From an uncultured Gemmatimonadaceae bacterium (GTDB lineage: Bacteria; Gemmatimonadota; Gemmatimonadetes; Gemmatimonadales; Gemmatimonadaceae), in contig CAWHHI010000003.1 in assembly GCA_963829055.1 (NCBI GenBank), forward strand, positions 96,001-160,000: a stretch of DNA of 64,000 bases, read 5' to 3'. Position numbers and translations under genes: made by a program. The notes below the pieces were generated by a model, which was not told where the DNA came from, made no database searches, and saw only the letters and a list, made by a program, of their open reading frames with translations. Shown piece by piece: positions 1-64,000 of this stretch. Numbering within the stretch: the first letter of the stretch is position 1; each line of letters opens with the position of its first letter.

Positions 1-81
1 GGCGCGGACGTTCCGCGCCGCGAGGTCGAGCGGCCGAGCGAGTCGTCCGGTCAGGTCCGCGGTGTTCTTGCTGTCCGGCAT
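1..81 (-). CDS. 5' end of a gene running off the window (MPDSKNTADLTGRLARPLDLAARNVRA...), divergent from tldD
   Basis: ATG at 81 on the minus strand, open to the window edge; too short to assign a product. Confidence 0.35.
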   Translation of the reverse strand, partial: MPDSKNTADLTGRLARPLDLAARNVRA

Positions 82-219
82 TGAGGCAAGATGGTGGATC
101 AGGAGTGATCCACCAAACCGGTTGGCGCGCGCGTGTTTCCTCGTGGTAGCTTCATCGAATGTCCGACGTCCCGCGTGACGTCCCCGCCTGACGTCCTTTC
201 ACCTGCGTCTTTCTTTCCC

Positions 220-1857
220 ATGTCCGACCGCCGAGAGTTTTTGAAGAAGACCGGCATTGCTGCCGGCGCGATCGCCGCGAGTAGCGCGCTGCGAAAGGCC
301 GAAGCAGCAACGACCCCGTTCATGGCCCCGCCCGCTTCACCCGCCGTCGCCGCGCCTATGGACGCCGCGACAAAGGAGCTCCTCATGGAGGCGCTCAACG
401 CGGCGAAGATGGGCGGCGCGAGCTATGCCGACGCGCGCATAGCGCGGTATCGCGACAACCAGGTCTTCACGCGCGAGCAACAGATCATCAACGTCGTGGA
501 CCAGGACTCGATGGGCTGCGGCGTGCGTGCGCTGGTGGACGGGACCTGGGGATTCGCGGCGACGCGCAACCTCACGAAGGCCGGGGTGGCTGGAGCGGCG
601 CGTGAGGCGGCGGCGATTGCAAAGGCGAACCGTATCGCGCGTGACCGCGCCGTTCAGCTCGCGCCGTCGCCGTCGTACCCGGACGCGTCGTGGGTGACGC
701 CACACACGATCGACCCGTTCACGGTGGCCATCGAGGACAAGGCCGCATTGCTCCTCAAGGCAAACGCCGAGGCAATGAAGGTGCCGGGCGTGAAGTACGT
801 GTTCAGCGGATTGTTCTTCCGGAAGCAGGAACGTAATTACGCGAATACCGACGGCTCGGTGATCAACCAGATCGTGCTGCAGAGCTGGCCGCTCATGCAG
901 ATCACGGCCGTAGCGCCGGACTTTTCTGATTTCCAGAATCGCGGCAACGTCGTTCAGCCGGCGGGCCGTGGATACGAGTACGTCACCGAGTGCGACCTGC
1001 CGGGGAACTCGGGCAAGTGGGGCGAGGAAGCGGCGCAGAAGCTCAAGGCGAAGCCGGTGGACGTCGGCCGCTACGACCTCGTGCTCGACCCGTCGCATCT
1101 CTGGCTCACGATCCACGAGTCGATCGCGCACCCGACGGAGCTCGACCGGGCGATGGGCTACGAGGCGAACTACGCCGGCACGAGCTTCGTCGCACCGCCC
1201 GAGAAGTATCTCGGGAAGTTCAAGTACGGCCCGGCGTTCATGAACATTCGTGGCGATCGGACGCAGGCGGGGGCGCTGGCGACGATCGGCTATGATGATG
1301 AGGGCGTGAAGCCTGACGACTTCATGATCATCAAGAACGGCGTCGTGAACGACTACCAGACGACGCGCGAGCAGGCGAGCTGGCTCAAGTGGTGGTACGA
1401 CCAGCAGAAGCAGCCGACGCGGTCGCACGGATGCTCGTACGCGGACTCGTGGTCGAGCGTACAGTTCCAGCGCATGCCTAACGTGTCGCTCATGCCGGGC
1501 GAGAAGGACCTCAAGTGGGAAGACCTCATCGCGGCAACGGACCGCGGGATCGCGATCCAGGGTGACGGCTCGTTCTCGATCGATCAGCAGCGCTTCAACG
1601 CCCAGTTCGGTGGGCAGGTGTTCTACGAGATCCGCGGCGGGAAGATCACGGGGATGCTCAAGGACGTCGCGTACCAGATGCGGACGCCGGATTTCTGGAA
1701 CGCGATGGACATGATCGGTGGAAAATCCAGCTACCGGCTTGGCGGGAGCTTCTTCGACGGGAAGGGGCAGCCGGGTCAGGTGAACGCGGTGAGCCACGGC
1801 GCGGTGCCCGCTCGATTCAAGCAGATCAACGTCATCAACACAGGCAGAAAGGCCTGA
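220..1857 (+). CDS. tldD: TldD family metalloprotease with twin-arginine (Tat) signal peptide
   Basis: MSDRREFLK Tat motif plus hydrophobic stretch; HExxxH (IHESIAH); GYDDEG, RMPNVSL and DGKGQP motifs. Confidence 0.9.
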   Translation: MSDRREFLKKTGIAAGAIAASSALRKAEAATTPFMAPPASPAVAAPMDAATKELLMEALNAAKMGGASYADARIARYRDNQVFTREQQIINVVDQDSMGCGVRALVDGTWGFAATRNLTKAGVAGAAREAAAIAKANRIARDRAVQLAPSPSYPDASWVTPHTIDPFTVAIEDKAALLLKANAEAMKVPGVKYVFSGLFFRKQERNYANTDGSVINQIVLQSWPLMQITAVAPDFSDFQNRGNVVQPAGRGYEYVTECDLPGNSGKWGEEAAQKLKAKPVDVGRYDLVLDPSHLWLTIHESIAHPTELDRAMGYEANYAGTSFVAPPEKYLGKFKYGPAFMNIRGDRTQAGALATIGYDDEGVKPDDFMIIKNGVVNDYQTTREQASWLKWWYDQQKQPTRSHGCSYADSWSSVQFQRMPNVSLMPGEKDLKWEDLIAATDRGIAIQGDGSFSIDQQRFNAQFGGQVFYEIRGGKITGMLKDVAYQMRTPDFWNAMDMIGGKSSYRLGGSFFDGKGQPGQVNAVSHGAVPARFKQINVINTGRKA

Positions 1858-1873
1858 GCTCACTGGGCCGCTT

Positions 1874-1957
1874 CACACTACAAGACTACTGATGAACTAC
1901 GAACTGCAGTCCTCAGTCATCAGTAGTCGGTCATGTAGTACTCAGTCTTCTACTTCT
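1874..1957. repeat. Degenerate short-period repeat with inverted halves between tldD and tldE
   Basis: ACTACTGATGA ... TCATCAGTAGT inverted pair within ACTAC/GTAGT-rich sequence. Confidence 0.5.
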
Positions 1958-1973
1958 TTGACCGTTTGATCCG

Positions 1974-3357
1974 ATGAGCTTTCCCAAACGTCTTTTTGAA
2001 CGAACCGAAGTGCCTGATGGCGCGGTCCTGTCTCGTGATGAGTCCAAGTCTCTGATCGACCGGGTCGTGAAGATGTCCAAAGCCGAGAGCGTTCAGGTGA
2101 ACGTCGGTGGCGGGTACTCGGCCAACGTGCGGTTCGCGGATAACCGAGATGTCGACCGCGGGCGGCATCACGGACTACACCGTCGTCATTCAGAGCTCGT
2201 TCGGGAAGAAACACTCTGTCGTAACGATCAACGACGTCTCCGACGAAGCGCTGCAGCGCGCGGTCAAGCAGTCCGAGGACCTCGCGAAGTTGGCGCCCGA
2301 CGATCCCGAAGCGATGCCCGCGTTGCCGCCGCAGCAGTACCAGGAGGTGAACGCGTACTTCGACAGCGTGGCGAACCTGACGCCCGCGGACCGCGCGAAG
2401 GCCGCGCTCACCGCGCTCGATCCCGCGCGAAAAGCCGGCGATCTCGCGACGGCCGGCTTCCTCGTTACCAACGCGTCGTCCACCGCGCTCGGCAACGACA
2501 AGGGGATGTTCGCGTATTACCGCTCCACGAACGCCAACTATACCGTCACCGTTCGAACGAAGGACGGGACGGGCTCGGGTTGGGCTGGCGGCGAGCATAA
2601 CGATTGGAGTCAGCTGGATATCGCCGGCATCAGCCAGCGTGCGCTCGAGAAGGCCAAGCTCTCACGCGCTCCGGTGGCCATCGAGCCGGGGCGCTACACC
2701 GTCATTCTCGAGCCACAGGCGGTCGGCGACCTGGTCCAGCTCATCGGCGGGTACCTGGACGCCCGTTCGGCGGACGAGGGACGCAGCCCGTTCTCGAAGC
2801 AGGGTGGCGGCAACAAGGTGGGCGAGAAGATCATGGACGAGCGGGTCAACCTGTTCTCCGACCCGTTCGATCCGCGTGTGTTGTCGCGGCCGTTCGACGG
2901 CCAGGGCTTCCCGTTAGGCAAGCAGGTGTTCGTCGAGAACGGCGTGCTCAAGCAGCTGTTCTACTCGCGCTTCTGGGCGCAGAAGCAGGGGAAGGTCGCG
3001 ACTGGCGCGCCGACGTCCTACGTCATGAGCGGCGGCGACGCGTCGGTGGAGGACATGATCAAGGGCACGGAGCGCGGCGTCCTGGTCACGCGGCTCTGGT
3101 ACCTGCGCGAGGTCGATCCGCGCACGATCCTGTACACGGGCCTGACCCGCGACGGCACGTTCCTCATCGAGAACGGCAAGATCTCCAAGGCGCTCAAGAA
3201 TTTCCGCTTCAACGAGTCGCCGCTGTTCATGTTGAACAACCTGGAGACGCTGGGCCGACCGGTTCGTCTGGCGGGCACCGAGGCGGGTGGCGCGATCGTG
3301 GTGCCGGCCATCAAGGTGCGAGACTTCAATTTCACCAGTCTGTCGGACGCCGTGTAG
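1974..3357 (+). CDS. tldE: TldE/PmbA family protein; one frameshift near 2146
   Basis: ORF 1974 (..NVRFADN) joins ORF 2107..3357 (..MSTAGG, EPGRYTVILEP, TGLTRDGTFLIENG, FNFTSLSDAV). Confidence 0.85.
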
Positions 3358-3360
3358 GTC

Positions 3361-3462
3361 GGAAGGCGGACGGCGGATGGCGGAAACCGAAAGAGGGCGG
3401 AAGGCGGACAGCACGCTGCTGTTTCCGCCTTCCGCCCTCCTCAGTCCGCCTTCCGCGCTTCC
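3361..3462. repeat. Inverted arrays of GGCGGA(A/C/T) heptamers between convergent genes
   Basis: GGAAGGCGGACGGCGGATGGCGGA ... TCCGCCTTCCGCC ... TCCGCCTTCCG. Confidence 0.7.
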
Positions 3463-3468
3463 TAACCC

Positions 3469-3702
3469 TTACGCCGCCAGTAAGCCGATCGGCCGCCAGC
3501 TCACCACATCCAGCTTATCCGTCGCGACGAAGGCGTAACGCGCCGGGGGGAAACCAGCGACACCGATTTCCAGCGTATCGCCGTCCTGTACCGTGACATT
3601 CTTGCTCACCAGCGAGAGCGCGTCGTTGAAGGACTCGCTCTGAACGACTCCTGCCTGACGAACCTCGTCGGGACTGCTGAGTGCAAACTCGAACCGCGTC
3701 AT
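3469..3702 (-). CDS. Small hypothetical protein (77 aa)
   Basis: ATG at 3702 preceded by AAGGAGG; protein-like composition. Confidence 0.7.
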   Translation of the reverse strand: MTRFEFALSSPDEVRQAGVVQSESFNDALSLVSKNVTVQDGDTLEIGVAGFPPARYAFVATDKLDVVSWRPIGLLAA

Positions 3703-4305
3703 GTCGGCATCCTCCTTCGCCGGAGGTCTATATGAAAACGCGTGGGAATCCACGCGGCTGGTAGGCGAGTCGGCGCGAATCGCTGGCCTTGGCAGGCTGA
3801 AATCCGCCGCCGATCTCGTCTGGCTGATACTACACCGCCACCACACTTTTGAGCCTGTACGGCTGGGCCAGCGCGACGGTTTCGGTAGCCTGCCTTACCT
3901 GCGTTACGTACGCCCCGGACGTTGGTTCGGATTTCCCCTGTCGACCCCCGCTTGCGCCCGTCCTACACCCGTCTGCTTTCGACCTATGCCGCACTCGTCG
4001 GAGTTCCGGCACTGGCATGCGACGCATCGGCCAGCCGCAGGTCGGCGGCGAGATGCTCGCTGGCATCGGCTCGGCCCGTCGCTCTCGCGCATACGCACCC
4101 GCGCTCGAGACGCCTCATGGAGCTCGTCATCCTGACGTGGGCCTCGCATCGGCGTTCTCGCGCGATCGATGATGTTGCTCTGGACGTCTCACGCTCATGC
4201 CACTCTCGTCGCGTGGCGCTCCGTCGGTTGGCGCAGTGCTCGTACGGACGCGACAGCGCATCGGACGATGGAAAACGGCACCGGCGGGAGAGTGACGCCA
4301 CGCTC

Positions 4306-5693
4306 ATGAGCGTGGCCGAGTGCAGACAGGTCGTACGTGCCGACGTGACCGACGGCTTTCCACGACGGGAATACGCGTGGTACGTCGTGGGGATCCTCGC
4401 GCTCGCCAACACCTCGGCGTTCATCGATCGGCAGATCCTCGGACTGCTCGTCGGGCCCGTCCGCCGCGATCTTGGCATTAGCGACACGCAGATGGGCATC
4501 CTGTACGGCCTCGCGTTCGCGCTGTTCTACACCCTGCTCGGCATTCCCATCGCGCGCGCTCGCCGACCGCGGCAGCCGACGCACCATCATCGCGGTCGGG
4601 ATCGCGCTCTGGAGCGTGATGACGGTGCTGTGCGGCGTCGCGCAGACGTACGATCAGCTGCTGCTGGCGAGGTTCGGCGTCGGGGTTGGCGAGGCGGCGC
4701 TCGCGGCGCCCGCCGTGTCGCTCCTGTCCGACTACTTTCCCGCCGAGCGTCGGGCGACGGCGCTCAGCGTGTACTCGTTAGGTATCTACCTGGGCGCGGG
4801 GCTCGCGAACCTCGTCGGCGGCGCGCTGCTCGGCGCGACTCGGCGCAGATGCCACCGTCGTCTGGCCTGTCGTCGGTGAGATCCGCTCGTGGCAGGGTGC
4901 GTTTGTCGTGGTCGGCCTTCCCGGACTCGTCATCGCGGCGCTCCTCGCCACGGTGCGCGAGCCGCAGCGACGCGAGACAGGTACGAGCGACGATACGCGC
5001 GGCCATTCGATCGGCGACATCGTCAGATACCTGGACGCCAACCGGCGCACGTTCGCGTATCACAACCTCGGGTACGCGATGTTCGCACTCGTCAACTTCG
5101 CGACCGCGGCCTGGCTCCCGAGCCATCTCGTTCGTACCTACGGATGGACCGCGGCGCGCGCCGGTGTCACGTTAGGCATCCTCACGATATCCATCGGCGT
5201 CCTCGGCGTGATCGTCGGCGGGCGCGTCGCCGATGCCATGCTCGTTCGCGGCCGGACCGACGCCAAGTTGCGCGTCGGTATCATCGCGGCGCTCGCGAAT
5301 CTCGTGTGCGGGATCGCCTACACGCTCGCGCCGACAGCGGCGCTCTCGGTCGCCGCGCTCGTCCCCTACAACTTCTTCGCGTCATTCGCGTTCGGTGCGG
5401 CAGTCGCCGCCGTGCAGGAGATCACCCCAAACCGGATGCGGGCACAGATCGGTGCGCTGTTCGTGTCGGCGATGACCCTCATCGGGCTCGGGCTCGGCCC
5501 GAGTGTTGTCGGGCTTCTGACGGATCGCGTGTTCGGCGGCGACGCCGCGCTACGCTACTCCCTGCTCGCGGTGACCGTGGTGGGACTCAGCGGTGCCGCG
5601 GCGCTGCTCGCTGCCGGACTCGCACCGTACCGTCGCAGCGTCGCCAACCGGTCGGCGTGGGCCGGCACGGCTACCGCCAGCGAAACACGCTGA
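4306..5693 (+). CDS. Spinster-like MFS transporter; frameshifts near 4558 and 4840-4890
   Basis: FIDRQIL..DLGISDTQMG.L, ADRGSRRTII, LLSDYFP.ERRATA motifs spread over ORFs 3922, 4472 and 4908. Confidence 0.8.
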
Positions 5694-7951
5694 GCACGTT
5701 CGAGAAGTCGTCCGTCCAGAGCCCAATGTCCGAGGTCGGTGCCAGCACGCGCCAGCCTGGCTGCAGTGCGAGCGGCGCATGGTCGTTCGCATTGCGCGAC
5801 AGCACGATCCACTTCGAGTTCATCTTGAATGACATCGTCTCCGCCGACGAAATGCCCACGTCGGAGCCGACAATGCCGGCGATGCGCGCATCACGCGCGA
5901 GTCCAACGACCACGGGCTCGAGGTCGAGATAGCGGTTGCTGATGTGGAAGGCGATCGAGCCGCCCGGTGCGAGCTTTCGCAGGTAGAGCTGCAACGCCTC
6001 ACGCGTCATGAGGTGAATCGGGATGGCGTCGGAGCTGAACGCGTCGAGGATCATGTAGTCGTACGAGCTATCCGGCGCCTGGGCGAGTGAGAGTCGAGCG
6101 TCGCCGATTATGATGCGCTTCGCGGGAGGGCAATCGCGAAGGTACGAGAAGTACTTCGGATTGAACGCGATCCGCTCGATCAACGGGTCGATCTCGTAGA
6201 ACGTCCACGTCTCGTTAGGCCGGCCGTAGCACGCGACGGTGCCGGTGCCAAGCCCGACGATGGCCACACGGCGATTGGGGTTCCCCCGCATGAGCCACGC
6301 GAACGACTGCCCAAGCGGCCCGTCGCGATGGTAATAGGTGAGCGGCTCGGTCGCGAACTGCGGATAGATGCTCTGGCCGCCGTGCGTCGTCGTTCCGTTC
6401 TGCAACGCCTTGTGCTTGGGGTAGCGCAGTACGCGGTACACGCCGAAGAAGCTACGACCCCGGAAAAGGAGAGTGCGGGTCTGTGCCTCTCCCTAACGCG
6501 GCGCCCAGGAAGATCGCCGCGATGCCGAGCGCGAACCGGACCGGATGGCGCTGGAAGATCAGGATGAGGATCGCGTACCCGCCGAACACCCACACATTCG
6601 CTTTCTCGCCCCACGACGCTGGCGGGAAACCGGCGTGCATCAACACCATGATGGCGATGCAGATGATCGCGGGGAGGATCACGTCGAGCATGCGGTCGAT
6701 CGGCCGCCGCGGCACGAGCGTGGGCCGGAGGGCCGCCGCGATGATGATCGCGATCGGATACTCCAGCACGGAGTCGAACACGTGCGGCGCGATCAGCACG
6801 TTGAAGATGCCGCCCAGCATGCCGCCCACCGACATCCACAGGTAGAACTCGGTGAGGTGCGCGACCGACGGCCGATCCTTCGCCAGCTCGCCGTGACACA
6901 CCAACGCGCTGAGGAAGAACGCGACGAGATGCGTCGGGGCGAGCGCGGTGACGCTGCGCTGCATCATGAGCGCGATGGACACCGCCAGGATCAGCAGGAA
7001 CGGCGGCTGCAGCCAGATCGCGAACGCGTGCCGGAAGATGACGGTGTTCCGCGCGAACACGATGACGAACGTGAGCAGGTAAATCGCGAGCGGAACGATC
7101 CACAGCAGCGGGATCGACGCGACGTCGGTCGCGAGATAGGTCGTGACAGCGAGCAGCATGCTCGACGGCACGAACGAGAGTAGCACCCAGCGCGCGCGTC
7201 GCCAGACAGTGAGCCGCTCCGCCGGTGCGACGGGCGCAGCAGCCATGGAGTTGAACGCATCCATGTCCGCGACCGTGGCGTCCGCCGAAACCGGCCCGGC
7301 TGCGCCGCTCACGGTCAGCGTACCGCCGACCATGCTTCGCCGGACCACGAACGCACACACGGCGATGAGCACCGCGAGCACTACGTACCCCGCGGTCCAC
7401 AAGTGGCTCTGCTGCGCCAGCCGCAGTCGCGGCTCGATGACGACAGGATACGCGAGCAGCGCCACCATGCTCCCGAGATTGCTCGCGGCGTACAGGAAGT
7501 ATGGGTTCGTCGCTGCCGGATGCCCGGATTCGCTGAACCATCGCTGCAGCAGCGGCGCACCGGTCGACAGCATGAAGAACGGCGCACCGAGCGAGACGGC
7601 GAGCAGCGCGGTGAGCCACCACACAGGCGTGTCGGACCCGCTCGGTCGCCATCCTGACGCCACGGCAACCGGCAGCGTGAGGAACGTGAGGGCGAACAGC
7701 ACGAGCTGCAGCACCGACTGCTTGCGCACGTCCAACCAGCGCGTGGTGACGTGCGCGTACAGGTAGCCGCAGAGCAACGCCGTCTGGAAGAACAGCATGC
7801 ACGTGTTCCACACCGACGGCGTCCCGCCGAACAGCGGGAGCACCATCTTCGAGAACATCGGCTGAACGGCGAAGAGCAACGCAGCGTTCACGAACAACGT
7901 CGCCGAGAACAGCGCGACGACGGAACCCGAGCGCGTGAAGAGTCGATTCAC
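5671..7951 (-). CDS. Membrane-fused spermidine-synthase-like SAM methyltransferase; frameshift near 6455
   Basis: N-terminal TM domain (VQPMFSKMVLPLFGG.PSVW) plus VGLGTG, YEIDP, GDAR, DAFSSDAIPIHL, WTDDFSN. Confidence 0.85.
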
Positions 7952-8014
7952 GCCCGGATGATATGGACCGCTCCGAGTTTCGACAGGGGTGGCCCGATGG
8001 GCGCTCGGCGGCAG

Positions 8015-8125
8015 CCACGGCAATGATCACCGATAGTGTGACGCGGAACACGTCCTGGTCCATCGTCACCGGCCCGCGAATGGCCGAGATGCCGATGTAA
8101 TGCGTCCCGGCGATCGCCACGCCGG
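8015..8125 (-). pseudogene. Possible MHYT-domain fragment
   Basis: AIAGTHYIGISA...TLSVIIAV resembles an MHYT repeat; no full ORF. Confidence 0.3.
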
Positions 8126-8313
8126 CCGGCGTCGGGCGCTTCCCGGTCAGTGTCGGCCGGATGGCGTCGAGGGTGAACGCCGCTCTCTGCTTTCACCTGC
8201 GCTGCGCAAATCAGGGGCGGAACGACGGTGTCGCTCGTCACGTTGGTGACTTCGGTGACTTCGCACGCGGATGGGCTCGCGGCCCGTGCGTTCGGTCCCT
8301 ATTGTATCGGCCC

Positions 8314-9702
8314 ATGCCCGTACCTCATTACGACCTCGCCGTCATCGGAAGCGGCCCCGCGGGACAGAAGGGCGCAATCGCCGCGGCGAAGATGCGCAAG
8401 CGAGTCGCGGTCGTGGATCGACGCGACATGGTCGGCGGGTGCTCACTGCACCTGGGGACGATTCCGAGCAAGACGATGCGCGAGGCCATCCTGTATCTCA
8501 GCGGGATGCGTCAGCGCACGTTCTACGGCGCCGACTACCGGGCGAAGGAGGACATCTCGGCGCGTGATCTCTCGCAGCGCGTCGATATCGTGCTGCAGCG
8601 CGAGATCGAGGTCGTCAGGGCGCAGCTCAAGCGCAACGGTGTCACGACCATCAACGGGATGGCGCGGTTCACTGACGCCCATACCATCGAGATCGAGGGT
8701 AGCGAGGGAAACTCGTCGACGATCACCGCCGACACGGTCCTCATTGCGTGCGGAACGCGGCCGGCGGAGAACCCCCTGATCGTCACCGACGGGCAGCGCG
8801 TATTCAACTCCGACCAGCTGCTGCATCTCCCGCTCATCCCGCGGGATCTCATCGTCGTCGGCGGCGGCGTGATCGGGCTCGAGTACGCGGCGATGATGAC
8901 GGGCCTCGGCACGCGTGTCACGCTCATCGATGCGCGTCCGACGTTGCTCGACTTCGCGGACCACGAGATCATCGAGTCGCTCTGCCATCATCTGCGAGAG
9001 GAGGGCGTGACGTTCCGCCTCGGCGAGCAGGTGGCGTCGGTGAGCGTCGAGGGTGGCGAGCGCGTCATCGCGCATCTCGAGAGCGGTAAGACGGTGAGGG
9101 GTGACGCGCTGCTGTACGCCGTGGGTCGGCAGGCGAACAGCGACCTGCTTCGCCTGGGGGCCGCGGGCATCACCGCGGACGAGCGCGGACGCATCAAGGT
9201 GAACGAGTACTTCCAGACGGTCGTGCCGCACATCTACGCGGCCGGCGACGTCATTGGCTTCCCTGCCCTCGCGGCGACGTCAATGGAACAGGGCCGCCTC
9301 GCGATCGTTCATTCGTTAGGCTTCCCGATGAAGACGTCGCCACACCTGCTCCCGTTCGGGATCTACACGATTCCCGAAATCTCCATGGTGGGACCTACGG
9401 AACGCGACCTGACGACGGCGAAGGTGCGGTACGAGGTCGGCATCTCGCGCTTCGGCGAGCTCGCACGCGCGCAGATGATCGGCGACGAGCGCGGCATGCT
9501 GAAACTGCTCTTCGATCCCGACACGCTGAAGCTCCTCGGTGTGCACGTGATGGGTGAGAGCGCGACGGAGATCATCCACATCGGCCAGGCAGTGTTGGCG
9601 ATGGGCGGAACGATCGATTATTTCCGCGACACGGTCTTCAACTATCCGACGTTGGCCGAGGCGTACAAGGTGGCGGCGCTGAACGGGATGAATAAGGTGT
9701 AG
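8314..9702 (+). CDS. sthA: Soluble Si-specific NAD(P)+ transhydrogenase
   Basis: IGSGPAG, GTIPSKT, GGGVIGLEYA, GDVIGFPALA, FNYPTLAEAYKVAALNG. Confidence 0.9.
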   Translation: MPVPHYDLAVIGSGPAGQKGAIAAAKMRKRVAVVDRRDMVGGCSLHLGTIPSKTMREAILYLSGMRQRTFYGADYRAKEDISARDLSQRVDIVLQREIEVVRAQLKRNGVTTINGMARFTDAHTIEIEGSEGNSSTITADTVLIACGTRPAENPLIVTDGQRVFNSDQLLHLPLIPRDLIVVGGGVIGLEYAAMMTGLGTRVTLIDARPTLLDFADHEIIESLCHHLREEGVTFRLGEQVASVSVEGGERVIAHLESGKTVRGDALLYAVGRQANSDLLRLGAAGITADERGRIKVNEYFQTVVPHIYAAGDVIGFPALAATSMEQGRLAIVHSLGFPMKTSPHLLPFGIYTIPEISMVGPTERDLTTAKVRYEVGISRFGELARAQMIGDERGMLKLLFDPDTLKLLGVHVMGESATEIIHIGQAVLAMGGTIDYFRDTVFNYPTLAEAYKVAALNGMNKV

Positions 9703-9716
9703 GATGTGGGAACCTC

Positions 9717-10136
9717 GTGAAGCCGCTGCCGGAGTCCACTACGGCGTTCGTTCTGCGCACATCGTTTTCCGATCCATCGGCGTGGGGAGCAATCCGCGCC
9801 GCGATCGAGGCGCCTACGCCTATCGACGGGTTTCTGGCCTACGTACAGTTCGTGGACGACGCGGCGTACGAGGGCATGGCGAAGGACGAGGTCGTGGACC
9901 TGTTTCGCGGGCGAGTGGGTCACACGTTCGTGATCGTCGCCGATGACACGTCAATGACGGCAGCGGAGCACCATCTTCTCGTCATCGACCTGGCCACAGA
10001 ACCGGGGCGCGAGTTCCGCGCGGTTCCTTCGGCCATCCAGTCGATCGAGAACAACCTGTCGATCGCGAACATGGATTTCGCGGAGTTCGCTGGGGCAGTC
10101 GACGAAGACGGAGTGTTTCGCGATTTTCCGCAGTAA
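9717..10136 (+). CDS. Hypothetical protein (DUF6924-like)
   Basis: LRTxFS..W and IENNLSIANMDF.EF motifs. Confidence 0.7.
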   Translation: MKPLPESTTAFVLRTSFSDPSAWGAIRAAIEAPTPIDGFLAYVQFVDDAAYEGMAKDEVVDLFRGRVGHTFVIVADDTSMTAAEHHLLVIDLATEPGREFRAVPSAIQSIENNLSIANMDFAEFAGAVDEDGVFRDFPQ

Positions 10137-10842
10137 GCAAAAGCTCCGAAGGATCCCAATCGCCAACGGACCGTCGCCAGCCGGCCGTTCTGATCGAAAC
10201 GGCATCGTCGTTGCGACTGCTTGGCCTCCCATCCACCGGACGGCCGACCGGTGCCTTCGCTCCTCGAACGTCACAGCGAGGGGTGCGCAGAAAGAGTGCC
10301 CCATTCGCGCACGCCCACCGTCGAGCGCCCGGGCGTGCCAGCCAGCCTCTGCCTAACGTTGCGAAGGTCCGGAGCAGTCGCAACCGGTTCACACGGAGTG
10401 GGCAACGTTGCGGTCCGCGCATGTTGACGGCGTGCGTTCACAGCGTCGTGCTTGCGCCGGCCGCCCCTCGACATTGCAGTCGCCAACCATGCAGCGTCGA
10501 AACATCCAGGTCGAGATTCTCCGCACGCGTGAGCTATGGGATCAGCTCGGCAAGGCCGCGAACCTCGCGTCCCGACTTCAGCGTCGTGCGCTGATCTCCG
10601 GCCGAGCCCGACTTCATTCGGCTGTCCAGTTGCGAAGGATGACCGGCGGGACGGATGGAACGCGATCACCCCCGCCGTTCGACGACATGCCTGAGGATCG
10701 TACAGAGCCGAACCCGCCGCCATACGCCGTAGACGACCGGCTGCGACGCATTGGGCCGAAGGTCCATGGCGGGCGGGACGTTTGGGCTGCGGCGAGCTAG
10801 ATTCACCACTCGCCAACAACTGCATGCCCTCAGGAGAACACA

Positions 10843-11274
10843 ATGAGCGCCAACCCAGTCACGTCAGCCAACGCTGACACGGAGGCCGAAGCGTTCCACG
10901 CCATCGGCCTGTCGTGTTCACTCACCGTAAAGGACATTGAAAAGAGCCTCGCCTGGTATCGCGACGTCGTGGGATTCGTCGTCGATCAGCCGTACGAGCG
11001 CGACGGGAAGCTGCGCGGTGTGGCGCTCAAAGCCGGCGCCGTGCGAATCCTGCTCAATGTGGACGACGGCGGCAGGGGCTGGGACCGCGTGAAGGGCGAG
11101 GGCTTCTCGCTGCAATTCACGACGTCACAGCGCGTCGACGACGTCGCTGACCGGATCAAGAAGCACGGTGGCACCCTCGAGTCCGAGCCGGCGGACATGC
11201 CGTGGGGCGCGCGCGTGTTCCGCGTGAACGACCCGGACGGCTACAAGCTCCTGATCTCGTCGCCGCGGGCGTGA
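10843..11274 (+). CDS. VOC/glyoxalase family protein
   Basis: AGGAG RBS; LTVKD..SLAWY, DMPWGAR.F...DPDG. Confidence 0.9.
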   Translation: MSANPVTSANADTEAEAFHAIGLSCSLTVKDIEKSLAWYRDVVGFVVDQPYERDGKLRGVALKAGAVRILLNVDDGGRGWDRVKGEGFSLQFTTSQRVDDVADRIKKHGGTLESEPADMPWGARVFRVNDPDGYKLLISSPRA

Positions 11275-11330
11275 TCCAGTCATAGCTCAGCTCCGACCTT
11301 CTTTTACGCCTACCGTTTCGCGACGCCCTC

Positions 11331-11792
11331 ATGCATGTCGATCCGGATAACCCCGTCGTGGCGCTCTGCGCGGCGGGGATGGCGGTGGACGGCGATCGCG
11401 AGCAGGCACGCGCGCTGTTCATGCGCGCGTGGAGCATCCACCGTGACGACTACGAGGCGAGCATCGCAGCACACTTCCTCGCCCGTCATCAACCGACGGA
11501 CGAGGAAACGCTCGCCTGGAACGAGCGGGCACTCCGACACGCGACGATGGTCACCGACGGACGCACGACAGAATTTCTCGCCTCGCTGTACCTCAACGTC
11601 GGGGACTCCTACCTGGCAGCGCACCGTCTGGACGACGCCACAGCCGCGGCCCGGCTCGCGCGCACCCACCTCGCCGCGCTGCCTGCGGGAGGCTACCGCG
11701 ACTTCGTCGAGTACGGCATTCGACGACTCGAAGACCGCATCCTCTCCGCCAGGGGAGACGTCGACCTAACGCGTGAGCAGGCCACGTCGTGA
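11331..11792 (+). CDS. Helical TPR-like hypothetical protein
   Basis: DPDNPVVALC..GM, AAHFLARHQ, SLYLNVG; stop overlaps the next start. Confidence 0.75.
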   Translation: MHVDPDNPVVALCAAGMAVDGDREQARALFMRAWSIHRDDYEASIAAHFLARHQPTDEETLAWNERALRHATMVTDGRTTEFLASLYLNVGDSYLAAHRLDDATAAARLARTHLAALPAGGYRDFVEYGIRRLEDRILSARGDVDLTREQATS

Positions 11793-12568
11793 CCGCGAAC
11801 GTGATGAACACATCCGCGATCGTCCCAGCTGACTTCGCCGGGCGCGTCGTTCTCATCACGGGCGCGGCGCGCGGGCTCGGCCGTGCGGCGGCCGAGCGCT
11901 TCCACGCACGAGGGGCCTTCGTGGCGGTTCACGCCCGCGACATCACTCGCGCCTCGTCGGTCACGAGCGCGCTCGGCGACGGAGCCCTCGCGGTGGACGG
12001 GGATCTCACGCAGGACGGCGTGGCCGATGACCTCGTTAGGCGCGTGATCGACCGGTTCGGGCGTCTCGATGTGCTCGTCAACAACGCCGCCTCGGCACCA
12101 TCCACGCGCCTGGCCGACATTGACAGTGCGGAGTGGCGTGAGACGCTCGAAGTAAACCTCACTGCACCGTTTCTTCTGATTCGCGCCGCGTTGCCGGCGA
12201 TGAAGGCACAGGGCTACGGGCGCATCGTCAACATCTCGTCCACCGCCGGCCGGATGGTCAGCACGCTCGCCGGCGCCCACTACACCGCGTCGAAAGCCGG
12301 CCTGCTCGGCCTAACGAGAGCGGCGGCGAAAGAGCTCGGGCGGTTTGGCATTACCGTGAACGCCGTCTGCCCCGGCATGATCGACACCGAGCTGACGCGC
12401 GAGCACGCGACGCCTGAACGGCTCGCGGAGCTCGCTGCCGGATACCCAGTACCGCGACTGGGGACGCCACGGGAAGTGGCGGACGTGATCTGCTTCGCGG
12501 CGTCCGAGGCGGCCGGCTACATCACCGGTGCGACGTTCGACATCAACGGCGGCGACCTGATGATGTAG
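11789..12568 (+). CDS. SDR family oxidoreductase
   Basis: TGAARGLG, NNA, YTASK, NAVCPG. Confidence 0.9.
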   Translation: MTANVMNTSAIVPADFAGRVVLITGAARGLGRAAAERFHARGAFVAVHARDITRASSVTSALGDGALAVDGDLTQDGVADDLVRRVIDRFGRLDVLVNNAASAPSTRLADIDSAEWRETLEVNLTAPFLLIRAALPAMKAQGYGRIVNISSTAGRMVSTLAGAHYTASKAGLLGLTRAAAKELGRFGITVNAVCPGMIDTELTREHATPERLAELAAGYPVPRLGTPREVADVICFAASEAAGYITGATFDINGGDLMM

Positions 12569-12710
12569 CAGGCGCGCCAATCGGGGTGCGAACTGGTCCG
12601 GCCCGGCTTCATTGAGTTTGCCGAGTCCGCGCGGCATCGTACGGAGGGTGACGTGTCGGCGAGCGATGTTCGATCGCGCCCGAACACGTCGCACGAACCA
12701 GGAGCCTTCG

Positions 12711-12977
12711 ATGAGCCTCGACAACATGCCCGACGAGTTTCCCTCCACGGAATCCCACGGTGAGCTGGTCCCGCCGCCGCGCAAACCTCCGACGGCGCTC
12801 ACCGCACCGGCGTCTGGGCCGGACCCACGGCGCCAGCTTCCCGCTCGCCGGTGGCAGAGTCCGACGGGGCACTCGGACATAAGTGAGGCGATGCTGCGCG
12901 CGGTCGACGCCGCGCTCGACACGCTGGACGCCGTTGGCGACGCGGTCCGTGAGACGGCGCTGCGTCTGGCGCGTTGA
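12711..12977 (+). CDS. Small hypothetical protein
   Basis: AGGAG RBS before ATG; Pro-rich N-terminus and amphipathic C-terminal helix. Confidence 0.55.
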   Translation: MSLDNMPDEFPSTESHGELVPPPRKPPTALTAPASGPDPRRQLPARRWQSPTGHSDISEAMLRAVDAALDTLDAVGDAVRETALRLAR

Positions 12978-12988
12978 CGCGCGGCTGC

Positions 12989-13302
12989 GTCATCCCGAGG
13001 AGCGCCAGAGACTGCCCTGAGGAGCGCAGCGACGAAGGGAGGACCTTCGGTAATGACATCGTCGCCTGTCACTTGCGCGACTCGAACGGCGGAACGCAGA
13101 GCGCTCTGAACGCCCAGAAGACGCAGAAGAGAAATGAACGAATTGCTCTTGCCGTTTTCTGCGTGGTCTGCGCGCTCTGAGCCGTCTGCGTTGCGTAGTG
13201 CGGCCGACGAGACATCTCGTTAGGGGAACTTCTATGAAGTCATCGTAGTCGGCCGGCCCACCACTCCTTCACAGGAGATCCCTCGCTGCCGCTCGGGATG
13301 AC
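12989..13302. repeat. GTCATCCCGAG...CTCGGGATGAC palindromic element enclosing an ACGCAGA/TCTGCG inverted repeat (about 13085-13195)
   Basis: Terminal inverted motif shared with 51797-51935. Confidence 0.7.
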
Positions 13303-13322
13303 GACGCTCGGGCTCACGATCG

Positions 13323-16010
13323 CTAATCACTCCGCAGTGCGAGCGTTGGATCGATCGCGATCGCCCGCCGCGCCGGAATCCAGCTCGCCGCGAAGGCCAC
13401 CGCACCGAGCACCACCACACTTCCCACATACGTGAGTGGGTCGGTCGCCTTCACGCCGAAGAGCAGATCAGCCATGAGTCGCGTGGCCGCCAGCGCAGCC
13501 ACCACACCGACCACGAGGCCCAGCACCGCGAGTCGCATCCCCTGCCCCACGACCAGCCGAAGCACGTCCGCCGGACGAGCGCCCAGTGCCATGCGGATGC
13601 CGATCTCGCGCGTCCGGCGTTTCACCGCGTGCGCCATGATCCCATAGATGCCCACGACGGCGAGCGTCAGCGCGACTCCACCGAACACACCGAGCAGCAG
13701 CATCGTGAACCGCGGCTGAGCGACGGAGAGGTCGATCATCTTCGTCATCGTGCGGATGTTCGTGATGGCGATCAGCGGATCGAGATCCCGGACTGCCTGA
13801 CGCGCCGCCGTAGCCAGCAGCAGTGGGTCACCCGCCGTGCGCATGATGACGTACATGGTTTGCGCCGTCGACTCCGTGATCGCGGGCATCTGCTCGTGCA
13901 GCAGGTAGACCTCGTCCGGCACGGGGGCACCGAGTCCCGTACTGCGAACATCTCGAGCCACGCCGACGACCGTGATCCACGGTTCCGTCGGTGAGAACCG
14001 GATCTGTTGGCCAACGGGGTCGCCACCAGGCCAGATCTCACGGGCCGCTGCCTCGTTGATCATCGCCACCGGCGTCGACCCGCCGGTATCGTCCCGGCCG
14101 AACATCCTGCCCTTCATCAGGGCGATAGAGAGAGTTTTGAAATAATCCGCCGTGACGACGCGCACGTTAGGCGACGGCGCCACCGTTCCGCGCGCTCTCG
14201 GGCGACCGAGGATCTCGACGTCCCAGTTACTCCCGCCGGAGACGGGCGGCAGGTCGGACGCGCCCGCGGCGATGGTGACACCGGGCAACGCCCCGACGCG
14301 CTCGATGAGTCGCCGGTAGAAAACGGTGGTCGCGTTAGGATCGTACCGCGCGGACGGGATGGAGAGGTCGATCGCGAGCACGTGGCTCGGGTCGAACCCC
14401 GGGTCCACGTTGCGCAGAGTCCAGAAGCTGCGCACGAGAAGCGCCGCGCCGATGACGACAACGACCGCGAGCGCCACTTCGCCCGTCACGAGCGCGCGGC
14501 CGAGGCGTTGCTGCCCGGTTCCGACGCTGCCTCCGCGCGTTCCTTCCTTGAGCGATGACTGCAACTCCGGTTGCGCGAGCTGCAAAGCCGGCGCGAGGCC
14601 GAAGACGATCCCGGTCGCGAGTGCGATCCCGAGCGTGACGAGTCCGACGGTCGCGTCGATCCGGACGAGCTCGAGCCGTGGAATGGCGTCCGGGTTCACC
14701 GCCAGCAGCGACTTCGTCCCGATCCACGCAAGCAACAACCCGACGATGCCGCCCGCGACTGCGAGGACCGCGCTCTCGGTGAGTAGCTGACGGACGATGC
14801 GTCCGCGATCGGCTCCGAGCGCGAGACGCACAGCGATCTCCCGTTGCCGTGCCTCGCCGCGAGCGAGGAGCAGGTTCGCGACGTTGGCGCACGCGATGAG
14901 TAGTACCAGCCCGACCGCGCCAAGCAGAATGAGGAGCGCCGGGCGGACGTCGCCGACGATCGCCTCGTGCATGGAGATGACCGTCGCGCCGTACCCCGTG
15001 GCGGGCGGGTAGACGTTAGGGTACCGCGCGGCCAAGGCGCGCGTCAGCGCGTTGAGCTCGCGTTGCGCCTGCTCGACCGAGATGTTCGGCGCGAGGCGCG
15101 CGACGCCGCTCAGGTAGTTCGTCGACCGCCCCTCCAGACTATCGGGATTGATGTACAGCGGAATGAACGCTTCCGCGCGCGCGATCGTGGCGTCGGGCGG
15201 AAGAATGCCGATCACGCGTCGGCTGACGCCGTTCATCGTGAGTGACCGCCCGAGTAGCGTTGGGTCGCCGCCGAATTGGCGTTGCCAGAAGTCGTACGTG
15301 ACAATGGTGACGGGCTCGCGACCGGTGCGCCCCTCGTCGCCCTCGAAGTTGCGTCCGCGGAGCGGCGTGATGCCGAGGACGGGAAACAGGTCGCGGGTGG
15401 CGGTAATGCCGCGCACACGCTGGGGCTCGCACGCACCGCCGGAACCGGAGCACCCACTGGTCAGTGTGAGGGCGGTGCCGGTGAACGCGGCGGCGTTCTG
15501 GAACACGTGCGTCAGGCCCTTGTAGTCCATGAACTCGGGCTGCGACATCGAGTAGCGTGAGATGCCGGAACCGCCGAACGACGTGTACACACGAACGAGC
15601 CGGTCGGGCGACGGGTACGGCAGCGGCCGCAGCAGCACGCCGTTCACGACGCTGAAGATGGCGGTGTTCGCCCCGATGCCTAACGCCAGCGTGAGCACCG
15701 CGATGAGGGTGAAGCCCGGGCTCCGGCGCAGGGCGCGGGCGGCATACCGAAGGTCCTGCATCAGCGCTTCCCACATGTCGGCGCGTCTCCGTTCCTGTTC
15801 GAGCAGGTGATCGATCTCCTCGCAACTCCGGCGAACCGCGGACACGTCGCCGAACCGTCGCAGCGCTTCCGCGCGCGCGGCCTCCACCGTCATGCCCTCC
15901 GCGACGTAGTCGTGGACCCGCGACTCGATGTGGAACTGGAGCTCCTCATCGACGTCCGCGGCTGGGTCGGCGCCCCAGAACCGCACGTAGCGGCGCCACT
16001 TCGGGATCAT
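13323..16010 (-). CDS. ADOP-type duplicated ABC permease (MacB/FtsX x2)
   Basis: [52 protein letters not shown] overlap with padR. Confidence 0.9.
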
Positions 16011-16351
16011 GCGGGCGCGGTCGTCGCGGTCAGCACCTTCGACACCGCCTGCGAGAACGTCGTCCACGTGGACGCCTCGGCCCGCAACTGCCGGCGGCCT
16101 TCAGCCGTGACGCGGTAGAACTTCGCGCGGCGGTTGTTCTCGGACACGCCCCACTCGCTCTCGACCCAGCCGCGTCGCTCGAGGCGGTGGAGCGCCGGGT
16201 ACAGCGATCCTTCCTCGATCTGCAGGACGTCGTCGGTGACCTGCTGGAGCCAGCGCGCGACGGCGTAGCCGTGCATGGGGCGCCAGCTCAGCGTCTTGAG
16301 AACGAGGACGTCGAGCGTGCCCTGGAGCAGGTCGACTGTGGGTTTGCTCAC
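16007..16351 (-). CDS. padR: PadR family regulator (acidobacterial type)
   Basis: [39 protein letters not shown]. Confidence 0.92.
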
Positions 16352-16360
16352 GATGATTTC

Positions 16361-16414
16361 CCCATAGAGATTCTATGGGAGAGGATGGCATGCTTCCCAT
16401 AGAATGTCAATGGG
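16361..16414. promoter_or_regulatory. Two 8-3-8 palindromes, probable PadR operators
   Basis: CCCATAGA-gat-TCTATGGG (16361-16379) and CCCATAGA-atg-TCAATGGG (16396-16414) just upstream of padR. Confidence 0.75.
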
Positions 16415-16644
16415 AGTGGTCAGTTCGACTATGGTGCGGCTCGCCACCACTACGGCCTGCAGAGCGATGCATTGTCGCCCGTGTGCGGTCGACCTACATT
16501 CGCCTGTCGCGCCGGGCATGTCAGGCCTTCTTCGACCACTCGAACGACCATGACCCTTCGCGAGAAGCCGGAAGCCGTGAAGAGCCGCGACGCTCGCGAA
16601 CGATTACGCGTGGCACGACGGAATGCGTTAGGCGTGCGTCTCGC

Positions 16645-17088
16645 ATGACGTACCAACACACGCAACGCAGCCTGCAACTCGCGCTGCTCAACGGAGTCGT
16701 GGCGCTGATCCCCATCGGGATGCTCGCGAGCGGATCGCTCACGGGCGCCCCGACCGGCGCTTGGATTACGCTGCTGGCGACCATGCTCATTCTCCTCGTG
16801 AGCGCGTTCACGTTCTCGTCCTTCACGATCACGGTGGGCGACGGCCGCCTCGCGTGGTGGTTCGGACCGGGCCTGCTACGGAAGGAGATTCCGCTGGCGG
16901 CGGTCGTGTCGGCGGAGCCGACGACCACGAGTCTCGTCAATGGCTGGGGCATCCATCTGACCACGCGCGGGTGGCTGTACAACATCAAGGGTCGCCAAGC
17001 CGTGCTGGTGTCGCTGCGCGACGGGAAGCAGTTTCTGCTGGGCACTGACGAGCCAAGCGTGCTCGCGGAGGTACTGCTGTCGCCATGA
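16645..17088 (+). CDS. Hypothetical membrane protein
   Basis: Two TM helices followed by GWGIH..GWLYNI.G..LGTDEP. Confidence 0.75.
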   Translation: MTYQHTQRSLQLALLNGVVALIPIGMLASGSLTGAPTGAWITLLATMLILLVSAFTFSSFTITVGDGRLAWWFGPGLLRKEIPLAAVVSAEPTTTSLVNGWGIHLTTRGWLYNIKGRQAVLVSLRDGKQFLLGTDEPSVLAEVLLSP

Positions 17089-17537
17089 CTCGCGACTCCT
17101 TGTCTGGTACGTCGGATGACACTGCTCGCGACGCGATCGACGCGCTTCGCGATGCGTGGGTTGCGGCCGTTGCCGCGGGTGACGCTGGCGCGCTTCGAGA
17201 CATGGTCACGCCGGACTACGAGGTCTGGGCGCACGGCGCGCCGACGCTCGCCGGGCCGGACGCGGTCGTCGGGGCGATGCGAGCGGCTCTCGCCAAGTAC
17301 GCGATCACACAGTCGTATGAACCCATCGAGACCGTCGTCAGCGGCGACTGGGGATTCCAGCGCGGGATCGAGCGCATTCGCGCGGTGCCGCTCGACGGCG
17401 GGCCAGTCAGCGACGTCACGCAACGCGGTCTGCTGATCGTTCACCGAGGGGAGGACGGTCGCTGGCGATACGCTCGTGGAATGACGAATGGATTTCCGCC
17501 CGCTACGGCTGCGGCTGAACGGAGCCCTACCGCGTGA
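17085..17537 (+). CDS. SnoaL/DUF4440 NTF2-like protein
   Basis: W..A..AGD, SGDWGF, DGRWRY; overlapping start/stop. Confidence 0.8.
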   Translation: MTRDSLSGTSDDTARDAIDALRDAWVAAVAAGDAGALRDMVTPDYEVWAHGAPTLAGPDAVVGAMRAALAKYAITQSYEPIETVVSGDWGFQRGIERIRAVPLDGGPVSDVTQRGLLIVHRGEDGRWRYARGMTNGFPPATAAAERSPTA

Positions 17538-19516
17538 GCATGGACGCTCGCGATCCTAACGCGAAAGGCGTGAGCCGACGGGGCTTTGCCGCCACGCTGA
17601 TCGGTGCGGCCGGTTGGCTAGCGCTTCCACGGACGATCGGCGTCCGCGTCGACGAAGCCGCGCCCGACTATACGCTGCTCAGCGATGTGATGGTCACGAT
17701 GCGCGACGGCGTGCGGCTGGCGACCGACGTGTACGTGCCGGCCACCACGGGAAGTGCCGCAGCCGGAAAGCATCCCGTCATCCTCGAGCGGACACCGTAC
17801 AACAAGACCGCGCCGAGCCGCTCGGAGCGCACGCCGACAAACCCCACGCCGCTCGGCAGGGCCGAGGTGGCGGCGTTCTTCGCGCGGCGGGGGTACGCCG
17901 TCGTGTATCAGGATTGCCGCGGACGCTACAGGTCGGAAGGCGAGTTCGTGAAGTACCTGAGCGACGGGAACGACGGCTACGACACGTGTGCCTGGATCGT
18001 GAAGCAGCCGTGGTGCAACGGGCGCATCGCGACGATGGGACTGTCGTACGCCGCGCACACGCAGGGTGCGTTAGGCAGCGCGGGCGCGCCGGGCGTGGTG
18101 GCAATGTTCCTCGACTCCGGCGGGTTCTCGAACGCCTACCAGGACGGCATCCGGCAAGGCGGCGCCTTCGAGCTCAAGCAGGCGACGTGGGCGTTCAACC
18201 AGGCGCTCGAGAGTCCTGAGCTGCAGCGAGACCCCGCGAAGCTCGCGGCGATGAAGGCGATCGACATCCGCGACTGGTTCCGTCGCATGCCGTGGAAACG
18301 TGGGAATTCACCGGTGACGCTCGCGCCGGAGTACGAGAGCTACCTGTTCGAGCAGTGGGAGCACGGCGTCTTCGACGACTACTGGAAGCAGCTCGGCATC
18401 TACGGCGAGGGCTTCTACGACCAGTACGTGGACGCGGCGATGGTCCACATGTCATCGTGGTTCGATGCGTACACACGCACGGCGACGGACAACTACATCG
18501 GGCTGTCGAAACGGAAGCGCGGGCCGGTGCGCCTCATCATGGGGCCGTGGACGCATGGTGATCGCCAGCTCACGTACGTCGGCGATGTCGATTTCGGGCC
18601 TGACGCGACGATCGACGGTAACGTAGCGTCGGACTTCCTTACGCTGCGACTGCGATGGTTCGATCGCTGGCTCAAGGGCACGAAGAACGGCGTCGACGCC
18701 GAGCCGAAGGTGCGGATCTTCGTGATGGGTGGTGGCAGCGGACGAAGGAATGCCGCGGGACGTCTGGAGCATGGCGGCCGATGGCGCGCGGAGCATGACT
18801 GGCCGATCCCCGACACCCGGTGGACGCCGTACTACTTCGGCCGAGACGGTTCGCTGTCGGCCGCGAAGCCTTCTACGCCCGACGCGTGGCGCGAGTACCG
18901 GTTCGACCCGGCGCATCCGGTGCCGACGATCGGAGGGACGGTGACGTCGGGGCAGCCGGTCATGGTGGGTGGCGCGTTCGACCAGCGCGAGGGGCCGCGC
19001 TTCTTCGGGTCGACCGAGCCGTATCGCGCACTGGCAGAGCGTCAGGATGTGCTGGTGTTCCAGACGCCAGCGCTCGAGGCGGACGTGGAGGTGACGGGCC
19101 CGATCGCGGCGAATCTCTTTATCTCGTCGGACTGCCCGGACACGGATTTCACGATCAAGCTGGTGGACGTCCATCCGCCTAACGCTGACTACCCGGAAGG
19201 CTTCGCGATGAACGTCGCGGACGGCATTCTCAGGGTGCGATACCGCGATTCGTGGGAGAAGCCATCGCTGATGACGCCGGGCACCGTCTACCGAATTCAG
19301 GTCACGGCATTCCCGACGAGCAACCTCTTCGTGCGCGGGCACCGCATTCGGGTCGACGTGTCGAGCAGCAACTTCCCGCACTTCGATGTCAATCCCAATA
19401 CTGGAGAGCCCGAGGCGCGGGCGACGTCGCTGCGGATAGCGACAAACCGAGTATACCTCGACGCGTCTCGGCCATCACATATCATTCTGCCGATCATTCC
19501 GCGGCTGGCACGTTAG
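17534..19516 (+). CDS. CocE/NonD family serine hydrolase with Tat signal
   Basis: SRRGF Tat motif; MRDGVRLATD, RTPY, GLSY, GPWTH, SSNFP. Confidence 0.9.
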   Translation: MSMDARDPNAKGVSRRGFAATLIGAAGWLALPRTIGVRVDEAAPDYTLLSDVMVTMRDGVRLATDVYVPATTGSAAAGKHPVILERTPYNKTAPSRSERTPTNPTPLGRAEVAAFFARRGYAVVYQDCRGRYRSEGEFVKYLSDGNDGYDTCAWIVKQPWCNGRIATMGLSYAAHTQGALGSAGAPGVVAMFLDSGGFSNAYQDGIRQGGAFELKQATWAFNQALESPELQRDPAKLAAMKAIDIRDWFRRMPWKRGNSPVTLAPEYESYLFEQWEHGVFDDYWKQLGIYGEGFYDQYVDAAMVHMSSWFDAYTRTATDNYIGLSKRKRGPVRLIMGPWTHGDRQLTYVGDVDFGPDATIDGNVASDFLTLRLRWFDRWLKGTKNGVDAEPKVRIFVMGGGSGRRNAAGRLEHGGRWRAEHDWPIPDTRWTPYYFGRDGSLSAAKPSTPDAWREYRFDPAHPVPTIGGTVTSGQPVMVGGAFDQREGPRFFGSTEPYRALAERQDVLVFQTPALEADVEVTGPIAANLFISSDCPDTDFTIKLVDVHPPNADYPEGFAMNVADGILRVRYRDSWEKPSLMTPGTVYRIQVTAFPTSNLFVRGHRIRVDVSSSNFPHFDVNPNTGEPEARATSLRIATNRVYLDASRPSHIILPIIPRLAR

Positions 19517-19520
19517 GCGT

Positions 19521-19865
19521 TCTGGTCCATCGCGCCCGAGTCGGTGAGAACTACGATTCGGCGGATCTGTGCCGCGAAACTACCGGATACGACTTTGCAT
19601 CCACGCATCATCGCGCCGGGCCGGTGAGAACTGCGATTGGGCGGATGAAACGGAAGAATCAGGATACCGCTCGGTAGATCCGGCTCCTCGCGCCACGAGC
19701 CGGATTCTTTGGGGACGGCCGCTCGGGACGCAGGACTCTCCCGAGCGGCGGTTCACATTTTCTACGAGTCCGGCGAGAGCCAGCGTCGATGCAAAGCCTT
19801 ATCCGGCCGTTTTCCGTGTGATCCGCGTCATCGTTTTTCCCACCGGCCCGCGCGCGATGAGGCCT
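19521..19865. repeat. About 345-bp composite element, copy 1
   Basis: Collinear with the reverse complement of 58287-58633. Confidence 0.85.
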
Positions 19866-19880
19866 GAATGCAATGCCGCA

Positions 19881-21239
19881 TCAGATCCGCCCGATCGTCG
19901 TCCCCACCGGCCGCGGCGCGACGGACTTTCCCCTATAAGGAATCACGCCGACCAGCAATCCAATCACCAACAGCACGATCGACGTCAGCACCGCCCACTT
20001 GATCGTGAACCGCTGGTGATCCCCAAGCTCCACCTCGGCCAGGCCTACCAGTAGATACGTCGACGGCACCAAGGGACTCAGCAAGTGCACCGGCTGACCA
20101 ATCACGGACGCGCGCCCCATCTCGGCTGCCGAGATGCCGTAGGTTGCCGCCGCCTGGTTCAGGATCGGCAGTACGCCGAAGTAGAACGCGTCGTTCGACA
20201 GAAAGAACGTGAACGGGATGCTGAGCACGCTCGTCACGATCGCCATGTGCGGACCCAGGCTCGTCGGCACGAGCGCGACGACGCTGTTGCCCATCGCGTC
20301 GATCATCTTCGTGCCGCTCATGATGCCCGTGAGAATCCCCGCCGCGCAGATGACCGACGCCACCGCGAGCGCGTTCGCCGCGTGATCCGCTAAACGACCC
20401 TTCTGCTCATCCATGCTCGGATAGTTCACGACGAGCGCGACTGCATACGCGATCATGAACAGCACCGGCAGCGGTAGCACACCCGCGACGAGCGCCACGA
20501 GCAGCGCGAGCGTCAACACGACGTTGAACGCGAGCAGACGCGGGCGTCGGAGAGCCGCCGAGGCGACGCCGTCGTGCTCGTCCTCGAACGTGTCCTGGAC
20601 ACGCTGCATCGCCGCGGCGTCGAGCACGCCGACGCGCGCACGCTCGCGTTTCCCGAAGAGGTACGCGACGAAGATCACCCACAGCGCGCCACCGATCATC
20701 GCGGGAATCAGCGGCAGGAAGATCTCGCTCGCGTCCACACGCAAGGCGCTCGCGGCGCGCGCGGTCGGGCCACCCCATGGAAGGATGTTCATCACGCCGC
20801 CGGCCTGCATGATGACGCTCGCGAGCACGAGGCGGCTGAGTCCGAGTCGGCGATAGAGCGGCAGGAGTGCCGCCGTCACGATGAGATACGTCGTCGACCC
20901 GTCCCCATCGAGCGAGACGAGGAGCGTGAGGATCGAGGTCCCGACGACTATCTTGAGCGGGTCACCCTGCACCAGCCGCACGACGCGCTGCACCACCGGC
21001 TCGAACAGCCCGACGTCGATCATGACGCTGAAGAACAGGATCGCGAACAACAGCATCACGGCCGTCGGCGCGAGCGCCTTCACGCCATCGAGCATCATCG
21101 GGCCGAGGTTCGCGCGGAATCCCGCGATGAGCGCGAACGCGACCGGCACGAGAATCAGCGCGGTCAGCACCGACATGCGCTTCGTCATGATCAGCGCCAT
21201 GAAGACGGCGATCATGGTGAACGCCAGCACCGTCAACAT
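19881..21239 (-). CDS. CitMHS family citrate/metal:H+ symporter
   Basis: LDGDGSTTY, PWGGPTAR, SNDAFYFGVLP, HLLSPLVPSTYLL. Confidence 0.9.
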   Translation of the reverse strand: MLTVLAFTMIAVFMALIMTKRMSVLTALILVPVAFALIAGFRANLGPMMLDGVKALAPTAVMLLFAILFFSVMIDVGLFEPVVQRVVRLVQGDPLKIVVGTSILTLLVSLDGDGSTTYLIVTAALLPLYRRLGLSRLVLASVIMQAGGVMNILPWGGPTARAASALRVDASEIFLPLIPAMIGGALWVIFVAYLFGKRERARVGVLDAAAMQRVQDTFEDEHDGVASAALRRPRLLAFNVVLTLALLVALVAGVLPLPVLFMIAYAVALVVNYPSMDEQKGRLADHAANALAVASVICAAGILTGIMSGTKMIDAMGNSVVALVPTSLGPHMAIVTSVLSIPFTFFLSNDAFYFGVLPILNQAAATYGISAAEMGRASVIGQPVHLLSPLVPSTYLLVGLAEVELGDHQRFTIKWAVLTSIVLLVIGLLVGVIPYRGKSVAPRPVGTTIGRI

Positions 21240-21311
21240 TGACCTGGCATGAGAGGAGGCGCGTGAGGAGACCGGGATTCTCGCGCACGAGTCTACCACT
21301 TCGACGACGAC

Positions 21312-21797
21312 ATGGACACCTGCATTCAACCGCTCGCCGCCATTCTCCGTCTGAATCAGCGTCTCATGGTCAACTGTCTCGACGGCTTGACGGACGACGC
21401 AGCGCGACGGCGTCACGCGGAAGGTGTGAACAGTGCGACATTCATTGCCGCGCACGTGACGGACAGTCGCTTCTTCATATTGCGTCTGCTCGGTGGCTCG
21501 CTCGAGAATCCGCTGTCCTCGTCACTCGACAAGGCGAAGAGCATCGACGACATCACCGATTGGCCGTCGCTCGATACGATTCGCGCAGCGTGGACCAGCG
21601 TGTCCAGCGCGATCGACGCGCGTCTCGAGGAGATAACCGCCGAGGAGCTCTCGGCTCCGTCGGAGCGGGGATTTCCGGGCGTCGAGCGCACGCGCCTTGG
21701 CGTGCTGACGTTCCTCGTCCAGCACGACAGCTACCACGTCGGGCAACTCGCGCTCCTTCGCAAGCCGGCCGGTTTGCCGGCAATGAGCTATCGTTAG
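21312..21797 (+). CDS. DinB family protein
   Basis: NS..FIAAH and HDSYHVGQL motifs. Confidence 0.85.
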   Translation: MDTCIQPLAAILRLNQRLMVNCLDGLTDDAARRRHAEGVNSATFIAAHVTDSRFFILRLLGGSLENPLSSSLDKAKSIDDITDWPSLDTIRAAWTSVSSAIDARLEEITAEELSAPSERGFPGVERTRLGVLTFLVQHDSYHVGQLALLRKPAGLPAMSYR

Positions 21798-21801
21798 CGG
21801 T

Positions 21802-21939
21802 TGTCATTCCGAGCGAGCGGAGCGAGTCGAGGAATCGCGATCGTCCCGAGAGAGGGACCCTCTATGGCAGACAGTCTCGATTCCTCGACTCCGCGCCTTC
21901 GGCGCTCCGCTCGGAATGACAAACCCGCTCGGAATGACA
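21802..21939. repeat. GTCATTCCGAG...CTCGGAATGAC palindromic (REP-like) element
   Basis: Near-identical ends to 30756-30942. Confidence 0.85.
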
Positions 21940-21953
21940 TACGGGAGACGATC

Positions 21954-22700
21954 ATGACCGTTAGCTCCACCCTCGATATCGCGGGACTGCAGCGCGTCGG
22001 CCAACTCGTGGCGCGCACCATCGCGCACATGCGCGCCAGCGTACGTCCGGGCATCACGACCGCCGAGCTGGACCTCATTGGCGAACGGTTCGCGCGCGCC
22101 GAAGGCGCACGCTCGGCGCCACAGCTCGCGTACGATTTTCCGGGCTTCAACTGCCTGAGCGTGAATGACGAGATCGTGCACGGCGTACCCGGCGCGCGCG
22201 TCCTCGCGGAGGGCGATGTCGTGAAGCTCGATGTGACGCTGGAGCTCGATGGCTACATGGCGGACAGCGCAGTCACGGTCGTGATTCCGCCAGTATCTCT
22301 GGAAGCGCGACAACTCCAGCGCGCGGCGCGCATCGCGTTCAACCACGGCATTGCGGTCGCGCGAGCCGGGCAGTCGTTGCGTGAGGTAGGGCGCGCGGTG
22401 GAAGCGGCGGCCAAGCGCGAAGGCGCGGTCGTCGTCCGTGAGCTGACGGGCCACGGCATTGGCCGTCGCATTCACGAACCGCCGAGTGTTCCGAACTGGG
22501 CTGACCCGAACGCACGCACAGTGCTGACCGAGGGTCTCGTGATCGCGCTCGAGCCGATGCTGACGAGCGTGCCGGTGCGTGTGGTCGAGGAAGCCGATGG
22601 CTGGACGCTGCGCACTCACAACCGGGTCCTGGCGGTCCATCACGAGCACACGATCCTGATCCGACGCGGCGCGCCGCTCGTGCTGACGCTGGCTGCCTAA
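21954..22700 (+). CDS. map: Type I methionine aminopeptidase
   Basis: SVNDEIVHGVP, DGYMADSA, GHGIG..IHEPP, EPM, HEHT. Confidence 0.9.
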   Translation: MTVSSTLDIAGLQRVGQLVARTIAHMRASVRPGITTAELDLIGERFARAEGARSAPQLAYDFPGFNCLSVNDEIVHGVPGARVLAEGDVVKLDVTLELDGYMADSAVTVVIPPVSLEARQLQRAARIAFNHGIAVARAGQSLREVGRAVEAAAKREGAVVVRELTGHGIGRRIHEPPSVPNWADPNARTVLTEGLVIALEPMLTSVPVRVVEEADGWTLRTHNRVLAVHHEHTILIRRGAPLVLTLAA

Positions 22701-22734
22701 CGCTCAGCACCTTCGGCTGGTAACGGAGCCGCGA

Positions 22735-23049
22735 ATGACGGAGCCGCGAATGGTCGTCTCTGACCTCGTTCGAAGCGAAGTGCAGAGCCGATTTCCCAAC
22801 GACGCGGCGACCGTGGTCGAACAGCTCGCGGTGACGCCGCTCCCGTTTCTCGACGCGCCTGACCGCACGCGCGAGCGGGATCGCGTTCACCTCGCCATCA
22901 TCAAGCTGTCGGGCGGCGACACAGCGAAACTTCCGCACATTCTCGACCGGGCCGCAATGGACTGGCGCGACGTTCTCGTGTGGTCCGGCCTCGGGAACGT
23001 CGACTGGCCGGACGTGCTGCGCGCAGCGGGCTTCCCGGTGCCCGAGTAG
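22735..23049 (+). CDS. Hypothetical protein
   Basis: RVHLAIIKLS.GD...A.DWRDVL; protein-like ORF. Confidence 0.7.
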   Translation: MTEPRMVVSDLVRSEVQSRFPNDAATVVEQLAVTPLPFLDAPDRTRERDRVHLAIIKLSGGDTAKLPHILDRAAMDWRDVLVWSGLGNVDWPDVLRAAGFPVPE

Positions 23050-23122
23050 CCGTACCCGCGACCGTCCGACCGGACCATATTCCTGATTCCTGCCGACCGC
23101 ACTGGCTGGCCCTTCCTTCTCA

Positions 23123-23956
23123 ATGGAGAGTCCCCTGGAATCCCCGCACGTCACCGATCTCGCACTCGCCCAACGACTCGAGCGCGCCGAGGGGAGCGCG
23201 AATGCCGCGTTCGTCGAATCTCGCGCGCGAAGCGCGCCCGCGATCGGCGCCGAATGGCGCGACGTAGGAGGCACGTACGCGATGTTCGACGGCGTCGGCT
23301 CGCCGATCACGCAGACGTTCGGGTTCGGCCTGTTCTCCGCGCCGACACATGGACAACTCGACGAGATCGAGGCGTTCTTCCGCGAGCGTGGCTCCGAGGT
23401 GTTCCAGGAAGTCAGCCCGCTCGCCGCTCCTGAGGTCCTCACGATCCTGCCGGAGCGCGGCTACCGCCCGATCGAGCTCACGTCGGTGATGCACATGCGC
23501 CTAACGGGAGATCGACCGGCCGCGCAGCGCCGCTCGTCCGCCGAGCTCACGGTGCGGCGCATTGACCCGGGCGAGGAGCCGGTGTGGGCCGAGACGGCGG
23601 CGCGGGGCTGGGGAGACGTTCCAGGGCTCGGTGAGCTCGTGCTCGACCTCGGTCGCGTCAGCGCGGGCAGCAGAGGCACCGTGTGCTTTCTGGCCGAGTG
23701 GAACGGCGCGCCCATTGGGGCTGCGGCGGCGGCGCTGCATGGAGGCGTCGCGGTGCTCGCGGGTGCCAGCACGGCGCCCGAGTTTCGCGGCCGCGGCGCG
23801 CAGGCCGCGCTACTCGGCGCCCGCCTGGCGTACGCGGCGTCTGCCGGTTGCGATCTCGCGATGATGGGAGCGTCGCCGGGTAGCGCGTCGCAGCGGAACG
23901 GCGAGCGTCAGGGATTCCGGATCGGCTATACGCGGATCAAGTGGCAACAGAGATAA
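23123..23956 (+). CDS. GNAT family acetyltransferase
   Basis: T.PEFRGRGAQ acetyl-CoA motif; SQRN.ERQGF. Confidence 0.85.
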   Translation: MESPLESPHVTDLALAQRLERAEGSANAAFVESRARSAPAIGAEWRDVGGTYAMFDGVGSPITQTFGFGLFSAPTHGQLDEIEAFFRERGSEVFQEVSPLAAPEVLTILPERGYRPIELTSVMHMRLTGDRPAAQRRSSAELTVRRIDPGEEPVWAETAARGWGDVPGLGELVLDLGRVSAGSRGTVCFLAEWNGAPIGAAAAALHGGVAVLAGASTAPEFRGRGAQAALLGARLAYAASAGCDLAMMGASPGSASQRNGERQGFRIGYTRIKWQQR

Positions 23957-23960
23957 AACC

Positions 23961-24124
23961 GGGAACTGGGAACTGGGAACGGGGAACTGCGGCTGGTTGC
24001 TGGGTGGTCGTGCTGGTGGCTGGGTGACGCTGGGTGCGGCTGCATGCAGCGAGCAGCACGTGGTGTCCTGGGCGGTAATAGCAGCAGCGGGCAGCGTGTG
24101 GCCGCAGCATGCAGCCGTCGGCAA
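23961..24124. repeat. (GGGAACT)n array plus about 135-bp GCTG-rich element, copy 1
   Basis: Reverse complement recurs at 37336-37493. Confidence 0.8.
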
Positions 24125-24158
24125 CCGTTTTTTGTTTTGTCATTTCGCCGTTCACTTG

Positions 24159-26849
24159 TTACTCCCAACGTAGTGCCCGCACAGGGTCCAGCTTCGAAGC
24201 TCGACGCGCCGGCAGCCAGGCCGCCAACGCACCAGCAGCAAGCAGCACCGCCGAGACAGCGAGCAGCGTAACCGGATCCGTAGGCGTGATGCCATAGAGC
24301 AGCGGCGTAGCAACCGCACGCAGCGAGACCGCCAGCGCGAGCCCCACCGACAAGCCAATTCCAGCCACCGCTACGCCGCGCCGAAGCACCGCCGCTCGCA
24401 CCGACGTCGGCGTCGCACCTAACGCCATGCGCACGCCGATCTCGCGCGTGCGCTGCGCCGTCACGTACGACAACACGCCGTAGAGGCCGATCGCGCCCAT
24501 GAAGAGCCCGATCACCGCCGCCACCGCGAAACCAATCATGGAGAAGCGCATGCCGCTCTGCGCCGCCGCCACCACCGACGACAGCGTCCGAGTCTCGGCC
24601 AGCGGCAGCGTCGGGTCGAGCTGCGCCAGCTGATTCCGCGCCGCCGCGATCAGCGAGGCCGGCGGCATGCTCGTGCGCACCGCGTACACCATCGATCGCG
24701 CAAGCCAGTCCATGTCCACGCCGGGCTTGTTGATCATCGCGTAGTAGACCGCCCCGACCGGCTCCTTGTCGAGCGCGACGCCGCGCACGTCGCCGACGAC
24801 GCCGACGACCTCTGACCACGGCTTCTCGCCCTTCACGCCGGCGAGTCCGTGCGCCACCCGCGCGCCCACCGCCGGCCGCGACTCCATGAGCTTCCGCACG
24901 ACGGTCTCCGTCACGAGCACGACGCCAGTGTGCCGCTCCGTGTCCGATCGCTCGAGCAGGCGGCCGGCCAGCTTCGGGATACCCATCGCCTCGAAGTAGC
25001 CCGGCGTCGCGACCCGCATCTCGGCAAGCGGAGGCAGCACGTTAGGCGGGAACGCCCGGCTCTCGAGTCGCAGCGGATCGGCTTCGCCATTGTCACCGGA
25101 CAGCGGCAGGCGACCCGTTGCCCCGGCCGCGAATACGCCGGGAAGCGCCCGCATGCGATCGAGCATTGCGTAGTGGAAACGAGCCACATCCTCGGACGTG
25201 GGGTAGCCCGACTGCGGCAGCGCAATGCGAAACGTGATCACGCCGTCGGCGCGAAACCCCGGGTCGACCGCGCGCAGCTTCTGAAAGCTCCGCAGCACGA
25301 GCCCCGACCCAACGAGCAGCACCGTCGCCATCGTGACCTGCGCGACGACGAGCAACTGGCGCAACTGGCCGCTCCGCCGGCCGATCGTCGCGGCGCGATC
25401 GCCACCACGAAGCATCGACGACGGCGCCACCGAACGGTTGTGCGCCACCGGCACGACGCCGCACACGACGGCCACGACCGCGGCGACGAGAGTCGTGCCG
25501 GCCAACACGGTCGCGTCGAGTCGAATGTCGCCGAGACGCGGGAGCAGGCTCGGGGCGAGTCGGCGCAGGAGCGCCACCGCACTCCAGGCGAACAGCACCC
25601 CGACCGCCGTGCCCGACAACAGCAGCATCGCGCTCTCCGCCAGCGACTGCGCTAGCAGATGCCCGCGGCCGGCGCCTAACGCGATTCGCAGCGCGACCTC
25701 GCGCCGCCGGGCCTCGGCCCGCACGAGCAGGAGGCTCGCGACGTTCACGCAGGCGATGAGCAGGACGAGCCCGATCATCGCCCACAACGTCCAGAGCACC
25801 GGGCGCACGCGGCCGACGACGTCGTCGAGGTATGGGTGCACATCGGTGGTGAGGCCAGCATCGCGCAGCGTCGCGATCGAGATGAAGTCCACGAGCGTCG
25901 CGACGCGCGGAAGCAAAGCGGTGAGTTCGCGGGACGCCTGCTCGGGCGTAACGCCGGCGCGAAGACGGCCGATGCCCGGCAGGTAAAAGCCGCTCAGGTC
26001 GTTACGGTCGATGCGCATGGGCACCCATAGCTGGGCCGCCTCGGTCGGGAACGCGAAACGCGCCGGCATGACGCCGATGATCTCGCACGTCGTGCCGTCG
26101 ACGGTTACGGTGCGGCCGATGACGGACGGGTCACCGCCGAAGCGCTGTCGCCATAGCGCATGCGACAGGATGACCACGCGCGGCCCACCCGGTCGATCCT
26201 CCTCGACTGAAAACGTCCGGCCTAACGCTGGCGGGATGCGAAGCACGTCGAACAGGCTGCGGGTCGCTGATACGACGTCCACCCAGTCGGGCGGCGCGTC
26301 GTTGCCCGTCAGGCTTCCCTGCCATGTGGAGTACAACGCCATCGCCTCGAAGCTCCGGCTTCCCTCCGAGTACACGGTGTGGGTGGCCGAGGAGTTCGGG
26401 ATCTGCTTCGGGAGGTCGCCTCCGCGCGTGTGGTGGCCGATCGTGACGATGCGATCGGGGTCAGGGTACGCGAGGGGCCTGAGGAGCACGCCGTTCACGA
26501 CGCTGAACACCGCCGCGTTGCCGCCGATCCCTAACGCGAGCGTCAGGACGGCCGCGATCGTGAAGCCCGGGGTCTTCCGCAGCTGACGCGCGGCGAAGCG
26601 GAGGTCGAAGCCCGCGCGCTCGATGCCGCGCACGCCGCGACCTTCCCTCATGGATTCCTTGTGCCCTTCGACGCTCCCGAACGCGAGCGTCGCGCGTCGT
26701 CGCGCCTCGTCGGCCGGTAGTCCTCGCTTCGCGTGCTTCGCCGCTTCCATTTCGATATGGAAGCGCATCTCCTCGTCGAGCTCTCGCTCCAGCGTGCGCC
26801 GCGAGGCGAGCGCGCGAAGCCACATGGTGATTCGCTTGGTGCCGCGCAT
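24159..26849 (-). CDS. ADOP-type duplicated ABC permease
   Basis: [40 protein letters not shown]. Confidence 0.9.
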
Positions 26850-26865
26850 GTCTGGGCCTCGGGCG

Positions 26866-27198
26866 TCAGGTGGTTCGGAGGAGCTGCTCGACCGCGAGCA
26901 CGTGCCGGCGCCAGCTCTGCGTCTCGGCCGCGAGCGCGCGCTTGCCGACTGGCGTGAGGCGGTAGTACTTGGCGCGGCGGTTGTTGTCGGTAACGCGCCA
27001 CTCGCTGTCGATCCACTCCTTCTGCTCGAGCCGCTGGAGTGCCGGGTAGAGCGAGCCCTGGTTCACCTCGAGCACGCCGTCGCTCACCTGCTGGATGCGC
27101 TGGGTGATCCCCCACCCGTGCATGGGCGCGAGCGAGAGCGTGCGAAGCACGAGGAGGTCTATGGTACCGCGGAGCGGCTCGTTCGATGACTCACCCAT
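26866..27198 (-). CDS. padR: PadR family regulator (acidobacterial type)
   Basis: [38 protein letters not shown]. Confidence 0.92.
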
Positions 27199-27486
27199 TT
27201 CTACCTCTACCCCGCTGTCATTTCGATACCGATCGTGTCGTCGTTCCGAGCCGGGCGCCCACGGACGGTGCGGGAATGAGAACTCGCAGTCGTGCCGTGG
27301 AGACTCGGCGTTGCCTATTTACGATTTCGAGAGAAGAGAATTCACCCCGGTCCTGTTGAAGTCAAGAGGAGCGGTGACACCTCGTCGACCGAATTCCACC
27401 ATTCGTCGTACAGCCGCCGCAGCGGCGTATCCGACGCAGAGCGGTCGCTCTGCATAGTCGCCTCCGTACCACTCACTGGAGGCGTG

Positions 27487-28599
27487 ATGGTCGCGAACTC
27501 TTCGCAGCGCTGGCTGCGCGTTGCTGCCGCACTACTGCTCGCCACGACGTCAGTCGCTGCACAATCGACATCGTCGGCGCCGTTCGTCCCAGAGATCGTC
27601 AAGACGCAGCTCGCCGACGGCGTCTTCCTGCTCGCCGGAGGACCCGACGGCTATGTCGACGGCACGAATACCGTAGTCGTTGTGAACGACAACGGCGTGC
27701 TCGTGTTCGACACCAGCACGCGACCGTCTACTGCGCGCGCAATCCTCGCGGAGATCCGGAAGATCACCGACAAGCCGGTGCGCTACGTCGTCAACTCGCA
27801 CTGGCACCCGGACCACTGGTCGGGCAACGAGGTGTTCGCCGACGCGTTTCCTAACGTGGAGTTCATCGCGACGGAACAGGCGAAGACCTACATGCTGAAC
27901 ATGGGGAACTTCTTCGCCCCGCGCTTCAAGCAGCGGCTGCCGAAAACGGAAGCGACGTACGCGAGCGAGATCGCGACCGGCAAGGACGCGGACGGCAGCA
28001 CACTCTCTCCCAAGGAGCTCGCCGACGAGACGACGTTCATGACGCGCTACCGGACCTTCGTCGCCGAGACGCAGACGGTTCGCCGCACGTATCCGACGCT
28101 CACGTACGTCGACGAGCTGCGCCTGGGGCACGTGGGGCGTGGCAATCAAGAGATCGTGCTCATGAGCGTCACCGGCGACGCCGAGGGTACGACGGTGATG
28201 TACCTGCCGCAGGGGAAGGTGCTCGTCACTGGCGACGCGGTCTCGTATCCACTTCCCTACACCACGCCCCCGCCGAGCCGTCACGCGAAGAGTCTGCGGA
28301 CGCTCGCTCGTCTCGACGTCGACGCGATCGTCCCGGGACACGGGCCGGTGTTTCGCGACAGGAGCTTCATCAATCTCGAGGCAGAGTTCCTCGAGACCGC
28401 GGTCGCCCGCGTGCAGGTGTCGCTCCGCAAACCGCTCTTCCTGCTCGCGGACGTTCAGAAGGATGTGAACATGGACGACTTCCGCGTGCGCTTCACGAAG
28501 GATGACCCGACGCTGAACAAGCAGTTCGCGGGATTCGCGAGCGGCGTGGTCAGGCTGGCGTATCTGGAGTCGCGAGACAACCAGGAATCGCGGCCATAA
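27487..28599 (+). CDS. Secreted MBL-fold metallo-hydrolase
   Basis: Signal peptide; SHWHPDHWSGN, GD, VPGHG. Confidence 0.85.
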   Translation: MVANSSQRWLRVAAALLLATTSVAAQSTSSAPFVPEIVKTQLADGVFLLAGGPDGYVDGTNTVVVVNDNGVLVFDTSTRPSTARAILAEIRKITDKPVRYVVNSHWHPDHWSGNEVFADAFPNVEFIATEQAKTYMLNMGNFFAPRFKQRLPKTEATYASEIATGKDADGSTLSPKELADETTFMTRYRTFVAETQTVRRTYPTLTYVDELRLGHVGRGNQEIVLMSVTGDAEGTTVMYLPQGKVLVTGDAVSYPLPYTTPPPSRHAKSLRTLARLDVDAIVPGHGPVFRDRSFINLEAEFLETAVARVQVSLRKPLFLLADVQKDVNMDDFRVRFTKDDPTLNKQFAGFASGVVRLAYLESRDNQESRP

Positions 28600-28823
28600 C
28601 GTGGCCGACGGTCTCCCGGCGTGATTGCGGCTGGCGGCGCCGGTCCGGTGGCAACGACGGATCACCGCAGGGGATCCGGACTGTTCCCGTTGTTCGAACC
28701 GAGGTGCAATGCAGATCACGGACGCTGGGTTCTGGATGCCGTGTCGAAGCAGTGTGTCTCGGATGGTGGCTGAATCAGTCGTCTGGAACCGGCGCACGCG
28801 ATCGGATGTCGCGACGCAGTCCG

Positions 28824-29414
28824 CTAGCGACCGCGTCTCGAGTCGATCCTGACGCCGAGGCGCATGCTTGCCCGCCCGCCCTTCTCCGCGTCAGCGTACC
28901 CGCCGGTGTCGTAGTCGTGCGACAACCACGCGTAGTGGGCGGCGGCGTCGACCTGCAGGTGGCTCGCGACGGACCACAACACACCGGCTCCGAGGCCGGA
29001 GATGTACCCGGTCGCTTCGTCAGTGATGCCTAACACGCCTTCATACGTTGCCATGGCGCGACCGAGGCGCACCGCGGCGTACGGTACCACCCGCCGCAGC
29101 GGAGCGCCGAACACGACGCGAGGCTCGAAGTAGATGTTGCTGACGATGTAGTCGCCGTCTGTGTCCTCGCGGCCGTAGCTCGTGCGATCGTACCCGACGC
29201 CGAGCTGCCACCGACCCAGGACGACGCCACCATTGGCGTCGTAGCCGACGGCAGCCTCCGTTCCGTTGAAGTCGTCGCCGGTGAGATTGCCGTACATCGC
29301 ACCCGCGCCCAGCGTGAAATGAACGCGCGACGACGATGCACTTTGCGCGTGGGCGGCGGAAACCGTGAGCGCGCTGATACAGGCAATGATCGACGCGGCG
29401 AGCGATCGCCGCAT
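28824..29414 (-). CDS. Outer-membrane beta-barrel protein
   Basis: Signal peptide (AHA|Q); alternating beta-strand pattern, VVPY. Confidence 0.7.
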   Translation of the reverse strand: MRRSLAASIIACISALTVSAAHAQSASSSRVHFTLGAGAMYGNLTGDDFNGTEAAVGYDANGGVVLGRWQLGVGYDRTSYGREDTDGDYIVSNIYFEPRVVFGAPLRRVVPYAAVRLGRAMATYEGVLGITDEATGYISGLGAGVLWSVASHLQVDAAAHYAWLSHDYDTGGYADAEKGGRASMRLGVRIDSRRGR

Positions 29415-30733
29415 CAACTTTTCGGCATGCCCGACTCGCGAGTCCCCAGACGATAGATGAGCACGGCCGCGCGCTTCGTGAGTTTCGGCAACCAGCGCAG
29501 GTCCGCCGTCTCCTTGTCGGAGTGGTCATCCCAGCCGGCGAGGCCTAACGCGTCGATGGCCATCGGGATGTACGGCGCGGCGAACGAGACGTCCGCGGCT
29601 CCGGCGCGCGACGGGTCCACCGCCACCACGGGCCCATAGCCGAGGGCACGGCTCACGGAGTCGTAGGCGGCGAGGAGCCGGCGGTTGCCCTCCGTCGGCG
29701 CCATCGGCGGATACCCGTCGTCGAACGTCAGCTCGGCCGTCGTCTTCGGCAGATGCTGCGCGACGACTTCGGCCATCGTCGCCTTGGCCTTCGCCAGCTG
29801 CTCGGGCGAGAGCGCCCGGAGGTCACCGCTCACGATGGTCTGACCGGCGACGACGTTCGTCTTGCCGAACGCCGTGCCGCCACCCTGCGCGGTGTCATAC
29901 TTGACCTCCGACCCGCCTAACACGACGCCAGGGTTGAACGTCAGATACTGCTGCCCACTGAGCTTCTCGCGAAACCCCTGAAGAATGCGCGCCGCCTCGA
30001 ACAGCGCGCCGGCGCCGATGTCGTCGCGGAAGATCTGCGACGAGTGCGCCGGCGTGCCGGTCGTGCGGAGCGTCCACGACCCCGCGCTGCGGCGCGAGAT
30101 GACCGCCGTATGCGGATCGCCCGAGCCGTCCTCGAAGCCTAACGCCACCTGCGATCGCTTGGCCGCTTCGGTGAGCGTGGCGCGGGCGGCGTCGAGTGGC
30201 GCACCAGCATCCTCCTCGTCGCCATGCATAACGACAGTGATGCTCAGTCCGTCGAGCAGGCCCGCGGTCTTGAGCGCCCGGAGCGCCTCGACGATGATGA
30301 CGTCCCCGCCCTTCATGTCGATGATGCCGGGGCCGCGCGCGGTCGAGTCGCTCAGTCGCTCGAATTTCTGGAACGGGCTGCGCGGCTCGAACACCGTGTC
30401 GAGGTGTCCGATCAGCAGAAGACGCTGGCCGCGCCCGTTCCGCTCGGCGACGAGATGCCCGGCGCGCTTGAAGCTGCCGCCGTCGACCCACTTGGTGGAG
30501 AAGCCGAGCGCATCGAGCTCGGCGCGGAACGCGTCGCCCACCTGCCTGACGCCGGCGAAGTTCATCGTCCCGCTGTTGATGTTGACGACGCGCTCGAGCA
30601 GCGCGAGCGCCTGGGCGTTGCGCGCATCGACGGCGGCGGCGATGCGACGCTCCGGCGCGGTCAGCGCCGGCGTCTGAGAGAGTGCCACCGTCGGCAGGGT
30701 CAGACACGCGCACAGCAAAACGCCCTTCATCAT
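29414..30733 (-). CDS. Secreted M20 family metallopeptidase (glutamate carboxypeptidase-like)
   Basis: GHLDTVF, GPG..DMKGG, DEE, AHSS. Confidence 0.9.
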   Translation of the reverse strand: MMKGVLLCACLTLPTVALSQTPALTAPERRIAAAVDARNAQALALLERVVNINSGTMNFAGVRQVGDAFRAELDALGFSTKWVDGGSFKRAGHLVAERNGRGQRLLLIGHLDTVFEPRSPFQKFERLSDSTARGPGIIDMKGGDVIIVEALRALKTAGLLDGLSITVVMHGDEEDAGAPLDAARATLTEAAKRSQVALGFEDGSGDPHTAVISRRSAGSWTLRTTGTPAHSSQIFRDDIGAGALFEAARILQGFREKLSGQQYLTFNPGVVLGGSEVKYDTAQGGGTAFGKTNVVAGQTIVSGDLRALSPEQLAKAKATMAEVVAQHLPKTTAELTFDDGYPPMAPTEGNRRLLAAYDSVSRALGYGPVVAVDPSRAGAADVSFAAPYIPMAIDALGLAGWDDHSDKETADLRWLPKLTKRAAVLIYRLGTRESGMPKS

Positions 30734-30755
30734 TGACTCCAGGTTCTCAGTGAAA

Positions 30756-30942
30756 GTCATTCCGGGCGGCTGTCATTCCGAGCGGAGCTGGTGTCATTCC
30801 GAGCGAGCGAGCCGGGTGCCACCGAGCGGGTCGAGGAATCCTTGCTCTCTGGGTAGAGCGGCTTCTCTGCCGGGACGCCAAGGATTCCTCGACTGCGCGC
30901 CTTCGGCGCTCCGCTCGGAATGACAAACCGCTCGGAATGACA
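30756..30942. repeat. GTCATTCCGAG...CTCGGAATGAC element with reiterated ends
   Basis: Three GTCATTCCG and two CTCGGAATGACA copies; internal TCGAGGAATC/GATTCCTCGA stem. Confidence 0.85.
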
Positions 30943-30948
30943 ACCCGC

Positions 30949-31836
30949 TCAAGATTTACGCGCCCGGCCCACCACGAGCGTGATGTTGTCCGTGCCGCCG
31001 CGATCGAGCGCCATCTTCAGCAACTCGTGGCACACCTGCTCCGCGGATTCCATTGCGGCGAGCTTCGTCGCGATCTCGTCGTCGGGCACGTGCTTCGTGA
31101 GCCCGTCGCTACATACCAGGATCACCGACCCACGCTGCCTGACATCCACTCGGCTCACCTCGGGCATCGCTTCCGACGCGCCGATGGCGCTCGCCAGCAC
31201 GTGGCTGAGCGGTGACGCCTTCATCTGCTCCTTCTTGAGGATGCCCTCGTCCACGAGGTTCTGCGCGACCGTCTGGTCGCGCGTCACCTGCCGCAGCGCC
31301 CCGTCCTGATAGACGTAGCAGCGGCTGTCGCCGACCTGTAGCACATACAGCCACGGCCAGACCACGATGCCTAACGACAACGTCGTCGCCATCTGCCGCC
31401 CGCCGAGCTCGGCGACGGCCTCGGCGCGGACCGTGTCGTGGGCCTCGATCGCCGCCGTGCGCAACGCATCGGTGAACTCCGACTCGCTCGCCGAGCCCGC
31501 CGTGTGATAGCAGCGAAGCGCCGTCGCCACGTACTGCGTGACCGCCTCGGTGGCGATGCGGCTCGCACGACTACCCGCCGCGCTGCCACCTACGCCGTCC
31601 GCCACGAGCATGATCGTGGCGAGCCGCTGCCCGCGCAGCGCGAGGGAGCTCGTCTCCGGCAGGCTGGTCCCATGAATCACGACCTGCGGGTGCACCGTGC
31701 AGAGAAGGAAGTGATCCTGATTCTCGGTGCGGACGCGGCCCGGATGCGTAAGGCCGAAGAGGTCGAGCTCGTCGTCGCGAGGGCGCGCGTTGGAACCAGC
31801 GGGGCTCTGCGTAGAGAACGGCGCGGCGAGGCTCAT
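30949..31836 (-). CDS. PP2C/PPM Ser/Thr protein phosphatase
   Basis: G.VR.ENQD, VADGVGG, VGDSR, CSDGL, GG.DNIT. Confidence 0.9.
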   Translation of the reverse strand: MSLAAPFSTQSPAGSNARPRDDELDLFGLTHPGRVRTENQDHFLLCTVHPQVVIHGTSLPETSSLALRGQRLATIMLVADGVGGSAAGSRASRIATEAVTQYVATALRCYHTAGSASESEFTDALRTAAIEAHDTVRAEAVAELGGRQMATTLSLGIVVWPWLYVLQVGDSRCYVYQDGALRQVTRDQTVAQNLVDEGILKKEQMKASPLSHVLASAIGASEAMPEVSRVDVRQRGSVILVCSDGLTKHVPDDEIATKLAAMESAEQVCHELLKMALDRGGTDNITLVVGRARKS

Positions 31837-32035
31837 GAGTTCGTCCCCAGGGGGGTCGGGATGCGGCGACTGCACAAATAGAGGAAGCTGCGTCTTTAAT
31901 AGAATGGGCGACGGTGTCGCAATGTGGCAAGAAATGCGGCAGAACCCACGCCGCCGCCACCCACGTGCCGTCCCCGCCCTGCTCGTTATGCACCGGATTT
32001 CCGGAAACGGGAGGCAATGAATGTCTCGGTTCAGC

Positions 32036-32183
32036 ATTACACCCCGCGAGCGCGAGATCATGCGCGTGACCGACCAAGGATGTCGAATAAGGACATACCG
32101 CGCCACCTTGGGATACGTGTGGCGACAGCAAAGAGCCATGTTCACCACATTCGCGTCGTGCTCGGGACGATGAAGCGCTCCGA
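32036..32183 (+). pseudogene. Remnant LuxR-type HTH domain
   Basis: With one frameshift reads ITPREREIMRVTDQGMSNKDIPRHLGIRVATAKSHVHHI..LG. Confidence 0.6.
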
Positions 32184-32307
32184 GTCCCCTTCGGAAGCCA
32201 TCAAATCAGCGATTGACCGCATCATCGCGCCCGGAACCGATGACTTCCGGCGGCAGGACGGCGCCCCCATGTTCGGTGCTCACCGCCAATCGACCCGTCG
32301 AACCGCC

Positions 32308-33369
32308 ATGACTCTCCCGATGCCTGCCCATCGCCCTGGCTTCCCAAGGGTTCTCGTCACTGCGATCGCCGTTCTTGGGGCTGGCGTCGCGGCCGCCTCC
32401 CCGCTCGTCGCCCAGGCGAAGGGCCGAACCCACAAACTCGAGGCGTCGCCGACGACTGTCGCGTACGGCTACTACAGCGCGACGGCCACGCCGGTGCTGC
32501 GCATCGCGTCGGGAGACATCGTCGAGGTGACGACGATGCTGACGAACACGCCGGAACGACTCGAGCGGGCCGGCGTCGCGCCTAACGACATCGAGCCGGA
32601 ACTGCGCGAGATCGTGGCGAAGGTCACGGACAAGGGACCGGGTGGCCACATCCTCACCGGCCCGATCTTCGTCGAGGGCGCCGACTCGGGCGACGTGCTC
32701 GAGGTCCGCATCCTCGAGGTGAAGCCGAAGATCAAATACGGCTACAACGGATGCAGCGGCTTCGTGCGCGCGAACTGCGAGCAGGGCGCCGGGTCCAAGA
32801 TCATCCCGATCGATGCGAAGAAGATGACAGCGGAGTTCGCGCCCGGTATCGTCATTCCGCTCAAGCCGTTCTTCGGCAGCATGGGCGTCGCGCCGGCGCC
32901 GAGCCTGGGGCGCGTGAGCAGCAATCCGCCGTCGATGCACGCGGGGAATCTCGACAACAAGGAGCTCGTCGCCGGAACGACGCTGTTCATTCCCGTGCAC
33001 GTCGCGGGCGCGCTGTTCGAGGTCGGCGACGGCCACATGGCGCAGGGCGACGGCGAGGTGGATCAGACGGCGATCGAGACGTCGCTCCGTGGGCGCCTGC
33101 AGCTCATCGTGCGCAAGGACATGAAGCTCACGTGGCCGCGCGGCGACACGCCGACGCACATCATCACGATGGGAACGGACACGTCACTGACGGTGGCAAC
33201 GAAGGTGGCCATCCAGGAGATGGTGGATTATCTCGCCGCGGAGCGCGGGCTCTCGAAGATGGACGCGTACCGGCTCGCCAGCATCGCCGCCGATCTGCAC
33301 ATCACGCAGCTCGTGGACGGCAACGTCGGCGTGCACATGATGGTGCCGAAGAGCATCTTCAAGCGTTAG
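32308..33369 (+). CDS. Acetamidase/formamidase family protein with signal peptide
   Basis: GHILTGPI.V.GA, GNLDNK, GDGH.AQGDGEV. Confidence 0.9.
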   Translation: MTLPMPAHRPGFPRVLVTAIAVLGAGVAAASPLVAQAKGRTHKLEASPTTVAYGYYSATATPVLRIASGDIVEVTTMLTNTPERLERAGVAPNDIEPELREIVAKVTDKGPGGHILTGPIFVEGADSGDVLEVRILEVKPKIKYGYNGCSGFVRANCEQGAGSKIIPIDAKKMTAEFAPGIVIPLKPFFGSMGVAPAPSLGRVSSNPPSMHAGNLDNKELVAGTTLFIPVHVAGALFEVGDGHMAQGDGEVDQTAIETSLRGRLQLIVRKDMKLTWPRGDTPTHIITMGTDTSLTVATKVAIQEMVDYLAAERGLSKMDAYRLASIAADLHITQLVDGNVGVHMMVPKSIFKR

Positions 33370-33380
33370 GCAGCGTGAGG

Positions 33381-34215
33381 TCAGAGATAGTCGAACACCG
33401 GGCCCATCTGCTCCTCGGTCACGTCGTCGGGCATGGGCACCGAGTGCGGATCGAGCTCGACGACCTGTCCGTCACGCCATGTCACCAGCGGCTCGTTCAG
33501 GAGCCGGTGACGTCGGATGACACGCGCGTGCGTGATGCGCATTGCACGCTCGAGCACCGTCGTATCGCGGAAGCAGCGCGCGAGGTGGTCATCGGGAATC
33601 GGAGGACGATCGGCCACGAGAACCTCTCGAATACGGGGAACAGAACCGACGGCTCGCTCGAATCGCGCCCAGCGTTCTGCATCGACGACTTCGATGGCGC
33701 TACGCACGCCACGCGCGACTGGTCGGCGATCGAGCGGATTGGTGTTGTCGTAAAGCTGCCACTCGTCGGCGGCCTCACGGTAGCGATTGGCGAAGTTGAC
33801 CATGCCACGGTGGTATCGACGACGGATCACCTCATCCGGGACCGAGTGACCGCCTTGCCGTACGCGGCGACGAACTCTGGCGATCGCGATCTCTGGCGAC
33901 TCGAGCCACAGATAGACGATACGAATTACGTAGCCCGCTGACCGCCATCGGTCGATCGCGCCGAGAAAGGCATTACCGGAAAGCGTCGTTTCGAACGCGA
34001 AGTCCTGCTTCGCATTCGCCAGCTCGTCGAGCCGCCGCAGCATGATTCGTCCCGCTTCGACCGCGACCGCATCCGACTGAAAACGCGGAGAGGCCACGAG
34101 CAATGACGTCCGCGTTGACGAACTCCGTGACCTGATATGCGTCGCGGAGCAGCACCGGCGCAGCTGACGTCTTGCCAGCGCCGTTTGGCCCCGCGAGGAT
34201 GACGACGTTCGGCAT
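33381..34215 (-). CDS. Zeta-toxin-like P-loop ATPase with C-terminal extra domain; frameshift in a T4 run near 34080
   Basis: LAGPNGAGKT, FVNAD.IA, FETTLSG, RV.QGGH.VP, YDN. Confidence 0.8.
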
Positions 34216-34308
34216 CCGCCAAATATGCGCGCGACCAGCTTCGCCGAGTGGCACCATTCCAACGCTTCGGCGAGATTCTCACCGACGACTCACCGGATCT
34301 CGCCAGTC

Positions 34309-35107
34309 ATGCCCATCGCGCCCAAGTCCGTCATTGCCATGATCCACGTCGGCGCGCTCCCCGGTACGCCGGCGAGCCGCGCGAGCGTGAGTGAGATCGC
34401 GACGCAGGCGGCGGCCGAGTGTCGGTTGTACCGCGACGGCGGCGTGCACGCGATCGGCATCGAGAACATGCACGACGTGCCCTACCTCCGAGGCGGCGTC
34501 GGCCCGGAAATCACCGCGGCGATGACTATCGTCGCACACGCGGTGAAGGACGCCGCGGGCGATCTCCCCGTTGGCATCCAGATCCTCGCCGGCGCGAACC
34601 ACGAGGCGCTCGCCGTCGCGCACGCCGCGTCGCTCGACTTCGTGCGCGTGGAAGGGTTCGCGTTCGCGCACGTCGCCGACGAAGGGTTCATCGACTCGTC
34701 CGCCGCGTCCCTGCTCCGCTATCGTCGCGCGATCGGCGCGGAACGCGTGCAGGTGTGGGCGGACGTGAAGAAGAAACACAGCTCGCACGCCATCACCGCC
34801 GACATCGGCATCGGCGCGACGGCATCCGCCGTGGAGTTCATGCGCGCGGACGCCGTCATCGTGAGCGGCGCCGTCACCGGCGAGCATCCGAGCGACGCCG
34901 ACATTGCCGACGTTAGGCAGCACTGCCGCCTGCCACTCATCCTCGGTTCCGGCATCACGGCCGAGAACCTGGCGCACTACTACCCGCAGGCGGACGGCTT
35001 CATCGTCGGGTCGTTCTTCAAGACAGGACGGGCGGTGGAGCGAAACGGTTGACCCGCGACGCGTCGAGCGCTTCATGACCGCGCACGCCGTGGCGCGCGG
35101 CGCTTGA
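34309..35107 (+). CDS. BtpA/SgcQ family protein; frameshift near 35023
   Basis: MIHV.ALPG, IENMHD.PY, ADVKKKHS, DGFIVGS; C-terminus VDP.RV.RFM in ORF 34904. Confidence 0.85.
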
Positions 35108-35246
35108 CTCGGCCGGGCCGCCGAGCGTACGCTCGGCAGGACAGCGTGCGCCTACACGCGACGGATCGATGACGGACGCCTCGGGGCGTCATCGTACAGT
35201 GGCGCATGCGGCGCCGACGTGCCACGACCCCGAGGAGAACCTGGCG

Positions 35247-35804
35247 ATGCACATGGCCCGGAAGCTCGACGCATTCGAGTGGACGCTCGAAGAGCTCCAC
35301 CGCCTGCCGGACGACGGCAACAAGTACGAGCTCGTGCGCGGCGAGCTGTTCGTGACGCCTGCCCCGAGCCTGGCGCACGAACGCCTCGCCGTCGTGCTCT
35401 CCGACATGCTCGGTGACTACGTGCGGCGGGAGGGGATCGGCCGCGTGTTCCGTCCGCGAGCGGTCGTACGGTTTCGGGGAAGCGAGGTCGAGCCGGATGT
35501 CATGGTGCGGCCGTGGACCGAGCACCTGACCGACTGGGATGAGGCTCCGACGCCGTTGCTCGTCGTGGAGATCCTGTCGGATGTCACGCGGCGTCGGGAT
35601 CGGGGTCCGAAACGCGAGCTGTATCTCGACGCCGGCGTGGCCGAGTACTGGATCGTCGACGGTGAGACGCGCACGATTCGAGTGATTCGGCGCGAGCGTG
35701 AGGACACGCTGGCGACCGATACCGTCACGTGGCACGCGGAAGGTGCAGCCGAGCCGTTGATGATCGATGTCCGAGCGATGTTCCGGGAGGCGCTCGGAGA
35801 CTGA
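35247..35804 (+). CDS. Uma2 family endonuclease
   Basis: YEL..GEL.VTP.P..H, EPD, LVVEILS, K..LY...GV.EYWIVD. Confidence 0.9.
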   Translation: MHMARKLDAFEWTLEELHRLPDDGNKYELVRGELFVTPAPSLAHERLAVVLSDMLGDYVRREGIGRVFRPRAVVRFRGSEVEPDVMVRPWTEHLTDWDEAPTPLLVVEILSDVTRRRDRGPKRELYLDAGVAEYWIVDGETRTIRVIRREREDTLATDTVTWHAEGAAEPLMIDVRAMFREALGD

Positions 35805-35853
35805 CGATTCCGGGGCCTCCCATTCGTGCCTGCCTAACGTCTGCCACCTGTCG

Positions 35854-36300
35854 TCACGCCTCGGCGTACACGCGCATGGGCTCGAGCACGTAGCGGCGCA
35901 CACTCCGGCGCACGTATCCACTGAGGAAGGGTGCGAGGAGCGCGTACGGCACCTCGAGCCGGATGTCCGCACTCACGGAGTACCGAGTTCCGGCCGCGAC
36001 CGCGTCGAAGCGGCTGACGAACGTCGCGTCGTACTTCGGCTTGAACTCCTCCAGCTCGATCTCATTCGCGGAACGCCGTCGGATGATGTTCACGACGTGT
36101 CCGGCGGTGCAATGGTCCACTTCGACTGTCGTCTCGCTCCCCTCGCACCGCACCAGCCGGACGCCACGAATGGTCGCGGGAAATAGTCTTGGCCAGTGCG
36201 CGTAGTCGAGATAGAGCGTCACGAGACGCTCGCACGGTGCGTGGATGGTCATCGCTGCGTCGACGTGCACCGCGCCCCAGCGGCGAGCCGTCCGGCCCAT
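35854..36300 (-). CDS. SRPBCC/polyketide cyclase-like protein
   Basis: I.AP.E....Y.DY..WP.LFP. Confidence 0.65.
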   Translation of the reverse strand: MGRTARRWGAVHVDAAMTIHAPCERLVTLYLDYAHWPRLFPATIRGVRLVRCEGSETTVEVDHCTAGHVVNIIRRRSANEIELEEFKPKYDATFVSRFDAVAAGTRYSVSADIRLEVPYALLAPFLSGYVRRSVRRYVLEPMRVYAEA

Positions 36301-36306
36301 GACGCG

Positions 36307-37233
36307 CTACGCCGCCCGCGCCCGCGACAGCGATCCGAGTACGTCCGGCCAGGCCGAACACGCGCTCGCATAACGCGGCCTCCAACCTGATGCGGCACGG
36401 AGCCGCGCATTCGAGATGCGCTGTGAGCGCGCGAGCAATCGCATCAGCGATCCGCCAACGGAGGTGACCCACGTCGGTAGCGGCTTCGGAGCCGGCAGGC
36501 CCGCCGCCGACGCCAGCGATGCCGCCCACTCGCCTCGGCGCATGGGCTCGTCGTCCACGACGTTGTACGTACCCGCCGCAACATCAAGCGCGGCGACGAC
36601 CGCCAATGCCGCATCGCCCTGGAAGAGCGACGAGACGTACGCGTTAGGGTCACCCGGCAGGGGCGACCACCCCTTCCGAATGAGGTCGAGCATCTCGTTC
36701 AGGAGCGCGTCCGGACCGTACAGGCCGCCGAAACGGAGAACCACGCCGGTGCCGCCGGCTTCTGTGAACCTGTTCGCGGACCGCTCCGCGTCGAGAATCG
36801 ATCTGTTGTAGCGTACTGGCGCCACTGGCATTGACTCGTCGATCCATCCGTCACCGTGATCGGGGTAGATGGGCGCGAACGACTCCTGGATCATCCGCTC
36901 CACACCTTCAGCGCGTGCGGCCGTCGCGATGGCCGCCGAGCCGTATCGACGGATCCGATCGTTGGTGCGCCATGCCCACGGCAGCAGCATCGCGCGCGTC
37001 GATGCCGGTATGTGCGTCGCGAGATTGATGACCACCTCGTGACCCGCCATCGCACGCCGCAAGCCCGCGACATCGAACAGATCGGCCTCGACCGGCTTTG
37101 CACCGAGGCGGCGAAGGGTTTCCCGATTGCCGGCAGACCGCGACACCGCCGTCACGGTGTGGCCCGCCTGAGCGAGCAACGGCACGGCTCGGCTCCCGAT
37201 GACGCCCGTCGCTCCCGTAATGAACACCCGCAT
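36307..37233 (-). CDS. NAD-dependent epimerase/dehydratase
   Basis: TGATGVIG, LRFG.LYG, YNVVDDEP. Confidence 0.9.
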   Translation of the reverse strand: MRVFITGATGVIGSRAVPLLAQAGHTVTAVSRSAGNRETLRRLGAKPVEADLFDVAGLRRAMAGHEVVINLATHIPASTRAMLLPWAWRTNDRIRRYGSAAIATAARAEGVERMIQESFAPIYPDHGDGWIDESMPVAPVRYNRSILDAERSANRFTEAGGTGVVLRFGGLYGPDALLNEMLDLIRKGWSPLPGDPNAYVSSLFQGDAALAVVAALDVAAGTYNVVDDEPMRRGEWAASLASAAGLPAPKPLPTWVTSVGGSLMRLLARSQRISNARLRAASGWRPRYASACSAWPDVLGSLSRARAA

Positions 37234-37295
37234 GTCCGTCTCCTGTGAAGCATGTACTCAGCAGAAGACGGACCTGCGTTTGTATTGTGACCGAA

Positions 37296-37493
37296 GGACT
37301 GGGGACTGCGGACTGAGCTGCACGCTGGGAACGTCTGCCGCCGGCTGCATGCTGCGGCCGCACGCTGCCCGCTGCTGCCAATACCGCCCGGTCACCCACG
37401 CGCTGGCCGCTGCACGCAGCCGCACCCAGCGTCACCCAGCAACCAGCACGACCACCCAGCCACCCAGCTTGTAGTTGCCCAGTCCCCAGTCCC
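37296..37493. repeat. About 135-bp element copy 2, flanked by inverted GGGGACT/AGTCCCC heptamers
   Basis: Reverse complement of 23961-24124. Confidence 0.8.
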
Positions 37494-37649
37494 TGCATGG
37501 ACCAACCGATGCACGCCGGCACGGTTCGTTACAGACTGAACGGTTCAGCGCGACGTTGGTTACGGCGCTACTCGGCGGCGCGGCGACCGCGCCTAACGTG
37601 TACCCTAACGCCTGTCTACGCCTGTCAACGCTTGGGTCCGACGCGTACG

Positions 37650-39350
37650 CTACGGCGCGCTTACCGTCTCACGTCCCTGGCGCCGCTCGAAGATCTCGGC
37701 ACCAGGTCCGTCGAAGACCACCTGATAGCGCGAGTCGGTCCGGAGCGTCGAGCTCAGTTTGCGGCAGCACGCACCGGCCGGCGATCGTGCAATGAAGACG
37801 TGTGAGAACTCCACGCCTTGCTTGGCCGACCACTGCTCGACACAGCGCGCGTCCTGGCCGGCGCAGTCACGCGCGGTGTTGAACAGCCGCTTGTAGCGCG
37901 TGAATCCGGTATCGGGCAACCACTCCGTTCCCTGGACGGTCGCAACGCTCTGGCGACGCGCCAGTACGGGAAACCACTCGCCTTCACGGTCGGCGGGCCA
38001 TCCGCGTTCCGGCACGACGAAGAAGCGACTCGTCGGCGGCGTGTGCGTCGCCACCCAGTGCATCGCGTCACGCTCATCAGGCGAGAGGCTCGCGAGGTAC
38101 GCCGCTTCCGTTCCGAGATCTGCGTCTCGCGTCAGCGCCGACGCCGTGCTATACAGGACGAGAAAGCCGATCACGCCGATGGCGAGCAGGTTCTCTCGCG
38201 CGAACGCCACGACCGCGTAGCGTGGTGTGCGATGGATGTGCGGCTCGTGCTCCGGTTCCGTCGCGAGCCGGCCATCGACACGGCCGGTACTACCAGCACT
38301 GCCGGCACTCGCGCTGCGCCGACGCATGAGCAATGGGAGCAACACATCGTTGACGGCGATGCCAACGAGCAACGCCACGGGAATGGCGGCGTACGTCTCC
38401 CCCGCTCGAACGTCGAGCGCGAGCGTCACCATCCACCAGATGGGCAGCAGCACCGTTCGCCGCCGTAGCGATGCGAGCGCGCCGAGCAGAGCGAGCGCGC
38501 CTAACACGGGGAACAGCGGCTCGCCCGTGCCCATGGCGCCGAATCGCGCCAGTCGGCCAAGCACCGTCGCGCGAAGCGGGCCGGTCGTGAAGATCGAGCC
38601 GCCGGTCTGGCCTGCCGCGAGGAAAGGCCCGAACCCGTGGCGCGCCGCGACGGTCGCCCACCACGGTGCCGTCACCGCGATCGCAACAACGCCGATGATG
38701 ACTGCGCCGATCAACCCCTGCTTGTGACGCCCATACGCGAGGAAGAACAACACCAGGCTCGCCGCCAGGAACGGCGCGGTGCCGAGATGGCTCAGCGGCG
38801 TGAGCGCAGTGAAGAGACCGGCGGTGAGCGCGTAGCGCAGATCACGCCGCGTGAACAGCAGATACGCCTGATGGAGCGCGAGAATGGTGAACAGCAGTCC
38901 GAACGATCGGGTGAGTCCGCCACCCATTACGAGCCACGTAAAGCTTCGTGGCACCAGCGCGAACGCTGCAACCGCCGCCGCGACCGCGGTGCGCTCGGGG
39001 AGCATGCTTCGGGCGAGAAACAGGAACGCGACGAGCGTCGCGCAGGTCGTCGCGAGCGGGAGCAATCGCACCACCTGCATGAGGTCGACCGACGCGACGT
39101 CCGAGATGAGACCCGCGACATAGAATCCGAACGGCGGGTAGGCGAACGGAATCTGCAGCGCGTTATAGGAGGTGAATGCTGGCAACCGGTAGTGCGCGCG
39201 CTGTAATTCCTGCGTCATCTGAAAGAACAGCCCACCGTCGTTGAGCGGGAAGTCGGTGAGCAAGACGGGTCGCGCGCGTATGGCGCAGCCCAGTGCGATC
39301 GCGGCAACGCAGGCGATGAAAAATGGAGACGCGACTATTCGGCGCGGCAT
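37650..39350 (-). CDS. Polytopic GT-C-fold glycosyltransferase, paralog type A
   Basis: FPLNDGGLF acidic loop after TM1, YPP, many TM helices, soluble C-terminal domain. Confidence 0.7.
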   Translation of the reverse strand: MPRRIVASPFFIACVAAIALGCAIRARPVLLTDFPLNDGGLFFQMTQELQRAHYRLPAFTSYNALQIPFAYPPFGFYVAGLISDVASVDLMQVVRLLPLATTCATLVAFLFLARSMLPERTAVAAAVAAFALVPRSFTWLVMGGGLTRSFGLLFTILALHQAYLLFTRRDLRYALTAGLFTALTPLSHLGTAPFLAASLVLFFLAYGRHKQGLIGAVIIGVVAIAVTAPWWATVAARHGFGPFLAAGQTGGSIFTTGPLRATVLGRLARFGAMGTGEPLFPVLGALALLGALASLRRRTVLLPIWWMVTLALDVRAGETYAAIPVALLVGIAVNDVLLPLLMRRRSASAGSAGSTGRVDGRLATEPEHEPHIHRTPRYAVVAFARENLLAIGVIGFLVLYSTASALTRDADLGTEAAYLASLSPDERDAMHWVATHTPPTSRFFVVPERGWPADREGEWFPVLARRQSVATVQGTEWLPDTGFTRYKRLFNTARDCAGQDARCVEQWSAKQGVEFSHVFIARSPAGACCRKLSSTLRTDSRYQVVFDGPGAEIFERRQGRETVSAP

Positions 39351-39680
39351 GTGTGGTTCCAGTCCTCGAGTGTGTCGGCGTTCGAACGTGGAACGGGCCA
39401 GAGCGTATTGCGTGCCGCCCGCATCAGAATGGCGCGCATCGACCTCATAGGCTCGTTCGTCCAATGGCGCGATGCTCGGCACATCTGTTGCCTTCACCGC
39501 GCCACTCGACGGCTGCCTTCGACATCCACACGGAAACTGTTGGGACAGGAACCATCTACCACGCCGGTCCAGTCGCTCGACGTGGCCACTGAAGTGCTGC
39601 CTACCGACCTCAGGCGCGTGCACCGCTCCGCCGGCCTAACGACCGAAGCACCTGCCGAGCCACTCGGAATCGCCGCGCGG

Positions 39681-41289
39681 ATGGCGCGAATCCAGACAGG
39701 CGGGGCCATTGAGACGGTCGCGTGGCTCATCTGCCTGGTACTCATCGCCATCTGGGCCATCGGCTACCTGTGGTGGCCCTTCTCGAACGATCAGGGCAAC
39801 CTCGCCTGGGTAGGCGACGTCATCCGCGCCGGCGGTATGCCGTACCGCGATGCGTGGGATGTCAAAGGCCCGGCAGTCCATCTGCTATTCGCGCTCATCA
39901 GTACGACGTTCGGCCATAACGAGTGGGGACTGCGGCTGTTCGACCTGATCTTTGTCGGCGTCGGGGCCTGGTCTCTTTCTCGTATCGCCGAGCATTACGC
40001 TGGGCCGCGGAGTGGTAGATGGACGGTCGTCATCTACCTGCTATGGTATGCGTCGCTCGACCATCACAGCACGGCCCAGCCCGATGCGTGGGCAGGCGTG
40101 ATGCTGTGTGCCGCGGTTGCGCTGATGGTGACGAGCGAGCATCGGCCCTCGCTGCTGTCGGGCCTCGGGGCTGGAGTGCTCATCGCTGTCTGCACGCTGA
40201 TCAAGCCCACCTACGCTCTGTTCATGGCGCTCCCCTTGATCGAGGGGTCCCTGCATTTCAAGGCAGTAGCCCGCGTGCGGGTGGCGAACTTCCTCGGCGC
40301 GGCGATTCTCGGGTTCGTCGCTCCGATCGCGCTCTGCATTGCATGGTTCGCTGCTCGCGGTGCGCTCGGCGCCTGGATGGACGTCCACCTTGGATGGGTA
40401 CCGTCGAGCTACTCGCAGCTGGATGCTGCCTGGCTGAACCGTATTCAGTACCTGCTGTTCTTTCTCACGACGAAACAGTTCGCGCCGGCAATCCCGCTTG
40501 CGATCGGCGGACTCGCGGTCGTCAGGCTTTCTCGCTGGCCGCGGGATACTGCGCTGCTCGCCATATGGACGGTCCTGGCGGTTCTGGGTGTGGCAATTCA
40601 GGGGCAATTCTTCGCGTACCATTGGCATCCCGCACAGCCTCCACTGGCACTGCTCGCTGGCCTCGGCCTGCATCGCGTTCTTGCGTGGCGCCGATCGATT
40701 GGGAGCCGAAGCGAGGCCGGGCAGGTGCTCGCGGCGAGCATACTCGCGCTCGCCATTGTATTGATGGTCGGCGCGACCGTCGGTCCGGCAGTACACGGTT
40801 ACCGACTCTTGCGTCGCGTTGACTGGCCTCACCGATCCCGTCGGGTATGACCGCATCGAGTTCGGCCCGTACGGCCACCACGGCGGCGAGGTGACCGAGC
40901 TCGTGGCGTACTTGCGATCCAGATCGACGCCTGAGGAGACGGTGTTGGTGTGGGGCAGCGATGCCGGCATCAACTATCTGAGTGGGCGTGCGAGCCCGTC
41001 GCCGTTTGGGTACGTGCAGCCGCTCGTCGATCCTCCGGACAGCGACCTTCGGCGACGGTACCGAGCCGAGTTCATGCACCGACTCGAGAGTACGAAGCCG
41101 CGCTATGTGGTGTCGCTGAACGAGCGCGTCTGTGAGCGCGCCCCCACGACCGATGAGCGCAAGCTCCTCGGGCCCACCGAAGGCATCATGCGGTGCCTTG
41201 GCGAGGTCCCGGCTGTACGAGACTACGTGCTCAGCCGCTATACGGTCGAGCACGTTATCGGCCCCATCGAGATCCGCCGCCGGCGATAA
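39681..41289 (+). CDS. ArnT/PMT-like GT-C glycosyltransferase, paralog type B; frameshift near 40815; start uncertain
   Basis: NDQG..G...PYRDAWDVKGP, IKP; C-terminal VLVWG domain in ORF 40819. Confidence 0.7.
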
Positions 41290-41564
41290 CGTTAGGCGCT
41301 CGAGGCCGCCAGCCCGTGCTCGCCGCTACGGTCGACCTCGCCGGCGGATTGCTTCGTGTCCCAATTACCTGAACGGCGTTAGGCACCGGTCGACGGATTG
41401 GTCATCCCGTCGCGCCGCGGCCTGCGCTATGCAATCCACCCCGTCGATCGCACGGCCGATCGAGGCTCGGCGCGTGCGGCGTGCTCCCAACCGGCGTTCG
41501 TCCGAACGCACGGATCGTGTCACCGCCCCGTGGCCACGGTCCGACATACAGGATGAGTATCTGC

Positions 41565-42659
41565 ATGAAGCCCTTGCTGTCCGTCATCGTGCCCTGCTTC
41601 AACGAAGCAGAGGTACTGTGGGAGACTCACGGTCGACTCGTTGGCTCACTGAGTCAGCTCACCGACCTCGAGTTTGAAATCATCTACGTAGACGACGGAA
41701 GTCGCGACGCGACGCCCGATATACTGCGCGAGATCCAGGCAGTTGACCCGCACGCACGCATCATCCGCTTCTCGCGCAACTTCGGCCACCAGACGGCCGT
41801 GACCGCCGGGCTCGAGCACGCGAGTGGGGACGCCGTCGTCCTGATCGATGCCGACCTGCAGGATCCACCCGAGGTCATTGCGGAGATGGTCGCGCGATGG
41901 CGCGAGGGCTACCACGTCGCGTACGGCGTGCGCACCGACCGCGAGGGCGAGACCAGGTTCAAGCTCGCCACGGCGAAGGCGTTCTACCGCCTGCTCAACC
42001 GCATGAGCGAGACACGCATTCCTCTCGACACCGGTGACTTCCGTCTCATGGATCGCCGAGTTGTCGATGTGCTGCGCGCAATGCCGGAGCGCGATCGCTT
42101 CGTGCGCGGCATGGTCGCGTGGGCTGGGTTCCGCCAGATCGCGGTGCCCTACAGTCGAGCCGCCCGCTTCGCCGGAGAGAGCAAGTATCCGTTCTTCAAG
42201 ATGGTGCGCTTCGCCCTCGACGGGCTCACGTCGTTCTCGCGCGCGCCGCTACGCCTGGCGACATGGATGGGTTTCGCCGTCTCGGCCGTGGCGCTCGTCG
42301 CCATCATCTACGCGCTCGTGATGCGTCTCTTCACGAGGGACTGGGTCACGGGATGGACCGCGCTCTTCATCGCCGTGCTCTTCATCGGCGGCGCTCAGCT
42401 GCTCTCGCTCGGCATCATCGGTGAGTACATCGGTCGGATTTACGGCGAGGCGAAGCGACGTCCGCTGTATCTCGTCGAGGACGCGCGCGGCTTCGAGCAC
42501 GCATACGAGCGCGCCGTGTCCCGCGGGTCCACGCACCAACCCGTCGCCGATGGGCGCCGCCGCCGGGATGACGGTCAGCGCTGGCGCCGCGAAGCCGACA
42601 TCCAGGTTCCGATCTATCACGAGCCCGCTGGCGCGCGCGTCGACGAGCCGATGTCGTGA
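41565..42659 (+). CDS. GT2 polyprenol-phosphate glycosyltransferase (GtrB/ArnC-like)
   Basis: VDDGSRD, FSRNFGHQ.A, DADLQDPP, DTGDFRL, two C-terminal TM helices. Confidence 0.9.
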   Translation: MKPLLSVIVPCFNEAEVLWETHGRLVGSLSQLTDLEFEIIYVDDGSRDATPDILREIQAVDPHARIIRFSRNFGHQTAVTAGLEHASGDAVVLIDADLQDPPEVIAEMVARWREGYHVAYGVRTDREGETRFKLATAKAFYRLLNRMSETRIPLDTGDFRLMDRRVVDVLRAMPERDRFVRGMVAWAGFRQIAVPYSRAARFAGESKYPFFKMVRFALDGLTSFSRAPLRLATWMGFAVSAVALVAIIYALVMRLFTRDWVTGWTALFIAVLFIGGAQLLSLGIIGEYIGRIYGEAKRRPLYLVEDARGFEHAYERAVSRGSTHQPVADGRRRRDDGQRWRREADIQVPIYHEPAGARVDEPMS

Positions 42660-43675
42660 GCACCGCCCGCGCTTCTCTCCGAACCGTCGCGGGGCTTGTG
42701 ATCGCGGCGGCGTTCCTGTGGCTGGCCTTTGGCCGCGTCGACTGGCACAGCCTTGCCGCGGTTGCGGCTGAAGCACAGCCAGGCCCGATCGTACTCGGCC
42801 TGGTTGCGCTCGCAGCCGGATTCTTCGTGCGCATCGTTCGCTGGTGGATGATGCTGCGCGCGCTCGAGCCCGACCTTCCACTCCGCGCCTGTGTGCGCCC
42901 GTTCCTGCTCAGCCTCGCGGTGAACAACACCATGCCGCTGCGAGCAGGTGACATTGTACGTGCAGTCGGTTTCCGTGACGCCCTGCGTTCACCCACGATG
43001 CGCGTCGTCGGAACGCTGCTCATCGAGCGCGTGCTCGATCTCTTCGTTCTGGTCGCGCTCTTCTTCGTCGGGCTGCTCGCGATTCCGGACGGCGTCATTC
43101 CGCGCGCGTTCATCACGACGGCGGGATTTCTTGGCGCCGGCGCAGTGACGGCCGTGCTCGTGCTCGTGTTCGCGCCTGCCACCATGCGCAGGATCGTCGA
43201 CCGGTTGGCGGCGAGCAACGCCCTCGCGCATCGGCGCGTGACGCCGCGACTGCGCGAAGCCGCGCATCACCTGTTCGACACGTTCTCGCTCGTGCAGTCG
43301 CCGGCGCGCGCGCTGCGGCTCGTGGCGCTGTCGCTGCTCGCGTGGGTGCTCGAGGGAAGCATGTATGCGTGCGTCGCGTGGGCACTTCATGTCGGCGGCT
43401 CGCCGATCGCCCCGTGGTTCGCCGCCGCAACGGGAACGCTCGCGACGCTGATCCCGAGCTCACCCGGCTACGTCGGCACCTTCGACTACTTCGCCATCCT
43501 CGGCCTCACTGCGTTCGGTGCGCGGCGCGTGATCGCGACGGCGTTCGCGATGATCGTGCACCTGATCCTCTGGCTGCCGGTGACGCTCGTGGGTGCTGCC
43601 TTCTTCGTCGCCCCGAGGTCCGTCCGCACCACCGCCGGCTCGCCCAGACAATCCAGGCAGCGCTCCGCTGCCTGA
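42656..43675 (+). CDS. UPF0104 / LPG-synthase-TM flippase-like membrane protein
   Basis: RW, NN..P.RAGD, ERVLD, P.SPG.VG. Confidence 0.85.
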   Translation: MSTARASLRTVAGLVIAAAFLWLAFGRVDWHSLAAVAAEAQPGPIVLGLVALAAGFFVRIVRWWMMLRALEPDLPLRACVRPFLLSLAVNNTMPLRAGDIVRAVGFRDALRSPTMRVVGTLLIERVLDLFVLVALFFVGLLAIPDGVIPRAFITTAGFLGAGAVTAVLVLVFAPATMRRIVDRLAASNALAHRRVTPRLREAAHHLFDTFSLVQSPARALRLVALSLLAWVLEGSMYACVAWALHVGGSPIAPWFAAATGTLATLIPSSPGYVGTFDYFAILGLTAFGARRVIATAFAMIVHLILWLPVTLVGAAFFVAPRSVRTTAGSPRQSRQRSAA

Positions 43676-43703
43676 CGAGTCCTTCACCCTGCAGAACCCA
43701 CGC

Positions 43704-45053
43704 ATGCCTGCGCAACATACCGTCGTCATCGGCGGCGGATTCAGCGGACTGAGCGCCGCTCTGGAGCTCGCTCGCCGCGGCGTCGCCGTCACCGTGCTCG
43801 AAGCGGAGCGCGAAGTCGGCGGCCTTGCCGGAACGTTCGAGGTCAATGGCGAACGTCTCGAGAAGTTCTACCACCACTGGTTCACGAACGACCGCCACGT
43901 CGGCGACCTCGTGAACGAGTTGGGCGAGGAAGACAAGATCGTCTACCGGCCGACGCGGACGGGGATGTACTTCGCCAACCGCATCTTCCGCCTCAGCTCC
44001 CCCGTCGACGTCCTGCGCTTCACGCCACTGCCCCTGGTCGACCGCGTTAGGCTCGGCATCCTCGCCCTGCGGGCGCGCGGGGTGAAGGACTGGCGCGCAC
44101 TCGAGGGAGAAACGGCGGAAGCATGGCTCATCCGACTCGGCGGCGAGCGCGTGTATCGCGTCGTCTGGCAGCCGCTGCTCGAGGGCAAGTTCGGGCCGTT
44201 CGCGTCGCAGGTATCCGCGGTCTGGTTCTGGAACAAGCTCAAGCTTCGCGGCGGAAGCCGCGGGAAGAGCGGGGCCGAGATGCTGGCGTACTATCGCGGT
44301 GGGTTCGCGGCGCTCGCAGACCGGCTGGCAAGTGAGGTCGGGGTACTCGGCGGCGACATCCGTCTGGGGACGTGCGCGCGCGGGCTAGTCGTCGAAGATG
44401 GTCAGGTGCGCGGCGTCGAGACGGACGACGGCACCATCGATGCCGACGCCGTCATCGCGACGCCGGCACTGCCGATCATCGCCGACCTGGTCGAGCCACA
44501 TGCGCCTGACGAGTGGGTGCGGAAGCTCCGCGCGATCGAGTACCTCGCGAACGTCTGCGTCGTGCTCGAGCTCGACCGCAGTCTGTCGGATACCTACTGG
44601 CTGAACGTCAATGATCCGGGCTTCCCGTTCGTCGGCGTGATCGAGCACACGAACTTCGAGCCGGCGTCGACGTATGGCGGCCGGCACATCGTCTATCTGT
44701 CGAAGTATCTGCCGGCGACGGCGGAGCTCTATCAGATGTCGGATGCCGACGTGCTCGAGTACTGCATCCCGCACCTTCAGCGGATGTTCCCCGCATTCGA
44801 CCGCGCGTGGATCATGGGCGCTCACGTGTGGCGTGCGCGGTACTCGCAGCCAATCGTCGGCAAGCACTACAGTCGGCTCATTCCCCCCACCGACACGCCG
44901 ATCCGTGGTTTGTATTTGTCGACCATGGCACAGGTCTATCCCGAGGATCGCGGCACGAACTACGCAATTCGCGATGGGCGGCGCGTCGGGCGGATGGTTG
45001 CTTCCGCCCTTCAGGGGAGTGACCGCGAGACGCTCGTCGAGCAGGGGAGATGA
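43704..45053 (+). CDS. FAD-dependent oxidoreductase (protoporphyrinogen/amine oxidase superfamily)
   Basis: IGGGFSGL, GGLA, EKFYHH.F, YWLN, YPEDRG.N. Confidence 0.85.
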   Translation: MPAQHTVVIGGGFSGLSAALELARRGVAVTVLEAEREVGGLAGTFEVNGERLEKFYHHWFTNDRHVGDLVNELGEEDKIVYRPTRTGMYFANRIFRLSSPVDVLRFTPLPLVDRVRLGILALRARGVKDWRALEGETAEAWLIRLGGERVYRVVWQPLLEGKFGPFASQVSAVWFWNKLKLRGGSRGKSGAEMLAYYRGGFAALADRLASEVGVLGGDIRLGTCARGLVVEDGQVRGVETDDGTIDADAVIATPALPIIADLVEPHAPDEWVRKLRAIEYLANVCVVLELDRSLSDTYWLNVNDPGFPFVGVIEHTNFEPASTYGGRHIVYLSKYLPATAELYQMSDADVLEYCIPHLQRMFPAFDRAWIMGAHVWRARYSQPIVGKHYSRLIPPTDTPIRGLYLSTMAQVYPEDRGTNYAIRDGRRVGRMVASALQGSDRETLVEQGR

Positions 45054-46844
45054 GTCTACCAACGAACGCAACGACTCCGAGATCGGGACCGGCGCTGGTT
45101 CGCGTTCCGTTCGCTGGCTCGCAGACGGACGCCGACGGGACCACGCCGGAAGTGCCTGACGCGCGGAGCGAGCAGGTCGGGCCGCGCGTTCGTCCGACGA
45201 CGCTCGAGTGGGTCGTGCTGCTGGGAGCCGCGGGTTGGATAGTCCTGTTGTTGCTGTTGCGCTGGCCGGCCCTGTTGTATCCGCAGTTCAACTCGAATTC
45301 GAACATCGATGCGGCGTTCTTCGCGCTCGCCGGCAAGTTGGTGCGCGACGGTGCCGTCCCGTACCTCGCGTTCTGGGATCACAAGCCGCCGCTCATCTAT
45401 CTGATCGACGCGCTGGCCCTGTCGGTGAGCGGCGGCGCCATCTGGGGCGTATGGCTGGCCACGGTGGCCGCGCTGCTCGTGACGTTAGGCGCCGCCGTCG
45501 CGGCGTGGCGGCGCATGTTCGGCGCGGCCGCGGCAGTCATCGCGGCCCTCGTGCTCGCGGTCTCGTTCGATGTCCCGGCACCGTTCAACCTCACCGAGGG
45601 GTTCGTGCTGCCGGCGCAGGCAGCCGCGCTGCTCATCCTCGCGCGCTGGTCCATGACGCGCGGGCGAGTCCTCGTCCCCGCGCTCGGCATCGGCGCGCTC
45701 GGCGGCATCGCGTTCCTGCTGCGCCCGAATCTGATCGGTACGCCCGCGGCCGTAGCGATCGCCATGGCGCTGACGCTGCTCATTACGCGTCGCGTGCGCG
45801 AAGTGGCAGTCCTGGTCGCCGGATGCCTCGCCGGCGCCGCGCTCGTCGTTGGTCCGGTGCTGCTCTGGTTAGGCAACGCCGGCGCCCTGGGCGCGTTCTG
45901 GGATCAGGTGTTCCACTACAACTTCGTATACACCGCGGCGTCGTTGCGGGCGCGCGTTCGTGCCGCGTTCGAAGGCGTCGCGGTCACCACGGTCTACGGA
46001 ACGCTGTTGCTCCCGCTGGCCGGTTGGTTCGTCGCCGCACAGCGCCTTCGCGCGAGCCAGCGGGATGCGGCGGCTGTACCGCCACTCATCCTCTGCCTGG
46101 TCTGGCTACCGATCGAGCTGGCACTCGCGGCGTTGCCCGGCCGACCCTACTGGCACTACTTCGCGCCAATGCTGCTCCCGCTCGCGTCTCTGGTGGCGCT
46201 CTGCGTCTCGGAGGTGTTCGCGGTCGTCGAGCGCACGCTGCCAGGAGCGGCATCCGACCGATGGCGCCGACGAGCGGTGGTGGTGTTCTGCATCGCGATC
46301 GCCGTCCTGCCGGTGGGGCGCGCGCTCTTCGAGGTGCGCGACGCGGGACTGCGCAGTGACCGCGGGAGCTGAGGTCGATCTCGCGGCACAGTACATACGC
46401 GCAAACACGGCGCCCGCCGCACCACTCCTCGTATGGGGACACGCGTCGGACATCTATCTCTCCGCCGACCGAAAGCCGGCGACCCGCTTCGTGTACCCAC
46501 TCGCGCTGTTCACTCCGGGCTACGCCGACTCCGCGCTCGTCCAGGTATTCCTGAACGACCTTCGCGCGAGTGCGCCGCCGCTCATCCTCGACACGACGCC
46601 AAATGCCAAGGGCGGGGAAGCGCTCACGCCGTCGTTGACGGCATGGAACCCGAAGTGGCGGTACCCGGAGACCGGCGTGGCGTGGTGGACGATGACGCCG
46701 GCCATGCGTGCCGTGTACGACTACGTCAAGGCGAACTACACCGCGAGCCGAGTCATCGGCCCACACCGCTGGGTGGTCTACCGGCGAATTGCAGATCCGG
46801 TCGACGTTAGGCATGCGTCCCGCAGCGCGAGCACACTGCCATGA
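45050..46844 (+). CDS. ArnT/PMT-like GT-C glycosyltransferase, paralog type B'; frameshift near 46365
   Basis: DAAFF..G...PY..FWDHKPP, RPN, HY; C-terminal LLVWG domain in ORF 45960. Confidence 0.7.
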
Positions 46845-46868
46845 CCTCACTACCATGAGTTGGCTGCC

Positions 46869-48605
46869 ATGAGCGACCCGCTACCCTCCATCGTCGCAGT
46901 TCCGAGGCTCAGCCGGCCGTTGCCGAAGCCTGTCGCCGCGGCCAAACCAAGCTGGCTCGCCGTGCACGGGATGACGATGGCGACGAGCGCGGCGGTCACG
47001 CTCGCTGTGATCGTTCGCGCGTTCCTCGTCCTCTCGCGCGACTTCCCGCTGAACGACGGCGCGCTGTTCTATCTCATGGCGAAGGAGCTCGGCGACAACG
47101 GCTTTCACCTGCCGGCGACCACCTCGTATAACGGTGCGGGAATCCCGTTCGCGTATTCGCCGCTGGGCTTCTACCTCACGGCGTTCCTCCACACCGTAGT
47201 CGGCATCGGTCTCCCTGATCTGCTCCGGATCCTCCCGCTCGTCTTCAGCTCGCTCTGCGTCATCGCGTTTTACCTGCTCGCGCGCGAGCTCAACGCGTCC
47301 CGGGCGACGGTGGTCGCCGCGTTATGCACGTTCGCCGTGCTCCCTCGGAGTTTCCTGTGGCTCATCATGGGCGGTGGGCTCACGCGTTCGATCGGATTCC
47401 TGTTCGCCATCCTCACGCTCTGGCAGGTACACCGCGTCTACACGCGACGCGCGTGGCGACACGTCGCGTGGGCGACCGCGCTCGCATCGCTCACGGTGCT
47501 CAGCCACCTCGGCACCGCCCCGTTCGTTGCGTTCAGCGCGGTGCTGATGCTGTTGTTTTTCGGCCGCCACAAGTTCGGGATCTACGCGTCACTCGCCATC
47601 GCGCTCGGGACGGTGGTGCTGACCGCACCCTGGTGGGCCAGCGTCGCCGCTGTACATGGCTTCGCGCCGTTCGCCGCTGCGGGCGCGACGGGCGGGACGG
47701 TATTCAGCTCGCAGAGTCGAGGTCAGGCACTCGCGAAGCTCGCGTTTTTCGGACTCGGAACGGCCGAGCCGCTGTTCCCCATCATCGGCGCACTGGCGAT
47801 CGTCGGCGCATTCGCGTCGATGACGCGGCGCGGTGCATTCCTGCCTGTATGGTGGTTGACGATCATCCTGCTCGACACGCGCGCGGGAGCGACCTACGCC
47901 TCCATTCCGGTCGCGTTGCTCGCGGGCATCGCGCTCACCGACATCATCGTCCCGGTGATCGCGCGTACGTCGTCGTGGTATCGCCAACCGCCGCGTCTGC
48001 CAGCCTCGAGCGGTTGGGATCTGGTCACCGTTGCGCCGCGAGCACGCCAGTGGGCCGTGGCAAGCGTGCTGACCATCCTGCTCGCCTACGGGGTCGCGTC
48101 CGCGGTGCTACGTCGGCCGAGCCTGAACGCGGAGGGCCGGTACCTAACGAGTCTGACGGCCGATGACCGTGCGGCCATGGCGTGGATCAGCCGCGAAACG
48201 CCGGCAGCGAGTCGGTTCCTCATCGTCGTTGGCGGGGCCGCCGGCGGCTGGTGGTCCGATCGGATCGGCGAATGGTTCCCGGTGCTCGCCAACCGTGTAA
48301 GTGTGGCCACGGTACAGGGTACGGAATGGCTGCCTCGCGGGACGTTCGAGATCCGTGAGCGCGGCTACGACGAGTTGCAGGGCTGTGCCGTGTGGGGGAC
48401 GCCGTGCATCGAACAGTGGGCGACCGACCATCGCCTTCCTTATACACACGTCTACCTGCCGAAGACACTCGCCTTCCCGTGCTGCGGCCCGCTCGACAGC
48501 GCGCTCCGCCACAGCAGCACGTACCGCCTGGTCTTCGACGGACCCGCGGCCACCATTTTCGTTCGCGAGGCAGCCCTTCCGCGGAAACACGTGGAGATCT
48601 GGTAA
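46869..48605 (+). CDS. Polytopic GT-C-fold glycosyltransferase, paralog type A'
   Basis: Shares DFPLNDG, MGGGLTRS, SHLGTAPF, EWFPVLA and VATVQGTEWLP with 37650-39350. Confidence 0.7.
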   Translation: MSDPLPSIVAVPRLSRPLPKPVAAAKPSWLAVHGMTMATSAAVTLAVIVRAFLVLSRDFPLNDGALFYLMAKELGDNGFHLPATTSYNGAGIPFAYSPLGFYLTAFLHTVVGIGLPDLLRILPLVFSSLCVIAFYLLARELNASRATVVAALCTFAVLPRSFLWLIMGGGLTRSIGFLFAILTLWQVHRVYTRRAWRHVAWATALASLTVLSHLGTAPFVAFSAVLMLLFFGRHKFGIYASLAIALGTVVLTAPWWASVAAVHGFAPFAAAGATGGTVFSSQSRGQALAKLAFFGLGTAEPLFPIIGALAIVGAFASMTRRGAFLPVWWLTIILLDTRAGATYASIPVALLAGIALTDIIVPVIARTSSWYRQPPRLPASSGWDLVTVAPRARQWAVASVLTILLAYGVASAVLRRPSLNAEGRYLTSLTADDRAAMAWISRETPAASRFLIVVGGAAGGWWSDRIGEWFPVLANRVSVATVQGTEWLPRGTFEIRERGYDELQGCAVWGTPCIEQWATDHRLPYTHVYLPKTLAFPCCGPLDSALRHSSTYRLVFDGPAATIFVREAALPRKHVEIW

Positions 48606-48675
48606 GGGCCGGCGGGTGCGGTTGACATGGGGTTGGGCCGGGGGGTAGCCTCCCGTCCTCCCCTTCCGCCCCGTG

Positions 48676-50289
48676 ATGCCGATCAATCGAAGAGACTTCC
48701 TCAGGACCACCGCGGCCGCAGCAGCCGTAGCCGGTGGTCACGCCGTCGTCAGCGGCGCCCCGCTCGCGACCGCATTCACCGCCCCTCTCGTCGCTCCGCG
48801 CGCCGACGCCTTCATTGAAGACCTCGCGATGGAGGCGCTCAACGCCGCGAAGGATGCCGGCGCCAGCTACGCCGACGCGCGCATCGGGCGCTATCGCCGC
48901 CAGTCGCATCAACACGCGCGAGCGCCAGATCACCGGCGTCAGCCGACTCCGAGTCGTACGGACTCGGCGTCCGCACGCTCGTGGACGGCTCGTGGGGATT
49001 CGCGGCGACGAGCAACATGACGAAAGAAGGCGTCGTGAACGCCGCGCGCGAGGCCGCCCGCCTCGCGCGCGCCGCGAAGTCCGTGCAGAAGCGACCGGTC
49101 GAGCTCGCGCCGACGCCGGCCGTGAAAGGCACGTGGATGACGCCGATCGACGCGCGATCCGCTCGACGTCCCGATCGAGGAGAAGGTCGCGCTGCTGTTC
49201 GCCGCGAACGAAGCCGCACTCAAGGTCCCGAAGGTTCGCTTCGTGAACTCGGGACTGCAGCTGCTGCGCGAGGAGAAGACGCTCGCGACCACCGACGGCA
49301 CGCTCGTCACGCAGACGTTCGTCCGCGTCGGACCGCAGTTCACGGCGACGGCGGTCGGCGACGGCGACTTCCAGAGCTACACCGAAGAGCTCGCGCCGCG
49401 CGGTCAGGGCTGGGAGTACATCGAGTCGCTCGACATGCCGGGCAACGCGGCGAAGTGGGCGTCACTCGCGGTGGAGAAGCTGTCGGCGCGAAGTCCGTCG
49501 ACGTCGGCCGCTACGATCTCATTCTCGCACCCGACGAATCTCTGGCTCACGATTCACGAGTCCATCGGGCATCCGACCGAGCTCGATCGCGCGATGGGCT
49601 ACGAGGCGAACTACGCCGGCACGAGCTTCGTCGCGCCGCCGGAGAAGCAGATCGGGAAGCTCAAGTACGGCCCGGAGTTCATGAACATCCAGGGCGACCG
49701 CACGCAGGAAGGCTCGCTCGCGCGCGTGGCGTGGGACGACGAAGGCGTCGCCGCCGACAAGTGGCTGATCATCGAGAAGGGGATCTTCAAGGACTACCAG
49801 ACGACGCGCGAGCAGGCGGCGTGGATCTCGAAGCTCACCGGCGTCAACAAGTCGCACGGCTGCTCGTTCGCCGACTCGTGGGATCGAGCGTGCAGTTCCA
49901 GCGCATGCCGAACGTCTCGCTGCTGCCGGGCGAGAAGGACACGCGCTCGACGACATCATCGCGGCGACCGATCGCGGCATCATCATCAAGAATCGCGGCT
50001 CGTGGTCGATCGACCACCAGCGCTACAACTTCCAGTTCTCCGGCCAGGCGTTCTACGAAGTCAAGGGCGGCAAGATCGTCGGCATGCTCAAGGACGTCGC
50101 GTATCAGGCGAACACGCCGGAGTTCTGGAACTCATGGACATGATCGGCGGCGAAGTCCACCTACTGGCTCGGCGGCTCGTTCGGCGACGGCAAGGGCGAG
50201 CCGGCGCAGTCGAACTCCGTGAGCCACGGCTGTCGTGCCGGCGCGCTTCAAGCAGCGTGAACATCGTCAACACCGGGAGGGAGCGCTGA
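48676..50289 (+). CDS. tldD: Second Tat-signal TldD; multiple frameshifts
   Basis: MPINRRDFL; IHESIGHPTELDRAMGYEANYAGTSF; QFQRMPNVSL; DGKGEP. Confidence 0.75.
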
Positions 50290-51723
50290 TGACGCCGCGC
50301 TCCCTTCTTCGCCGCCGACGCCGGCGCTTCCTCACGCGCGAGCAGGCCAAGGCGCTCGCCGATCGCGTGCTGTCGTTCGCGAAGGCGGACGAGACGCGCG
50401 TCGACGATCACGAGCGGCTGGAGCGGCAACACGCGCTTCGCCGGCGGCGAGATCACGACGTCCGGCGGCACCACCGACACGACGGTCACGGTCACGTCAG
50501 CACGATCGGCAAGCGGCGCGCATCGGCGTCGACGAACGTGCTCGACGACGAGAGCCTCGCGCGCACGGTCGACCTCGCCGAGCGACTGGCGAAGCTATCG
50601 CCCGAAGATCCGGAGATCGATGCCGGAGCTCGGGCCGCAGACGCTACGCGACCGGTCGAACGGCTTCTTCGAGAGCGACCGCCGACCTCGGCGCCGGAGG
50701 CGCGCGCCGCGGCAGCGAAGCGCGTCGATCGAGCGCGCCGAGCAGGCGGGCAAGAGCGCGGGCGACATGTTCGTCGCCGGATTTCTCGAGGCGAACGCCG
50801 GCGCGCGCGCCATCGCGACGAGCCGCGGGCTGTTCGCCTATCATCGCGTCGACGGACGCGAATCTGTCGACGACGGCGCGCACGCCGGATGGAACCGGCT
50901 CGGGGTGGGCGTCCGGCGGCGCGCGCGACTGGGGCGAGCTCGATCCGGCAGCGCTCGGCACGACGCGCCGCGCAGAAGGCGGTCGCGATCGCGCAATCCC
51001 GATCGCGATCGAGCCCGGGATGTACACGGTCGTGCTCGAGCCGCAGGCGGTGGCCGACCTCGTGCCGCAGCTCGTCGGCGCGTTCAATGCGCGCGCGAAC
51101 GACGAAGGCCGCGGCACGTTCTCGCAAGACGGGTGGCGGCACGAAGCTCGGCGAGAAGATCGCTCGACGAGCGCGTGACGATCTACTCGGATCCGACCGA
51201 CCCTGACCTGCTCGCGCAGCCGTTCGACGGCGAAGGCTTGCCGCTCAAGCGACGTCGTGTGGATCGAGAACGGCATTCTCAAGAACTTCTCGTACTACTC
51301 GCTTCTGGGCGCAGAAGCAGGGCAAGGACGGCGACGGGTGGCGGCGGTGGCGGTGGCGGCGGCGGTGGAGGCGGATTCGGCGGCGGTCGCCGCGGCGGTC
51401 TCAAGATCGTCGGCGGCACGAAGACGCACCGACGAGCTCATCGCCGGCACGCAGCGCGGCATTCTCGTCACGCACTTCTTCTACATCCGCTCGCTCGACC
51501 AGCGCACGGTGCTGCTCACGGGCCTGACGCGCGACGGCACGTTCCTCATCGAGAACGGCAAGATCACGCAGGCGCTCAAGAACTTCCGCTGGAACGAGAG
51601 CCCGCTGTTCATGCTGAACAAGATCGAGGAGATCGGAAAGGCGGAGCGCACGGCGGCAGGCCAGGTGATGCCGGCCTTCGCGTGAAGGATTTCAACTTCA
51701 CGTCGTTGTCCGACGCTGTTTGA
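50289..51723 (+). CDS. tldE: Second TldE/PmbA; many frameshifts; poly-Gly insert
   Basis: EPGMYTVVLEP, TGLTRDGTFLIENG and FNFTSLSDAV in scattered frames. Confidence 0.7.
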
Positions 51724-51960
51724 GGAAGGAGGAAGGAGGCCTGAGGAAGGAGGCGGCCTTCGGAGGGCGGACGGCGGAGGGCGGAGGCAAAAGGGATGTC
51801 ATCCCGAGGAGCGACAGCGACGAGGGACCTTCTGTGATGCCATCGTAGCAATGCGGCTACGAGCACGTTCGAGAGGGTCCACGCTGCGCTCAGGATGACT
51901 TCACAGACGGTCCCTCGCTGCCGCTCGGGATGACACCGCTCCTTCCTCAGGCCTCCTTCC
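51724..51960. repeat. GGAGGAA/GGCGGA heptamer run plus GTCATCCCGAG...CTCGGGATGAC element (51797-51935)
   Basis: GGAAGGAGGCCTGAGGAAGG and its inverse CCTTCCTCAGGCCTCCTTCC bracket the palindromic element. Confidence 0.8.
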
Positions 51961-52732
51961 TGTGCCTCGCGGCCTCCACCAGCCGGCGAACCCGAACCTC
52001 GTCCGTCTCCTCCCACGCCGCTTCGTCGTCAGGCAGCGCCTTGCGCACCCGCACGCCCGGACGCATGGGCCCACCCCCGCCGCGCGTTAGGCGCGTCAGG
52101 CGGACGTGCACCTCCCGCACACCCGTGCCCGCGACGATCTCGCCGATGTTCTCCTCTCGGATCGTTCCGCCGGCCATCACCACCGCACGATCGCCCGCCC
52201 GACCAACGAGTGATGCCAGAACCGGGATGCCCTCGCGCGCCGTCGACGCTCCACCAGACGTGAGTACTCGGCCCACTCCCGCCGCGATCACCGCATCCAG
52301 CGCCTGCTCGAGGTCCGGCGCGAAGTCGAACGCGCGATGGAACGTGACCGGCAATGTGCCCGCCGCCTCTACCAGGGACCGCGTCTGCGGACCGTGGACC
52401 GTGCCGTCCGCATGCAACGCGCCGATCACCACACCATCGGCGCCGAGCTCGCGGGCGGCCACGATGTCACGCCGCATGACGTCGAGCTCGATGTCGGAGT
52501 AGACGAAGCCACCACCGCGCGGGCGGATGATGACGAACACCGGAATCGATACGGCCTCCCGACACGCCTCGATCATCCCGGCGCTCGGCGTCGTCCCGCC
52601 GTCGAACAGCGCGTCACACAGCTCGAGCCGCCCCGCGCCGCCGCGTTCGGCCGCCATCGACGACTCCACGGAGTCTACACACGCCTCGACCAGTACGGCT
52701 CCCGCCCCGTCCGTCCTCGCGGGACTAGTCAC
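51947..52732 (-). CDS. cutC: Copper homeostasis protein CutC family
   Basis: E.C.DS, RLELC, GGTTPS, IRPR.G.FVY, TFHRAFD, LTSGG. Confidence 0.9.
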   Translation of the reverse strand: MTSPARTDGAGAVLVEACVDSVESSMAAERGGAGRLELCDALFDGGTTPSAGMIEACREAVSIPVFVIIRPRGGGFVYSDIELDVMRRDIVAARELGADGVVIGALHADGTVHGPQTRSLVEAAGTLPVTFHRAFDFAPDLEQALDAVIAAGVGRVLTSGGASTAREGIPVLASLVGRAGDRAVVMAGGTIREENIGEIVAGTGVREVHVRLTRLTRGGGGPMRPGVRVRKALPDDEAAWEETDEVRVRRLVEAARHRKEA

Positions 52733-52738
52733 GCCGGC

Positions 52739-53482
52739 TCACCGCTGCGCCGGAACGAACTGCCACCGTACACGAACGGACGCCTGGACCACGAGCTCTC
52801 CCGCTTCGACGGGCGTCGGCGCGGCCATCGCCGTCTGTGCCATGACTCGGCCCATCATTGGCTGCGGTGGGTTGTACGGGTCGATCGCGATCTCCGCCAG
52901 GGCGCCTAACGAGCCACCGGCCGCTGTCGCCGTCGCCTCGGCGTCGGCACGCGCCTTGGCGACCGCCTTCTGCAGCGCCTCGCGTCGCGCGGGGTCCGGA
53001 TTCGACGCGAACAGGTTGAGCGACCCGAGATTCGTGGCGCCCGCGCCGAGCGCGGCGTCGATCACCTTGCCGATGGCGTCGATGCTCCGGACCTCGATCT
53101 GCACCGTGTTGTTCGCGCGGTACCCGGTGACCCGCGGCCCCTGACCGCTCTGCTGTGCGTACTCGGGATAGACGTTGTATCCCGACGTCCGGATCTGAGC
53201 GGCCGCGACGCCCGCGGCTTTGACCGCGTTGATCACGCGCGTCTGCTTGGCTGCGTTGGCCGAGGCAGCAGCGGCCGCGGACTGGCCCTGGGACTCGACC
53301 GCGACGTTGAGCATCGCGCGGTCCGGTACCACCTGCGCTTCGCCAACGGCGCTCGCGGAGATGCTGGGCGGCGGCGGTGGCGGCGCGCCGGGTTGGCCAC
53401 TGAGAGGCAGCGTCACGACAGGAACCGCGAGAACGGCGAGAACGGGAACGCGCCGGGCGACAGCGCGAAAGAACGAATGCAT
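52739..53482 (-). CDS. SIMPL (DUF541) domain protein
   Basis: GGAGG RBS; signal peptide; PDRA, GY.A.N, AV.KARA.A. Confidence 0.85.
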   Translation of the reverse strand: MHSFFRAVARRVPVLAVLAVPVVTLPLSGQPGAPPPPPPSISASAVGEAQVVPDRAMLNVAVESQGQSAAAAASANAAKQTRVINAVKAAGVAAAQIRTSGYNVYPEYAQQSGQGPRVTGYRANNTVQIEVRSIDAIGKVIDAALGAGATNLGSLNLFASNPDPARREALQKAVAKARADAEATATAAGGSLGALAEIAIDPYNPPQPMMGRVMAQTAMAAPTPVEAGELVVQASVRVRWQFVPAQR

Positions 53483-53581
53483 GGGCACCTCCATCGGAAG
53501 CGGTGAACGCGTGACCGATGGTACACCACTGCGGGCTACGTACCCGCCTCCATGCCCGCGCTCGCCCAATCTACTCGCCCG

Positions 53582-54397
53582 TCAGAGCACCGTCACCGGC
53601 GTGAAGCGCACTCCGCGAATCTTTCGCGAGCGGAAGAACGCGTACACCGCCGGCCGCACGATTACGCGCCGGCTCGCGAGCGAACGCTTGTCGTGCACCG
53701 GTATCGCCCAGTTGCCTGTACCGAAACGCTCCGAGGTGCGCGCGAAGTCGGGGATCGTCACGACGCCTTCGCCGACGTACGCCGGAATGAACGGCTCGGC
53801 GACGGCGTCGAACCATCCGTCGCAACCACACTGCGCACACGGCGCCTCGGCCCCCGCCCGCCCGCGCACCAGCCCGCGTGCCGCGGCGATCATCGGCGGC
53901 ATCGCATGGTCGATGAGGAGCTGCTTCCACGGGAGCCGATGGCCCTGCATGTCCTCGACGTCGCCGAAGGCAATGCCTGTCAGCGAGCTGCTCTCCATCT
54001 CGCCAGCGAGCGAGTCATGGACGATGATTTCGTCGTCGATGGATCCTACCGGACCGCTCTTCGGGATCTCTTTCCCGGTGATGACGAGCGCCGACGTCTG
54101 CTGCAGGCCGTCGCCGCACGAGCCGCAGACCGCCGACTCATCGTACGTCATCCCGGCGCGCGGGTGCCCTTCGTGGCTGTGATGAATCCACACGAACATG
54201 TGGAGGAGCCGCGCCGCGGAAAGCTCGCGGACAGTCGGCTCGAACACACGATGGACGGTGGGCGGGGGTATGGCGATCGACCGGGCCGCGTGACCGAGCT
54301 TGGAGACGGTTTCCTCGTTCGGGATGCAGAGCTTCTGGAACCCGCTCAGGAGCGCGGGATCGACGACGACGTCGAGCATCCCGGCCTCGAGGAACAT
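53582..54397 (-). CDS. Hypothetical protein with two CxxCG motifs; true start may be GTG 54461 via a frameshift
   Basis: CGSCG and CAQCG motifs; fills the gap between minus-strand genes. Confidence 0.6.
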   Translation of the reverse strand: MFLEAGMLDVVVDPALLSGFQKLCIPNEETVSKLGHAARSIAIPPPTVHRVFEPTVRELSAARLLHMFVWIHHSHEGHPRAGMTYDESAVCGSCGDGLQQTSALVITGKEIPKSGPVGSIDDEIIVHDSLAGEMESSSLTGIAFGDVEDMQGHRLPWKQLLIDHAMPPMIAAARGLVRGRAGAEAPCAQCGCDGWFDAVAEPFIPAYVGEGVVTIPDFARTSERFGTGNWAIPVHDKRSLASRRVIVRPAVYAFFRSRKIRGVRFTPVTVL

Positions 54398-54639
54398 TCT
54401 GCTGCGCGCGGCCGCGGTCGTTCGGGAGATAGTTGTACGTGACGTAGATCTTTTCGGGCACGTGATACAAGTCTGGTAACTGTTTGCGCCGCGACGATTT
54501 CGGTTCCTCGCGACACGTGAGCGACGAGGATCCGTGCCCGTTGGAAACGCATCCGTGGCTGCTGCTCGTCGAGCCTGGAAACGGCAACTCACCGCGGATG
54601 ACGGACAGCACGCCAGACGGTTGGGTCGCGAGGTCCAAC

Positions 54640-54895
54640 AGCGACGCAGAATCGCAGGCGGCCGGGAGCGCGCGACGCAGGAGGACGCAGAGCACCGCAA
54701 CACACCTGGAGGCAAGGTCCGTGCTCGCCGAGCCACGAAAAAGGGGAACGGCCTCGGGACGCATTGGCTCGCCGGAGGTCGTTCCCCTCTTTCACAGGCT
54801 CGGCACATCTGCCGGCGTCCCGAGCGGCCGTTTTCTGCGTCCGTTCTGCGTTGCGGCCGCGAAGCGGCCGCCTGCGTATTCTGCGTCGCTGTTGG
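54640..54895. repeat. GACGCAG/CTGCGT inverted short-repeat element
   Basis: Three GACGCAG on the left, TCTGCGT runs on the right; resembles 13085-13195. Confidence 0.6.
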
Positions 54896-54940
54896 AATTG
54901 CGCGCGGATGCGTGGCTCAATGAGGCCGGCAGCCGCGCGA

Positions 54941-56206
54941 TCAGGCCCGCGCCGGCGCGGCAGCTGGGCGCGCAGCCCGGAGACTCGGCCGGAACAGCAC
55001 CGCGAAGATGAGCAGCACCACCAGTGCGCCCATTGACGGCACCAACCAGATCGACCGCCAGTCGTGCGTCACCGTTAGGCAGCTCTTCGCCGCCGCCGCG
55101 GCCGCGTCGCACGCGGGGTTTGGCGCCGAGTACCGGTTCACCACCGCCCCCGACACGAACGCGCCGATGAAGTATCCGACACCGTTCGTGACGAAGTTGA
55201 TGAATCCCTGGGCCGCTGCACGGATACGCTCGCCGGCCTTCTCGTCCGTATAGATCTGCCCCGCCACGAAGAAGAAGTCGTAACACACGCCGTGCAGCAG
55301 GATGCCCGCCCAGAGCAGCCACATCCCGCTGCCCGCGTTCCCCTGGCTGAACGCCAGATAGCGGAGCGCCCACGCCAGCATGCCGACGAGCATGATACCG
55401 CGGATGCCGATCCGCTTGAGCACGAACGGCAGGAGGAGCAGGAAGCCCATCTCGCTCCACTGGCCGAACGACTGGATGAACGCCGGCTCCGGCGCGCCCG
55501 TCTCGTTCAGAAACAGGTTCGCGAACGTGTAGTAGAACTGCAGCGGGATGCAGAGCAGGAACGACCCGACGACGAAGATCAGGAAGTCGCGATCCCTGAG
55601 CAGCGACAGCGCGTCGAGGCCGAACGCGTCACGGGCGTTGAAACGCGTGCCGGCGCCCTTGGGCGGCGTGTGCGGCAGCGCGAACGAGAAGAGACCTAAC
55701 GCGAGTGACCCGATCGCCGCGACGCGCATTGGCAGCGCGAGCGCGTCCGCCTTGAGCACCTTGCCGATCACGATGCCGGCCACGATCCACCCGAACGTGC
55801 CGAGCATGCGGATGATCGGGAAATCCTTGCCCGGATCGCGCACGTGGTGGAACGAGATCGAGTTGGTCAGGGAGAGCGTCGGCATGTAGCACAGCGCGTA
55901 CGCGATCAGCAGCGGGTAGAACGTCGCGAACGTCGTCTGCGTCGACACGAGGTACAAGAGCACGGCGCCCACGATGTGCAGCACCGCGAGCAGCTTCTCG
56001 GTGGCGAAGAACCGATCGGCCACCATCCCGAGCACGAACGGCGACACGAGCGCCGCGATGGCCGTCGCGCCGTACGCGAGGCCGACCTGCTGCGGCGTGA
56101 AGTTGAGCGTCTGCGACAGGTACGTCCCCATCGTCACGAACCACGCGCCCCACACGAAGTACTGCAGGAACATCATGGCCATCAACTTCGCGCGCGTCGC
56201 GGTCAT
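54941..56206 (-). CDS. Nucleoside:H+ symporter family MFS permease (NupG/XapB-like)
   Basis: [41 protein letters not shown]. Confidence 0.9.
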
Positions 56207-56982
56207 GGCAGCGTCCTGATCTTGATGTTGCGGAGCGCGAGCACGCCGTTGTGATCGCCCTGAATGGCCAGGTGGCCGGCTTTCGATCTGCCGTAGTTCG
56301 GCCAGTCCTTGAACTTGCTGGCCTTGACCTTCGCTTCCCAATCCGCGCTCCACAGCTCGTACTGCACCACCTTCTGCCCGTTGAGCCAGTGCTCCACGTG
56401 CGCGCCGCGGGCGATGATGCGCGTGCTGTTCCACTCGCCGGCGGGCTTCACGATGCCAGCGGGCGGCGCGTACAGCGCGTAGGCCGCGGCGGCAGACGTT
56501 AGGCGGTTCTTGCCGTCGGGCGCGTTCGCGTCGTCGAGCAGCTGATACTCCACCGCGCTCCAGTAGACCTTCTCGTATTCCTCGGTCGCCCGATAGAAGA
56601 TCCCGCTGTTTCCGCCCGAGCCTATCCGCCACTCGAGCGCGAGCTCGAAGTCGCCGAACTGGTCATTGGTGAGGATGTCATCGACGCTCGAGTCCTTGGC
56701 GAGCAGACCGTCCGTCACATGCCAGCCGTTAGGCATGGTCGTCGCCTTGTACCCCCGCCACCCGTTCGTCGTCCGCCCATCGAACAGCAGCCGCCACCCC
56801 GCCGCCTGCTCGGCCGCCGTCAGCACGTTGACCGATGTCGGCGTGGCGGTGGAGGCCCGGGGCGTCGTGCCGTTGACGAGAGTGCCGGTCTCACTGCTGG
56901 CCTTGGCGCACCCGGCGCTGACGCCGGCTGCGAGAAGCAGCACCGTGATGCTCGAATCGAGAAGAAGACGACGCGGTCGCAT
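56203..56982 (-). CDS. DUF1080 (3-keto-disaccharide hydrolase-like) lipoprotein
   Basis: Lipobox [32 protein letters not shown]. Confidence 0.88.
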
Positions 56983-57147
56983 GAGCCGTGAGTAATGGCG
57001 GCGAGGTGAGCGGTCCTCCCTCGACGGGCGACGCGCTTGCGGGATGTTCGCAGGAGCATGCGCCGCTGAATGGCACGAGGCAAGAGGACCGCGTACGGAT
57101 CGTGCGTGATCGCTCGGCTCCCGTCATCGCCCTTGCAGGACACGCCT

Positions 57148-58206
57148 ATGACTCCGCAACGCTTCAGCGCCATTCTTCTGCTCGCGGGCGGCGTCGCCCT
57201 TGGTGTCGTCCTCGACCGTTCCGCGCGCCAGGTCGTTCGCCCGCTGGAAGCAAACCAGACCAGGGCACAGACGGTCGCCGCGCCAGCACGGAACGCGTCC
57301 GACTCCAATGCCGTGACGCAAGACGAAGCGACGATCATCCGCGTGGCGCGCGAGATCACGCCCACCGTCGTGAGCGTCTCGCAACCGGAGGGCTCGGGCT
57401 CCGGCATCATCGTGAACGGCGACGGCATCATTCTCACCAACGCGCACGTCGTGGGTGCGTCGCGCAACGTGGAAGTCGGACTGGCCGACGGACGCACGGT
57501 CACCGGTCAGGTGGCCGGCGTGGACCGATCCATCGACGTTGCCGTCGTCCGCGTGTCGGCGCAGAATCTCCCCGTCGCGCCCATCGGCGATTCCGACCGC
57601 CTGCAGGTAGGCCAGTCGGCAATCGCGATCGGCAACCCGCTCGGTCTCGAGCGAACGGTGACGAGCGGCGTCGTATCCGCCGTCAACCGGAATCCCCGCG
57701 GCATCAGCCTCGACGGACTCATTCAGACGGACGCCGCGATCAGTCCGGGCAACTCGGGCGGCCCACTGGTGGACTCCCACGGTCGGGTGATCGGGATCAA
57801 CACCGCCGTCCTCCAGGGCGCGGGCGCGACCGGACTCGGGTTCGCCGTCCCGATCAACCTGGCCAACGAGGTCGTTCGGCAGATCCTCACGACCGGCCAC
57901 ATCACGCGCGCATACCTCGGCGTGAGCTTCGCGGACATCGATCAGGAAATCGCCCGTCAGTTCCGACTCCCCGTGAATCAGGGCATTATCGTGGGCGCGG
58001 TGGAACCCGGGTCTCCGGCTGCCCGCGCCGGAATTCGCCCGCAGGACATCATTGTCCGGGGCAACAACACGGCGGTTGCCAGCGGTGGCGACCTGAGACG
58101 GTTGCTGCGCAGCCTCACCCCCGGAACGACGATCCGATTGGAAGTGGTCCGACCTGGCGGTCGGACCACGATCCCTGTGCAGCTCGGTCAGGCACCGACG
58201 ACCTGA
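57148..58206 (+). CDS. HtrA/DegS-like S1C serine protease with one PDZ domain
   Basis: TNAHVV, IQTDAAI.PGNSGGP; AGGA RBS. Confidence 0.92.
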   Translation: MTPQRFSAILLLAGGVALGVVLDRSARQVVRPLEANQTRAQTVAAPARNASDSNAVTQDEATIIRVAREITPTVVSVSQPEGSGSGIIVNGDGIILTNAHVVGASRNVEVGLADGRTVTGQVAGVDRSIDVAVVRVSAQNLPVAPIGDSDRLQVGQSAIAIGNPLGLERTVTSGVVSAVNRNPRGISLDGLIQTDAAISPGNSGGPLVDSHGRVIGINTAVLQGAGATGLGFAVPINLANEVVRQILTTGHITRAYLGVSFADIDQEIARQFRLPVNQGIIVGAVEPGSPAARAGIRPQDIIVRGNNTAVASGGDLRRLLRSLTPGTTIRLEVVRPGGRTTIPVQLGQAPTT

Positions 58207-58286
58207 CGGGAGCCGACAGCCATTCGTGTCGCAGCTCGCGCCTGCTATAATGGTGTCTTTATAGTCCGACACTACTGGCGTCAGGG

Positions 58287-58633
58287 TTAGGCACATCGCG
58301 CCGGGGCCGGTGGGAACTACGATTTTGCGGATGACACCGAAACAGCCGGATACGGCTTTGCATTGACGCTGGCTCTCGCCGGACTCTGACATAATGGGAA
58401 CGGCCGCTCGGGAGACTCCTGCGTCCCGAGCGGCCGTTCCCAAAAATCCCGGCTCGTTGCGGAAGGAGCCAGACCTATCGACGCGGTATCCTGCTTCTTC
58501 CGCGCCATCCGCCAAATCGCAGTTCCCACCGACCGCGGCGCGATGATGCCTCAATGCAAAGCCGTATCCGGTAGTTTCGCAGTACGGATCCGCACAATCG
58601 TAGTTCCCACCGGCCCCAGCGCGATGATCCAGA
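58287..58633. repeat. About 345-bp composite element, copy 2 (inverted)
   Basis: Reverse complement of 19521-19865. Confidence 0.85.
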
Positions 58634-58866
58634 GAGCCGCGGCTATCGCTCCGCACGATCGCCGCCTAGAGAACCTTTTGCCGCGACGGTGTGTCTCACC
58701 CACGCCGTGACCGGACTACCCGTGGTAAGGGTTGTCGTATCGGGGCATAGCGGAGCTTGCGCGCTGATGAGCAACCTCCAATCATCGGTCGCGGTCCGCG
58801 CCTGCTTCCCGTTAGGGCGTGCGCGCCGAGTGTCATCCTCGTCCCATCCTGCAGCCTTAGCCTCCC

Positions 58867-60258
58867 ATGACACGGATCCCGCGCAAGCGATGGATCACCT
58901 TGGCGGTGATTCTCGCGGCCGTTGCTGGTGTGTCGGTCTGGTTGTTCACCCCCGCCAGCGCCAAGACAGATGACTCGGTTCTCGCGCGGGTGAAGAAAGG
59001 CGACTTCCACGTCGTTGTCACCAGCGCCGGTGAGCTCCGCGCGAAGAAGTTCGTGCAGGTGCAGGGACCACTAAACATGCAGCAGGCCGACATCTACCAG
59101 ACGAAAATCTCCACGCTCGTCCCCGAGGGGACGGTCGTGAAGGAAGGTGATGTCGTCGCCGAGCTCGATCGCTCAGGGATAGCGGCGAAGCTGTCCGAGG
59201 TATCGCTCGCACTCCAGAAGGCCGAGGCGCAGCTCACGCAGGCGCAGCTCGACTCCACGCTCAACCTCTCGACGGCGCGTGAGGACATGAAGACGATGGA
59301 GCTCTCGCTCGAGGAGAAGCGCCTCGCGAAGGAGCAGGCCGCCTACGAATCGCCTAGTGTCAAGCGACAGGTCGAGATCGACTACGAGAAGGCCACGCGT
59401 CAGCTCGCGCAGGCGAAGGTCAACTACAAGACGAAGACCGAGCAGGCGATCGCGAAGATGGCGGAAGTCGGCGCCGACGTGCAGCGCCAGCGGAACAAGC
59501 TCAAGAGCGTTCAGGAAGTCCTCGGCGCCTTCACCATCAAGGCGCCGTCGCCCGGCATGGTGATCTACGTGAAGGAGTGGAACGGCAAGAAGAAAGGCAT
59601 CGGCTCGCAAGTCAGTGCCTGGGATCCCACGGTCGCCACGCTTCCGGATCTCGGTCAGATGGAGTCGCTCACGTACGTGAACGAGATCGACGTGCGTAAG
59701 GTCGCGTCGGGCCAGAAGGTCACTATCTCGCTCGACTCCGACCCGACGAAGAAGCTGCCCGGAACGGTGGTCGCGGTCGCGAACGTCGGCGAGCAGCGGC
59801 CTAACGCGGACGCCAAGGTCTTCGAGGTGAAGATCCTGCTCGCGCAGGCCGACACCACGCTCCGCCCGGGCATGACGACGTCGAACGCGATCGAGACCAA
59901 CACGATCAAGAACGCGCTGTTCGTGCCGCTCGAGGCCGTCGCTGTGGAGGGCACGACGCCGTACGTCTACAAGCGCGACGGTGCTCGCGTGACGAAGCAG
60001 CAGGTCGAGACCGGTCTCGCGAACGACAACGAGATCGTCGTCGCGAAGGGGCTCGAGAAGGACGACCGCGTGTTCCTCACCCCGCCGGCCGACCGGGACA
60101 AGATCGAGATGAAGACGTTGCCCGGCGCGAAGCCGGGCACGGGCGGACTGCCGCAGCCGGGTCCCGCCGACACCCCATCCACGGCCAAGCCAGTGCCGGT
60201 GAAGCCGGCGGCACCGGCCGCCACGCCAACGCCATCGGGCGTCGCCACGAAGTCCTGA
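58867..60258 (+). CDS. Periplasmic adaptor (MacA/HlyD-like)
   Basis: N-terminal TM, EG..VK.GD lipoyl half-motifs, coiled coil, LRPGMT. Confidence 0.88.
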   Translation: MTRIPRKRWITLAVILAAVAGVSVWLFTPASAKTDDSVLARVKKGDFHVVVTSAGELRAKKFVQVQGPLNMQQADIYQTKISTLVPEGTVVKEGDVVAELDRSGIAAKLSEVSLALQKAEAQLTQAQLDSTLNLSTAREDMKTMELSLEEKRLAKEQAAYESPSVKRQVEIDYEKATRQLAQAKVNYKTKTEQAIAKMAEVGADVQRQRNKLKSVQEVLGAFTIKAPSPGMVIYVKEWNGKKKGIGSQVSAWDPTVATLPDLGQMESLTYVNEIDVRKVASGQKVTISLDSDPTKKLPGTVVAVANVGEQRPNADAKVFEVKILLAQADTTLRPGMTTSNAIETNTIKNALFVPLEAVAVEGTTPYVYKRDGARVTKQQVETGLANDNEIVVAKGLEKDDRVFLTPPADRDKIEMKTLPGAKPGTGGLPQPGPADTPSTAKPVPVKPAAPAATPTPSGVATKS

Positions 60259-60273
60259 ACCTCCGGACAACCA

Positions 60274-61666
60274 ATGTCGGTTCGTGATCTCGCGCGCGCC
60301 CGCGCCGAGCTGACCGCGCACGTCCTGTTCAGTCTCCGGACGGCCATCGAGGCCGTCGGACACAACACGCTGCGGGCGTCGCTCACCTCACTCGGCATCC
60401 TGTTCGGCGTCGCGTCCGTCATCGCGATGCTCGCGATCGGCAAAGGCGCCGAACAGGAAATCCTGGAGCAGATGAAGCTCCTCGGCTCCAACAACGTCAT
60501 CATCACGCCGCTCGTCGAGCAGAAGGAGGAGAAGGCGAAGGATGACGGCACGAAGGAGCCGAAGAAGTTCTCGCCCGGACTCACGACGCTGGATGCACGG
60601 TCGATCCTCGACGATCGTGCCTAACGTTCGCACGACGAGCGGCGAGGTCGTCCTGCAGACGCTCGTGACGCGCGAGGGCCGGCGCCGGTCCGGCAAGGTC
60701 GTCGGCGTCGACACGACCTACTTCGATCTCCTGAACCTGAACGTCGCCGAGGGCAAGCGGTTCGCGCCCATGCAGGTCGCCGATGGCCTACCCGTCGCGA
60801 TCATCGGGCACGGCGTGAAGACGCGCTTCTTCACGACCGAAGAGCCGATCGGAAAGCCCATCAAGGTCGGCAACGTGTGGCTCACGGTGGTCGGGGTGCT
60901 CGAGGACCGCAAGCTCTCCGACCAGACGTCGCAGAAGCTCGGCATCCGCGACGCGAACATGGACGTCTACGTTCCACTCTCGACGATGCTGCTCCGCTAC
61001 CGGAACCGCGCGCAGGTCACGGAGCGCGACGTGCAGCAGGCGTCGCGCGAGGTCAACGACGACCCTAACGCGACCGCGAACGAGGACGCCGAGCAGCGCG
61101 CCGAGCGCACGAACTACCACCAGCTGGATCGCGTGATCGTGCGCGTGGACGACGCGAGCAAGGTGACCGGCGTCGCCGAGGTGCTGCGGCGCATGCTCAC
61201 GCGCCGGCACAATCAGGTGGTCGACTTCGAGATCAGCGTGCCGGAATTGCTGCTCAAGCAGGAGCAGAACACGAAGCGCCTCTTCAACGTCGTGCTCGCC
61301 GCGATCGCCGCGATCTCGCTCATCGTCGGCGGCATCGGCATCATGAACATCATGCTGGCGTCGATCCTGGAGCGCATCCGCGAGATCGGCGTGCGACGCG
61401 CCGTCGGTGCGAGTCAGAAAGACATCCTCGCGCAGTTCCTCAGCGAGGCGGTGCTCATCAGTCTCGCCGGCGGTGTCGCCGGCATTCTCGTCGGCGGTGG
61501 ACTGAGTCTCGGCATCGAGCGCATCGCCAAGATCAATACGATCGTCTCGTTCTACTCGGTGTTCATCGCCTTCGGGGTCTCGATCACCGTCGGCGTCGTC
61601 TTCGGCTTCGTGCCCGCCTGGCGCGCGGCGAAACAGGATCCGGTGGTATGCCTGCGTTACGAATGA
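60274..61666 (+). CDS. MacB-like ABC permease without ATPase domain; frameshift near 60611
   Basis: LTSLGILFGVASVI, ISLIVGGIGIMNIML, ERIREIGVRRAVGA. Confidence 0.88.
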
Positions 61667-63123
61667 AAGCTATCAGCTATCAGCTATCCGCTATCAGCCT
61701 AACGACGCTGCTTGCCTGTGCGGCGACGCTCCACGGGCAGCAGCCGATGACGCTGCAGCAGGCGATCGATATCGCCCAGAAGCAGGGGCTCCAGGCGCGC
61801 GCGGTGCTCGACACGCGCGAGGCAGCGCGGTGGCGCGACCGGGCATTCAACTCGAGACTCATGCCGCAGGTCTCGCTCTCCGGCACGCTCCCCAACTACG
61901 AGCGCGCCATCATACCGGTGATCCAGCCTAACGGTTCGACAGAGTTCAGGCCGCGCCTAGAGACGACGTCCGCACTGGGACTGACGGTGCAGCAGCCGTT
62001 GCCGTTGACCGGCGGTTCCCTGTTCGTCACCTCGGGACTCTCGCGCGTGAACGTCGGCGGCGACCGGTCGTCTCGGCTCTACAACTCGACCCCGCTGACC
62101 ATCGGGCTCACGCAGAGCATCTTCAGGCCTAACGCGCTGAAGTGGGACGACCGCGAGCAGGATCTGCGCGCCATTGCCGCCGACCGCGAGTACCTCGAGG
62201 CACGCGAGGACGTCGCCGTCAACACGGCCACCGCGTTCTTCGACCTCTTCTCCGCCCGACTCGCGCTCGACAACGCGGCGTCCAAGGTGGCCATCAACGA
62301 CACGCTCTTCAATCTGAACAAGGGTCGGTTCGAGGTCGGAAAGATCGGCGAGAACGACCTGCTCCAGAGCGAGCTCGCCCTGCTCCAGGCCCGCACGTCG
62401 CTCGATGGCGCGAAGCTCGACTTCGCGCGCGCCAACGCCGCGCTGAAGCGCCTGCTGAGCCTTCCGCCTGACGCACCCATCGAGATCACCGCGCCGACCG
62501 ACATTCCGGCGGTGGAAGCCGATACCACCGTTGCAGTCCAGCAAGCGCTTCTCAACCAGAGCCGCACGACGAACACGCAGCTCCAGGCGGTACAGGCGAA
62601 ACGCCGAGTGAACGAGGCCAAGCTCAATAACGGGTTCGGGGCGACGGTGACCGCGACCCTGGGATTGAATCAGCAAGCCCCCGTGCTGAACGAGGCGTAC
62701 CAGGATCTCGCTCAGCGCCAGCAGTTTGGCCTGACCATACAGATGCCGCTGGTCCAGTGGGGCAACCGCAAAGGACAGGTGGAGGCCTCCCGCGCTGACG
62801 AAGACCGGGCCAACACCAATGCGCGCGCCACACGCGACGCGGCGGCCGAGGAGGCGCACTTCGCGGCGTTGCAGCTCGCCCAGTCCGCGCGAAACCTCGC
62901 GCTCTCGGCCAAGGCGGATACGGTCGCGGTCAAGCGGTTCGAGGTGGCCAAGAACCGCTACATCGTCGGCAAGATCGGGATCGACAACCTCTACCTCGCG
63001 CAGAACGAACGGGACGGCGCGCTTCGCGGCTACATCGACGCCCTGCGCGGCTACTGGGCGTCGTACTACCGGCTACGGCGATTGACGCTGTACGACTTCG
63101 CGGAGAAGCGTCCGATCAGATAG
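61663..63123 (+). CDS. TolC family outer-membrane efflux protein
   Basis: Signal peptide; TL..AI..A; two OEP repeats (RFEVG, RYIVG). Confidence 0.88.
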   Translation: MKAISYQLSAISLTTLLACAATLHGQQPMTLQQAIDIAQKQGLQARAVLDTREAARWRDRAFNSRLMPQVSLSGTLPNYERAIIPVIQPNGSTEFRPRLETTSALGLTVQQPLPLTGGSLFVTSGLSRVNVGGDRSSRLYNSTPLTIGLTQSIFRPNALKWDDREQDLRAIAADREYLEAREDVAVNTATAFFDLFSARLALDNAASKVAINDTLFNLNKGRFEVGKIGENDLLQSELALLQARTSLDGAKLDFARANAALKRLLSLPPDAPIEITAPTDIPAVEADTTVAVQQALLNQSRTTNTQLQAVQAKRRVNEAKLNNGFGATVTATLGLNQQAPVLNEAYQDLAQRQQFGLTIQMPLVQWGNRKGQVEASRADEDRANTNARATRDAAAEEAHFAALQLAQSARNLALSAKADTVAVKRFEVAKNRYIVGKIGIDNLYLAQNERDGALRGYIDALRGYWASYYRLRRLTLYDFAEKRPIR

Positions 63124-63125
63124 CG

Positions 63126-63244
63126 GGACTGGGGACAAGGGACTGGGGACTGGGGAAACCTCGGGATGCTACTCTCACGTAGAGAGGCATCCCGAGGTTT
63201 TTCGTTCCCAGTCCCGAGTCCCCAGTCCCCAGTCCCGTCCCCAG
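63126..63244. repeat. Inverted (GGGGACT)n / (AGTCCCC)n arrays around a long hairpin; terminator-like
   Basis: AAACCTCGGGATGC...GCATCCCGAGGTTT stem followed by Ts. Confidence 0.8.
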
Positions 63245-63247
63245 GTC

Positions 63248-64000
63248 ATGACCGCTCTCCGTGATGGACTCCGCGTCCTCCGACGCTCCCCCGGCATGGC
63301 GACTCTGGCGGCGATCGCCCTAGGGCTCGGAATCGGGTCCACGACCACGATGTACTCGATCACGCGCGGCATCCTCCGGCAACTTCCGGTCGACCAGCCC
63401 GAGCGATTGATGCACGTGGCCATGACCGACCGCACCGAAGGCGACGAATACCTTCGGATCCCGGTCGCCGACATCGTCGCCCTGCGTGAACAGCAGCGGA
63501 GCTTCGAGTCCATTGCCGCCTACGAAGACGTGCCGGTCAACATCGGCGACACCGACCATCGCGCGGAGCGACTCTCGGGCGGAACGGTGACCGCGAGCCT
63601 CTTCAGAGTCCTGCGCGTTAGGCCTCTGCTCGGACGCACGCTCTCGATCGACGATGAACGACCCGGCGCACCGCCCGTCGCGGTGCTGAGCCACACGCTC
63701 TGGCAGAACCGGTACGCGGGCGATCGCTCCGTTATCGGTCGCACGATTCGGGTCAACGGCGCGCCGACCACGGTGGTGGGAGTCATGCCGGAGGGATTCG
63801 GCTTCCCTACGAAGGAGCAACTGTGGACGCCGCTCGCGCTCGACGCCAACCGCGGAAGCGCCTCGGGCGACAGGACCCCATCGTCCTACAACGTCATTGG
63901 CCGGCTCCGCGACGGCGCGACACGCGAGAGCGCAGGTGCGGAGATCGCGGCCATTGGGCGTCGACTCGCCATTGCCGATCCGAAAGCGCACGAGGGTCGT
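63248..64000 (+). CDS. ADOP-type ABC permease, 5' part (runs off the window)
   Basis: MTALRDGLRVLRRSPG..IALGLGIG.TTTMYS; GVMPEGFGFP. Confidence 0.85.
   Translation, partial: MTALRDGLRVLRRSPGMATLAAIALGLGIGSTTTMYSITRGILRQLPVDQPERLMHVAMTDRTEGDEYLRIPVADIVALREQQRSFESIAAYEDVPVNIGDTDHRAERLSGGTVTASLFRVLRVRPLLGRTLSIDDERPGAPPVAVLSHTLWQNRYAGDRSVIGRTIRVNGAPTTVVGVMPEGFGFPTKEQLWTPLALDANRGSASGDRTPSSYNVIGRLRDGATRESAGAEIAAIGRRLAIADPKAHEGR

What the first reader, a model, noticed from the sequence alone, without database searches (positions are those of the whole stretch)
1477..63622. Dispersed heptamer CCTAACG/CGTTAGG at about one copy per kb: candidate undescribed DNA-uptake/HIP1-like genome signal
Seen: I counted at least 60 exact copies by eye, 32 as CCTAACG and 28 as CGTTAGG, and 44 extend to GCCTAACG. 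Examples: 1477, 2912, 4776, 5170, 6213, 9314, 12034, 12310, 15679, 18069, 26221, 30138, 34911, 44045, 52905, 56727, 59800, 62128, 63616. A single-base model at an assumed 68% GC predicts about 7, and TA-containing words look otherwise scarce. Inside genes it occurs as Pro-Asn (CCT AAC), Leu-Gly (TTA GGN), Leu-Thr (CTA ACG) and Val-Arg (GTT AGG), using codons that high-GC genes normally avoid. It does so at conserved residues (ADOP LALGIG at 15679 and 26530, SDR GLTRA at 12310), so the DNA word rather than the protein appears to be what is maintained. Known: Neisseria and Haemophilus uptake sequences and cyanobacterial HIP1 reach similar densities inside genes, whereas Chi and KOPS are strand-polarised; this motif is not. 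Inference: a sequence-specific system (DNA-uptake receptor, nucleoid protein, or methylation/repair-driven enrichment) acts genome-wide. I know no description of this motif.
Basis: partly seen in the sequence, partly recalled or inferred. Interest (0 to 1): 0.9.

Follow-up and report, generated by a model that had tools for sequence, protein, structure and literature searches.

The report
Integron-box word saturating soil bacterial genomes
An eight-letter DNA word, identical to the recombination box of soil integron gene cassettes, is written thousands of times into the genes of two unrelated groups of soil bacteria and of phages that appear to infect them, which points to an unknown protein that reads it and favours DNA carrying it.

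Summary
Confirmed, and larger than reported. (G)CCTAACG occurs 60 times in the window (2.8 expected) and 6,391 times in the 7.8-Mb genome (25x Markov). It sits in all four coding frames with log-odds of 4-5.5 over synonymous alternatives. It is not polarised, not palindromic, and not among the methylated motifs of a cultured carrier. Copies exclude each other symmetrically (decay 135 bp, also across gene borders) and have a small GC halo of similar reach. The word is patchy in the window's order (probably Gemmatimonadales). It recurs as GCCTAACGA in 79 of 81 genomes of one Chthoniobacterales family (Verrucomicrobiota), and in virion genes of tailed phages at up to 3.5 per kb. It equals the attC R-box of soil integron arrays, including arrays in genomes without the enrichment, yet IntI is neither necessary nor sufficient. 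No reader protein was found; eight candidate families failed. Best reading (0.45): molecular drive through short-tract DNA transfer or gene conversion, working like an uptake sequence. Main rival (0.3): a selected binding or self mark that phages mimic. No description was found in ten literature searches.

The parts
1477..63622 (.). 60 dispersed copies of CCTAACG/CGTTAGG (32 on +, 28 on -; 44 as GCCTAACG): the local sample of a genome-wide signal of 6,391 copies
   Evidence: frames
12310..12316 (+). copy in the Leu-Thr frame (GGC CTA ACG AGA GCG, GLTRA) of the SDR gene 11804-12568
15679..15685 (+). copy read antisense as GCG TTA GGC (LALGIG) in the MacB/FtsX permease gene 13323-16010 (-)
26530..26536 (+). 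copy read antisense as GCG TTA GGG (LALGIG) in the paralogous permease gene 24159-26849 (-), which holds 5 copies
22696..22702 (+). copy whose TAA is the stop codon of the M24 peptidase gene ending at 22700 (277 of 844 TAA stops in the genome are CC-TAA-CG)
37592..37610 (+). the closest pair in the window (12 bp apart, outside called genes); pairs under 50 bp are about 4-fold depleted genome-wide
41401..61400 (.). stretch used to find congeneric orthologues; with further loci, 54 of 102 aligned G000 copies are shared at 79% identity, against 24% for all 7-mers

Best explanation
The word (G)CCTAACG is read on DNA, in either orientation, by a sequence-specific host protein that I could not identify. 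It gives word-bearing DNA a transmission advantage in short homologous replacement events: at the uptake step, as with DUS/USS, or just after it in the cell. Shown: each synonymous opportunity is filled 50-250 times more often than codon usage predicts; the advantage is shared with neighbours over exp(-d/135 bp); four-fold sites within about 200 bp are slightly GC-richer. Inferred: these are the marks of molecular drive through conversion tracts of one to a few hundred bases. A new copy gains nothing where an old one already carries the tract, and frequent conversion raises local GC. Also inferred: the specificity was taken from, or tuned to, the R box of soil integron cassettes, which would explain the same word in two phyla and the lineage dialects.
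For: Log-odds 4.0, 3.9, 5.5 and 4.7 in four frames that need one or two changes (593/2938, 855/1481, 1285/5700, 428/3856). Occupancy is flat across a codon-bias index, gene class (91/165 vs 2670/5004) and GC3 class. Occupancy rises from 11% (neighbour under 50 bp) to 65% (over 400 bp); fit 3.26+-0.24 x exp(-d/135+-10 bp), equal in all four orientations; same across gene borders (-2.35 vs -2.40) and not caused by rare codons (-0.1). GC4 halo +1.9, +1.2, +0.9, +0.75, +0.6, +0.2% around filled against unfilled isolated opportunities; four control words nearly flat. Conserved in orthologues (54/102 vs 24%). Absent from low-GC islands and foreign contig ends. Encoded tripeptides are enriched (PND 7.6x, PNE 5.2x, SLG 3.1x in G322), as for DUS/USS (PMC2817400, passages). 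Graded, lineage-specific dialects. ComEC in 62/64 and 5/5 genomes; DprA and pilus genes in G000. R-box identity: 26 of 29 attC R'' boxes in motif-poor G027 are GCCTAACG; likewise arrays in named Acidobacteriota and Capsulimonadaceae records; the attI box of motif-poor G543 has the +1 A of its family's dialect (one case).
Against: ComEC is equally present in motif-poor genomes. Phage virion genes exceed host density (3.5 and 2.0 per kb; 18 of 21 opportunities filled in L350), which a cell-surface receptor does not easily explain. A 135-bp scale is short for ordinary transformation fragments (recalled: kilobases). In 1.19 Mb of G322 neither exclusion nor halo (s.e. 0.3-0.5%) was seen. The second attC variant GTCTAAC is not favoured genome-wide. 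The halo is small and could come from protection by a bound protein.
Confidence: 0.45

Rival explanations
1. The word is the binding site of a chromosome-wide structural or protective protein (nucleoid organiser or self mark) that acts over about 150-300 bp. Weak selection fills sites until coverage saturates, and phages copy the word to be protected or to use the protein.
For: Orientation-free exclusion across gene borders. Phage densities above the host's: L350 3.5 per kb, spacing CV 0.61, p=0.012; contig G609:C114 112 copies in 56.5 kb; a complete 45.6-kb virus with 37 copies. Precedent: phages lacking recombinases over-represent Chi (PMC3784561, abstract). The GC halo could be reduced damage under a bound protein.
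Against: The host tolerates many gaps of 7-16 kb. Equal strength in all gene classes and replicons fits a neutral drive as well. It does not explain the identity with the attC box. No candidate among 92 of the 479 proteins shared between G000 and 37% of G322. Spacing in G609:C114 is not significantly even (p 0.18-0.46).
Confidence: 0.3
2. The integron integrase itself makes or favours these sites (attG-like targets, or integrase-assisted incorporation of incoming single-stranded DNA), so the genome fills with its R box.
For: Identity with attC and attI boxes. After masking, the most enriched words are CCTAACA (12x) and GCATAAC (5x), both seen as boxes in G000's own array. Transformation supplies substrates to IntI (PMC12614218, introduction).
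Against: IntI is over the cut-off in 24 of 41 genomes, most of them motif-poor. It was not found in rich G322 or G004, is in three pieces in the richest genome G014, and has four copies in poor G293. Genomes with large arrays of the same box have no dispersed copies. No stand-alone IntI N-terminal domain common to the 4 rich genomes searched. IntI needs little beyond the AAC triplet (triplet; the loose consensus is recalled), whereas this word is sharp.
Confidence: 0.08
3. A Chi-like or KOPS-like directional signal for a helicase-nuclease or translocase.
For: Asymmetric 7-8-mer; enriched in phages, as Chi is; slight excess on the KOPS strand (2011:1881).
Against: 51.7% polarity against about 90% for KOPS in the same contigs. 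Exclusion is identical for same and opposite orientation. AddAB-type nuclease domains were not found in rich G001, G014, G240 and G297 but were found in poor genomes. The XerD arm of dif differs from the word.
Confidence: 0.05
4. A methyl-directed mismatch-repair ratchet, as proposed for HIP1, creates sites until repair range is saturated.
For: It predicts saturation with distance and equal strength on every replicon (PMC4390886, section 3.4).
Against: The word is not among the three methylated motifs of G. kalamazoonensis at about 100x SMRT coverage. PF00145 0 of 7 and Vsr 0 of 7 in rich genomes of the family, one of them complete. Four-fold divergence is 0.40-0.44 at all distances from 6 to 1,200 bp. 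The deamination product nGC-CTA-ACA occurs once against 593. A modification invisible to 2014 SMRT analysis is not excluded.
Confidence: 0.04
5. Artefact, codon effect, peptide motif or mobile repeat.
For: G000 has chimeric contig ends and frameshifts; 14 copies belong to one longer repeat.
Against: Present in a cultured isolate and dozens of independent assemblies. It uses four frames, stops and intergenic DNA; flanks are diverse (commonest 17-mer context 8 of 6,391); synonymous shuffles remove it.
Confidence: 0.01

Closest known systems
DNA uptake sequences (Neisseriaceae DUS, Pasteurellaceae USS)
   Same: Asymmetric 7-10-mer at about 1 per kb, both strands, inside genes in several frames, tripeptide enrichment, absence from recent acquisitions, dialects; explained by molecular drive (PMC2817400, passages).
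   Different: Different word and phyla; receptor and uptake bias untested. Inverted terminator pairs (recalled as common for DUS/USS) are not in excess in G000. It has a 135-bp exclusion, exceeds host density in phages, and equals an integron box.
HIP1 of cyanobacteria
   Same: Hyper-abundant 8-mer, conserved at orthologous sites in all frames, function open (PMC5861425, passages); HIP1 raises transformation efficiency (10.1101/2024.09.10.611283, abstract).
   Different: Not palindromic; not methylated in the one methylome available; no cognate methyltransferase found.
Chi and KOPS
   Same: Asymmetric octamer; Chi is over-represented in some phages (PMC3784561, abstract).
   Different: No replication polarity and no orientation dependence of the neighbour effect; ordinary KOPS is present separately.
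Integron attC/attI R box and attG sites
   Same: Same letters (GCCTAACG, read GTTAGGC on the other strand); variants ACCTAACG, GCATAACG and GCCTAACA also occur in G000's array.
   Different: Single boxes without L boxes or hairpins (72 inverted pairs within about 180 bp in the genome, roughly seven attC-like by eye); thousands of copies in core genes; not tied to the presence of IntI.

Membership tests
DUS/USS uptake sequences | Strong genome-wide over-representation on both strands, inside genes | tested here: met
DUS/USS uptake sequences | Enrichment of encoded tripeptides and absence from recently acquired DNA | tested here: met
   (strong in G322, 1.5-2x for PNx in G000); motif-free low-GC islands
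DUS/USS uptake sequences | Competence machinery present | tested here: met
   ComEC, DprA, PilMNO, pilins, ComEA-like; also present in motif-poor genomes, so it does not discriminate
DUS/USS uptake sequences | Sequence-biased DNA uptake through a cognate receptor | not testable with these tools
   needs a transformation or uptake assay; no receptor candidate found
HIP1 | Palindromic sequence | tested here: not met
   CCTAACG is not its own reverse complement
HIP1 | Methylated by a cognate methyltransferase | tested here: not met
   methylome of a carrier (PMC3974934, whole text); PF00145 0 of 7 rich genomes of the family; N6/N4 methyltransferase families were not searched
HIP1 | Conserved at orthologous sites beyond background | tested here: met
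   54 of 102 vs 24%; four-fold sites within 6 bp of shared copies differ in 11% vs 42%, partly by construction
Chi / KOPS | Polarised with replication | tested here: not met
   51.7%; 161:203 and 246:244 around dif
Chi / KOPS | Acts in one orientation | tested here: not met
   neighbour effect equal in four geometries; an indirect test
Integron attC sites | R''-L''-L'-R' inverted structure | tested here: not met
   dispersed copies are single boxes and close inverted pairs are depleted; true attC only in the C20 array
Integron attC sites | R-box sequence | tested here: met
   the RYYYAAC/GTTRRRY consensus is recalled, three papers searched for it gave no passage
Integron attG sites | Used by IntI for cassette insertion | not testable with these tools
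   IntI presence does not track the word

The most novel reading that the evidence does not exclude
Two unrelated, abundant soil lineages have acquired or independently evolved a DNA reader tuned to the recombination box of integron cassettes, for instance to capture cassette-bearing DNA from the soil pool. As a by-product the box has been driven into thousands of sites in their chromosomes, plasmids, proteomes and phages. This would be a third class of uptake-like signal and a first link between integrons and genome-wide sequence evolution.
Probability: 0.3. Interest if true: 0.95.

Novelty: new variant of a known kind. Interest (0 to 1): 0.87.

Why it matters
Only a few words are known to saturate bacterial genomes at this density (DUS/USS, HIP1, Chi). 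This one fails defining tests for HIP1, Chi and KOPS, crosses a phylum boundary, reshapes proteomes (up to 7.6-fold tripeptide excess) and appears in phages. It gives a measured interaction length (135 bp) and a density range among relatives of more than 40-fold. That makes the old question of drive versus function directly testable in a cultured strain, G. kalamazoonensis. If it is an uptake or recombination signal, adding the word should make hard-to-manipulate soil bacteria transformable. It already works as a marker for chimeric contigs, mis-binned contigs and phage hosts.

Tried and rejected
Candidate readers tested by presence or absence, none of which tracks the word:
- IntI (TIGR02249, PF00589, PF13495).
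- XerD: the dif arm differs from the word.
- ComEC and ComEA.
- C5 methyltransferases and Vsr.
- AddAB/RecB nuclease domain.
- A secreted MjaV-like nuclease: 18 of 21 tested members of G322's family including motif-poor G543, 0 of 45 other genomes of the window's order; the G000 copy lies on a foreign 55%-GC contig end.
- A Rad52 plus zinc-ribbon protein related to genes of two motif-rich phages: in 7 of 7 of genus g1 and in G304, not found in rich G014, G240, G297 or in 12 of 12 genomes of G322's family, present in poor G009, G011, G068, G099, G265, G293.
- Shared-gene search: G000 against 37% of G322 gave 479 homologues; only 92 (mostly small ones) were scanned in Pfam, with no candidate. 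The other 63% of G322 was not seen.

Other tests that led nowhere:
- Mutation-rate gradient near copies: none. Helical phasing: none. Translational cause of the exclusion: none. Deamination origin of CCTAACA: rejected.
- G293 as a clean motif-poor control within a genus: dropped, it has two rpoC copies.
- The RpoC tree is the quick version with several open forks, and two short rows (G020, G040) were left out; it shows scatter, not a count of origins.
One search's 13 loci showed no clearly rich virus. Of the other 179, 20 passed my filter and 10 were read site by site: 5 are dispersed in-gene cases, 4 attC-like, 1 mixed.
- One search was an uninformative local scan. Earlier findings of this scan: three look-ups, nothing returned.
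Full report
1. Observation. The window holds 32 CCTAACG and 28 CGTTAGG, 44 of them GCCTAACG, against 2.83 in dinucleotide shuffles. The genome G000 (7.78 Mb, 20 contigs) holds 6,391, on every contig at 0.64-1.09 per kb, against 249 by an order-2 Markov model and 90-263 with the word masked. Using my own gene caller (6,786 genes, 72% coverage, approximate), 4,034 copies lie in coding sequence against 320-347 in five synonymous shuffles; 58% of TTA codons and 277 of 844 TAA stops lie in the word.

2. Anatomy. The word is sharp: with the other seven positions fixed, GCCTAACG has 5,004 copies; tolerated changes are A or C at the first position (827, 428), A at the third (583) and A at the last (435). 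Among sites where a synonymous change would give the word, log-odds are 4.0, 3.9, 5.5 and 4.7 in the Leu-Thr, Pro-Asn, Leu-Gly and Val-Arg frames; GTCTAACG and GGCTAACG are not favoured. Occupancy does not depend on a codon-bias index, on having a distant homologue, or much on GC3. Polarity is 51.7%, whereas KOPS flips from 49:3 to 10:64 at the dif site on contig C16.

3. Spacing. Pairs under 50 bp are at 0.25 of expectation and recover by about 500 bp; control words lie near or above 1. Occupancy of an opportunity rises from 11% to 65% with distance to the next copy. The penalty fits 3.26 x exp(-d/135 bp), is the same up- and downstream and for both orientations, crosses gene borders and is not a rare-codon effect. 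Four-fold sites are GC-richer by 1.9% falling to 0.2% over 300 bp around filled against unfilled opportunities, but their divergence from congeners is flat. Depletion of close pairs also shows in samples of G304 (10 against 26 at 100-300 bp, though 16 against 13 under 100 bp) and G014 (8 against 21 under 100 bp). In 1.19 Mb of G322 there is neither exclusion nor a detectable halo; occupancy there is 66-96%.

4. Distribution. The organism is most likely a member of Gemmatimonadaceae. This is an inference: the best plasmid matches are Gemmatirosa, and named Gemmatimonadaceae records carry the same dispersed word. Among 41 relatives, all 7 of genus g1 (350-680 per Mb) and G014 (1,250) are rich, 8 are intermediate (37-224) and 25 have 6-65 copies in all. 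Among 301 genomes of the phylum, 4 exceed 500 per Mb and 14 lie at 34-234, all in the window's order. A quick RpoC tree scatters rich lineages among poor ones. Two plasmids of cultured G. kalamazoonensis have 36 and 35 copies per 50 kb, all with G. Four such genomes hold 2,152-5,186 copies. In G322's family 79 of 81 genomes have 33-1,426 per Mb, against 6 of 201 in the class sample. Their dialect is GCCTAACGA (A in 95%), and it has multiplied PND, PNE and SLG tripeptides 7.6-, 5.2- and 3.1-fold over their reverses. Unpublished genomes G013, G085, G124, G203 and G531 enter only these tallies.

5. Integron link. In motif-poor relatives the few copies come in same-strand runs about 550 bp apart. 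These are cassette arrays: 26 of 29 R'' boxes are GCCTAACG and 25 of 29 R' boxes read GCCTAACA on the other strand. Arrays in named Acidobacteriota and Capsulimonadaceae records have the same R'' without dispersed copies. G000 has its own array and a divergent IntI on C20. Chthoniobacterales att boxes read TCTCGTTAGRY, matching the +1 A, also in motif-poor G543 (one poor case). Against a direct role of IntI: it is common in poor genomes, not found in G322 and G004, and broken in G014. The GTTRRRY consensus is recalled; PMC12614218 (passages and introduction) gave the R/L boxes, the AAC triplet, attG sites and the role of transformation.

6. Phages. L350 and L366 (tailed-phage structural and lysis genes) carry 3.5-3.7 copies per kb; 18 of 21 synonymous opportunities are filled in L350, against 4,034 of 16,954 in G000. 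A CheckV-complete 45.6-kb virus has 37 copies. A 56.5-kb contig in an Acidobacteriota bin is a phage (terminase, major head) with 112 copies in G000's dialect and a Rad52-like gene found almost only in the window's family. L432 and L428 use mostly the +A dialect. Hosts are inferred, not shown. Most other viral hits were chance or attC-like.

7. Methylation. PMC3974934 (whole text) reports only RGATCY, ATGCAC and CCAGN7TCA in the strain whose plasmids carry the word. No C5 methyltransferase or Vsr was found in 7 rich genomes of the family. Elhai's ratchet (PMC4390886, passages and part 1 of section 3.4) therefore lacks its mark and its predicted rate gradient.

8. Mechanism. Shown: a DNA-level, orientation-free advantage that saturates over about 135 bp in G000, with a GC halo, across chromosome, plasmids and phages, in two phyla, in the letters of the att box. 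Inferred: a sequence-specific reader biases short replacement events towards word-bearing DNA (0.45), as biased uptake does for DUS/USS (PMC2817400, passages) and as HIP1 may do (bioRxiv 2024.09.10.611283, abstract; PMC5861425, passages). The main rival is a selected binding or self mark that phages mimic (0.3), for which Chi-rich phages are the precedent (PMC3784561, abstract). IntI itself, Chi/KOPS and methyl-directed repair are unlikely.

9. Novelty. Ten searches of the held library (listings read) found no description of the word in these taxa. Subscription journals are mostly missing, and no supplements or raw methylome data were seen. PMC12378983, PMC8946536, PMC8618304 and PMC4670013 were searched for passages only and added nothing on the word. 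It works like the highly iterated genome signals but fails membership of HIP1, Chi and KOPS, and DUS membership is untestable here. Verdict: real, a new variant of a known kind with a possibly new mechanism; interest 0.87.

Noticed in passing
G000 C6:1-55,000, C6:591,800-end, C11:1-44,000, C19:1-9,500: Motif-free or motif-poor contig ends. Those sampled on C6 and C11 hold housekeeping genes; the C19 end is 55% GC with a gene typical of G322's family. Probably chimeric joins; the word works as a contamination marker.
   Followed up: partly
G000 C20:119,000-209,000 (L027) and C4:2,850-3,281 (L028): Cassette array with partly degenerate attC sites and a divergent IntI (265.7 bits, at the cut-off); a lone IntI N-terminal fragment on C4.
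   Followed up: partly
G000 genome-wide, about 10 copies each in the window: Two other repeats stand out: GTCATTCCGA (719 copies) and ACTGGGGACT (212), REP-like by recall.
   Followed up: no
G000, 14 places (e.g. C3:334,101, C20:259,236): A longer intergenic repeat of about 180 bp that contains one copy of the word; MITE-like.
   Followed up: no
L372, L411, L416, L424 (IMG/VR contigs): Runs of same-strand attC-like R'' boxes between small genes in viral contigs: possibly phage-borne cassette arrays.
   Followed up: partly
L295:17872-18630 (G322): Restriction-enzyme-like protein (MjaV family by the Atlas) with an apparent signal peptide, in 18 of 21 tested genomes of one Chthoniobacterales family; a secreted nuclease of unknown role.
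   Followed up: partly
L527:4185-5117 (G000 C16:357,185-358,117): Chromosomal Rad52-family annealing protein with an unnamed zinc ribbon and acidic tail, matched in 22 of 44 other genomes of the family; the ribbon recurs on other proteins and in two motif-rich phages.
   Followed up: yes
G609:C114 (L524-L526): A 56.5-kb tailed phage binned with an Acidobacteriota genome but carrying the word and a gene of the window's family; also encodes ArdC-like and glucosyltransferase-like proteins.
   Followed up: yes
window 49243-51685 and 60274-61666: PmbA/TldD and MacB genes split in pieces; short-read contigs show indels near 50151, 50233 and 51814, so at least the first is probably an assembly error.
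   Followed up: partly
G293 C27 and C34: Two near-complete rpoC copies although listed at 1% contamination: a mixed bin.
   Followed up: no
L087 (G304:C4, 20,952 bp): Small element with integrase and primase carries 17 copies in 20 kb, like its host chromosome.
   Followed up: partly
L284:1495-2427 (G322): ComEA-type helix-hairpin-helix domain fused behind what looks like a thermonuclease domain (label recalled from the sequence, not tested).
   Followed up: no
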